NCBI RefSeq assembly: GCF_964355755.1
Contig: NC_092674.1
Coordinates: 1,798,001 to 1,862,000 of the forward strand
DNA length: 64,000 nucleotides
Reading direction: 5' to 3'
Source of the DNA: Antedon mediterranea
Lineage: Eukaryota > Animalia > Echinodermata
Shown: in pieces, positions 1 to 64,000 of the stretch
How the letters are laid out: each line of letters starts with the position of its first letter
How positions within the stretch are numbered: position 1 is the stretch's first letter
Notes under the pieces: generated by a model
The model's database searches: none
Told to the model about the DNA's origin: nothing
Seen by the model: only the letters and a program-made list of their open reading frames with translations
Made by a program: the position numbers and the translations under genes

Positions 1-37
1 GATAGAAAAGTAGGTTTTTAAAATTACAAACAAATAA

Positions 38-3000
38 TTATGTTACCACTATTTCCTGTGTTTGGGAATTTTTTACTAATTTGTTTAAATTATTAAATTT
101 AACACAAGAAAACATACCTTGTCCTTTAAACAAAGCCAAGCTTGAAATACAGTTGTACTTGGATACAACAGACCTTGTGTCGCCCTCATCGGAATCTGAT
201 GAATTACTGTCGTGACATTTGCTCTTTAGGTTCGATTCTTCCATTTGTTCCACTTTTACTTCATCTACAAAATCATCTGTCAAATACAACAAAAGTTCAT
301 GAAGTATGTCAATGGCAAAGAAACTCTTAACCCAAAGTTTAAACTATCCAACGGGACCATGTAAAAATTATTTTACTTCAGTTAACAAAATTTTGTTTAA
401 TCTTTACCCTGCAATTATTTATCAAGGATTTTTTTAATATAATTATACACACTATATTGATTGCCTTATACACTTTTACATTGAAACAAAAATAACATAG
501 CACTGAAGTAAAATAATACAGAACTGCAGTAGAATAATTTGTACACAGCCTCTAAACAATACTACTCAAAATACAAAAAGATGAGATATACTGTATTTAT
601 TAAGAGACTGCTAGTGAAACCCCTTTTGACAAAATCACAATTTTATAAAATGGCTCATTTACTAATGATAGACTCACCTGAAGAGTCTACTTCAGGGTCA
701 TCATCTGACAGAATAACTGTTTCTTTTGGTTCCTGTGTTGATTTTCGCTCTGCATTCTAAATATAAAAGCATATCACAAAAGTAACAAAAACAGTTAATT
801 AAAATAAATTATAATTATACTTGATTTCAAATTGAATAGACCAATCTCATTGTGCTAATAAAAATAATAATTTTATTTAATTATTTAAGAAGACAAAAAC
901 TTCACATACATCAAAACGTCGTTTATATGCTGGATACTTCATCTTTTGTTCAGTTCTTGCAAGAACCATTTGTATTCTTTTCTTTAAATTTTCCCAATCC
1001 ACTGAATGAGGCTTGCCCTGTTTCCACAGCTGCTCTTCAATCTTGAGTGCCTCATTGAAATTCTCCTCTGCACTCCGCATATCACCTCTGTGGTCGCGTT
1101 CATAGTAGAACAGACCTAGTAGGTAGTATGTACGTGCTGTGTCTGTATGAATGCCTAGCAACTCCATACGCCTACTCGCACACCTTTCTCCAAAGTCAAT
1201 AGCATCTTCATATCTGTGAAGAAAAAGAATACAAATATGATGTGGTTTTATGCACTCTTTTGGGATAAATGTGACTTTAATATTATTTTATTTATTATCA
1301 ATTATGTCAACTCCACCTTTTTAGGAGACATAATTAATTGTTTTTGAAAGTTCCAATGTTGTTTCTTTGTTGCTTACTTTCTTGATGTTAATTTTATCAA
1401 ATTTGTATTGATGTAATTAATAAGGAATTAAAGTATATTCTGGGGACATTTTCCTGTAAATCAAATGACAGTATGTTTGTCAATGCTTACATGGGACACC
1501 ACTGAAAGGTGACACTTTGTTGGGTCCCAAAGATGTTCCCTTAATTAAGTATTTAATTCAACCAAAGAAAAATTGCAAAGTTACTTGTCCACATCTCTCA
1601 ATGCGAGTGCTAGATTTCGCAAAGTCTTCAGATAACCTTTCTCATTATCAATAACCATTTCATCCTCCACACGCAAAGACCTTCTGTAATATTCAATAGC
1701 GTTTTCTCCTTCTTCCAGCTGATAATGACATGAACCAATATTTGCAAGGTAAACTGGAATATCCGGGTGATGTTCTGATTGGGTGAGATCCCTTCTTAAT
1801 TCGTATGCCTTCTGGTAAAATCCTAGCGCTTCTTTTATTTTGCTCTTTTCAACCAAAGCATTACCTTGCTGAAGCCGAGATTTGTTCAATATTAGATCTG
1901 CCATAGTGCTGTAGAAACGAGCTGTATTGGTATTCTTCAGCTTCAGTTCTTTCAAGAGATCATATGCAATCTTGATTCTCTCGACAGCTTTGTCAATATC
2001 TTTCAAACATGTGGTACAAACATTGCCCCAGAGTTGGTAAAGCAAATTCAATTTTTCTTTTTCAGCATCAGTGAGAGAATTGACATGCTTTGCTGCAAAA
2101 TATTTTTCGACTTTCTCTCTGAAAAACTTTGTTGTAAGTGACATTTGATTAGAGGTTTCTTCTGGCTTCTTGGTTTTCAGAAGTTCTTGCTCAGCTGCTT
2201 CTAGCAATGGTAGAATTTCTTCATATCGATAGTTAATTCTGGACATCTGCAATCCTTCATAAGCTGACATTTCAACAAACTGTAGAAAATTATGACTTTC
2301 GTACTCAAGTTTACGTTGAGCTTTGAAAAACTTCAATCTTTCTTTGGTTGAATAAAACAACTCCACAGTAGACGATATTACTCGCCATTCATCAGTATCA
2401 ACACCTCTCTTTTGTTTTGGCAGAAGTTTAAGAAGCTCTTGAAAATTAGCAGCATCTTCGTTCTTTCGTTTCATTGCTTTCTTGTATCGTTTCTCACTCA
2501 GTTGTCCAATTTTCTTAAGTTTCCGGAGAAAGTAACCAATAAACTCTTGCTCTCCAATTTCGTATTCACTCGTGACAGATTTGTCTATTTGGGCAATCTT
2601 CTGAAGGAATTGTCGCATTAGCAGATGCATTCCATAACGCACATCAGACTTGTGAAAATCTTCATTGTCATCTATCGATGTTTCAATCAGGTTTCTGTAT
2701 TTGAGATCCTAAAGTTGGAGGTTCACTTCTACTCGCTGTGATCGCTTCATTCCAAGAATTGCCATAGCTGCTCGACTTGTAAAAGTACCAGGAACAGTAG
2801 CAAGTCGAATCATGCAGAACTTTTGGTTGTCTGGTAAGCTGTCAATTGTGTTCTTCAAGCAAGTTTCTAAATTGACATCTCCATAAAATCCCAGTTGGGT
2901 GACATCATCTGAGCGATTCTCCAAATACTTAATCAGTTTTTTAGGTGGAATAGTGTGGTCTTGCAGACGACTACCTGTTACTTTCAACGCCAATGGACAC

Positions 3001-4122
3001 TTGCCACAAATGTGTACAAGCTTTTGTGCTTCTTCATCAGATATATCGGTCCTACCAGCGTAATACTGCAGGATGTCTCTTGCATCATCGTACTCCAGTT
3101 CATCTGCTTTTATAGAAATAGACTCCACACATTTCTCATAACGTGCACAAAGTTTTCGAGGAAGCCCCATTCTGGTTGTGATCAAAACCTTTAGACAGGT
3201 GTTCCCACATTCAATAATTCTTTCTATAAGTTCAACAAAGTTATTGTACACGTCGTCCTTTACTCCTTCTTTTGGTGTTCTTAGAGGGCGATCGGTGTTG
3301 TCAAACAAAAGTACAGCTCCACCTATATGGAAAAAAAAACATAATTACAATAAAAGTACATTACGAAACAAATACTCTTTGGTATTGCAATCTTCCAGAC
3401 AAACTAACAACAGAAATACAGACTGACCGTTGGTTATATAGGGATGGGAGAAATTGGGAGGGGGAGAGTGCAGGGGGTTGGTATTCCATAAGTTACGTAC
3501 CAGCTTTCTTTGGTTTGTATTTTTTCAACTTCCAAATTAGATTATCAATATCAACCAATAAAGTTGTATCTTCACCCATCGTATGTAAAACTGCATTAAA
3601 GATGCTCTCAGTCGATGACAGCTCCCGGAGGTCAACAAACAGCAACTCATGGTTCTCTATCTTTGCTAGCCTAGTTTTACCCATACCCGGAAGTCCACTG
3701 GTGCAGATTGTTGCCACACCATCGCCGTCATGTTTTTCTCCAAGGAGATAAAACAATTGCTCAAGACGATCTTTCCTACCAATAAATGGACCCTGTGAAG
3801 CTGCAGGATGCTTCCGATAATGCCTAGCAATAACGGCATATTCCGAGTTATATTTATTAAGCTCTTCTATCAAATCATTCCGCCCAATCTCATACAGGAT
3901 GTGTCGTAGTAAGAGAGTATCCCCATCGTGGAAATGATTTCCTTCTTGTAGCTTATCGAAAAAGTCGAACGTATCCTTGATATCTTCATAATTTCTAGCC
4001 CCAAGTCTGTCTTTGACGAGTGATTTTGCCGCCTTCAATTCTTCACTAGTAATCCCGTTCGCAAAACAAACGATAAGCCATCGAAAACGACTAATTGAGC
4101 TTGGATCGTTTGACGACGCCAT
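38..4122 (-). pseudogene. NLR-like DED-NB-ARC(STAND)-TPR receptor gene with in-frame stop (pseudogene or null allele); may continue beyond the window start
   Basis: Exons ~4122-3501, 3322-1585, 1213-910, 756-678, 276-118(?), joined by phase-consistent GT-AG introns. DED with RxDL motif (IGRNDLIEEL), FIGR, Walker A GLPGMGKT, Walker B AVLLFDN, VLITTR, GxPLAL-like CGKCPLAL, MHD-like YGMHLLMR, TPR repeats (EALGFYQKAYELRR, AIEYYRRSL). TAG at 2711-2709 is in frame with the next ORF. Confidence 0.85.
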
Positions 4123-4143
4123 TTTATTAGGCCTGGAAAGCTT

Positions 4144-4728
4144 GGCCTGTCACGCCAAAATCGGTCCGGCCGGATCGATTTTGGTCGTAATCAAGCACCA
4201 AAACTGGTCCGGTCACGTCGGATCGCTTTTGGCGTTGAATGAAACAGCCGCTAAATTTAAAACAGGTCTGGCTAGGCCAAAACTGATCCGGCTTTTAAAA
4301 TCGCTTATTTATTCTTTAAATTGTGCTGTTGCAAACAGTTCAAATGGTTAAAGTAAACTATGCTTAAAGTAAATATACTAAATATTACCGTACAAGCGAA
4401 AAGAAATTATCGACACACTAATTAAAGAAACTCTAATCGGCTTTTGGGATATTCTATTGCATGTTCAGTTCGTTTAAAACTAATAGCGCCCTCTAGTAAT
4501 TTTATATTATGTACAGAACGCCGATTTATTCTTGCACATTTTTAATCTCTCCGTTTCGATAATTTCTTAGTTTACTTCACCCATTTGGACTTTTTTAAGG
4601 ATAAATAAGCGATTTTAAAGGCCCGACCAGTTTTGGCCTAGCCGGACCTGTTTTAGCGGCTGTTTCAACGTTAAAATCGATCCGACCGGACCAGTTTTGG
4701 CCCCGGACCAAATTTCGCGTTACAGGCC
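4144..4728. mobile_element. MITE / non-autonomous TIR element with long imperfect inverted arms
   Basis: 4144-4320 is the degenerate reverse complement of ~4593-4728 (ggcctgtcacgccaaaat...aaatttcgcgttacaggcc; aaaatcgcttattta / taaataagcgatttt). Confidence 0.75.
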
Positions 4729-4961
4729 TATGTTTGTTTTGTGTGGAACCATTGAAGCTTAACGGTTGTACAACCATCCATCCAGGGCCTACAATCATCA
4801 CATTTAATTATTAATTGTACTGTTGTACCATAGAGATCTCTATGGTTGTACACAGAATTTTTATTATGCCACCAATGTAAAGGTATAGCCTAATTTCCAA
4901 ATAAATATGATTGACTTATGAACGGTGAATATTATTTTTTGTTTCCACATTTTGAGCGAAA

Positions 4962-5945
4962 TTGATTTGATTTGATTTGATTTATTTCGGCATCAGTACA
5001 TAAAATATCACAGACATACAATTAAAATTGGCAAATATAAAAATACCAATATAAAACAAGGATGCCAAGGATAACTCATAAAAGTCCTCTACGGACTTGT
5101 TTCCAATGAGGTCCTTTGAAAGAACAGCAAAAAAGACAAACAAAGCTACATAAAAAAAATACAAAAAACAGCAAAAAGGACAATCGAAAAAAGAAGAAGC
5201 GCTAATTAAATAGTTTCTAGAGCTAGTGAACGTTCCTGTAGATACTTTTTAAGTTTACTTTTAAAACAACAAACAGTTTGTGATTCCTTAATGTTAATTG
5301 GTAAATTATTCCATTCTTTAATAGCATTGTAAAAAAAGGTCACATGTGCCATTGGCTTGATAGTTGGGATTCTAAAATTAAAATTGCATCCCCTAGTATT
5401 GTAATTATGACTGTCTGAAATTCTAATAAAACGATTGCATAAATAAGGTGGACAACAATGATGATATATTTTAAAAACATGACAGACTCTAAGAAATTCG
5501 ACACGGTCTTGGACTTTTAACATACCAACGTCGTTTAGCTGATATTGACCAACATGAGATCGGGGACCTAACTTTTTTATAAAACGAACCATTTTGTTTT
5601 GAGTCGTTAGCAAACCGAATAATCGAACATCGGTTGGATTAAAGCAAAACTAAGAATTTTGCGACAATGTGAATTAAGAAATGATGATTGTCGGTACAGA
5701 AATTTCAGTCTGCCGTTTGCTTTGTTTATAACAGAGCGGGCAATGACGTCACCTGATACATTTTGGTCAATCTCAATACCTAGATATTTGATAGATTTTG
5801 ATCCATTTATAGTCGCAATCAATATAGAATTCGTTTACTTTGCTTAATCTACGTTTAGAACCAAACAGGATGCATTCGGTCTTACCCATATGAAGCGAAA
5901 GTTGATTGTCGATCAGCCAATTATTGCATGATACGAGATTGTTTT
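4962..5945 (-). mobile_element. 3' fragment of non-LTR retrotransposon (RT C-terminus, CR1/L2-like), frameshifted
   Basis: ORFs 5607-5822 and 5206-5613 (KYLGIEID, FDYS, HNYNTR, TFFYNAIKEWNNLP, FKSKLK); (TCAAA)n tail at 4962-4987. Confidence 0.8.
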
Positions 5946-6954
5946 TGAAATTGCGACATTTAAACTTTTTGCCTCGATGATCATAATTAAAAAATGATCG
6001 TGGATTTAAAGTAAAAAATATTAAATTGTTTAGTTAAATATATACATTTAATATAATTAAGTTTGTTGTTTTGTGTTTTTTTGTATTTTTTTTTTGTAGG
6101 CCTATTAGCAAAACAGATGGAATCGATCATTACTTCGGAAACTCCTGTAAAAACAACCGGGATTTTTTATACTTGAGCCTGGTTTCCTGTCGACGTATAT
6201 CACTTTTGTTGTGAACTACATCGATTTGTCTTATAGAAATGCGGATTTTACAGGAAACCGATTACGATCGACAATTTATTTTAATTTAAACGATGAGAAT
6301 TTGTGGATAAATGTTAAACCACAGTTTAATTCTAAATCAATAAATGCAATTCTAATAGTAAAATATTCTCTTTACAAATGCGTGGTTCAAAGATGTGTTA
6401 TTGTCTCCATAAAAATGAAAAACAAAGAAGAATAAATTCAGATTGGAGCAATTTTGTAGTTTAAAAAAAGTATTTTCTTTAGCGAAAAAAAGTATAAACA
6501 TTATTATATATAATTTACCCATTTATTATTTTGTTTTGTAATGATCCATTTATGTATGCTATGCTTATGTGAATGGAAATAAAGAAAGAAAGACTTTCAA
6601 TAAGTTATTTTTTAGTTTTAATAAAGTGATTCCGTTAGGCCTATTTCACTAAAATGACAAAGTAAATAGTTAAATTCAACAATTTTTTTTATTTAAAATC
6701 AGTTTGTTTCGATCCAATATTTGATCAAAGTGTATAACTATTATGTGATATTAAAATGGCATATTCAACTAAATTTTAAGAATGAAATTCAGGGGGACAA
6801 TACATCTTTAAAAGTAAGTAAAATATAAGAAGGAACAGATTTACCAAAGGATTATGAAAAGAAAATTATTAGTTTCATATAAAAGTGATTATAATTATAA
6901 ACCGGCCTCTAGTAAAACAGTAGACCGATAATTGTAGGGTTTGGCTTGGGAATA

Positions 6955-7231
6955 AGCGTGGTTCCCACTAGAACGCAACACAGCGACGTATCGACGCAAA
7001 GTGATGCATTGCGTAATCGCAAGTGGGAACCGACGACGCAATAGTGCTGTAAAAATCGCAGGTTTGATTTCACGCAGGTGGGGGCAAACACAATTACCGG
7101 AAGGGCATTTTCTTACGTTGCGTAGATTGCGTTACGTTGCGTAGATTGCGTTACGTTGCGTAGATTGCGTTACGTTGCGTTACGTTGCGTAGATTGCGTT
7201 ACGTTGCGTCGCTAGTGAGAACCAAGCTTTA
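6955..7231. mobile_element. Short TIR element (MITE) with internal (ttacgttgcgtagattgcg) repeats
   Basis: Ends tggttcccactag...ctagtgagaacca; related copy at ~53155-53290. Confidence 0.6.
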
Positions 7232-7435
7232 TAGAACATGTTAACAATTATATGTGTTTCTCTTTGGTATGCACATTGGAATTGAATACTATTGAATATT
7301 ATATAACACCTATATAAATTCCTGTCATTTGATTGGACGAATGTGGGTCACATGGCGTGCAATAGTACGCACTATTCAACGATCGTTAAATAGTACTTTT
7401 TGAAACATTTTTGTTTGTTATTTAGATGTTATATA

Positions 7436-7600
7436 AAACAAATAATGAATGTTTTGTATTCGTGTAATGGTACAAATAATGGCACTTGGTGAATGATGAA
7501 AGGTTATATCAACTCGGCTTTGCCTCGTTGATATAACCTTTCATCATTCACCTCGTGCCATTATTTGTACCATTGCACTCATAAACATTCATTATTTGTA
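7436..7600. repeat. Near-perfect ~165 bp palindrome (hairpin MITE)
   Basis: acaaataatgaatg...gaatgatgaaaggttatatcaac-loop-gttgatataacctttcatcattc...cattcattatttgt. Confidence 0.8.
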
Positions 7601-7638
7601 TACTATTGAATACTATTGAATACTATTGAATACTATAG

Positions 7639-8082
7639 TTATACAAAATCAAACGCTCACATAACTCCTGTCCTGATGGATTTGCATTGGTTGCCTGTTC
7701 AACAACGTATTAAGTACAAACTTGCGTTGTTTGTATTCAAGATCCTAAATGACAGTGCTCCTGCTTATTTATCTGACCTTGTGGATCGTTACGAATCATC
7801 CCGCAGAGGCCTACGATCATTGTCACAAAACCTTCTTCAAGAGCGTAGAGCGAAAAATCAGTGGGGTCAGAGATCTTTTTACGTTGCGGCCGCAAGTGTA
7901 TGGAACAGCTTACCAGCAACAGTTAAATGCTCAACTAGTCTAAACAGTTTCAAGACCAACCTAAAGACGTCGCTATTCGCTGATGTTCTCGCACGTTGTT
8001 AATGCACAAAGCGCCATGAGCGCCACATGGGTGGAGGATACCGGCGCTATATAAGTTTTCATTTATTATTATTATTATTATT
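7639..8082 (+). mobile_element. L2-like LINE 3' end, copy 1
   Basis: HITPVLMDLHWLPVQQRIKYK...RSFYVAAASVWNSLP...FKTNLKTSLF; (ATT)n tail. Confidence 0.85.
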
Positions 8083-8566
8083 GAATACTATTGAAGACTA
8101 TTGTGGTTATTCTGATAAAAGTATCAATTACTCAAAGACATTTCAACGTTTGTTCCTTTAAAAAATATTGTGTAGTGGTCTGTCTACACTATCGAACTAG
8201 TTTGACAAAAGAAGTGTGATGTGCCCAAATATGGTAGTGATATGCCCAAATATGATATTGATATGACATCATCATTATGACCTTGATTTTTTGTGTAATT
8301 TGAATCTTTAAAAAACAAACAAATAATTAATTTATAATTTGTGTACATACATACATCAATATCTATAATAGATCTGCTGCTGTAAAAAGTGACGGTCACC
8401 AAATTTAAATACTAAAAGAGGAAAATACTAAAGGAGATTTACTCTATAAGATTGAGTTGTTTTTTATTCTCTTTAAAGAAAAGATACAAAAAAAGAGAAA
8501 GGGAATGGAAGAAAAAAAGTACTTTTATCTATATTTAGGTTGTATACATATTATTTAAATTTGTAT

Positions 8567-9190
8567 GTAATAAATAATAATAATAATAATAAATGAAAAC
8601 TTATATAGCGCCGGTATCCTCCACCCATGTGGCGCTCATGGCGCTTTGTGCATTAACAACGTGCGAGAACATCAGCGAATAGCGACGTCTTTAGGTTGGT
8701 CTTGAAACTGTTTAGACTAGTTGAGCATTTAACTGTTGCTGGTAAGCTGTTCCATACACTTGCGGCCGCAACGTAAAAAGATCTCTGACCCCACTGATTT
8801 TTCGCTCTACGCTCTTGAAGAAGGTTTTGTGACAATGATCGTAGGCCTCTGCGGGATGATTCGTAACGATCCACAAGGTCAGATAAATAAGCAGGAGCAC
8901 TGTCATTTAGGATCTTGAATACAAACAACGCAAGTTTATACTTAATACGTTGTTGAACAGGCAACCAATGCAAATCCATCAGGACAGGAGTTATGTGAGC
9001 GTTTGATTTTGTATAAGTTACAATTCTAGCTGCCATATTTTGCAAGCGCTGCAAACGTTGTATTTGAGATTTTGGTATGCCAAACAACAAGGCATTACCA
9101 ATGTCAATTTTAGAAGTGACAAATGCGTGTACAATCAATTCAGCTGTTTTCTTGTTAAGATTACCGCGAATACGACCAAGGTTCCTAATC
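8567..9190 (-). mobile_element. L2-like LINE 3' end, copy 2 (inverted, longer)
   Basis: ORF 8653-9138 has the same translation as copy 1 over their overlap, plus upstream HAFVTSKIDIGN...LQRLQNMAAR; (ATT)n tail. Confidence 0.85.
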
Positions 9191-10519
9191 GATATGAGAG
9201 AAATGAGATTTTAAAGATGAATGAGAAACGTAATATTTATAAATAGATTTAAATATAGTTTATATATACAAACATAATAAAAATGGAAACAAAAACAGCA
9301 ATTTTGATTGCAAAGAAAGTTTACTTAATAAAATAATTATGTAACATGTTTTGAAATGGAAATAAAAGGTAATGGTGACCTCACAAAAGGCAAAATAAAC
9401 ACAAAAAAACTTCACAATTGTTCTAATTTCTGCAATTTCGGTTTTTGCATCTTCATTATAGGTACTGGAATTTTTTTTGTAATAGGTTCAATACGCTTTT
9501 AATAAAAAAAAAATATCAGTGTTTTAAAAATAAATCAGTGGAATTTTAAAAGCAGTAACCTACCATCGGCTCCCATGGAGTATGAGAAGCAACTGCACAA
9601 AAGAGTTAACGGCGGAGAGTCGAGTCTTATATTCAAGCTGTTTGCCGCCCCCTATCGTTAAGAAACTTTGAAAACAAGGTGATTTAACAATAATATATAA
9701 ATTTAAGATACTAGAACGTGAAATCAATAGAAATATGAATAAATTTACTTTGTTTCTGTTTAAAAACTGAAATAGAAATGAGATTAGTCTTATTATTTTT
9801 TACTAAAACAGCAGCTAATTCTCGATGTATAATATAAATTAGCATTACGCCAGATTTAAATATTTATTATTGCAATTTCACTCTTCTCTAACATTACTGT
9901 ATATTTTTGTGTCACCCGGCTCCCAGCATGCACCAAGAGAGGAATGACATTTCTGTAAGTTGAGTTTAGTAGGCCTACTAACTTCTCGCAAAGTGCACAT
10001 CATGTTGACTACTTATTTAAACTGTTTGTCGCCCTCTGTCGTTAAGAAAACTAAAAAAAAAAACTGTATGATTGTTGGTACTTCTTGTACATGCAATTTA
10101 CCATGGAAAAAAATTAACTAATTCCTTCATGAACGATTTCTGAAAAAAAAGAAGGAAATGATTATAGAACAGAATGTACTTATGTTGAGTACTTCTCCAT
10201 ACCTAGCATTAATGTAGGTGAATGTGAACATATAAATCCAAAGGCAAAATACTGAAAAAATGACAATGCTGTGGGTGTATATATATATATTATCATAGTA
10301 TACCGTATTAGGCCTATATTAGTCCTACAGTTATCGTATACTGTAAAAATTCATTAAACAATTTTATGCCTAATTATATATCAGGAATTATGGTGAAACA
10401 ATTTAGATGATGGTATAATAGATGTAAAAAAAATGACTACTACACTATGTTTAGTTGTTTTTTGTTTTGAAGTAACGTGTTGCAAGATTCTCATGTTTCA
10501 ATATCTGAATCGCTGCATT

Positions 10520-10546
10520 GATATCATTACGCGCTAGCCTATAAAG
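10520..10546 (+). promoter_or_regulatory. Cluster core promoter, class A: ATATCATTACGCG...CTATAAA (related copies at 13039, 15049, 16953, 22506; variants at 18539, 24634)
   Basis: Motif recurs ~85-185 nt upstream of the ATG of micro-genes 1-7. Confidence 0.65.
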
Positions 10547-10636
10547 TAAAACAGATTTATAGTAGATGTGACAGATCGCATGGTCGTAGAACCAATAACG
10601 TTGTTAGAAAAAGGTAAATAGGGTTCAGGAAAAATA

Positions 10637-11814
10637 ATGGCGGGAATAGACCAGCCCGGTCCCAATCAAAGGTAAGAAAATTAAATTAAATTGAAGATTT
10701 AAAATATCTTCATCGGTTGTGTACTGTACTGTAATTAATACTCAATTATTATAAAACTGATTCGATGTTTCTTTCACTAATTTCACATCAGTTGAATTCC
10801 GTAATTGTGTTTTAATAAATAAATAAATACCAAAATTCTCCAAATAAATGTATACATATTAAAATGTATATTGTTTTGTAGAATTTTAAACATATTTCAT
10901 TATTTCATATTTATCATCAGAAAAAAAATATTTGAATTTAAATACATTGTTTTATACATTTATTTTTAAATACATTGTCTAATTTGTTAATGTATACAAA
11001 GAAGTAAATTTATTAAATTGGTAACGTCATTTCAAATAAATTAAATCAAGAAACAAGATGTAGGCTTGTCTTAATCATTAATCTATAGCAGAGGTAAATA
11101 TCAGGCAAATTGCATAATAGTCATAATATAAAAATTGGTTGGTATCTTTTATTAATACAAATTAATCTTTCATTAATAAAAATATTAAAAATAATTTGAT
11201 AATGAATTTTGGCATAAGTTAAAGATTGCTATTAACATTCTTTGCAATGTTTCTCATATACTATTATTTGAGAACTGTAATGTTTGGATTTTTGAAATTA
11301 TATTATTTTTACCATTTTAAGAATTTATATTTATTCATTGTTAACAGCATAGATTTAAAATTACACATTGTTGGAGAAAATAGATACCTCACTGAAAGTG
11401 GTGTTGGACATTGGACAATCAGCCAGTTTCTAGAAAATATACATTTAGGCGCGTACAGAGCAGAATATATTAATGGGGCTATCATTAATGAATACAGTCA
11501 ACTAAGAAATCTTACATCTAAAACTCTATACCTAAGGTACGTTTACTCGTCATCAGTATTATAATCACCATCATCTGAAACATCATCTGCACCTGCATTT
11601 TTTAAACAAAATTGGCGTTTATTAGTAAACCCAAACCGTTGTTTTTTTTTTTATTAATTTGCTGGTCTATATCCTAAAAAACTTAATTCCAGATATATCT
11701 ACCAACACATTATAGTTTAGTATTTTAGTTTTAGTTTTTGATAAAGGTAACTTTGTAATAGCAATGACTGCTTTTAATGTGTCAATATATTTTTTCTATT
11801 TTAGGCGGCGCTAG
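10637..11814 (+). CDS. Micro-gene 1: shared tag + highly divergent beta-grasp/Ubl-like domain, ~77 aa
   Basis: Exons 10637-10671 (MAGIDQPGPNQ, ag|gtaag), 11348-11536 (SIDLKLHIVGENRYLTESGVGHWTISQFLENIHLGAYRAEYINGAIINEYSQLRNLTSKTLYL), probable exon 11805-11814 (RRR*); unspliced alternative stops at 11564. Confidence 0.6.
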
Positions 11815-12179
11815 TCGTGTCGATGTCGTTGTTTTTGCTGACTTGATTCTCCAAGAAAGTACTTCAACAACAACAACAACAGATTTTCCATTTATTTACA
11901 AAAGCTTCTGTTTAAGTTTTTTTCACTGTTAATTAATGCTATTTAAACCTTGCTTCATGAAATCATTATAGTAAAATATAAATGTATTATTTACATTGAT
12001 TACGTCTACTCAACAAATCAATTAATGAATTAAATTTAATAACATATATACAAATAAATTATTCTTGTGTGTTATTGTTTGTTACGATAGTAAAGTCTGT
12101 TTCCACGAGGTGAATCTATTCCTGTGATAAAAAAACTTGTATTTTTTATTTACGTGTTGTGATGATTTTTAAAAAGGCC

Positions 12180-12362
12180 CAGCAAACATCAGCAGATTCA
12201 GGAGAATAATGTAGGATTCGTGTGGATAGATTCGCCATACAAGGCCATATACATGGCTGCAGTTGCGTGCTAAAATTTGAATTAGTGTTTACCGACCGAC
12301 CATCCGACCAACCGACCGACATAGTGAGATACATGTAGAGTCGCGTTGCACGCGAATAAAAC
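12180..12362. repeat. Interspersed repeat with (accg)n tract; related copies at ~24121-24226, ~40500-40600, ~43400-43480
   Basis: catggctgcagttgcgtgct...accgaccgac...agtcgcgttgcacgcga seen in both orientations. Confidence 0.55.
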
Positions 12363-13148
12363 CAGGAAATATGTGTTTATTGCGACAAAGCTCCTATTCA
12401 TTGAGAATGGCAAATGGGATGCACTGTTTACAAAATTGTCTTAAGGATTTGTTTAATTAAACGGTTACTGTAAATTACAAAATATTTTTTTCTGGAGCAT
12501 AGGCAATTGTGTTCTGCAATAGCAAAATGCAGCCTTCACTTGAAACGCCCCCACAATCTATACCAATGACTTATAAGCACCTCTTAAATGTTTTAATGTT
12601 TAAAATAAGTTTGTTAATCTAACAAATAATAATGTGAACATCATAGAAATAATATTTTTTTTTTATCGATTATGGTATTGTTATTAAATCCAAGAAGAAT
12701 GCAAAAGTAACCATTTACATAGAGTGAATTTAATAACATTACAGTTTAACCTTTCGGTGCTCTAACTACGATGGCTTCTAACTCTCCAGGCATTGTAATA
12801 ATTATATTTATAACTTTTCATTCATTATTTTAAATAATTTAAGTTCAATAGTATGATAGTCATTATTCGTACAGAAATTGTATTTGTACTGTCAACTTAC
12901 AGGAGTTAAATTATATAAAAAATGTGAGTGGTACCAAATACACCGATTAGATAGAAGGAACAAATGGGGTTTGGATGGGTGTCCGGTATCGTAGGTATCC
13001 GCTTACTAGAGGAGAGAATTCACTTCAGGTACCATTAAATATCATTCCGCGTAACTATAATATACCGATTTTCTAATTTAAAACAGAACTATTCATAGAT
13101 ATCAGTGCTGATAAATACGTTTAAAGTGAACTATCTTACTCTGGAAAT

Positions 13149-13607
13149 ATGGCTGACAAATTCCAACCAGCTGCAAATGAGAAAAAGTAAGAAAATAATT
13201 AGTAACGAAGGGTTAATTATAGTTGCTATTATTACAGTTAATATTATTTTAAAGTTCGGAATGGACTAATAAATATCACTTTTTCAGGATTAATTATTGT
13301 TATAAAAAGTAACAATAAAAAGTAGAAAAAAAAAATTCTGATTGAAATTTACTTTTGTTTAGCTACCTTTCGTTTCCTTTAAGTATGTTAATTGGTTTTC
13401 TGTGAAACAAAAAGTAAATTTTTTCTACGAAATGTATATTTTGAACATTCCAAAATTTGTTTATATATTTTTATAACTTTTGTAATTTAGATAAAGCGTT
13501 AATAATGTATTTTTATTTTTAACAGGATATGCCCTAACTGTCGCCAATGGTTCTCTCCAAAAGATTTTAAGATACATATTAAAACATGTTTACCGAAAAA
13601 AAAATAA
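13149..13607 (+). CDS. Micro-gene 2: shared tag + CCHC (UBZ4-spacing) zinc finger, 39 aa
   Basis: Exons 13149-13186 and 13526-13607: MADKFQPAANEKKICPNCRQWFSPKDFKIHIKTCLPKKK*; C-x2-C-x11-H-x3-C. Confidence 0.8.
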
Positions 13608-15132
13608 ATAAAATTACGCTATACGTAACACGACATGGGCTGGTTATACAAATAAGTTGTTAGTTCGTTAGTAACAGTTACAGTGAAGAGAGTAAAAACA
13701 CAATGAAAGGATAAACTGGATGCGATGATCTCAAGGCACTCAACAATAGTAAAAGAAATATTCCAGATCATTCTCCACATTGACCTAAGCCATATTCCGG
13801 GACTTAAAAGCAAAATTATTACGATGCAAGTTAATGTTGTCAAGATTACTTAAAGATACAGTAATACCTTCACATTTTAATATGGATTATACGGCAAATA
13901 CTGTTCGATTACAAAACTGTTCAATTCAAACATGAAATTTATATACTTGTCCTATAAAAAAAGTAAGTGGTTCATACATAACAAACTGAATTATGAACTT
14001 TTAAAATAAATATGTTTACTTTTTTTCTTATTATTTTTGGATTCTATTTTATTACAATATGTAGAATAATTAATAATTATGTAATAATTGGTAATCCATT
14101 TATTTACAAACAAAATCGCATTTAAACTTTTAATTAATATTAAGAATTGACAATGTTTGAATTCTCACAGCTTATGAACTTTTAAATTACATTTATTTAC
14201 ATTTTTATTGATTTAGGGATTTGTAATAGATTCCTATTTCATTAGATTCATGTGGTGGGTTTCTAAGGGTGGACAAAGTGGGATAGGAGCCATTTTATTA
14301 AATTAATTTCATTTACTGTATTTACAAACACTTTCTAGCGTCCGAAAACATCTCCACTTTATTAACAGTGTGTGAGTTCTCTAGACTGCCGCTAAATAAA
14401 CCTTGCTTTTATTTAATCATTTAGTCAAAATAATGTGTCTTTTTTTGGTCATTTATTTTGTTTAAAATTAAAATACGCTGTTTACATAGAGAACGTTCAA
14501 CCAACAAGTGTTGTTGAGTGTTTCATGATATAGTGGAGGCAGACGAATCCAGAAAAAGAATGTTTTGTCTTCTAAGTTCGGAAAGACAGTTTTTCTACTT
14601 ATACTTTTGTAGGTATTATATACAACTCTAAAACAACATAGACCTATATCAAATTATAGTTAAACTATAATTAGGTAAAGATAAGCTATAAATTGCGGTC
14701 AAAATATTCTGGATCTGTTAAATAACCTCAATTGATTAATTTCCATGCCACAGTAAGCAGAGAACCTAAATACAGCATTTTTACACGTGGTCCAATACAC
14801 TGTGGATTAATTAAATTTTCACTTTATAGGTTATAACAAGAGAAACATCAGAATATTTTCTTTAAAATTCTTTTTTTTTTAAAGAGAAATGAAATCATTA
14901 TAACTGGCATGATATTGAAACAAAAAAGAAAGAGTAAAACTAAATGACGATTGTTGCTTTAAAAAAAGAATGGAAATTGATTTACAATAGAGTATGATCG
15001 ATATTTCACCCTTTTGTTAAAAGCAGTGACTTACTTTGGTTAAGATATAATATCATTACGCGTATATATAACTATAAAAATACAGAACTTCTATTCTAAA
15101 CTAAAACGCTTCATAGTCATAGTGGCGAAAAT

Positions 15133-15653
15133 ATGGCTGACAAATACCAACCATCAGCGAACGAAAAAGGGTAAGAAGGCAATATATAGTTTGGAATATT
15201 GTTCACATGTAATCTATAAGGTAAAATTTTACATTAAATAGAGCATAACTAAAAATTCGTTACTGTGAATCAAGAGCACGATGAATAATAAAGAGATGAG
15301 AGATTGCTTATAAATTTTGGCAACATAACATTATAAAGTTCCATCTAATTTTTAACCTAATTGGACTTCCAAGTAACTCTTTTTAAAATTCTCACCTGTG
15401 TTATTGAGCCTAAATCTTAGAATTCACAAATTATTGATAATATAATTACTTATCGTTTTATATCGCCCTAGCTTCTTGGTCGGTTTGTTACTAAACTTAG
15501 AAATACTTGTTTTCAAAATGTTTTTAGAAAATTATAAAAAGTTTTAATACGGGTTTTTTTTTCATTTTTAACAGCCAATGCCCACACTGTCACTGGTATT
15601 TCTATGCAAGAAACATAGCGGCACACGTACGAAACTGTCCATCAAGACCATAG
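15133..15653 (+). CDS. Micro-gene 3: shared tag + CCHC zinc finger, 38 aa
   Basis: Exons 15133-15170 and 15575-15653: MADKYQPSANEKGQCPHCHWYFYARNIAAHVRNCPSRP*; C-x2-C-x11-H-x3-C. Confidence 0.8.
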
Positions 15654-17061
15654 ATCTTATGATTCTACGTTACCGTATAATATGTGTCACGCTGCATGCA
15701 TGAAGTATGTATACTAGTATGTCTCACGCTTCATGGACTGGTGATATAAAAAACAAAGGTTTAAGGATTGTTACCAAAAGTTCCGAAGAGCCAAAGTATA
15801 AACTGGATACGAACTAAATATATTATGACGCCTATGAACTCAACAACCGTAAATTGATATTCCCGGACCTAATTTCAAAATTAAGCAACAGTTATAGTAC
15901 AACGTGAATTGTCGTAAAGTTTACTTACAGACACGTCTTCGTTCACATTTTCAATAAATATGAATTATATGAAAAATACAATTACAGAACTGTTCCATAT
16001 AAACATGGTGTTAGTTATGTTTACTATGAGCCTAAACTGTTTGTGGTTCATACTTGTAACAAACCAACACGCGTATCGTAATTGACATTATCTATTTACG
16101 TAGAGATACTTACTACATTTTAATTCGATTGCTGGTGTACAGGCATACATTTAAGATATAATATTTGGTTAAATGTACATGAATTAAGAAGGTGTAACAA
16201 AAATCACGACAAAAAAATGTATCACTGTAGTATACAGTGGATAATATTTATAATGGCCTTAAAGATTATACTAAGAGAGACGGGAATATATAGAATAATT
16301 GATTAGATAATTAAAAAAAGTAAAAAGTTTCTAAGTATTTGAAAAATTTCCATGCCAGAATATATTAAGATTTGACAGTGTGGGAACTCTCAAATAGACT
16401 GCTGCTAAATAAACCCTGCTTTATGAAAACATTTGTCATAATAATGTGTATTTCTATGTCATTTATTTTGTTTAACGGTAAACTGTGCTGTTTGAGAACT
16501 ATACAGTCTTTGATTGTTTTACTCTTATGTAGAAAATAATTCACTAATTTAATTTTGATTATCACACCATTTAATACATGCATTAGTATATCTATTATAT
16601 AATAACTTAATATAACTAAACTAAGATGGGATTTTGGAAATTAATTCTGTAAATTTAATCAGATAGATGGAAATATCATAGATTGTAAAATATTAGTATT
16701 TTACCTAACAAGAATATATATTAAGAAATAATACCACACTGCAAAAGGGGTGTAGACTGGGTCAAGTTTAGATTTAGGAAAATGGAAACTACAAAGCTAA
16801 GATACTTATGTCTATAATTAATATTTCGTATAATTGGCCTCTGAGTTTTTCTTTATAATTATGTTTTATCCATATTTGCAAATAATATATGCATGAAAAA
16901 TTGATCAATAAAGAAGTATTGTTGAGAGACTTATTTCAGTATATAAAATACGATATCATTACGCGAAAACTATAAAGCAGAGCAGAATTTCTCTCTTATG
17001 ACAAAACGGTTCATAAACGAACTTCTGATAAACACGCTTAAACGATACTAATCTGGGGGTA

Positions 17062-17772
17062 ATGGCTGATCAACCCAGAGACGAACCAGCGGCAAATGAA
17101 GGGTAAGATGCTAATCATATCTAAAAGTAAATTATATAGATATAGGCCTAGTATACTTAACAGTAATATTTACTGTCAAGTGTTTGACTTATTTTTACGG
17201 GTTAAAAGGTTCTATATTCGTTACCTTTCAAATAATACCGTTACTGAAGATCAAGAGACGTAGATGAATATTAAAATAAGTAGTAAGGATGGTGCTTATA
17301 CATTTGACTAATTTCATCAAGAATTAGAATGTTTCAATTATATTATACTTCCATCTAAACTTTTTATAGAATATTTACTCGTAATATTATTAGTCCAGTT
17401 CATTTTAAATGAAATAGACAAAATTGATCAAATCAATGGAGGGCATATAACAAGATTGTTTGCGAAAGTCACACTTTACCACCTTAATAGAAGAAATACA
17501 AAAAAAAATAACTAAAATTCTTTTTGTATTTAACTGTTTCTAAATTACTTTAGAAAAAACTATTAGATTTGCGCTAGTTTGTTTGTAATACAATATCAAA
17601 CAAGATAGTCTCTGATATGTTAAGATGTATATAAACGTTACTACATGATTGTCTCTGATATGTTACGTTACTACATGATTGTCCTTTGCTTTTTAACATC
17701 AGATGCCCACGCTGCCACAGGTCGTATTGGTATTACACTTATTGGATTCACCGTTTGTTCAACTGCAACTAA
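17062..17772 (+). CDS. Micro-gene 4: shared tag + aromatic-rich CCHC zinc finger, 36 aa
   Basis: Exons 17062-17102 and 17703-17772: MADQPRDEPAANEGCPRCHRSYWYYTYWIHRLFNCN*; C-x2-C-x11-H-x4-C. Confidence 0.78.
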
Positions 17773-18683
17773 GAAAGATGATCTTTCACGTTTAAATATC
17801 ATGCTATATGGACTAGGAATATACAACCAAATCATCAATGGGACAGTCAGTAAGTTATCAAGAGAGAGAAACCAAAAAAAAAAAGAAGAAGAAACTGAAA
17901 CACTAATGATACAAACCAAATACATTGTGTAAGTACCTTTAATAGTAATGGGAGATTCAATACACCGTAAATAACTTTTTTTACTAACTTGTTCCATCTT
18001 GCAAGTGTGGAGGATGACAAATATTTCTCAAACTAAAAGTTCTCTACTTACAACATTCTGATATTTAGACCAAAATAATTGTCAGTACAGTACTACAATT
18101 TGAACATTTTTGTAATTTTGTTTATGAGTCTATATTTATTTTAAGATGTGTAATTCCTAGAACACTTTTTACTACTTTTTTTGTTTTTATACGCTATGAA
18201 AATGACAGCTACTATAATATCCAACTATAAACTTCCTAATTGTCGTACGACCAATGTTTCTATATTATATCTTGTTGACTAAAAAACCTTTAAAAAAGCA
18301 AAAGCTACAGGCCTACATTAATAGTTATTATGAACTTTTCGCTGCATTATATCTGATTATCTCTATCATCCTTTGTTGTTTCGTTATACAATTAGTATAC
18401 GCATCAAGGTATATATTATCTAGATCTACTATTTGGTGATTTTTAATACACTACTACATGGGTGATAATATTAATTTGTTCATATTGTCTAAATTATGCA
18501 TCTTATGAATATTTCATTGATTCATCTTTCACAATGAAATATCAATGCGCGAACTGCATTTACCCAATACGTTCAATTGTATCTATTCCATAAAATAAAC
18601 TACACGACACTTATACACACTCATTTTAGAGAACATTCTAGTTCTGCATCTAAATTATATACGTAAGTTTTTACTCTGAAAAC

Positions 18684-19338
18684 ATGTCGGGTGGTAGTGG
18701 CCAACCAACATTCGAACCATCACCAACTGAAAAGGGGTAAGAATATCGTCTTTAATTAGTAAAGCAGATTATTGAAATTTATATTTAGCAGATAAATATT
18801 CAATGATAACAATTTTGAACTATTTCATATTAACAGTAATATGGAACTTAAATCGTTAAAATACAATTTTAATAAACATAATTAATTTTTTTTCGATCCA
18901 AGCCGTTTTGTTGTTTTTTAATACAAACATCAATAAAGGTTTTTGCTGGCCAACTTTTGTTAAGGCCAACTAAGACAGCATCGTACGACGAGGCCCGACG
19001 AAACGCCTCGACTCGTCGGTGCTGTCTGAACTGAATCCCGACGAGAGACCAGTCGTCTTCGGATAGCCTCGTCGTACAACGCAGTCTGAGTTGACCTTAA
19101 TAATGACGCTGTCTGAGTTGGCCTTAATAAAAGTTTAATTTTGACAATTTTGAAATGTATTTTTAGTTGTTTCGAATGTGTAAAACGTTAATTATCTTTT
19201 GACAGAGATGACAAAGATACGACCGATACGTCAGGTGGTGAAAACACCGGAAGCACCACGAGCAAACGCAGTGGATGTCCGACATTGTTCACCTATTGTT
19301 CCGAATGGCCGGCTACAGATATTGATGTTAAACTGTAG
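18684..19338 (+). CDS. Micro-gene 5: shared tag + disordered/Cys-containing peptide, 61 aa
   Basis: Exons 18684-18736 and 19206-19338: MSGGSGQPTFEPSPTEKGDDKDTTDTSGGENTGSTTSKRSGCPTLFTYCSEWPATDIDVKL*. Confidence 0.65.
18961..19126. mobile_element. Harbinger/PIF-like MITE in the intron of micro-gene 5
   Basis: TIRs taaggccaactaagacagc ... gctgtctgagttggcctta in TAA context; the right end appears twice. Confidence 0.6.
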
Positions 19339-20179
19339 ATTTAATGATTCAGTAAATGTCACCAATCGTAAAGAAAAAATGGATACAACCTAATTACATT
19401 ATTATGGCCATGGTTTCCCGTTTCATCTTTAAAAAATACTTGACACCAACTTCATCGTGAATAAATTTTGATCGTCAAGCCTACTTTCATATATTTTTAT
19501 CCGCTATGAAAATATATAAAGTATGACAGGTACCTTTGAGCTTTTTTCAACTATAAACTTCTCAATTGCAAGTAATTTGTGGATGTTTCTGATATATGTT
19601 TACTCTCAGAACATCTAAAGAAAACAAAGCAACAAATATGAATAAGTCCCTGTGACACAGGCCTACAATGAAGATTACTATGAACATAGAAATAACTAAC
19701 GCTCGGGACTAATGGACTTCTCTATTTCACACCAGACTGAATAGTACGTAAATTGTAGATGTTGCAATAATGTGATTTGAATACGTAAATATTGTTTATG
19801 AATTATTTTACTGAAGTAAGTGTTGTGGTTACTTAGCATCGTAACTCTCACTTAATTATCGCAGATTTGGAAATGGTAAATTTAAACAATTGTCAAAATA
19901 TTATTCCTGTAATTTTGCGGTTTTTTGGTTTACCTTGTCATCATATTTGATAGGTATGTACCGCTCATATTGATGTAACTAGTTATGTATCCATTATATC
20001 ATTGTTTGCTTTTTAATATACTGCTCTACTACAGATTGCCTAGGCATATGCATATACAATGTTTTTCTTTGGGTTTTTTTCTTAAAGCGTTTTGATTCTT
20101 AGTTTTTTAAGCAATTGTTATTAATTACTAATCCTTGTTTCGTCGTTAAAATAGTATACTTAGTTTATAACTACATTAA

Positions 20180-20780
20180 TATACCTTGATGCACCTTGAT
20201 ATACCTTGATGCACCTTGATAAAACACGGTGTACCTTGATATACCTTGATGCACCTTGATATATCTTGATGCACCTTGATAAAACATGGTGTACCTTTAT
20301 ATACCTTGATGCACTTTGATATACCTTGATGCACCTTGATAAAACATGGTGTACCTTGATATACCTTGATGGACCTTGATAAAACATGGTGTACCTTGAT
20401 ATACCTTGATGCACCTTGATATACCTTGATGCACCTTGATAAAACATGGTGTACCTTGATATACCTCGATGCACCTTGATAAAACATGGTGTACCTTTAT
20501 ATACCTTGATGCACCTTGATATACCTTGATGCACCTTGATAAAACATGGTGTACCTTGATATACCTTGATGCACCTTGATATACCTTGATGCACTTTGAT
20601 AAAACATGGTGTACCTTGACATACCTTGATGCACCTTGATATACTTTGATGTACCTTGATATACCTTGATGCACCTTGATAAAACATGGTGTACCTTGAT
20701 ATACCTTGATGTACCTTGATATACCTTGATGCACCTTGATAAAACATGGTGTACCTTGATATACCTTGATAAACCATGGT
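20180..20780. repeat. 10-bp minisatellite with higher-order structure (ataccttgat / gcaccttgat / aaaacatggt / gtaccttgat)
   Basis: Directly visible; explains ORFs 20160-20850. Confidence 0.95.
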
Positions 20781-22626
20781 CTTGCGACTTTGAAGCTGCG
20801 CCTATGTGTTTCTCCATGCGTAGTTTTAGTTTTATAGTTGTTAAATTCACAATTTTAACGGTATGATTTTTTTAATACGCTAACTCTTAGAGTTCATATT
20901 GGGTTTGAGTTTATAGCATGATTTTCAAGAGTACGTTATTTTTACATTCTCCTTCTTTAAATACCATTTTTACATTTAAATAAATCTATTTATCGTATGT
21001 TAATTTATTGATGTTGACATTATAGTATAAACTTGGTTTATGTTTTTATTCCTACTCCATTTCTATTCTATTGAAGAATATATAAATGAATAAGAACCTA
21101 CAGATATTCTTTTACTATGCCATTTCTTTACAAATTCATTGTAGTAACTTCTGGTAAAGTTTTGACACTGTTAGTTCTTAGAATATTGCTGATAAATTAA
21201 ACCTTGCTTCATGAAATCGTGTCTCGTGTCTTTTTAAGCATTCATTATCTCTATTTATAATAAAATAGTGTTTACAGTGATCACGTCTAATCAACATATC
21301 AATATTAACTATCAACAGAGAATTTAAAGAGATTGTTAAGGAAGACATAAATCAACATCTCAATCGCAAAAAAATATATTTTTCTTAAACTCGACAGAGC
21401 AACATTGCACCATTGCAGCAGAATAACTTCACGTATATTCTTTAAACTTTAATAACTTGACTTTAGCTGCCACACCTAACCAATTTGCTGCTATACTCAA
21501 ATGAGTCTCTACACAGTATAGGAAGAGGATGATGATGATAATGATGATGATGATGATGATGATTTTTTGACTTTATATTCAATAATATTAATAACTAAAT
21601 TGACGTGTAACACAGATGATCTTGTAAAGAGTGATTACTGCTGCAAATGAAGAACAAACTAATAAGATATTCGGTAATACAGCATATCATTTGTATCACA
21701 TGTGGTGCCTGTATCATATAAGGTCAGTGTATGAGTATGATACTAGGAGATACATGTGAAACACATGTGATTTTCCTATTCCTATGATACTGAGGCAATC
21801 TAGATACAGTACCGAGAATCGGGTGGTCTATTTTAGACGAAGTGATTCGAAAATATGGTGACATGGGACTGCTGACTCTTGTAGTGACAGTAATCATTAC
21901 TTTAGAAGTCCCTGACCAATTTCATCTTTGTACATTGTATATATGTTTTGTTGGTCGAATAAATAAATTAAATGAAATGACAGTAAATAATACTTAAGGG
22001 GAAAGTTAATTCAAATAAGAACAATTTGGTATTTTGAAACATTTTTGTGATACATTTATACTAAAATAGAGAAAATTCATTATAAATAAAAGTTTAATCC
22101 TTTTCTCTGTTTTACTTAATATAAGCTTACATTACATGGACCTGAACTATGTAACTATTGAGTTACAAAAAACAGTTGAAATTAAAAGTTAGTTAAGTTA
22201 GTTTATATTACTTTGCATTTAATTTTGTAAAACAAAAACAACAACAATTATACAAGTAAAACAAATAAATAGTAGTTGTAACCACTATCTTAATTGGATG
22301 CAATTTTCATTCTAATTTAGTGCTTAGAACAATCTCATTGGCTGTTACTCGACGCGCTATGAATTAATATACCATACTATAAAAAGATATATAAATTGTT
22401 TTCATTCACTTTCTTTTTAAACGGAAATCCACCTATAGTTAAAAATGAATATTTAAAATAAAAAAGAAGTATTGTTAAGAGACTTATTTCAATATTATAA
22501 AATACGATATCATTACGCAAAAATACTATAAAAACATTAAGCCGAACATATTTTCTCTCTTATGAAAAAACAATTCATAAACTAACTTCTGATAATATTT
22601 CTTAAACGACATTAATCTGAACAAAA

Positions 22627-23213
22627 ATGGGTGACGAGCCATCGCCAAATGAAAGGCAAGTAATACGTTATAGGCCTAGTATATTTAGCAGTATTATTTA
22701 CTGTCGGTAATAGTTTACGATATATCTACAGATTAAAAAGGTTATATTAAGTTGCCTTTTAAATATATACCGTTATGTGGGAAGGGTTCATCAACAATTT
22801 GAATGAAAGTTAAATTTTACTCTAATGTCAAAATAAAATTTTTATTAAATATTAACTCATAATTGTAATAGTTCAGTTCATTTAATTAAAAATATAAACA
22901 AAATGTATTAAATCACAGTGGAGGATATGTTATACGATTGTTTGTATACACTTATATTTAAAAAAAACTAAAATAAAACTAATTTTTGTATTTAGCCTTA
23001 ATTTATTTACATTAAGTTTAATTTTGCTTTAGTTTGTTAGCTAGTTTGTTAGAGAATACCAATCAAGATAGTCACTGATATATTACGTTAAGATGTATAT
23101 AAACGTTACTACATGATTGTTCTTTGCTTTTTAACATCAGATGTGAATACTGCCACAAGAAGTATTGGATTTATAGGATTCACCGTCTTTTCTTCTGCAG
23201 TGGGAAACCATGA
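22627..23213 (+). CDS. Micro-gene 6: shared tag + CCHC zinc finger, 33 aa, GC-AG intron
   Basis: Exons 22627-22655 (AG|GCAAGT) and 23141-23213: MGDEPSPNERCEYCHKKYWIYRIHRLFFCSGKP*; intron and exon 2 are clearly paralogous to micro-gene 4. Confidence 0.7.
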
Positions 23214-24818
23214 TCTTTCAGATATTGACAACCAAAAAAGAGAAATTGGAACACAGAGGATACGAAGCAATTAATACACTATGTGTATAACTTTCATAGT
23301 ACAGTAGTATAGTGGTATATAACAATACACTGAAAAGCAAATATGGGATTAACTTCTGAGTGAAAACCTAATCGCCAGGCATACGTACAGATATTTATTT
23401 TTATGGAGTATGACAACTATATTTCTCAACTACAAACGCCTATTTACACCATTTATGGTAGGCCTACCGAGATTTGTAACTGCAACAATATTTGTAATAC
23501 AATAACACACACATTATTACTGTAGTATTTTATGTGCATAACATTGAAATATAATAATACTATATGTTACAGATATCTGGACCAAATTTGAATCAAATGA
23601 TGTACAAATATTCTGAACATCTTTGTAACTTTGTTGTACATCATACATTATTTTAAAATCTTATGAAAAAAAAATTGCCCATATGATTATGATTAGAACA
23701 TTTTTATTAGAAGAGTCAGTAGTTATAACAATTTTCTGGATTGCAATTTTATAGTTGTAAATCTAGCATTTCAATGTAACATTGTTTATCTATTAGTGAT
23801 TCCGTTAAATTCAGATGCCCGGTTTTAGTATTTAATTTATTTGCAAAAGCTTCGTAGCATTCTCAAATATTTCCGGTATGATTATTAAGTTTGACAATTT
23901 GTAAGCGTTCAAAAGTAGACTGCTGCTAAATAAACCTTGTTTTATGAAATTGTTTGTCATAATTTGTTTTTTTTTTCTCTAGCAAAAATATATGTTTTTC
24001 ATAAACTTGACAGAGCAACATTGCATCTCTACTGCTCTACTTTAAACTTAAATAACTTGACTTGTCTTCCATACTAAACCAATGATTTCACTGTATATTC
24101 AATATTAATGATAATAAAAACATGGCTGCAGTTGCATGCTCAAGTTTACCAACCGACCAACCGACCGACAAACGGACCGACGGACCAACCGACCGACTGT
24201 AGAGTCGAGTTGCACGCGACTAAAAACGTAACTCACATCACCATCTAAAGAGTGAGGATGCAGATGAAAGCACTAATAAGATTTTCGGTAATACAGCATC
24301 TCCAGTATCATAGGAATATTCGGTAATACAGTATCTCAGTTTATCACATGTGATGGCTGTATCATGTAAAGGTAGGTTATGGTATATGGTAGTAGGAGAT
24401 ACATATGAAACACTTGAGACGCTGTATTACCAAATACTGAAGAAATCTAAATACAGTGGTGATTTTGAACTTTCAAATAAATGATTCGAAAACTACGTGA
24501 CCTTTTCTATACATTGTAAAGTTCTGGTAAATCCTATTTCCAACTTTAAACTAAAGACAAATAGGAAGCAATCTTTTTACTACAAGTATTATGTTATAAA
24601 TGTATAGTATTTTGATATCTCTCTCCGAAAGAAATATCAATGCGCAAATGCATTCAAGCAAATGCACCCAATTGTTTACTGGAAAAGTGTCTATTTATAT
24701 GCCAATTGTACCATTGGTAATAGAAAGCCTACACAAGTTAATACATATCGACGACTGTTTAATAAAGAAAAAAATATCTTATTTTTACGCTCCTAATTCT
24801 TTCGAGTTCTTTGTGAAG

Positions 24819-25215
24819 ATGAGTAATCAATGTATAGATCAACCAAGTCCAAAGTAAGTTACAACTTATCTTTTACTAAATAATATTAAAATATTGTTAT
24901 TATGTGTACGTCACACAAAGATATATTACAGAACAATTATCAGATTGAATTTTACTTGTGTGATTTAATAAGATACTATCTGAGAGAAAGCCTAAATTAA
25001 TAGTGTGTACGTATATCAATAAATTATGCGCATTATAATCATAATAATGTCATGATGAAATGTAATGTGTTTATGATATTGACTAATAGTATATATCTCT
25101 ATGCAGTATTTTGAGAAAATACCCACGTTGTAAAGTTCTTGCTTATGTCGTCGTCATTCTAGCTGCAATATATTGGTGTTGTGGTTTTGGATATTTCATT
25201 TCTGTCATTGTTTAG
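24819..25215 (+). CDS. Micro-gene 7: shared tag + C-terminal transmembrane helix, 47 aa
   Basis: Exons 24819-24853 and 25107-25215: MSNQCIDQPSPNILRKYPRCKVLAYVVVILAAIYWCCGFGYFISVIV*; probable 3'-UTR intron 25260-25543. Confidence 0.7.
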
Positions 25216-25949
25216 TTTTAAAAAGAAAACATTAGTATGTGTGCTTACGTCACGTCAAGGTATGTACATCTAAAACTACTATTTTGTAATTATTCGACTA
25301 TGAACAAATACATGCAGTATTATAATTATTTACATTATAAACATTTTTTTTAATGATTACCTTTTTATAAATTAGTGTATTTTTGTACACTTGGCCATTA
25401 AACACTCGTTCACACCAGTAATGCTTAACCAACCCTAACATAGAATCTATTCAAACTCTACCTTGTTAAAAAAATTACCAAAACGCTACATTCTACATAA
25501 AGTAAATATCAAGACCTATTATTGAGTATGTTTTTAATTTCAGGAAATCGTAATTATTTAACTATGGAGCGCACACAAACAACGTAATATCTGGAAGAAA
25601 CCCCTAAATTGGGCATAATTTAAAGAATAAAAACAATTCTGTTTTATGTTTAATCTTTCAACAATAAATAGCTTGATCAGAGTCTGTTGAGGCCAACCAA
25701 CATATGCAAGACTACAGCAAAGGTAGTACTTAACCAAACCCAACTTAAGCACCAACAAATACTAATCATCTATGGAAACAGAATAATATAATTATACACA
25801 TTATTGAAAAAAAATAAAACCTCTAAAATATAAAGAATGTATAATAAATAACAATATCATCTTTACGAAATACTGTAGATCAATAAAATAAAGTTAGATA
25901 ATATGTACATTTCTACAATTTATTTCTATGCAATGTAGCGTTAATACTT

Positions 25950-26580
25950 ATAATAATGATGATGATGATGATAATGATGATGATTATGATGATGATAATG
26001 ATGATGATGATAATGATGATAATAATGATGATAATAATGATGATGATAATGATAATAATGATAATGATAATGATGATAATGATGATAATGATGATGATGA
26101 TAATGATAAGGATGATCATAATGATAATAATGATGATAATGATGATAATGATGATGATGATGATAATGATGATAATGATGATGATGATGATAATGATGAT
26201 CATGATGATGATGATACTAATAATGATGATGATGATGAGATGATGATGATGATAATGATGGTGATAATGATGATGATAATGATGATAATGACGATGACGA
26301 CGATTATGACAATGACAATTATGATGATGATGACGATGATGATGATAATTTGGATGACTATGATGATGATGATAATGATGAAAATTATGATGATGATAAT
26401 GATGCTGATGATAATAATAATGATGATAATAATAATAATGATAATAATGATGTTAATAAAGATGATAATAATGTCGACGACGATGATAATAATGACGACG
26501 GTGGCGGCAGTGGCGGGGGCAGCGGGGGCGACGGAGGCGGGGGCGGCGGTGGCGACGGCGGTGGCGATGGCGGTGGGGGC
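25950..26580. repeat. (GAT/AAT)n trinucleotide microsatellite ending in a (GGC/GGT)-rich tract
   Basis: Directly visible; explains the poly-I/M/D ORFs. Confidence 0.95.
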
Positions 26581-26930
26581 ATATTTATTATGTCTAAGGG
26601 TTAGCACCAAACAACTTACTGGTATAATATATTATATGATAATTGCTATATAATGTAACACTGTTATACTAAAATAGTATAAGTTCTTCACATATAAAAT
26701 AGGTCTAAACGTTGTATTATCAAAATATCATCTGTGTCATTATTTGAGTCTAGATCTATATTAGGATATTTAAGCTGAATATCACTCATTTTCAGTAGTA
26801 CCTATAAGGGTGGTGCTAAAGTTTACACATAATTATTATGTGTATCTAAACTAACAGATCTCGAATCATATTATGTCGTTCTATCAATTTGCCCTCCTGC
26901 TTTGTATCAGGTAATTTCGATTACTACTAG

Positions 26931-29900
26931 TAGTCCAGTCAATCTAATGATATACCCACCACAAATTGCAATAGTAACAAAGCAAGTATTTTTGAATTCC
27001 ATATAAAGTGTAGAACGACATACTAAAAGTCACCGAAAATCCAAGCATTGGGTCAAGGGGTCAGAGATCAATAAAGGTCATTTTAAGTCAAGATTAATAT
27101 GCCCCATTAATTACATATATTTAACCATTTGAAATACATTATATACAAGTGTGATTTATATCATCCGAAAGCTTATTAAATTTCCTATTCAGTGATATCA
27201 AACTTATAGTCATAACATTTTATTTAGCATGTCATTTTTGCGGAAAAACACAACAAAATGTTTCAATTTTGGCTAAAAATGTTGTTTTCGCTGTAAACAA
27301 CAACGGTATATACACAGAGATACCCATGGGGTGAACATTTCAGTCCAAAGCGATACACATGACCAGCTCAAGATGCAGATGAGTGACATCTCCGTTCCTG
27401 TTACTTCTCGATGATCTACATTCCATTTTTTCCAGATGGCATTTGTGTTGCCATGGTTACACTATTTATATTGGGACGTATAAGTATTTTAACGATTTTT
27501 TAACCAGTAGAAATACAAAGATGTTCAACAGCAGTTTGACAATGACCTCCATGTTGTATGACATTCGGAACCATCTGGGCTGGATTGTCAACAGACCTGG
27601 TGATTGAAAAGGTTTCTATGAGAAGCCTCAAAGAAAACCAGGTTTGACAAGAGATTTAGGAATGAGTACATTCAGACCAAATCTGCGCTGTATGTAATGC
27701 CTTTGCAATAGTATCAGGGCGTTACTCCAACAGCGGCCAACATAAGACCTTGTGGCCACACGTCAGGAACACAATGGCAATTGAAAAATCCATTTGGTTA
27801 CGACTCAGAGACTTCATACCATTGACATGGGAGTTACTGCAGGTGACTCGGAATATTGGCAATGCGGTATTAAGCATTGAATATTTTGGAAGGATGTTAG
27901 GCCAGAAAGTCTTGCAATGTATTCAAGATCCTGGCAATAAAGTACATACAGGCAAATATGTGTGCATAGATCCTACAGTTCCAGAGGAGACTCGAGGTGA
28001 CAACAAGGAAGTTTTTGAACATGAACTTTGTTATCCACCAGCACTTTTTGAAACTACCAACTTACAATACTTTCAGCTAATAAACCAACATGATGCCATG
28101 TGGAAACAACTTCTTATGAATAGTCTAACACATCCAACTCACAGAATGCTGTCCAGTAAGCCTACATTTTAGATGGTAGTACTCTACTTCACAGCATTCC
28201 ATGGAATAGTGTAGAGACTTATGATGCGATCTGTAAAAAATATTGCCCTGCCATCATAGTCTTTGATGATTATGAAAGCGCCAAAGACGGCGCACATGGT
28301 AAGGCGGGTCAGGTGGTAGTGTCCCTGTACATTTTACCAGTGACATGTTCCACAAAATAGGATCACTTTCTGTAACAAACAACAATTTATAAATCTTCGT
28401 AACTAGTAATTGAACAACATGGCAATGAGTGAATGCAGCTGCTGATGCAGATGTTATTTCGGATAGTACAAAAAAACCATTGAATCAGCAAACAGGAAAA
28501 CATCTGTATCCGATGACTTTTTAGAGACATCTGTGATAACCTTCTGTTTGCTCATGCGATACTGGTGACACAACATCCAGAGTTTTCGGAATTGGAAAAC
28601 AAGTGGCTCTAAAAAAAGCTTGTCATTGCACTTATTTCTTCAGTCTTCAGATGCAAACAAGATACAAAGGATGACATTGTGGTTGCTAGAGAAAATGATT
28701 TAGTGTGTCTGTACAATGGATGACCTGGACAGCGTGGAATGCCTTTGACTCCATCCCATCTACAAGTACAACCTCGCATATCGCCAACTTCATAGTCGTA
28801 CCACAACCAAGGTACTTAACATCATGTTCAAGTTCAAGTTATCTTTTAGCAATGGAGTGGGGTTGATATGTGTACCGAGGACTGGGGATGGAAGATCAGA
28901 TGATGGAAACATGGTTTCTCTACACACAGACTTAAAGCCAGCACCTGAGTATCTCCTTGAAGCATTCAGGGGTAACTAGAACTACATGTGATGAATGCAA
29001 TGGCATTGCACTGTACTAATACCCGAACAAGAAAGTGATACTGATGACATAGTTGTGAGTCCATTTCTATTTGAAGGATTAAAGAATATCATCCCACACG
29101 GGGCAATTCAAATAAAAAGTTCTGGATTAAAATGATCTTACAAAATATACAAAAATATCACAATACACAGTACAATATAACAAGAGTCAAAGTTCAAGAA
29201 ATTAAGAGTCGGATGGCAACTGGCAAAAAAGAATTTCTTTTCCGGTTTGTTCTACATGCCGGGCATCGAAAGCGACGCCCATGAGGCATGAGCTCGAAAT
29301 CACTGAACAAGGCATGGTTAACATTTTTTAGAATAGCTCTATTTTTTTCTAGAGTTTGCATGTCACAGAAGGAAGACAAGCTACGAAGTTGACAACCTAT
29401 TAATTTAGAACTTAAATTAACAATTCTTTGTAGTGAGTTTCTCTCTTTGACCCTATTAAGACTAAAAAACCAGCATATAAAGGAAAACAGTTAAAACGTT
29501 CTCAATAAAGGAATTATAAAAAAACCTGAGAATTACTTTATCGACATTAAAATGGTTCAGCTTCCTTAACAGATAAAGTCTATGGTGTCCTTTCTTTACT
29601 ATTGCCTCTGTATTTAATTCCCAGCTGAGATTGTCCTCAAAATATAGTACCTAGGTATTTAGGAATGGACAATATCACTGGTTCGTCATTTATGAGGGAT
29701 ACCAGAGGGCTGCGTCATTTCTCCTTCCTAAAATCTACAATCATCTCCTTGGTTTTGGTCACATTGAGTTCCAAGTAGGAGTTTCCATAAAATTAGATAA
29801 AACCTTCTAATGCGGGACCATGACCGTCCTGTGAATTTTTAAGGAGAGACAGCAAGACAGTGTCGTCAGCAAATTTGACAAGATGACTATTGTCCTGTTT

Positions 29901-31295
29901 GCTGCGACAGTCATCCGTGTATATAATATACAGGAGATGAGAGAGGACGCAACCCTGGGGCGATCCAATACTTGTCATTACGTACATTCATTGATACTAA
30001 AATCATCAAAAATCTATCTATAGTTAAATCATGAGTTGATTCCAAATTATCAAGACTCATTAATTAATCAACAATAGTACATACCGCTAATGAATTTCAA
30101 TATTCTTCTAGCTAGCATCATTTTTCCTATTTCATAACGATACAATAGGTACAGGAAAAACATTATTTGCACCAAATACTTGCAAAATATACATAAACAT
30201 AATTTAGTTTTACCCTATTTAAAGAAAATTTGAGTTTTCGTAAAAGGTCACTGACCTCTATAGTTACAGAACAACTGTTGTATCAATTAGTTTTTAGAGT
30301 AAGAAATACATATTATACACATTTGTAGTTATTTAGATGTTATTGGCAGGCATAAATGTTACCTACTACTACACTACCTGTTGTTGATAACAATTTATCA
30401 TTATTATAGGATTATTATTTTTATTTGAGTACATAATTAATTCAAAATACTTAACATCATTTTTCCTATTTCATATGACGATAGGTACAGAAAAAACACA
30501 AGTTTCATCAAATGCAACGGCAATTACGGAATAAGACATTTTGTTAGGAAAAATTTGAGTTTTTGTAAAAGGTCAATGACCTTTTGACCTCTAGTTAAGT
30601 ATAACTGTTGTATTAATTGTTTTTTTAATGTATATTAGTAGGATATATATACTCTACACATTGGTACTAAAGCTATTTAGATATGATTATAAAACAATGG
30701 ATTATAGGCATAAACGCTACCCCTACCCAAAAATTGTTTACATTACATTTGATCAAGAATCAATTTCAATAAGAATAGTACATCATTACTTTTAAAATTC
30801 TTCTAGTTAACATCATGTTTCTTATTTTATATATCGATAAGTACAGAAAAAACACAATTTTGATTAAATGCATCCACAATTATGGCATACGATATAACAG
30901 TTAATCATTTTTTAAAGGAAAAAAATGAGTTTTTGTAAAAGGTCAATAACCTTTTAACCTCTAGTTATATAAATAAGTGTTGTATTTTGTTTTTTTAAAT
31001 TGCATATTAGAAAGAAATATATATTCTACACACTGATATCAAGATTATTGAGATTGGATTATAAAACCACAAGTTACGGGCATAAATGTTACCCCCTACC
31101 CCAAAAATATTTACGGAATAAAATCCCTATATAGTTGTTGAGATTACGTAAAAAATAGTGTGTTCCAATGCTTCAATTTTCGGTGACTTTTAATATGTCA
31201 TTCTAAACTACAGTTGGAATGAAAAAATCAATGTTTCGTTACTATTGCAATTTGTGGTGGGTTTACCTCTAAATATCACTAGATTGACTGGACTA
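26931..31295 (+). mobile_element. Degenerate Academ-like DNA transposon with TIRs and 3-bp TSD
   Basis: Termini TAGTCCAGTCAATCTA...TAGATTGACTGGACTA with further inverted similarity inward (cccaccacaaattgcaatagtaac); flanking TAG/TAG duplication at 26928-30 and 31296-98; decayed coding remnants (FEHELCYPPALFE, IIVFDDY, DTTSRVFGIGK, XPG-like); three ~330-bp internal repeats at ~30050-31110. Confidence 0.75.
29100..29990 (-). mobile_element. LINE RT fragment nested in the Academ-like element
   Basis: GSPQGCVLS...YTDD...KFADD; RFRCPACRTNRKRNSFLPVAIRLL. Confidence 0.8.
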
Positions 31296-31693
31296 TAGTC
31301 ACGAGGAACAGACAAACTGAAATTTTAGTTGAAAGACAAAACAACATTCCTGCTTAGCAAGTATCAATTCATCTTCTAAATTAAAACCAAAGAAAACCAT
31401 CTATAAATTATTATGATTATCATTATTGTTAATATCACATTAAAAGAATATAAATACACATTAAGGACTGTGTTTAATCATATATAAATACACTTTCAGT
31501 ATATCATAATACAATTCTCATTTTGTTCAAAAAATAATTTGTTTAAACAATGTTGTATAGGAGCTCATGGAATTCATTTTGTTTGTACCAATACTAATTG
31601 TATTAAATCTCCCTAAATCTAACTTATTGTCTTTGTATTAATTCATTTTTGTTTCATGGAATTCGAGAGAGTCGTCTTCAAATTTGGTCAGTG

Positions 31694-31744
31694 TATCATA
31701 CTGTATCATACTGTATCATACTGTATCATACTGTATCATACTGT
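31694..31744. repeat. (tgtatcatac)n 10-bp tandem repeat
   Basis: Directly visible. Confidence 0.85.
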
Positions 31745-31960
31745 AGTCATTTTTTACTATTGTACATTTTCATTTTCTTCTGGAAAATTGTTTTTATATC
31801 TGAGAAAATGTATTTTCACTTGATCTATTTAAATAATGTTGTTGATCGTCTTTCCTCAAATGAATAAAAGTGCAAACACAGTATTGTTATCTATGCAATG
31901 CAATTATATCTACCTCACTGGTCTACGTTATGACACGTTATTTATTTTGGGGGTTTTCGT

Positions 31961-32006
31961 ATCACTACGCGTACTCTGTGTACGTCAATACCATACTATA
32001 AAAAGA
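31961..32006 (+). promoter_or_regulatory. Cluster core promoter, class B: TACTRCGCGT...CAATA(TA)CCATACTATAAAAAGA (related copies at ~33830, 37226, 40872, 43784; orphan copy at ~22345)
   Basis: Recurs upstream of micro-genes 8-12; the copies at 40872 and 43784 contain TGAGTCA (AP-1 consensus). Confidence 0.65.
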
Positions 32007-32095
32007 CCTTTTGAAAAATAATTATCATTAGTGTGTACAATTCACTTGCTGAACAACATAATCTATATATAGTTAAAGAGAAATATTTTAACAGT

Positions 32096-32648
32096 ATGGC
32101 TTTCAGGGATCAACCTGGTGCAAACCGAAGAAATGGGTAAGTTTACATAGGCCTAGTAAAAACATAAATACTTGTTAGCTAGACAAACTAATCATAATTA
32201 CACAGATTTTTTTTTTTTTTTAAAGACAATAATTAAGCAAAAGAAAAATGTCACCGGTTCCTTTGCTTTCTAAATTATTATGGTTCTGGAAAGATTACTT
32301 ATAACTTTTAGCTTCTATGATTAGTGTCTCTAACAAAATACTAGATTTGAACGTCACCCAATTCCAAAATGCCTAAAATCATACTCGTAAATTTCTATTG
32401 TTGAACTTAGTTTTCAGATATTTGTGAACAATCTTCAAGGTCAAGCTATACCATTTGACGTATATCCTGATACAGATGTAATGGGACTAAAAGATATGAT
32501 ATTCCGGAGATTTGGGGTTGCCGTAGGAAATCAACGACTATTGTATGGTGGTAGTCAGTTAAACGACGGGGACACCATGGAATATCTCGGCATTCGAATG
32601 GGAATGCAAGCAACAATTCACTTAGTTCTACGAGTACACGGAGGATAG
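32096..32648 (+). CDS. Micro-gene 8: shared tag + ubiquitin-like domain ending LVLRVHGG, 92 aa
   Basis: Exons 32096-32136 (MAFRDQPGANRRN) and 32411-32648 (GFQIFVNNLQGQ...QRLLYGGSQLNDG...IHLVLRVHGG*). Confidence 0.85.
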
Positions 32649-33942
32649 TAAAACAGTAATGATTAAAAACTGCAAATTATGACATAGAAAAGAGATAATG
32701 TTTTTGTTATCGCATTGAAGATGGACTTTAAGAATTCTTTTGCTAAATTAGTTATATATATATAGGTCCTATGTGATATTTATATTAATTAAGTAAAACA
32801 TACGATATTACCATGGTATTAATACTGTGCTTACTTTCATTCTTTTAATTAAGAATAAGTTAAGTTACACGGGTTTAATTATATATGTTGACTTTTTTTC
32901 ACTGTTGTTGGTACGTGGTACTTGGTAATTGACTCTTCATTCCTTGGGGTAGGGTCCTCATCTTTATATAGGATATTTCTTTTTAAGTTATTGTATTTTT
33001 CTATTTATCATATACTTTAAGATCGCGTAATTATTAAGTATTTAGTATTCTTAAAACTCGTTATTTCTACCTTGTGAACCATAAATACGTAATTATAAAA
33101 TATTTAGTTAATAACTTATAAATAACTTTATAGTTGCCCTTAAATTTTTAAATTTTAATATTGTAAAGGAAATTCATATTCCTTTTATTTTGTATAGTTA
33201 TCTTAGATATCAATTTCAAATGTAGCTATTGTTCTGTTTTTTTTTAAAAATAATTAGTGAATATTATAAATGTAGAATATTAAAGGCAATTATGTAGTTA
33301 ATTTATAATATTTAAACTAATATATAGAATGCTCTAAAACTCATCGATATTATTATTATTTCAATAAATATATATTCGAATTAAAAATACATGATTTTGT
33401 TCTTTATTTATGGGTGTAGGCCTAATATCTAGCTACTTAATCATAGAGGTGATGATAAGGTGATGATGATGATAATATTGACAAGTTGACAGGATGAGGT
33501 GATGATCATGACGGTAATATAAGTGAAAAAAGAATGATGACAATAATGATTATGACGATGGTGATACAACATAGTGTCGACAATAATACGGAAAACAAGA
33601 ATCGCCATCGATGACACATTGATCTTATTGATTATCATGATTTAAGATTCTTGGAGCTTTTTCTCAAATATGCACTTATTAAAAGTACTGTACTTTTAGT
33701 CCATGGCCATAGGGAAGAGTTAATTTTTTGTATATTAACACGATTTCTACCTATTGAACTGGCCTATGATATACTATTATTCACTTACTTCCACTAATCA
33801 CAGCATTATCACACTAAGATTATACATTGTATTACTACGCGTCTATGTATCAATATTCCAAGGGTATAACCAGATCATTTATGAAAAATAAATAATCTTT
33901 TGGTAAACGGAAATATAGTCCAAAAACTACTCGAGGTAAAAT

Positions 33943-35688
33943 ATGGCTAATCAGTTTGAACCAGGTGCAAACCAAATAAATCGGTAAGTACACGCAACCC
34001 CTTTACATTTTAGGCTACACTGGTTTAAAGTGATCAAAATAAGATACATAACTTGTAGGTCTACCATCACCATCAATATCCTTTCTTTCAAAAAATGTTC
34101 AAATAAAGTATATTCAGCAGAGACATCGTTCATCAGAGTCGGAACAATTTATTATTTATTATTTATTATTTTTCTATTTATGATTTAGGATTTATTATGA
34201 TTTGTTATTTATGATCTATTATGATTCATGATTTATTATTATCATTAATGATTAATGATTAATGATTCATGATTAATGATTCATGATTTATTATTATCAT
34301 TAATGATTAATGATTAATGATTCATGATTTATTATTATCATTAATGATTAATGATTCATGATTCATGATTTATTATTATCATTAATGATTAATGATTCAT
34401 GATTTATTATTATCATTAATGATTAATTATTATCATTAATGATTAATTATTATCATTAATGATTAATTATTATCATTAATGATTAATTATTATCCATGAT
34501 TCATGATTTATTATTATCATTAATGATTAATTATTATCCATGATTCATGATTTATTATTATCATTAATGATTTATTATTATCCATGATTCATGATTTATT
34601 ATTATCGATTAATGATTTATTATTATCCATGATTCATGATTTATTATTATCCATGATTCATGATTTATTATTATCCATGATTCATGATTTATTATTCATG
34701 ATTTATTATTCATGATTTATTATTCATGATTTTGCTGATGTATTACGTATAACGTATTACGTATTACGTATTACGTATTACGTATTACGTATTACGTATT
34801 ACGTATTACGTATTACGTATTACGTATTACGTATTACGTATTACGTATTACGTATTACGTATTACGTATTACGTATTACGTATTACGTATTACGTATTAC
34901 GTATTACGTATTACGTATTACGTATTACGTATTACGTATTACGTATTACGTATTACGTATTACGTATTACGTATTACGTATTACGTATTACGTATTACGT
35001 ATTACGTATTACGTATTACGTATTACGTATTACGTATTGCGTATTACGTATTACGTATTGCGTATTGCGTATTGCGTATTGCGTATTGCGTATTGCGTAT
35101 TGCGTATTGCGTATTGCGTATTGCGTATTACGTATTATTTATTATTTATTCGTTTTCACTAATTGTAGCTTATCTAAAGTTAGATTTCAGATACATGTTA
35201 CATTTAATGGAATGCAGAGACACTTCAACGTATTTCCTGAAACATTAGTAGAAGAACTTAAAAGAATGGCATTCAATAGTTTCGGAGTTGATGATGGAAG
35301 TTTAACCTTTAATGGTGTAGAACTAGTGAATGGTAACACCATGGCAAGGTGCAATATTATAGTAGGGTCCAACATTACCTTGCACGATTCATCATGCTGT
35401 AGGTAGGTCAATCCAAAACGCGTTTTCAAATTTTGTAATTACTGATTAATCATTTTCCAACCAGACATTCAATAATTCATTCATTTTCATGTGTTTTATT
35501 TTTAAAATACACTATTTGTTATTTTAATATAACACTATGGCAATTTGGAATAGAGTGAAGATATTTCCCAATGGGATCTATTTTAAATATGTAAAACTAC
35601 TTGAAAACTGCAATAACTAACGTAAAATGGTGTCTTTAAATCATGGCCTATTAATGTATATTATTTGTTTAATTTCAGAATTTCGTAA
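33943..35688 (+). CDS. Micro-gene 9: shared tag + Ubl with predicted C-terminal CCRIS (CaaX), 89 aa
   Basis: Exons 33943-33983 (MANQFEPGANQIN), 35184-35402 (RFQIHVTFNG...LTFNGVELVNGNTMARCNIIVGSNITLHDSSCC), 35679-35688 (RIS*); unspliced alternative ends CCR* at 35406. Confidence 0.75.
34148..35140. repeat. Intronic satellite block: AT-rich (attatcattaatg) repeats followed by (TATTACG)n/(TATTGCG)n heptamers
   Basis: Directly visible inside intron 1 of micro-gene 9. Confidence 0.95.
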
Positions 35689-36256
35689 TCAGTTACCATG
35701 GAAAGTGAATACAAGTAATTGCTGATTAGCCGTACCAGAAAATTGGAAAAATGCAGCTGATAACGGACAAATAAAGCAATTCAGTATTCAGTATAATCAT
35801 TACCGGTACTATTACTGTTAATTAACTTATTAATGAATAAATAAAATTGTTTACAGCATTTAACAATTTTTTTTAAAATGCTGTAGGTCAGTAATAAAAG
35901 TTACCTAATTAAATATACATATAAAAATACATTTCTACAATTTATTTTTAAATAAATGCTATTTCTATTGATAACACATAAAATCGTTGGTGATAAGGAT
36001 ACCCGATGATGACGACAATGACGATGATAATAATAATAGATGGTGATTATGGTAATAATGATGATGACTATATTAAATATCCATAATCATGGTCGGCTAT
36101 AGTGAAAAAGTGATAATAATGATATGATGATGCAAACGGCTAAATAATGGCTTCGGTGATAATAATAATAATAATAATAATAGTAAAAAGACGGTTTGCT
36201 TTCTAAACTAAGACACGTACAAATATATTCACCATTTCTCTAATTAAAAAGAGACA

Positions 36257-36446
36257 ATGAAGATGTATATATTTAAACCAAGTAAGTTAAAAGTGGTTAG
36301 GACACAAACATTTATTCCATAATTTCTTTTTTAACTTTTAACTCACTGTGAGCCGAGCGGTTAAGACAGTGGAACCGTAATTACATAGCCATAACATCGG
36401 CAGGGGTTCGAGGCTCACTCACTCCATGGTTCTGGTGGTAGAACGA

Positions 36447-36480
<34 letters not shown>

Positions 36481-36980
36481 AGTGTACACATCTAGCTCGT
36501 GTGCACTTTAAAGAACCTAGTACATCTTTCGAGACGAGTAAGGGGTTACTCAGGTGTATTAGTACATCACAGCCACTGGTCACCAACTGGGCCCTCTGGG
36601 AGACCAGTCTTTGACTGAAGAGGTTACCCAGTATAAATATATATTTCAATCTAATCAATTTTTTAATTCTTCACTGGCCATTCTATCGAGAATATGAAGA
36701 GATTGGTCTTAGTTATTTGTGGGTCGCGCCATGATACACTTACTAGATTACTATTTACTAATGTGATCTAGAGGTTCTATCTCATAGAGCCCAAATTCAT
36801 AGTGTGAAGGTAATACACTGATGTATTTTATGACATTGACTAATATTATTATGTGTCTATTTGTGCAGTAATAAGGAAGATGAATCGTGTTGGTTTTGGC
36901 TCTTTATTGTAATAATCTTTATTTCTATCATCATGATTATTGCCGATTTCATATATTTCATTGTTGCCGTTATCTTTTAG
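36257..36980 (+). pseudogene. Degenerate paralog of micro-gene 7 (tag + transmembrane tail)
   Basis: Exon-1 remnant MKMYIFKP(S) at 36257 resembles gene 7 exon 1. Exon 2 at 36869-36980 (NKEDESCWFWLFIVIIFISIIMIIADFIYFIVAVIF*) is preceded by an intron end homologous to gene 7. The strong donor at 36282 is phase 1 (out of frame); a weak GT at 36286 is phase 2. Confidence 0.5.
36346..36650 (+). mobile_element. tRNA-derived SINE
   Basis: A-box-like gagccgagcggttaag, B-box-like ggttcgagg, then ggactataaaccgtaggtcc body. Confidence 0.65.
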
Positions 36981-37346
36981 AAACATAAGAGTTGGCATTT
37001 ACGGTAACGTAAATTTGATCTTTGTCAATGTATTCAGACCCTATTATTTGGGTGGTGCCGACGGAAACCTAAACATTACATTAATTAGTTATACATTACT
37101 CTATACATTTTGACAACCATTTTCATTTATACTTTGTATACTAACATTGTTTTTAAAGTCAGGCTCACTGACGTTACTTCTTAATTATCATACAATCATC
37201 TTCCTGTCTGCATTATTAATATATATTAATACGCGTATGTATGTACGGAGACTATAAAAAGATCATTTTAAAAGACAAATTCATTTTCTTGGCAAGCGGA
37301 TTCTATTTATAATCAAGGAATACTATTTTGTACACATTTTAAAAAC

Positions 37347-37908
37347 ATGGCTGAAGTGTTTCAACCAAGTCCAAACCCAAAGCCACCACCAGTAGAGTGA
37401 GTACACGTAACCTTAGACCTGTAATTTGCCAAAGTATACATACAATTGTATTATTATAAATAATGATATCAAATGCAATGTGTTTTTAGTTTAAAAAGTT
37501 AGCAAATCACTACTAATAGATGTTTGGGCATTATTCTATTTGTCATAGACATTGTCCTTTTCAATAAATTCCCTAGTTATAGAATGTCATTCGTCACTAA
37601 TTTCAGTTATCTAAATTAGATATAAGGAAATAAAGGTGAAACTGAAGAAAAGCATTGATGCCAACAGGAAAACTTACATACTTAAAAACGTTGATTCAAC
37701 CATGAAAGTAAAAACATTTATTGAACGGATACAGGATAAATGGGAAGACGACGATGAGGATGAGGGCAACGGCGAGGGCAACGGCAAAGGCAAAGTTAAG
37801 AAGTTATATTACAATAAAAAACTGCAAAAAGAGGATGATATACTAAGCTCTGTATTAAAGTAATAGAGTAATATAATTCAACTGGTCACATTAGGCAGAC
37901 TAGGATAG
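37347..37908 (+). pseudogene. Micro-gene 10: shared tag + divergent Ubl with acidic loop, truncated by TAA TAG
   Basis: Exons 37347-37396 (MAEVFQPSPNPKPPPV) and 37620-37863 (YKEIKVKLKK...MKVKTFIERIQDKWEDDDEDEGNGEGNGKGKVKKLYYNKKLQKEDDILSSVLK**); the frame continues SNIIQLVTLGRLG* to 37908. Confidence 0.6.
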
Positions 37909-38136
37909 CGTGAGTAAAAATATTTGTCTAAGGCTGAAAAATAACATAATACATAGTGCTCCGGTTTTATCAAGATTACTGATTATAAAAATGAAAATTT
38001 AAAAAAATACTTATTACACAATATAGGGTACCGTTGTACACAATATAGGGTACTTTTGTTATTGTACAAAATATTTCCACCGGCTTTGATTTAATTGCCT
38101 TACTATTGCCTAAGAAATATTTAAACAATATATATA

Positions 38137-38358
38137 TGTCCACCCAGGCAGCACTTGCCAGCTTTATACTCTGACGTTATCCAAATTCCTTCACTTGCAC
38201 TGATGAAGGGCTAGTGTTGCCCGAAAGCTCTGCTAACTTTTCTGGCTGTTTACTTTATCATTTTGATTTAGCTTTTCGCTTTTTATTTTTGTATCTCCAT
38301 TGAGATCCAGCCACTGATACCCACAGCATTGTCATTTTTTTCAGTAATTTGCCTTTGG

Positions 38359-38414
<56 letters not shown>
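38137..38414 (+). mobile_element. Penelope-like element terminal fragment embedded in (TA)n
   Basis: Contains a hammerhead core; flanked by TA runs at 38128-38136 and 38362-38414. Confidence 0.55.
38195..38236 (+). ncRNA. Minimal type I hammerhead ribozyme motif
   Basis: ttgca-CTGATGA-a-GGGC-tagtgtt-GCCC-GAAA-gc-TC-tgctaa: conserved core, stem II, short stem III, weak stem I. Confidence 0.65.
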
Positions 38415-38416
<2 letters not shown>

Positions 38417-41031
38417 TTTTTATTTTATTTTTATTTATTCAATTTTCTGCCATATACAATACAAAGAAAACAAAACAAATATAAGAGGCAAGGAAAGACC
38501 AAACAGGTGCTAAACACCTATGCTAGTTGGTCAACAAAGAACAGAGCACAGAAATAAACCAATACAATCTCAAAGAAACAAAATTACGTTCTACAATTAA
38601 AGCATCTACAAGAAAACTACACACATTTTCAATATCAAAGTTATTTTTAAAATAAATATTGAGATAATTTAATAATTTAGGTTTTAAAAGAAATATCTAA
38701 ATTGCGAATTTCACCGGGTAAGTTGTTCAAAATTCTGGTAATATTAATATATATCAATTATTAATTAACTAATAACCATGACTTTTACTGAAAATAATGT
38801 ATTGTTTCATTTCAGGATTTTGATTGCATTGTGTAACTACAACGTTCCTGTTGGTCATCGTTCGTATTAAAATGACTTTAAAGATATATTGTCCCCCTAA
38901 AAAAATATTTGTTTAAATTTTTTTGTTGAATATGTTATTTTAATGTCACATAATAGTTATTCACTCTCACAAAAAATTGGGTCTGAAAAAAATTTATTTA
39001 CCTGAGAAAAATGTAATTTAAAGCAAAAAATGGTCAAATTGTCTGGAAGACAATGAATTTTTGGGTAATTTAACTGTTTATTTTGTCTTTTTATAGGTGA
39101 AATAATGTTTGTCCCCCCCCCCCCCGTTTTTTTTCTTATGGAAGTGAACAACTTCATTAAAACTGCAAAATGGCCTATTAAAAGTCCGATTTTAAAAATC
39201 TTTATTTTTCATGATTTTGGGGGACAATACATCTTTAAATAAAATGAATATCATATTATTTACAAAAAATACTATATATAATTGTATTTTTTTTAATGTC
39301 AAGTAAATAATAATAATAATAATATTTATAGAGCGCACATATCCACCAAGTTCTCAAGGCGCTTGTAAAAACCATGAGATAAATATTAAATGTGCTTAAT
39401 TAGACTATACTAATTAGTTATGCATAATGTGAGAATTAATTAATATTATTATTAATTATTGAATATCATATTATTTACAAAAAAATACTATATATTATTG
39501 TTTTGTTTTAATGTCACGTAAATAAATATTAAATGTGTTTAATTAGACTATACTAATTACTTATGCAAATGTGAAGATTAATTAATATTATTATTAATTA
39601 TTAATATTATTTTCATTATTAATTATGTATTAATTAAGCAAATCAGACAACAATATTTTTTGTGCTATACCATTAAAGTTTCTTTTCATTATGTGTAAAC
39701 AATATTATTATTATTATAGATAATTAGATAAATCATGAATGATTCCACCGAACTTACGAGTTAAAATAACTATAGTGAGGCATCTAATGAATAGGCAAAC
39801 TGCCTTAAAATGTGACATCTTTCGAGGGGTATTCGTTTCGAGAAACTATTCTTATCATCAGAAAAGAAAACAACGCTTAGAGTACTTATATACCAATAGG
39901 ACAAGTTGTACTCTATGCGTTGTTTTCTGTTCTTATTATTAAATGTGGAAATTACCTAAATCCTTAACTTAAAGTTAATACATTTTATTCTATAAATGAT
40001 AATATTATTTCAATAAATATGCATTAGAATCTAAGAAAACATGATTCTCTTTATTATTTCAATATATAGTTACTATTTAAAAATCATAGAGTTGATGATA
40101 AGGTGATGATATATCAAGAAATATGATGATGATAATGACAAGTTGACAGGGATGAGGCGATGGTCATGATATAAGTGACAAATTAAAGATGACAATAATG
40201 GTTATGACAATGGTGAAAAAATAATATAACTTATCGATGACGTCAACGTTGATTACAATGCCTTCAGATATTGATTACATGATTTCTCAGATTGCACTTT
40301 TTACATATACTTTTAATTCGCCAAACGCATCCAAACGTATGGTAATTTTCTATCACCCTGGTTAACAAGAATGAGAACATATTTTGACACTGGTAGCCTT
40401 TTAGTAATCCTGTATCTGAATTTCTCTGCAATGATCGAGTTATATATTCCTAGCTAGCTATCGACAATTTACAAGAATGCTTGTAACAATCCCGGATATA
40501 GGCAATATTCTCTACAGCTCACTATGTCGGTCGGTCGGTAAACAACTCAAATTTAAGCACGCGACTGCAGCCATGTATATGGCCTTGTTAAATCGCGGTT
40601 TTATTTTGTTCATAAGATATACGCCAGTTAGACCCGAACGAATTGTAATCAACTGTTTCGCCTTATGATACAGCAACGCATTATAATTATGATTTTCTAA
40701 CATTCGTATTCCTACCAAATCTACCAGCCAAATAAAAGCACACCTTAAACCTAACAAGTGAACATGTCGAGTGTTTACTGCAATGGTAGGGGTAGAATAT
40801 GTAGTACATTCATCTATTGAATTATATTTCGCAATATTATCTCATTCTCATTCGATTCTCTGTTTGCTGTGTATTACTGCGCGTTCTATGAGTCAATATA
40901 CCATACTATAAAAAGATCATGGGGAAAAATATTGTCATTATAACAACACTCACTTTTTATTCTGTAACACTCACTTTCTTGGGAAACGGAGATCAAAGTT
41001 ATTATTTTAAAAGGAATATTTGAAGAACATT

Positions 41032-41508
41032 ATGGCGGATGAGTTTGAACCAAGCCCAAATCCAAAAAACAGGTAAGTTTACACATGCCGATAGTACCGT
41101 ACAGTTTATAATAGCAATAATAAGTACTAAACGCGTCAACTTATTTGTTTATCAATTTCTGAACTGTATTAGGTCAATTGTTACTTCAAATAAATTTGTA
41201 TTCTAAAATATTTTTCACTACTTTATCTGTATAAAGCCGAATAGGTAATTTGAATTACAAATGTTTATTTGTTTAGCTTTCAGATATTTGTGAAAGAACT
41301 TCAAGGAATAAGTACACCCTTTGATGTATATTCGGAGACAACTGTATTAGAACTTAAATATAAGATAAACAGTGATCTTAATATTCCCATAAAACAGCAA
41401 CGATTAACATATGAGAGTAAACCGTTGATCAACGAGAATACCATGGAATTTTACGGCATCAGAAAGCACTCAACCGTACACTTGCTTCTACGACTGCGCG
41501 GAGGATAA
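41032..41508 (+). CDS. Micro-gene 11: shared tag + ubiquitin-like domain ending LRLRGG, 90 aa
   Basis: Exons 41032-41072 (MADEFEPSPNPKN) and 41277-41508; the 76-aa domain aligns ungapped to ubiquitin with 34/76 identities by my manual count. Confidence 0.9.
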
Positions 41509-42919
41509 ATATTATTGATGTGTATACCGTGTAACTGAACTGAACGCTATCAAAATGGAATATCATGATTGTTTGAAAAACTATATTTCACCGTAAAATC
41601 GCATTGTCACATCGTATATGAAGACGGGCGTCGTGAGGTGGTTTCCCGAATGATCGTAAAAGCAAAACGATACTGGGTATAATCGACTTGTCACCAACTA
41701 GCCATCTATTCATAAAAGTACTGATGTAGCAGCCTATCTGTACGGCGACTATATAATGGACACGAGACATGACTTACCACGACTTTTAGTTGATAGAATA
41801 TTGACAAAAATTTGTTATGAAGAGTTGTACGTGGATGTTTATGAAATTATGTCATGTTTGTAACATACAAATAAACAGTTTTAAGTTAATTTAGATATAC
41901 AGAAGAAAAGCAAAGGGATTATGGAGCGGCTATTAATAAGTATACAATACTAAGTATTGAAATTATAAAATGTTAAGCGATCTTGTCAAAGGTCAAGCGC
42001 CTATAGCCTGCCACGTTTCGATACTTAATATTGAACTTGACCTGATGTGGTTCCACAATATCTTTATATGAAAATGGTAGAGTCGATAGAAAATAATTAA
42101 ATATTGGTTATTGTTAATCAGTTATTAATATACATTGTTTTTGTTTATGTTAAACTAGGTATATGCCTATATTTAAACCTGTTTCACCTTGTTTAAAGAG
42201 AATATATCTTTAAGAATAAATGTTTATGTTACGTTCTGTGTTTCGGTTGTCAGTGTTTTAGTTATTTATATTAAGTAAAACAGACAATCGTAAGAATATG
42301 TAAAAATATGATAGTTTCCATTTCGTGTAAATATTTGCATATTGTTTATATTTTGTTAAACTAAAATATCTCTATATTAAATTTAAATAAACAATGTACA
42401 AATAATTCATATTTTGACATTTATAATTTCTTTCATATCAGTTCAATATGATTTTGCTATCATTTTATTATCGCGAAATTTAAGTTTGCACAGAAAATAA
42501 AATGATACAAAATTCCGATTTATATTTATATTCAAATAATACTCCATGTCCATTTTAATTTATAATTAAGAAGTAACTACACTAATTAAATTATTATGTA
42601 TCACTATTATGTATCACTATTATGTATCACTATTTCAATAAATGTATATTAAAGTATAAAATACACGCTGCTCTATTCTCATTTTATGTTAAATTCAGCA
42701 ATGACAGAATAAATGGTGGTGGCAATGATGATGTTGTGATGATAGTTACAAAATATCAAAGATGATGATAACAAGTTGATATGATATGGCGATGATGATT
42801 ATGACAATTACTGTAATATAGTGACAAAATAAAGATGACTAATGATCACGACGAGTTGATATATTGTCGATACAAAATACAGAAGATTATACGCCTTCTT
42901 CAAGTCTAAGTTCAATCTT

Positions 42920-43070
42920 AAGCTCTGTCTACACTATCAAACTAGCTTGACAAGAAAATGTGATGTGCCCAAATATGGTAGTGATATGTGCAAATATGGT
43001 AGTGATATGATATCATCATGTCCTCCATATATGGGCACATCACTTTTTTTGTGTGTAGACAAGGCTTTAG
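42920..43070. mobile_element. Short MITE family (TIR aagctctgtctacactatcaaac); copies also at ~8179, 51005-51126, 55597-55745, 63134
   Basis: Recurring TIR and internal gatgtgcccaaatatggtagtgat. Confidence 0.7.
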
Positions 43071-43945
43071 TTTACCATCAAACTTCGTCAAAAAATGCAT
43101 TCACATGTATATTCATTCTGGTGTCACCCTAGTTGATCAACAGCGTATGCATTGTGGGAAAGGAAATCGGAAACACCTTTTCAAAATGTATAACAAATTG
43201 GATGATGCTGTACAATACATTATTGACGTTTGCCTCTATTTTCACAACGAAATAAAAGAAATACATGTTAAATTCCCTTTTGTTTATTTTATTGTTTAAA
43301 AAAGAATGGAATGATCGAGCTATATATTCCTAGCTAGGTATCGAGAATTTACAGGCATGCTTGTAATGTTAAAAAATCCCGGATATAGGCAATAATCCGT
43401 TTTTAGTCGCGTGCAAACTATGTCAGTCGGTCAACTCAAATTTGAGCACGCGACTGCAGCCATGTATATGGCCTTGTTAAATCGCGGTTTTATTTTGTTC
43501 ATAAGATATACGCCAGTTAGACCCGAACGAATTGTAATCAACTGTTTCGCCTTATGATATAGCAACGCATCACAATTATAATTGTCTAACATGCCCGTTC
43601 GTAATTCTACCAAATTTGCCAGCATCACTGCCAAATAAAAGCATGCCTTAAACCTAACAAGTGCACATTTCAAATAATCACTGCAATGGTAGAATATGTA
43701 GTACATTCATCTATTGAATAAATCTCTATACAATGACATTACTATTTCGCAATATTATCTCTTTAACGATTCGCTGTTTACCGTATTACTGCGCGTTCTA
43801 TGAGTCAATATACTATACTATAAAAAGATATTGGGAAAAAATATTTTCGTTATTAAAACACTCACTTTTTATTCTACAACACTCACTTTCTTGGGAAACG
43901 GAGATCTAAGTTATTATTTAAAAAGAGGTATATTTGAAGAACATT

Positions 43946-44747
43946 ATGGCGTTTGATTTTGAACCAAGCCCTAATCCAAAACACAGGTGAGTTACCATTT
44001 AAACGAAATAGTACAGCGTGTGGTTAGATATTAGAATGAATAAATAATTATTGAACACGTTATTTGTATTTGTGTCTGAATTCCATACACCTTTTTTTAT
44101 TTGTACTTGAATTAGGTATTATTTGTTGTTGTACGGAAAATAAATTTATCCTTACATACATAGGGTAACTATCGGGAATCAAATTTACACAAATAAATAT
44201 TTCAATATTTATCTCTTATCTCTTATCAGCATACGCTGTTTAGGGTCACTCTCTATAAATAAGGTGAAATAAATAAATAAAATAACTTTATTTTTTTTAT
44301 AATTATGCAATTTATTTATATAAAGAATTTGGGGGAAATTAAAGAAGTTTTACTTCCTTTTCCTACCTTTCTCTCCTTCTGTAATTTATAAAAAAAAATA
44401 GATTATTTTATTTTTATTAATTGTAGATTGAAACAAATAAAGAGATAAATTATTACTTAATTAAATCAAAGAATTTGAAAACAAGTGTTTTTTATTCATG
44501 TCTTTTTTTTTTTAGATTTCAGATTTTTGTGAATGATCTGAAAGGAAAGAGTACAACATTTGACGTATATGCTGAGACAAAAGTACTAGACCTTAAACGG
44601 ATGATAAATGAACGACTTCAGGTTCCAATCAAATCTCAACGCTTAACGTATCAGGATAAACAGTTAGAAGACCATAACACAATGGAATGGCATGGTATTC
44701 GAAAGGATGCAACAATCACCTTGCTTCTACGACTGCGAGGAGGATAA
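43946..44747 (+). CDS. Micro-gene 12: shared tag + ubiquitin-like domain ending LRLRGG, 90 aa
   Basis: Exons 43946-43986 (MAFDFEPSPNPKH) and 44516-44747; 31/76 identities to ubiquitin by my manual count; upstream region strongly similar to gene 11. Confidence 0.9.
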
Positions 44748-46942
44748 AGACTAATTAATAATGTGTGTATACAGTGTAACTGAAGGCTTTATAAAACTGA
44801 ACACTAACGGAAAATTGAACTAACGGAAAATCAGAATAGTGTAAAAACAACATTTCGCAGTTAAGTCGTAGATACTTAATTTTTATTACCCTGAAATGCT
44901 GGTGAACAAGAATATATATTTAGAAATATATTTTTCGAAAGGATTACATAAAAAAAAAACATTTACATCAGTAAAAGGTAACAAATTCAAGATTTGTTTA
45001 TTAGGGAATGGTTGAAGAATAATTGTACTATCATTATTATTATTTTAAAATGGTTTAAAGAAAAAGAATATAAAACGGATATAAGAATGATACAGCGATG
45101 TTATTGAATAATTCAAAGTGATGTACAATTTTATGGTAAAATGAATATTGAATGAATGATCTTTGGTCAAAAGGAAAAAACCCGCTATTACATGTCAAAG
45201 TCTACGAGACAGAGCCTTTACGATATCTTGTACGAAATCAGCTATCGGATAGCCTTGGTTATTTATATTAGTAAAGTACTATGTTAAAATATATAAAAAA
45301 TGTTCATTATATATTTGATTCTAAAAATTATATTTAAAATGTATGTTATTCCGGGGGTAAATGTGTTTATACTATTTGAACTATGGATAAATTAAAGTTT
45401 AAACATTAAAATAGATGATTCTTTAATCTCATTTTTTGTAAAATCTATCAATGGCAAAAGGCAGGGTGATGATGATTGAGGTGATGACGATAGGCCTACA
45501 AAGATATCAAGAATGATCATAATTTGACATCTAAGGATTATTATGTTGATACAACAGTGTCGATACAAATATATATAATAGTATGCCCTCTTAGTGGTTT
45601 AACAATAAATTTACCTTCAGACTTCGTCAAATATATACTTTTCCCCAAATTCACGTCTAGTTCAATAAGTGCATTCACCTCAGTTTATCAATAGCGCGCG
45701 TATGCATTGTGGGAAAGGAAGCACTTTTTTGACAATCTGTAACATACTATATGCTGCTACATATACAGTATGTACAGTACTACATTTAGTGATGTCTTAC
45801 TGTCAAAGGTCAAAGTCAGGGTAATACTAAGATCTCTATTCTTTACAATCACAACGAAATAAAAAAAATACAACATGGTACATGTTTTGTTTATTTTATT
45901 TTTTTAAATAGTACTAAAATCAGTTGCAAAAAGTACTTTTAATTTATATATATACAAACAGTGTCAGTTATGTATACAATATTTACATAGAAAAAGCCTC
46001 CAATAATGTCGATAATAATGTATATTATTTATTAATCATTACGCTTATATTAAAATAAATACTTTTAGTCAAATACAAATGGGGTTTATCCTTAGGCACA
46101 AACAAGCTAGTAGAGTAGGCCTACTGTACTCGAAGCTAGAGTAGCTTCTGGGTTAGGCCTACTCATTTTCAACAGCTTGCACTCATCTGACAAGCTAGTG
46201 GGCCTATATATTGTAGGCCTACTACAACAACACAAGGCTAAACAAAAGGGCCTACACAGCCTGCAATACACTGGGCAATAATAGTAATTGTACCATAAAA
46301 CTGTTGATTTTTAAGATAAACTACCACAATCATATACATTGAAACACTAATATAAACATCTCCATATAGATACAGAAAAATACTTCACTTTTCCTTAAAT
46401 TCATACGAATTTTATAGGATTTATAGGAAAATACAGTACCAACAACAAACCACAGCATCCACCATTGTAATTTTTGTAACGGTTTGCGCACGCTCAGATT
46501 GGTAGTTTGTTTAACGTGTGGAGGTCTATCTTAACTCCACAGCAACAAAGCTAACAACCAAAGTTTAAAAGAAAATCGTGCTGTTGGCTATGATATCAAA
46601 ACAATTAATTACTTTATTAAAATATAAAACAATTAAATGTAAGCTCGATTGTGTCATAATTAAACTATTCAACATATTTTTGCGTTTTACAGTAACTTAT
46701 GACATATAACAACCTTAATTTTAACAGCATTTGAATGGAATAAAATTATGATTTGAGCAGGACGTAAAATCCAACAACGCCCCCTATACCTAATTACAAT
46801 TAGAAGGCCGGATAAAAGTAATTATTAGGAATTAGAATAATATATTAAGCAACGTTGTTGAGACAAAGACAATGTTAAATGATATCTTCGGTTAAGTTTC
46901 ATTCTTGTTTTCAGACGATATTGTTCAATGTTCTTCTAATTT

Positions 46943-48101
46943 TCATTTATTAATTTCACCACAAGAGGACTTCTCCATAAATTCGGCATATTCAATCATT
47001 TCTTGTATCAGTCGTTCCTCCTCTTCAGTAACTGAAAGAAAATTATCATAATATTATTTTATTTAAGTTAAATGAAATAGTATTCATATTAAATACTGCA
47101 TTAATTAAATTAATATTGTGTAATTTATTATACAACTATTTACGTTATTTACGTTATTTACGGGAGGAATAACATTAAAATAATACGTAATTAATTAATA
47201 ATTTAAAAATAATATATAAGAGTTTAAACATTATTTTATTTTTGTAATATCAATTTATATCATCAATTGATATCATTTATTAAAAATCAATTCAATATAT
47301 CAAAGACTATTAATAATATGTACATTCTTAAACGTAATATTAACATATTTGTCGACACGGGTCACGTGTTATGTATACAGAATTACATACGTCATCAAAA
47401 TGGACGATAATGACACCAAATGCTTCTGCTAATATGTCCCGTATGTAACTCCACCATATGGGCGGCAATGAACCATTTTATGTATTTTTATGTTAAAATA
47501 TGTTCCATATATTTACTCTTTCGGTATGATAATGTCAAACCAAACTGTATATTTAATCAACTAAGTCCCTTATTTAATCTTATGACGGTAATAAATGGAC
47601 AAAACTATCATTTTAAAATAAAGTCCATTTCGATCATATGGTATTAAGAATAAATATGAACGATAATGAACCATTATATCTATGTTTCGAGTAAATATTC
47701 AATACCGATATCCATATAATCAACAAAAAAGCAACATTTCTATGAACATTTTCGAACAGTGTGACTGGAATAACGACACATTTATTATGGCGATACACAC
47801 AAGATGATAATACGCGACGATATAGAACAACGCGTTATTCTACTAGTAATATACATAACTGCTTAGTACAGATCTATAATAATAATATATAAAAGTTACC
47901 AAAACTACTATTTTTTTTATATTTCTGGTTTGGAATACAACAACAATGCTTACCTGACTGTTTAACCGTTGGTTCTGGTTCAAATATTTGAGGTCTCATT
48001 GCCAATTCAGCTACCGCTACCATTTTGTTTTTGTTCAAGCCATCTTTTTCAGCAATACTTATGATCTTATTTGCACACGTCCGCAAATGGCTGTGTTCCA
48101 T
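46943..48101 (-). CDS. Candidate two-exon small gene of unknown function, 78 aa
   Basis: Exons 48101-47954 (g|gtaag) and 47031-46943 (tttcag|): MEHSHLRTCANKIISIAEKDGLNKNKMVAVAELAMRPQIFEPEPTVKQSVTEEEERLIQEMIEYAEFMEKSSCGEINK*; TATAAAA ~75 nt upstream. Confidence 0.4.
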
Positions 48102-49729
48102 TGTAATATTGAACTTGATAAAGGCGTTCACTAAACTGATATTCGTTCCACCAACGGAAATCCAAGCCGGTTTTTATAAATAAATTCAGTGTAGTTTACA
48201 TGAGTAACAACTGTTTCAAACTTGTAACAAAAATTACGATTTGTTTGATTTAGTAGCGAATATAAAACTGTTCCGTTTCCCGTTGTTTATACTGAACGCT
48301 GATCCGCTGATCCGCTTCTCCTGCCGACCCGTCTATATGCATAACCATATTAGGATCAATGAATTGTTGTGTGGGTCGAAGCTCAAATACTACGTATGCA
48401 AATTAAGCAAGTAAAAAATACAAAATGGCGAGAACACGAACGGTTATCTGTGACAAAAAAAAGGTAAGAGTGATATTCATATGTCAACTTGTTTTGCTTT
48501 AACGAATAATTTACATTGGAAAAAATACGTGTCTGTTTATAATGTTCAAAACGTTGATTGGTTCGTTTGAGAATTTGTAAATTCACTCCGATGACAATCT
48601 ATAAAGGTATGTTCACTCCGTGGTATATATTGCGTGTACTATACTATCAAACCATTGTCCGTGTATTACTCAACATTTTCTTGTTCCGCTTTTATGAAAT
48701 GTATTTGACGACTTTTCCTAGCTTAAACATTAATATTAAGCTACGTATATATATACAGTAGTATTACACAATACATGAAATAAGTATTAAAACTATGTCA
48801 AATTATGAGGGTATACGTTAACTGTGGCCTTTTGTTTGAATATAGAAGTCTTACTTATAAGCACTATTATGACACAGTATGTATAGCACTCAATGAATAT
48901 ATATATACATATATAAGGGTGGGGTTGTATTAGGTTTATACTTATCTGTAATTACTTTACCCACATCAAACACAATTCTTGATAATTCACGTCCAACATT
49001 CAGTATTAAGACTAGACACAATAGGAGTTTTTCTATTTTCTATTCACCGGCCAACTTGAGATTTTGAAAGAAGTCGGGGGAACTCGTGATGCAAATTGAT
49101 AGTGACTGACTATTGGTAAATTACATAATCATTGTATTTGCATTTACACACGTGCATGGAAAATTGTATGTTAATCAAGTAAATTGAACCGTGACAAAAA
49201 TGTTCATAGCAATTAGTTATAATTCGTGTTAAAATATGCACATTAATTATCTTCCCGCACTCATCTTTCTCATCAAAAACATGTTGGCAAGATCATCAAT
49301 GAAAATGTTTCATTTTGATGTTTGTAACTAAATGTGGAAAAGAATCATTAGGTTGGCAGTGAACTTATAACGTGACGTGACGTAACGTAACGTGACGTAT
49401 AACATTGTCAGTGTATACAAATATATTAATCTTTAGTAGTTAAGTATATACTTAAAATAAATATTTTACTAAAACGTATTGAATACTCAGTGTTCTATTC
49501 GATGGGAATATTTTTAGAATAGAAATTTCACATATCTTGAAAACAAGGTATATTGGTTTCCGCATTATACGAGGATTACTCGCGTGTCCCCACGCGGAAA
49601 TGACACTATGTTTGTTATCAAAAGTGTGTTCGGTTTGTAAACGTACAATGCGTATTTTTACTTTCTCTATATAGTGGGTGCGTCTCACATGTATTATTTC
49701 TCTATATATACAAAAAGGGTTAGTACACA

Positions 49730-50262
49730 GGGTTACAGTAGAGTACAGACAGTTAACTGTTATGTACGATAGAGTACAGACAGTTAACCGTTATTATAAC
49801 GGTAGAGTACAGACAGTTAACCGTTATTATAACGGTAGAGTACAGACAGTTAACCGTTATTATAACGGTAGAGTACAGACAGTTAACTGTTATGTACGAT
49901 CGAGTACAGACAGTTAACTGTTATGTACGATACAGTACAGACAGTTAACTGTTATGTACGATCGAGTACAGATAGTTAACTGTTATGTACAGTAGAGTAC
50001 AGACAGTTAACTGTTATGTACGATCGAGTACAGACAGTTAACTGTTATGTACGATCGAGTACAGACAGTTAACCGTTATTATAACGGTAGAGTACAGACA
50101 GTTAACTGTTATGTACGGTAGAGTACAGACAGTTAACCGTTATACGGTAGAGTAGACAGTTAACCGTTATTATAACGGTAGAGTACAGACAGTTAACCGT
50201 TATACGGTAGAGTACAGACAGTTAACCGTTATACGGTAAAGTACAGACAGTCAACCGCTATG
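49730..50262. repeat. ~29-33 bp minisatellite (agagtacagacagttaac...)
   Basis: Directly visible. Confidence 0.95.
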
Positions 50263-51331
50263 TAGTGGATTTGTTATTATTAATCTGGGAACTTCCGTTG
50301 AAATGATTCATTTAATTCGTAATCGCGTTTGTTCATTTCCGTTCAAGTTCGTTTCCTACTTCATGTCACGTCAGCAGTGCAGGCAGGAATGACATTTCAA
50401 CCATTTCCGGTTCCTTGGTTATGCACTTCCCACATACCGGTTGCTATGCTATGCATGGAAAGACAAATCACGTATAGCTTACTTGGGACATTGTAATAGG
50501 ATTATCAAATCATTAGCCGCGTTCATTTTCTATACATTTTCGTGTTAAATTATGTGTTTAAATTAGTTCTATAAATTAATTCAATTCTAAATAACTTTCT
50601 TTCGTGGGAATCACCCACCTTTATTTTAATTTCTTCTCATTTTCATTAACATGACTTAACAGGTATTTATAAACGTATTCATTTACTAACCAATGTATAC
50701 AATTCATAAAATGTCATTCTTAAATAACTTTAATTAAATAATTTCTTTTCTTTTCACCATGATAAACATCAATAATAGAGCGATAATTGAATAATTGAAT
50801 AAATTCAATATCCCTATTGTGTACGTATAATAGCGACAATAGCAAGGACAATAAGTCTATTCATAGATATTTCTTTGTATAAAAGAAGGTTAGTTTTTAA
50901 ATGCGTTATGAAGGTTAACGAATAAATTTGCATTTCTTTTGATCTTTATAAATTATGATACGAATTGTTATCGGTGGTATTAAGGTCATGTACTCGATAC
51001 TCTTAAGCTCTGTCTACACTATTAAACTAGTTTGATGTGCCCAAATATGGTATTGATATACCCATATATGTGCACCTTACTTTTGATTTTGTCACATAAA
51101 GTTTGATAGTGTAGAGACAGAGCTTTAGCTTTGGCAGATAGTATCCGGTAGATCTGACAACCTATTAGGAAACATAAACAAAGAAATCCTAAAATGTAAA
51201 TAGGCCTACATCTATCGATAAGTTAATGACAGACTACTATCACACCACCGAGACGCACGCGAAAACGTACGTGCAGCGCAAGTAATTTGAAAAATCGTGA
51301 CGGGAATGATGATCCATCGCGTCGACTTGCC

Positions 51332-51730
51332 TTGCGCTTACGTCCTTGCGTTGCGCTTGCGTCATTACGTTGCGCTTACGTCCGTGCGTTGCGCTTGCGT
51401 CATTACGTTGCGCTTACGTCCGTGCGTTGCGCTTGCGTCATTACGTTGCGCTTACGTCCGTGCGTTGCGCTTACGTCCGTGCGTTGCGCTTACGTCCATA
51501 CGTTGCGCTTACGTCCGTGCGTTGCGCTTACGTCATTACGTTGCGCTTACGTCCGTGCGTTGCGCTTACGTCCGTGCGTTGCGCTTACGTCCATACGTTA
51601 CGCTTACGTCCGTGCGTTGCGCTTACGTCCGTGCGTTGCGCTTACGTCCATACGTTACGCTTACGTCCGTGCGTTGCGCTTACGTCCATACGTTACGCTT
51701 ACGTTCGTGCGTTGCGCTTACGTCCGTGTA
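51332..51730. repeat. 19-bp minisatellite (gttgcgcttacgtccgtgc)
   Basis: Directly visible; explains ORFs 51287-51796. Confidence 0.95.
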
Positions 51731-54700
51731 AATTTAATTGATTGCTCGTACACAAAATACAATTTTATTCGAAAATTACAAATAGGTCAAAGTTAAAAGA
51801 ATCAAATTGCAAAAATATCATTATGCAATTATGACATTTAAAAAAGATTACTGCGCATGTCAAGTAAGCATGGCAACAACATTCATGAAATACCGACAAG
51901 CGACATACCACCATGTGACGTATGATATTTATATAAATGACAAGAATATCCAATAAAAACAAACAATTATTAGACATGTTATATTTAATACAAGGAATAA
52001 TAATTAAATTTATTGAAACGAAGACACCATCAATAGTAGGCTATTACACCATTTGTTATTTCATTAATTTTCCATAATTAATATAAGAAAATAAAACAAG
52101 TAGATCAAAACGTTAAGATTAAAATGATATAGTATAACATTACATGATAGGACAAAATGCCAATTCCACACCTTTGGTGCTGTTATATTTTTATATATAC
52201 AAGTTTCTAAAGCCGATTTTCCACTAGGCGAATTTGTTCGCGCATGTGTAGAAAGGTATTTGGAAGATGAAAATATGAATACGCATGCGTACAAGCTGGC
52301 GCTTTCGAATCGCGCGAATCACAGCCTGCGTATATGTCTATAGGCCGATAAGTAAACATATCACTCCAGTTTTTTTAAACAACATGTAGCTAGAATATTC
52401 ACAACAAAAACTCGTCTTCTCTCAATGATTACGAGAAATGATCCTAACATAATTAATAAAGCTATCGCGTCAATTGCTCCCCTGAGACCCACGCGTTTAT
52501 TTTAAACTAATCTTCAATCACCCGTGACTAATGACGATTTTCACTTGATCACGTGACAGCACTAATTACGACTCAATTTAGTTGTAGAAATCTGTAAGTA
52601 AAAATCTGTAAGTAAAAGAAAACAAAATATTATAGCCCAATAGTATTTCAAAAGGATAGTAACAATAGACATTTAGTCATTACTAATACGGCAGTGAGTT
52701 GTAGGTCTACTGAGATGTTATAAGCGACACAAATTATCAGATTATTATTTTAGAGTTATTCATTCATTCATTGTTATATTTCGGATAGTACATCCATAAA
52801 CAAAGGAACCAGAAAATGAATAAATAAAGTGCGGATAACCAATTAAAACAAATTATTAATTTGTACCAACGCTGATGAAATTTGGATTGTGAAAATTAAC
52901 ATAACATCTTCCTAATTTAAAACATCAAATATTAATTTGTACCAACGCTGATGAAAGTTGGATTGTGAAAGTAAATTACATATTAGTCTATGGATTGAAC
53001 AAAAGTTATACAGACATGGAGATTCTCCGTGCGAGAACTGTAAATTAATATTCAAACACTGATCTATTACCGTAGGTCATCATTTAATTCAATTGGTTTT
53101 ATTTTCCCCAAGCACATACATAGAGGATGCGCAATTGAAGATCTGTGCTACGTAAAGCTTGGTTCCCATTAGGACGCACGCAAAGACGTATAAAGCGTGT
53201 TGACCAATGACAAGCGACAGTTCGAATAATCCATCGCTTGTGATTGGTCAACTCACTCACGCTGCGTCTCTAGTGAGAACCAACCATAAGTGACGTTGAT
53301 CTAGTTATCAATTCACTTGGCTTACGTCCTTGCGTTGCGCATCTAGTGGGTTAATTAATTTTACGGATCGCATAGCAATGAATAGTTGAATTTGGGGACA
53401 AAGATTTCCCCTAACAAAAAGGGTACAACCACGCATTATTCTTATTACACGCACCATTGCGTTTAAATAGACATCGAGTGTGTAATTGAATATAAGAATA
53501 ACCCACGAACAATACGTCACACAACAAGATTTTATATAAACCGCGACAAATAGTTTTGTATTGTTGTTGACAATACATGAAAAAAGGGAGAGAAGTTAAA
53601 ACGTAAGCAGTATGCGACAATAATTCTATTTGTATGAATTTTAAAATACAAACGACAATGAAAATAAAATAATACGCCTTCGGCCATAAACTAATTGTAA
53701 ACATATTATCGCACCTCTTCATTGGGACCCCTCTAGGAGACAACTTACCCGTCAAACAAACGAACAGAAATATGTTTAACAAGACGGTGAACACCGCTAG
53801 CTTGATTTCCATTTGGACGCAACGCAATGAAGTATTCACAACGCAAGTTAGTGAGTTGACCAATCATAAGACAGTTGGTCAAATTATTTTGGGCGCGCTT
53901 AGGTCCTAGCGGGAAAGAAGCTTGATAGTTGTTTGGTGTGGAATCGTCTTCCTCGGCAATACTTTTTGTAACAATCAATTATATACTACTACTACTACTA
54001 CTACTGTAACAGATTCCGCATTGCCAATAAAGTAATCCAACCCAATATCTGAAACAATGCGACGGGCGCTAGAAGGCTGGGTGATAGGCTTACTTGCGCA
54101 GCGGCGATTTGACTTGAATTTTGACTATTTTTAACACACACAAGTAAACCACTGAGTTAAATTGGCTTGTTAGTTCCGCAAATTAGCATAATTTACTTTT
54201 CGGTGTAGAAGTCATATGGCCTATAGACTTGGAGTGATAACGCAACGACGTAGACACAACAAATGAAATTTGACCAACCACAACGCGATAGGATCATCGG
54301 AATTGTCGCTTGTGAATAGATCATACATCCTTGTGCTGCGTCCAAATGGAAACCAAGCTTTACGCGCGCGTGGTTCCTATGACGCAATCAAGTATAAGTA
54401 ATTTGACCAATCACAACCAGACATTTCAACCAAGTGGGAAGGAACATTATACACTTTTAGTACTGTACATCTTGAAAATAATATTTTCCGATAACTCTAT
54501 AGAAAGTAAGTTGTCCGCATACACATATACATGGGTTCGCATATCATTGTAGCTGTCTACTGAGGCTTAGAGGGGACTAACAATAGGCTAGTTTCAAATA
54601 GTCCTCTCCTCAGTTACTAAATCAGCTTGGCTTAAAAAATCCCCTTCTCACTCACCAAATCAACTCAAACTCACATCTTTACTTTGTTTAATTTTGATAC

Positions 54701-56487
54701 CAAAATAAGTAAAAGACGCACAGAAGCAATAATTGTATCCACAATAACCCATACAACTTTTAAGTAATAATAGTTTCCATAGAAACATTTAAAACATAAG
54801 TTATAATAGTTTCCATGGTAACATTTAAAATATATGTAATAATGGTATCCATGGCAACAATTAAAACATAGTTAATAACTTTATACATGAGTTCACACAT
54901 TCCAAGGGGTCTCATATTTTTGAAACAACACTAGTAGTGAAAGTAAACATGACAATGAATCATTGTTATCAGCAGCAACAGATGAAAAACCCCAGCATTG
55001 TTCATCTGCCACCTGTTATACAGTGCCTCTCATAAAACACTCTAGGACAAAGAAAAAAACACATTTTTATACTTCATGTTTTCTAACTAATAATACTCCC
55101 TCTCAATTCAATTTATTTTCCACATACACCACCTACAAGCATGTACATGAAGGATGCATATTTTAAGATCTGTGCAACGTAAAGCGCAAATCTTTAAGCT
55201 AATAAACACCCTCAATATGTTTTGTAATTGTTATCACTTTCTTATTTCAAAAATTTTAAATATTGTATAACTCGTTGAGATAACTTCATTAAGTTTTTGA
55301 ATGGTCCGTTACAAACATGGTATTTTTGACATTCTTAGCTATTTCAACAAGTACTTATTTTACAGTCTTACCTAATTAAATATGGCAAATACTCCTCAGA
55401 GAATAGTGTAGTTAAATGAAGGCTACAACCATATTCCTGAAAATAAAAACAAATCACACTTTTAATGCCTTATTTTCCAGTGTAGGATTAACATAGAAAT
55501 AGTTAGACTGCCAACAAAGTCAGTAAAAATGTGTGTGGATTGACAATTGGTATAATATTTTAATAATATAATATATCTAGCAACAGCTAACATCTAAAGC
55601 TCTGTTTACACTATCAAACTTTATGTGATGTGCCCATATATGGACATGCTGATGTCATACCACTACCATATTTAAGCATATCACTACCATATTTCGGCAC
55701 ACAACACTTTTTTTGTGAAACTAGTTTGATAGTGCAGACAGAGGTTAATACGAAGAGTTTGGTAATAGGAATAATTTTGTTTGAAATAAGATAAATCATG
55801 TAGATAAGTTAGTTAGTTACTACTCATTATGACCGATATCATTTTACCAATTTAACTTGAATTGAATTTAGTCTAATTTAGCAAGATTAACAAACTATTT
55901 ATTGGTCTTCAATATTTAAATGATGTCCCAATCATCATCATACATCGCATAAGGCAAACTTTTGTCAGATAAAAATGTTTGATCATTTACAGAGTAAAAA
56001 CCTATTTGAAAGGTCAAAATCAGGTCGGTATTTATGCTAAGGCAGGATATCGAACATGCACACAAGACATGTCGTCGTCAAGTGATTATAGTTAGATATT
56101 GTGTTTATAAACCTAGATAGCGTTCGTTCTCGTTTACATACACCATCGCAGCTAAACTTTGTTCTTTACACAATCAATAGTTTGATGTAGAATATACTAG
56201 TAACACTTTAGCGATAGCTTCATCTTCATGAAACCCAAAATAAACCAAACAGTACACACTATCATACAGTATTAGGATTTCGGCATTAGCGCCATTATAA
56301 TTATCTTTTTACCATTGGAATTGATCACGATTAGTTTGTACCATGAATAACTGAATCATGCCAAAGAATAAATGCCTTTTTTTGCTATAGTGATAATTAA
56401 AACTGAAGTCGTACTCGCATTGAATATCAAACATAAAAAATGTGACATTCAAGAAAATTACTATATGCTAGATTTCTTACAGTATGT

Positions 56488-56892
56488 ACATGTTGACCTC
56501 TGTCTAATACATGTTGACCTCTGTCTGTTACATGTTGACCTCTGTCTAATACATGTTGACTTCTGTCTGTTACATGTTGACCTCTGTCTAATACATGTTG
56601 ACCTGTCTATTACATGTTGACCTCTGTCTATTACATGTTGACCTCTGTCTGTTACATGTTGACCTCTGTCTGTTACATGTTGACTTCTGTCTGTTACAAT
56701 ATGTTGACCTCTGTCTGTTACATGTTGACTTCTGCCTAATACATGTTGACCTCTGCCTATTACATGTTGACCTCTGCCTATTACATGTTGACCTTTGTAT
56801 GTTCCGTGTTGACCTCTGCTTGGTACGTGTTGACTTCTGCTTGGTATGTGTTGACCTGTAAATGCTACATGTTGACCTCTGTCTGTTACATG
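56488..56892. repeat. 21-bp minisatellite (acatgttgacctctgtctgtt)
   Basis: Directly visible. Confidence 0.95.
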
Positions 56893-57439
56893 CGACATTT
56901 GCCTGTTTTTGTTGACTCTGTTACATGAGCAACTCTCTGGGCAACTCTCTGTCTACTTTTGCATGCTTGTTGTTGACCTGCCCTGCTGCATGTTTTATAA
57001 TTTATGTCCAAAGTCACTACAACCTCCTTTACCTACATTAAAACATTAAAATACATTGAATATATTAATTCTGGAATTTCCAATGGAAATTTTCTGTTAC
57101 AAATTAGTCAGAAAAGGTATATGATCTTTTATCAGATTAATCGCCACTCACAGTTTAAAGTGTAATTCATGAAATATTGTAGTAGTAACATCATGTTTTA
57201 AATAAATAATACAAATTAATTACATTATGTATGTATACATGTACAGTATATCATTATCTCAAACACTAATCGTCGTTAGACATTGCGCGTCTCACTTTTT
57301 GAGCAAGCATGTGTATAGGTCACCAAGTGAGCCTCTCCGAGTGAGCTGGTGTGTTTTCATTTAAACCGAGCATATGACCATACCATGTTCAATTCAATTT
57401 TTCAATTCATCGACATTTTTATTCCATAATCAAAATAAA

Positions 57440-59490
57440 AACATATACAAATACAATACAAATAATAAGATAATGGAATGGGATACAAAATAAGCACAAG
57501 TGCTTTAAGCATGTAACCCTAACAAAAAGATCAAACAATTAGTACAAACAAAAAGAACAAACCAAAATAACATAATGTGATTTACTTAACTTAAATATTT
57601 CTATTGTTATAATATTGCTTTAATCTCTGTTTAAACAAACTTAAAGTGGGGGATTGTTTTATATAGTCTGTTAAATTGTTCCAAATATGTGTTCCTTGGT
57701 AGAAAATACATTGCTGTCCGACTTTGGTGCGTTTTAGTTGTGGACAGTAGTTTGACCTGTTTCTAGTTGAGTAATTATGGAATGAGGCAGATGTACTAAA
57801 TAAGTTATTAAATGATTCAGGTAATAGATTATGTTTATATTGATACATAAATATAGCAGTGTGTTTCGTATAAAGGTCAAAAATATTTAATGTTTGGGTT
57901 GAAATAAAAAGTGGATGAGAAGGATGCATAAAATGAACATGACAAATATTTCTAAGTGCTTTTTCTGGAGAATATGTATACGGTTTAAGTTTGTAGCAGA
58001 AGTAGCACCCCATACTGTGATAGCATACGTTATTCTAGGTAATATAAGTGCATTGTATACCGTTAACAAGATAACAATTATTCTAGAAATACTGTTTGCT
58101 ACCTCATTTACATGAAAATTAAACGATAAAGTTTCATCCAGAAATAAGCCTAGAAATTTAACTTCAGTAGCTTTTACTATACATTCATTTCCCATCCTCA
58201 ATTCTAGTGAGGTAGTGTCAGCTGACTTATTTCTAGCCTTAAATATAACATATTTTGATTTGTTTACATTTAGCGTTAATTTGTTAGCAATAAACCAGTC
58301 CGAAAGTATAGATAACTCCTGGTTCATTGTATCAAAAGCTTGAGTAATATCATTGTGACTATAAAACACATTTGTGTCATCTGCATACATAATCATGTCT
58401 ACATGGTTACATGCTAGACTAATATCATTAATGAATATAAGAAATAATAATGGACCCAATATGGATCCCTGAGGAACTCCAGTGTTTACTGTCATTTTAC
58501 TAGATGCAGTATTAACAATAAATGTGTATTGTAGTCTTTTTTTAAGATAGTTTGAGAACCAGTTTAGCGGAACTCCTCTTATACCATAAAATCTTAACTT
58601 ATCTAATAATATATCATGATCGATTGTATCAAACGCTTTTGATAAATCAAGGAAAACTCCTAGTGTGAACTCTTTATTCTCAATAGCGTTTGTGATTTTT
58701 TCAATCGATTGTATTAAAGCATGACTAGTTGAATGGTGTTGTCTAAATCCATACTGTGTTTTACTCAGTACGTTATATTTTGAGAGGTAACAAATCGTTT
58801 GATCATACACAATCCTCTCAAATATTTTGGAAAAAAAGGGTAAAATGGAAATAGGCCGATAATTATTTATATCGGAGATGTCACCATTCTTAAATACCGG
58901 GATAACTTTAGCAATTTTTATATCAGCCGGGACACAGCCCCATGATAATGACGTATTAATAATATGCAATAAAGGTTTTAAAATAAACGGGGAAGCAGAT
59001 TTTATGAGTTGGGCACTTATACCATCATGGCCAGGAGAAGTATTCTTTGTGTTTTTAATATAGTGGTTAAGTTCATGTTCAGTAACAGGCTTAAAAAACA
59101 TTGAAGAGGTAAAATTTCCCTTTAAGAAAGTTCTGTGGGTGATTTCTTCATTTTGAGATTCATGCCTAAATTTATTATTTAGTTTTTCTCCAATATTAAT
59201 AAAAGAAGAGTTGAATGCATCAGCTTTCTCATCATTATCAGAGAAAGTCTCAGTACCCAATTTTATTTTTGTAGGCAAATTGGTAGTCTTTTTCCTACCC
59301 ATTATATCATTTAGGATTGTCCACGTTTTTTTAATATCTTGTTTATTTGGACCATATAATATTCTTTTTTCCGATTTCTAATAGTAGTGGTTAACTTGTT
59401 TCTAAAATGTATGTACGTACTTTTATTAGTAGTGGTGTTATTTTGTTTGTACTTTTTATATAATTTATGTTTTTGAGAGATAGTCTTCTT
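57440..59490 (-). mobile_element. 5'-truncated non-LTR retrotransposon (RT domain), frameshifted
   Basis: ORF 57887-59302: NYRPISIL, QYGFR, LDLSKAFDTIDH, GVPQGSILGPLLF, YADD, FLG; C-terminus in ORF 57591-58013. Confidence 0.92.
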
Positions 59491-59849
59491 TTCTTTACAT
59501 CCTTACTCCACTCAAACAATACAATATATATTTTAAGCATGATGTTTACACTTGTAACATTACCTAGAGAAATTTAAGATGGCTGCTGGTCCTGTTGTTA
59601 ACTGACATTGAAACTACCGTTTGTAAAAGGAAAACTCTAAAATACAAAAAAAATAAAAATAACTAAAAAAAACATTGCATTTACAAAAGTAATGTACAAT
59701 TGACTTACATAACAATAAAAAAGATGTAATAAAAACAAATTTAAATTTAAATTTTAAAAAAGGTACAACAATATTGCCTTGTCTCTTAGGTTCTATGAAG
59801 TATGTTTAGCATATTAATTATTGTAGGGATGGGTGAAATTTTAAATCTT

Positions 59850-60075
59850 TGGGTTCTCGGATTGAATTGTTGATATTTGACCTTGCCATAGCAAACGCGC
59901 TATACTACGGATAGTAGAGAGAAAATAACTATGTTCGATAGCTTCTTGCCAAATGTCAGTACAAGATTATCATGTCTGACTTTTAGCAAAGGTAAATTAA
60001 AACATTTTAAAGCTAATTTATATGAATTATGATTAAGGCCAAGAATAATTTGAAGGGCCCTTTTTTTAACCCTTA
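59850..60075 (-). mobile_element. Short decayed LINE 3' fragment
   Basis: KRALQIILG...YKLAL...L..L..R motif typical of RT C-termini. Confidence 0.5.
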
Positions 60076-60619
60076 AATTAGGCATATGAAAATAGTAACC
60101 CATCCCCCAACTTTTCCGGTCAGCAACTCATTACAAAATAATAAAACAGTACAAATAAACACATTTGGTTGAACTCTTGAACTTTTTTATATAAACTCAA
60201 AAACACTCAATCCTCCCCCACTCCCGAGATTAACATGCATTTTCAAAAGACGGCTGCATCATAAGTTATTGTGACTCTAATAGTAACATCCATGGGTTAC
60301 TATTAAAGTAGTGGGTTATTATTATAGATTGACCTACAAGGTGGGTTACTAATCTGATATTAAAACTTGATTTTGATTTGATAATGTCTGTCTTAGAAAT
60401 ACATATCTTTATTCTGCTATTTCAATAGTGACATTTTATTCTATTGTGGTATTCAGTAAATACATAATACGTCATTGATTTGATATAAAAATGGCGCCGA
60501 GTTTGTATTTCACAACCTATGATATCTAAAACAAAATGTCATGCATGTTTTATGCAAAAATTACAATCAGAAAGCAGTTCAATGGTTCAAACCATTATGC
60601 AAATTAGGTGTTGTGGTGG

Positions 60620-62600
60620 GTAGTAACAAAGTGCGAGGCAGCGAGGCACGCGAGGCAGGGAAGGCATGCGAGGCAAGTCAGAAATTTATGCGAGGCATCG
60701 TTTTACCATCATCAAAAAATGCGAGGCATCATTTTATCATTTCTCAAAATTGCAAGGCAGGAAATCACCGAAATTGAAGTAGCCTAGCCTAGACCCGCTA
60801 GGCTAGTTTCCTTTTGCACCTGCCTTGTATTTTAACCAAGGCTTTATCCTGAATACCACAGCTTAGAATTAGTAGGCCTACTTTAATGAAGAAAAATCAC
60901 ATAAAAGTAACAATAAATCCATTAAATTGGTGATTTTACACACGTTGTTTTTCTCGCATTTCGCACACTCAATGTTCAATATTTTGGTTTCTATGGAACG
61001 CCAAAAGAGCAAAATTAATTAGAGGGCTAAAAACTCTGTGGAATCCATTTATATTTAACGCATTATTTGGTGAAAATCAAGTACAATTTCAATAGATTTT
61101 GTCACTGTCAGTAAGGAAAAATGTTACTGTTGATAATGTACACGGTTTCGTTAACCTTTTAAAGAATAAAATAGAAAAATTCATCATAATATCCTTAGTA
61201 GGATGTCCTAGGTCTAGACTAGGTAGTGATGTTGATTTAGGATCGATTATTATTCTTTGAAAACAGAACAGTATCAGCAGTAACATATTACAACATTTTT
61301 ATTGACAAATTAACAAATATATTGAAATAAAACGTGTTTTTCACCAATAAATGCATGAGAAATTGACGCATTCCACTGAGTTTTAGTCCTCTATTATCGT
61401 TGCTCTTTTGGCGCTCCATAGAAACAAAAATATTGAACATTGAATAAGTGAAATTCGCGAACAGTGTGCGAGAAACACGCCTGTAAAATCATTAATTTAA
61501 GGATTTATTTGTTACTTTTTATGTGATTCTTTCATTAAAGTACTCATGAGGTATACTTCTAAGGTGTGGTATTCACACTACACGATAAAGTTAGTTATCA
61601 AATTTGGAGTAAAAATACAAGCGAAGGAAACTAGCTCCAGGTTTATTAGTACGTACATGGACAACAATAAATAAAAATCGTTTGTAATATACCTAGCTTA
61701 CTAAAACAGGAATAGTGTATCATTATTAAATATTACACCAATTATTATTATATCAAAATTGATTAAATTATTTTCTACATAGGCCTCTTATCTAGGTTAG
61801 GGCTAAGCATATTAGCTAAAGTTTAATTTACAATTGTCGGACGTAAGTCTTTTTTCTTTGCGGCATGTTATTGGATCGCCATATCAGTTACCTTTTATTC
61901 ACCGCCAGTTATTGAACTTGTCCTGGCAATCGCTGTTCACCTTATTTGCGAGAGAGGTACACGTGTTGTTCCTAGAGAATGGAATGTCAAAAATGTCTTT
62001 GGCACGCCGCTCAGAGAGAAGTCTGTGCGTTGCTGCTGAAATCACGTGCTATAGTAGGGGAATGCACCACAATCCTCTGAGCTGAGGGCTGAATCATTCC
62101 GCTACCTGCTAAATAGTAAAGAGGGATTTTCCATCTCTCGGGTCTACCGGATCTAGGCGCAGGGGTGTGACAAAATATTATTTTCACTCTGCTATGTTCG
62201 AGAGACATGTGAGTGAACACGCATTTGATGAGTGTGTCGCTATAACAATTATTGTTTATCGAAAGTTGAAGACCGTCGTTCAGATTTTTTAACCGTAGTT
62301 TGGGCACTTTTGTAAAAGTAAAATTTGACACGATATGACTTGAATGAAAAGACAATCGTTACATAAAAATAAACAACATGATGAGTGTATACACGAATAT
62401 ATTTAGATACGCTTGTATCGATTGATTATTAGGCCTATAATATAGCATAATAGCACGTTAAGATATGTCTCGCACCTTTTTGAAATTGTAAACTATATGC
62501 CTCGCATGCCTCGCACTTTTGGAAATGATAAAATGATGCCTCGCACAAATATTTGGCATGCCTCGCGTGCCTCGCTGCCTCGCACTTTGTCAACACTCTG
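60620..62600. mobile_element. Non-autonomous TIR (hAT-like / foldback) element with (gcgaggca) subterminal repeats and an internal inverted arm pair
   Basis: acaaagtgcgaggcagcgaggcacgcgaggca (60626) versus tgcctcgcgtgcctcgctgcctcgcactttgt (62559); ~60850-61080 is inverted relative to ~61335-61575. Confidence 0.65.
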
Positions 62601-62760
62601 TTGTGGTTGGAGAAGACAAGATGGCTGACATGTTTTACCTTGCACATGTGGTTTAGTTGTGTTAGGGTTAGTTGATAATACATTTTATATTTTGCTAGCA
62701 GTATGATATTAAACTGTAAATTTGTAAAACAAAATAAACATCAAATTTCCTAAGATGTGA

Positions 62761-63030
62761 GAGGATGTGGCGCAGTGTGTTGGACATTGGGCTTCTAATC
62801 CAAAGATCAGGTGTTCGATTCTAACACCTATCGCATTGCTTGTATTGTTTAGCAAGAAGGTGTATAAATGTGTACCTGGTAAGGTCAAAACACAACTGCA
62901 CTGATTACTGGCTGCAACATTATATGTTTCCATATGTGTTTAATTCAAAATGACTGGGGTAATAATGTAAAGCGCTTGTAGTCTTTGAACGTTAAGTATC
63001 ATGTAAGAAAAACCTTATTATTATATTATT
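62761..63030 (+). mobile_element. tRNA-derived SINE
   Basis: gtggcgcagtg (A box), gttcgattc (B box), 3' atgtaaagcgctt motif and (TTA) tail. Confidence 0.6.
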
Positions 63031-63800
63031 CTCTTCATCCCATAATTATTGGGAAGTATTACTCAGCAAATGCAAACCAGAGCTAAGCCGGTTACTTTTA
63101 GCTTTGTGGCTACAAAACCTAAAAGGTTTTTAAAGCTCTGTCTACACTATCAAACTTTATTCAATTGCATATCCTGGGAGCTCCAGGGCTGACCCAAAGT
63201 GTAAAAGTCAATTTACACTCGTGAGAGGTAACGGTTAGCGTAAAAACGAGTAGCTTGTCCCATGTAGAATCTGTATCTATCCTGAGCGAAAACCGTAAAT
63301 GGTCATAATAATATAAGGAATAACATAGATTCTATATTTTTATTACCATTGCTGCTCTGCTGTAAATTAGCCTTTTGTTGCGATCGTAGTAAATTTTCTG
63401 AAGCCAAAAACGCTAAAATCTACAAAATCGGTAATCATACTTTAATATCTTGAAACTACATTTTCAAAAAAGCACCTGCTTTTTCTCATAATTCTGGAAT
63501 TTCCAATGGAAATTTTCTAGCAACTTGACAAAAGACCACATCTATTATTGTTGAAACACAAATCCAATATTAGGGATTGCCTTAACAGTTTGGAAAAACA
63601 ACTAAATTGAATAATCTATCTCCTAATTTTGGTCATTTAGAATTGAATTTATTAAGTGAATGTTAATTAGCTTGACAATAGATGAACTTGAGAGATTTGT
63701 CAAGACACGCATAATCAATCGCTGTTTTATATTGTGTAATAAATAATGCTACAAATGTATTCGCCAATTTTGAATGCTCTAATATTTTGGTAGTGTGTGG

Positions 63801-64000
63801 AAACTAATGCCTCTATGTTAGTTATCAAGTCAAATGAACAAGCTAGGTATTCAACATGATGCGTATGATTGAGTCGCAAACTAATGCCTCTATGTTAGTT
63901 ATCAAGTCAAATGAACAAGCTAGGTATTCAACATGATGCGTATGATTGAGTCGCAAACTAATGCCTCTATGTTAGTTATCAAGTCAAATGAACAAGCTAG
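63801..64000. repeat. 77-bp tandem repeat running off the window end
   Basis: ctaatgcctctatg recurs at 63804, 63881 and 63958. Confidence 0.9.

What the first reader, a model, noticed from the sequence alone, without database searches (positions are those of the whole stretch)
10520..44747. Tandem array of 12-13 modular micro-genes: one shared N-terminal tag exon joined to Ubl, zinc-finger, transmembrane or disordered modules
Seen: 12 co-oriented loci share a promoter motif and a tiny ATG exon ending at a phase-2 donor. Each then has an in-frame second exon from a different class: di-Gly Ubl (genes 8, 11, 12), CaaX Ubl (9), divergent Ubl (1, 10), CCHC finger (2, 3, 4, 6), TM helix (7 and a degenerate copy), disordered peptide (5). 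Products are 33-97 aa and mostly missed by ORF scans. Inference: an exon-shuffled family that attaches one short linear motif to different targeting modules (conjugation, possible ubiquitin binding, membranes). Rapid birth-and-death turnover suggests an innate-immune or stress role. I know of no described family with this architecture.
Basis: partly seen in the sequence, partly recalled or inferred. Interest (0 to 1): 0.95.

Follow-up and report, generated by a model that had tools for sequence, protein, structure and literature searches.

The report
Feather-star shared-tag micro-gene array
A feather star has twelve tiny neighbouring genes that start with the same promoter motif and the same short conserved peptide tag, joined (shown for five, predicted for the rest) to unrelated ubiquitin-like, zinc-finger or predicted membrane-anchor exons, which likely carry one binding motif to different places in the cell, possibly in defence.

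Summary
The array is real. The window is Antedon mediterranea (RefSeq names). An 11-nt promoter motif and a phase-2 tag exon ([FYD][EQ]P[SAG][PA][NTK]) each occur exactly 12 times, always paired on the + strand (0.23 motifs expected). The tag is under purifying selection (pN 0.20, pS 0.51, p=0.003). Tag-module joins have outside support for 5 of 12 genes: RNA joints for genes 4 and 5, RefSeq proteins for 8, 11 and 12. Second-exon classes share no detectable DNA homology, which fits exon capture.

Corrections: gene 1 has a third exon and no Ubl support. Gene 10 is a probably truncated Ubl. Gene 3's only observed splice yields a 13-aa tag-only ORF. Gene 5's second exon is mostly gene 4's 3' UTR. 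The fingers are cationic and lack the acidic ubiquitin-binding residue. A spliced, tag-like 13th gene lies on the minus strand.

Likely mechanism (inferred): one motif is delivered by conjugation, lipid or TM anchoring, or a zinc finger. Its partner and any immune induction are untested. The design parallels frog and scorpion signal ('export') exons but with a cytosolic motif. I found no description in print, and the scan had not noted it on other DNA.

The parts
10522..11814 (+). Gene 1: motif 10522; tag exon CDS 10637-10671; exon 2 11348-11536; exon 3 from 11805 (stop 11814); 77 aa, fold unknown
   Evidence: exon 2-3 joint at depth 880; exon 1-2 joint not seen; no Ubl score
13040..13607 (+). 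Gene 2: tag exon 13149-13186; CCHC finger exon from 13526; 39 aa; 3' UTR donor 13963 splices into gene 3 exon 2
   Evidence: RNA contig starts exactly at 13526; joint 13962-15575 at depth 13; exon-1 bin has no depth
15051..15653 (+). Gene 3: tag exon 15133-15170; finger exon 15575-15653 (38 aa); observed donor 15221 leaves a 13-aa tag-only ORF
   Evidence: joint 15221-15574 at depth 85
16954..17928 (+). Gene 4: tag exon 17062-17102; finger CDS 17703-17772 (36 aa); 3' UTR splices 17929-19205 into gene 5 exon 2
   Evidence: joints at depth 409 and 726
18540..19338 (+). Gene 5: tag exon 18684-18736; exon 2 CDS 19206-19338; 61-aa low-complexity peptide; exon shared with gene 4 3' UTR
   Evidence: joint at depth 86
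22508..23213 (+). Gene 6: tag exon 22627-22655 (GC donor); finger exon 23141-23213; 33 aa; paralogue of gene 4
   Evidence: 66-71% DNA identity to gene 4; splicing not tested
24635..25215 (+). Gene 7: tag exon 24819-24853; predicted TM exon 25107-25215; 47 aa; 3' UTR exon at 25544
   Evidence: sequence and hydropathy; splicing not tested
31960..32648 (+). Gene 8: tag exon 32096-32136; Ubl exon 32411-32648 ending VHGG; 92 aa
   Evidence: NCBI/UniRef protein P0004 equals the model
33830..35688 (+). Gene 9: tag exon 33943-33983; divergent Ubl exon 35184-35402; exon 3 at 35679 would give a CRIS CaaX end (89 aa)
   Evidence: profile score 26.9 bits; model; RNA depth about 3
36257..36980 (+). TM copy 7b: intact phase-2 36-codon hydrophobic ORF 36869-36980; degenerate phase-1 tag exon 36257-36281; no promoter motif; in frame with both gene 9 donors
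37224..37908 (+). Gene 10: tag exon 37347-37396; Ubl-remnant exon 37620-37863 with acidic insert, two stops, then a last-strand remnant
   Evidence: acceptor homologous to gene 9, z about 5
40872..41508 (+). Gene 11: tag exon 41032-41072; Ubl exon 41277-41508 ending LRLRGG; 90 aa
   Evidence: XP_071950166.1 equals the model; RNA contig at acceptor; AF2 beta-grasp with low-confidence tag
43784..44747 (+). Gene 12: tag exon 43946-43986; Ubl exon 44516-44747 ending LRLRGG; 90 aa
   Evidence: XP_071950514.1 equals the model; RNA contig at acceptor, depth 490
46943..48101 (-).
   Evidence: joint at depth 1275 in run X1, 0 in run X4

Best explanation
A duplicating cassette of promoter motif plus a short tag exon sits upstream of unrelated second exons, likely by repeated exon capture, and the conserved tag is likely a binding motif that each second exon would deliver to a different place in the cell. 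Genes 11 and 12 (and perhaps 8) would be activated by a UBA1-type E1 and conjugated to proteins through the di-Gly tail, displaying the free N-terminal tag. Their I44-to-Thr patch would weaken ordinary ubiquitin readers. Gene 9 (CaaX) and gene 7 or 7b (TM) would hold the tag at membranes, the cationic aromatic CCHC fingers at nucleic acid or acidic surfaces, and tag-only peptides such as gene 3's would compete for the partner. Shown: architecture, five joins, selection on the tag, Ubl fold and tail residues. Inferred: translation of the small products, conjugation, the partner, co-regulation and a defence or stress role.
For: One-to-one pairing of promoter motif and tag exon. Whole-exon-1 pN 0.20 vs pS 0.51 over 4 disjoint pairs, Fisher p=0.003; genes 2 and 3 share 9 of 11 tag residues but only 28% of module residues. 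Both Ser codon families occur at one tag position. Exon-2 DNA is homologous within classes (z up to 45) and mostly under z 3 between classes, maximum about 3.5. Joins: RNA for genes 4 and 5, RefSeq/UniRef for 8, 11 and 12. In the AF2 model the tag is low-confidence (mean pLDDT 46 for residues 1-10) on a ubiquitin fold at about 1 A rmsd. Genes 11 and 12 keep L8, R42, K48, K63, R72, R74 and G75-G76; R42, R72 and R74 are the UBA1 contacts, and ISG15 and FAT10 have a divergent polar patch (PMC12355090, passages). A DED-NB-ARC-TPR gene lies head-to-head 6 kb upstream.
Against: No partner, peptide or induction data. 7 of 12 joins lack outside support; in run X1 genes 1 and 2 have zero depth over the bins that hold exon 1, and gene 3 skips the predicted donor. 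Modules are weakly constrained (dN/dS 0.33-0.86 over 7 pairs). Gene 5's module doubles as a UTR exon. The tag tolerates F/Y or D at its first position. No homologue outside this species was returned, so conservation across crinoids is unknown. Expression rests on one run whose RNA status is a guess.
Confidence: 0.42

Rival explanations
1. The cassette is selected as an expression and start module (shared promoter, ATG and an N-terminal sequence that sets processing or half-life). The payloads work independently, as with signal exons of venom or skin peptides.
For: The promoter motif is as invariant as the tag. All starts are MA, MS or MG. Precedent exists in frog and scorpion genes.
Against: The constraint lies on specific internal residues ([EQ]-P-small-[PA]-N) whose distance from Met varies from 3 to 10 residues. 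That fits a binding motif better than a generic leader.
Confidence: 0.27
2. The tag alone is the effector (a decoy or competitor peptide) and most second exons are nearly neutral carriers that only close the reading frame.
For: Tag-only RNA for gene 3. In 11 of 12 genes an unspliced read stops right after the tag. Modules are fast-evolving, gene 10 is truncated, and gene 5 uses a UTR exon.
Against: The stop after the tag is a by-product of phase-2 GTAAG/GTGAG donors. Ubl 11 vs 12 has dN/dS 0.33 and keeps the tail residues, and four fingers keep all Zn ligands.
Confidence: 0.17
3. The tag is a truncated PAM2-like motif that binds the MLLE domain of poly(A)-binding protein or UBR5, linking the array to translation control.
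For: A-x-x-F/Y-x-P is present in 6 of 12 tags. It matches the second half of xxLNxxAxEFxP (PMC9249222) and the A, F and P residues mutated in MKRN1 (10.1101/516005).
Against: No tag has the L-N half. 5 of 12 have Asp where the essential Phe would be. The best-conserved residues lie beyond the PAM2 end. The Ala is simply residue 2.
Confidence: 0.07
4. The array is decaying duplicates with leaky transcription and no protein function.
For: Read-through splices, a truncated gene, and few annotated products (genes 1, 4, 5, 9, 10 and 13 were not returned).
Against: Purifying selection on the tag and on Ubl 11/12; junction depths of 400-900 against 0-5 in silent bins.
Confidence: 0.05

Closest known systems
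Anuran skin-peptide 'export exon' gene clusters (PMC13128954; passages read)
   Same: Clustered small genes, a short conserved first coding exon under purifying selection, varied downstream peptides, orphan exons and pseudogenes, birth-and-death.
   Different: There the shared exon is a secretory signal peptide and the cargo is secreted. Here it is a polar 9-17-residue cytosolic motif and the cargo is intracellular (Ubl, finger, anchor).
Scorpion venom genes assembled by promoter/signal-exon shuffling (PMC5308243; abstract and section 4 read)
   Same: A common intron phase after the leader, a common promoter module, and unrelated folds downstream.
   Different: Phase 1 and a signal peptide there, phase 2 and a non-signal tag here; this array is one tandem cluster.
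ISG15, FAT10 and avian OASL ubiquitin-like modifiers (PMC12355090, PMC11354881; passages)
   Same: Divergent Ubl with an LRLRGG tail, an altered I44 patch, encoded in mature form.
   Different: One Ubl domain with an N-terminal tag instead of tandem Ubls. Best PDB matches are ubiquitin itself at 41-46% identity. Induction is untested.
UBL3/MUB (PMC10511055; passages)
   Same: Ubl fold with a predicted C-terminal CaaX (gene 9, if spliced to exon 3).
   Different: Gene 9 derives from the local ubiquitin-like paralogues (DNA z 6-12 to genes 8, 11 and 12) and hits Pfam ubiquitin weakly rather than a MUB-type model, so this is convergent.
UBZ4/UBZ2 CCHC fingers (PMC4267625; passages)
   Same: CCHC ligands, with C-x2-C-x11-H-x3-C spacing in genes 2 and 3.
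   Different: No DxHxAxCL motif or helix Asp. The fingers have 3-7 K/R against 0-1 D/E and 3-7 aromatic residues.

Membership tests
Ubiquitin-like type I modifier (genes 8, 11, 12) | Beta-grasp fold | tested here: met
   Pfam PF00240 above cut-off for all three; AF2 and Foldseek for gene 11
Ubiquitin-like type I modifier (genes 8, 11, 12) | Free C-terminal di-Gly with E1 contact residues | tested here: met
   R42, R72, R74 and GG in genes 11 and 12; gene 8 has R42 and R72 but His at 74
Ubiquitin-like type I modifier (genes 8, 11, 12) | Covalent conjugation by E1/E2/E3 | not testable with these tools
   needs biochemistry
Ubl fold (gene 1) | Profile or structural match to beta-grasp | tested here: not met
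   -1.6 bits, 208 of 300 shuffles equal or higher; hhalign 0.1%; single-sequence AF2 pLDDT 57, which is inconclusive on its own
Ubl fold (gene 10) | Complete domain with last strand | tested here: not met
   stops precede the last-strand remnant; with the insert removed and X at the stops it scores 7.2 bits, 2 of 300 shuffles equal or higher; 38 of 300 with the insert kept
ISG15 | Tandem Ubl domains | tested here: not met
   single domain
ISG15 | Interferon or virus induction | not testable with these tools
   no challenge data
UBL3/MUB (gene 9) | C-terminal CaaX | tested here: inconclusive
   CRIS only with the untested splice 35403-35678; gene barely covered in run X1
UBZ ubiquitin-binding finger | CCHC ligands | tested here: met
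   Pfam zinc-finger hits all below curated cut-offs
UBZ ubiquitin-binding finger | Acidic helix residue or DxHxAxCL motif | tested here: not met
   absent in 4 of 4 (motif)
PAM2 motif | xxLNxxAxEFxP with essential Phe | tested here: not met
   L-N absent in 12 of 12; F/Y in 7 of 12; AxxF/YxP in 6 of 12
Export-exon (signal exon) gene clusters | Shared first exon encodes a hydrophobic signal peptide | tested here: not met
   the tags are polar and 9-17 residues long
Export-exon (signal exon) gene clusters | Same-phase intron after a conserved exon, unrelated cargo, cluster turnover | tested here: met

The most novel reading that the evidence does not exclude
A crinoid co-regulated effector kit in which one new short linear motif is stamped covalently onto proteins by dedicated ubiquitin-derived modifiers, anchored at membranes by CaaX and TM versions, bound to nucleic acid by zinc fingers, and titrated by tag-only peptides. 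All versions recruit one reader in defence: an invertebrate counterpart of ISG15 built by exon capture.
Probability: 0.25. Interest if true: 0.9.

Novelty: new variant of a known kind. Interest (0 to 1): 0.7.

Why it matters
ISG15 is described as vertebrate-only (search listing), and no lineage-specific inducible Ubl modifier of echinoderms turned up in my searches. Three annotated but uncharacterised di-Gly Ubls with a shared N-terminal motif are directly testable candidates. The array also catches gene birth in the act: a promoter-tag cassette splices onto a neighbour's 3' UTR exon (gene 5 on gene 4), and an orphan TM exon lies in frame with gene 9. The frog paper says the underlying exon shuffling has not yet been demonstrated for export exons. 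Only 3 of the 13 products were returned as annotated proteins.

Tried and rejected
No whole genome is held, so copies elsewhere in Antedon were not searched.

No listed holder is on record as RNA; X1 is treated as RNA because of its canonical joints and empty introns. The joint table showed 15 rows and hid 641, mostly repeats, so the joins of genes 10-12 could not be read. Zero cover over gene 1 and 2 exon 1 is no proof of absence.

phmmer of gene 11 over 1.84 billion representatives returned 150 multi-ubiquitin proteins. The tag motif occurred in 3 of 154 fetched proteins, the three Antedon ones. Word searches returned 3 of 3, 1 of 19 and 0 candidates. ESM Atlas gave only weak unnamed hits for genes 13 and 1. 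Rfam found 0 matches in 9500-49000. The cassette tree is poorly resolved (0 of 9 branches starred); it only separates genes 8-12 from 1-7.

Motif-word literature search gave 12 irrelevant papers, mostly fEPSP. No complex prediction was run, because no partner is claimed. A transposon origin of the cassette was not tested. Gene 9's acceptor was first misplaced by 3 nt and was corrected.
Full report
Setting. The window is AT-rich eukaryotic DNA (25-39% GC). Three of its proteins are held by NCBI/UniRef as uncharacterised proteins of Antedon mediterranea, a feather star. No whole genome was available.

Observation. An ATG exon encoding [FYD][EQ]P[SAG][PA] and ending at a phase-2 donor occurs 12 times on the + strand, 0 times on the - strand and 0 times in 30 shuffles. 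A six-frame scan with a slightly wider motif, widened after I saw gene 13, gave 13 hits: these 12 plus one minus-strand exon. An 11-nt motif, TAT[CT]A[ACT]T[ACG]CGC, occurs exactly 12 times, each 82-184 nt before one of the ATGs, against 0.23 expected; 9 of 12 have a TATA-like box behind it. Both patterns were fitted to the loci; their exclusive pairing is the evidence. Promoter similarity gives three groups: genes 1-4 and 6, genes 5 and 7, and genes 8-12. The tree only separates 8-12 from 1-7 (92/94, no starred branch).

Expression and splicing. Five runs hold the stretch, none on record as RNA. X1 behaves as RNA: in 10400-20150, 6 of its 9 listed joints have GT..AG ends, the other 3 lie in short repeats, and 4 of 30 bins are empty. 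Of the five tag-module joins in that stretch, two were seen as predicted (gene 4 at depth 409, gene 5 at 86). Gene 3 used a donor 50 nt downstream (depth 85), which leaves a 13-aa tag-only ORF. Genes 1 and 2 showed no exon-1 cover, although gene 2's contig starts exactly at its acceptor. Gene 1 has a third exon (depth 880, against 8 for the unspliced contig). Gene 4's 3' UTR splices into gene 5's second exon at depth 726, and gene 2's into gene 3's at 13. In 35150-48700 the joint list was cut (15 shown, 641 hidden); X1 contigs begin at the acceptors of genes 11 and 12 with 114 and 43 preceding letters, lengths that fit exon 1, and a minus-strand intron 47953-47032 has depth 1275 in X1 and 0 in X4. 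The database proteins for genes 8, 11 and 12 equal the predicted spliced products. So 5 of 12 joins have outside support, across three module classes. The TM and CaaX joins are untested. Contig depths are coarse and come from one sample.

Modules. Genes 8, 11 and 12 are ubiquitin-like (Pfam E 1e-16 to 1e-17). Genes 11 and 12 share 35 and 31 of 76 residues with a ubiquitin unit and keep L8, R42, K48, K63, R72, R74 and GG, with I44 changed to Thr and V70 to Leu. A review names R42, R72 and R74 as the UBA1 contacts and describes a divergent polar patch in FAT10 and ISG15 (PMC12355090, passages). AF2 gives a beta-grasp fold with a low-confidence tag; Foldseek's top hits are ubiquitin at about 1 A. 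Gene 9 is a divergent Ubl (26.9 bits, 0 of 300 shuffles) that ends in CRIS if spliced to 35679, and its donors are also in frame with the orphan TM exon at 36869. Gene 10's acceptor is homologous to gene 9's, and it has two stops before a last-strand remnant. Gene 1 has no Ubl support, although its pattern looks Ubl-like by eye. Genes 2, 3, 4 and 6 are CCHC fingers, cationic and aromatic, without the acidic residue described for ubiquitin-binding fingers (PMC4267625, passages). Gene 7 and 7b are colinear hydrophobic ORFs of 35 and 36 codons. Between classes, exon-2 DNA shows no homology (z mostly under 3, maximum about 3.5), while within classes z reaches 45. Shared cassettes on unrelated exons is what exon capture predicts; extreme divergence from one ancestor cannot be excluded for gene 1.

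Selection. Over whole first exons, without motif-based trimming, four disjoint pairs give pN 0.20 and pS 0.51 (Fisher p=0.003). Single pairs vary: genes 2/3 give 0.08 vs 0.63, but 11/12 give 0.14 vs 0.15 and 8/9 give 0.30 vs 0.33. Modules give dN/dS 0.33-0.86 in 7 pairs. The tag is therefore constrained as protein, more than most cargo.

Mechanism. I commit to a 'one motif, several addresses' reading at 0.42. The tag is likely a docking motif. The Ubls would stamp it on proteins, the CaaX and TM forms would hold it at membranes, the fingers at nucleic acid or acidic surfaces, and tag-only peptides would compete. A defence or stress role is inferred only from turnover, the ISG15-like design and the neighbouring DED-NB-ARC-TPR gene; I recognised no standard NF-kB, STAT or IRF site in the shared motif (consensus sites recalled, not scanned). 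Rivals are a pure expression or leader cassette (0.27), the tag as sole effector (0.17), a truncated PAM2 (0.07; consensus from PMC9249222 and 10.1101/516005, passages) and decay (0.05).

Relation to known systems. The gene design matches frog skin-peptide export exons (PMC13128954, passages) and scorpion venom genes (PMC5308243, abstract and section 4), but the shared exon is not a signal peptide. The array fails membership of ISG15, UBZ and PAM2 on tested features, and UBL3/MUB (PMC10511055, passages) is a convergent look-alike for gene 9. PMC11354881 (passages) lists no such family among Ubls. Searches for a description of this family found none; the library lacks most subscription papers, and I opened no supplements, where crinoid gene lists might name these loci. 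Protein searches returned no relative with the tag outside this species; they are weak for such short, fast-evolving proteins. Earlier scan notes showed no look-alike stretch. Two unchecked notes were leads only: a cGAS-like gene with an RLRGG tail in this genome, and an LTR supplying a shared first exon in another animal.

Verdict. A real, expressed and selected array with an unusual architecture; function inferred, partner unknown. New variant of a known gene design; interest 0.70.

Noticed in passing
window 1-4122 (-): DED, weak NB-ARC and TPR pieces (Pfam): an NLR-like gene head-to-head with the array. The frame break near 2630-2709 may be an intron or a frameshift.
   Followed up: partly
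window 46943-48449 (-): Strongly covered spliced micro-gene (gene 13). Its frame is open 73 codons before the donor and the contig reaches 48449. No Pfam or protein-database hit.
   Followed up: partly
window 48425-48463 (+): A 13-codon ATG exon ending at a phase-0 GTAAG donor, facing away from gene 13; downstream exons not traced.
   Followed up: no
window 13963-15574 and 17929-19205: 3' UTR donors splice one gene into the next gene's second exon. The paralogues (genes 3 and 6) lack these donors by eye.
   Followed up: partly
window 25508-25568 vs 35640-35702: The third exons of genes 7 and 9 are homologous (75% over 64 nt), suggesting a three-exon ancestral unit.
   Followed up: partly
window 15575-16928: Gene 3 exon 2 runs as one 1.35-kb RNA contig, a long 3' UTR for a very short ORF.
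   Followed up: no
window 57887-59302 (-), 7676-9190, 5206-5592, 27300-29060: LINE-like reverse-transcriptase ORF and fragments (judged by eye), and a decayed element without a Pfam hit.
   Followed up: no
window 20170-20790, 25950-26480, 34130-35130, 49730-50270, 51270-51740, 56430-56900: Minisatellite and GAT/AAT arrays; the 34130-35130 block lies inside gene 9's first intron.
   Followed up: no
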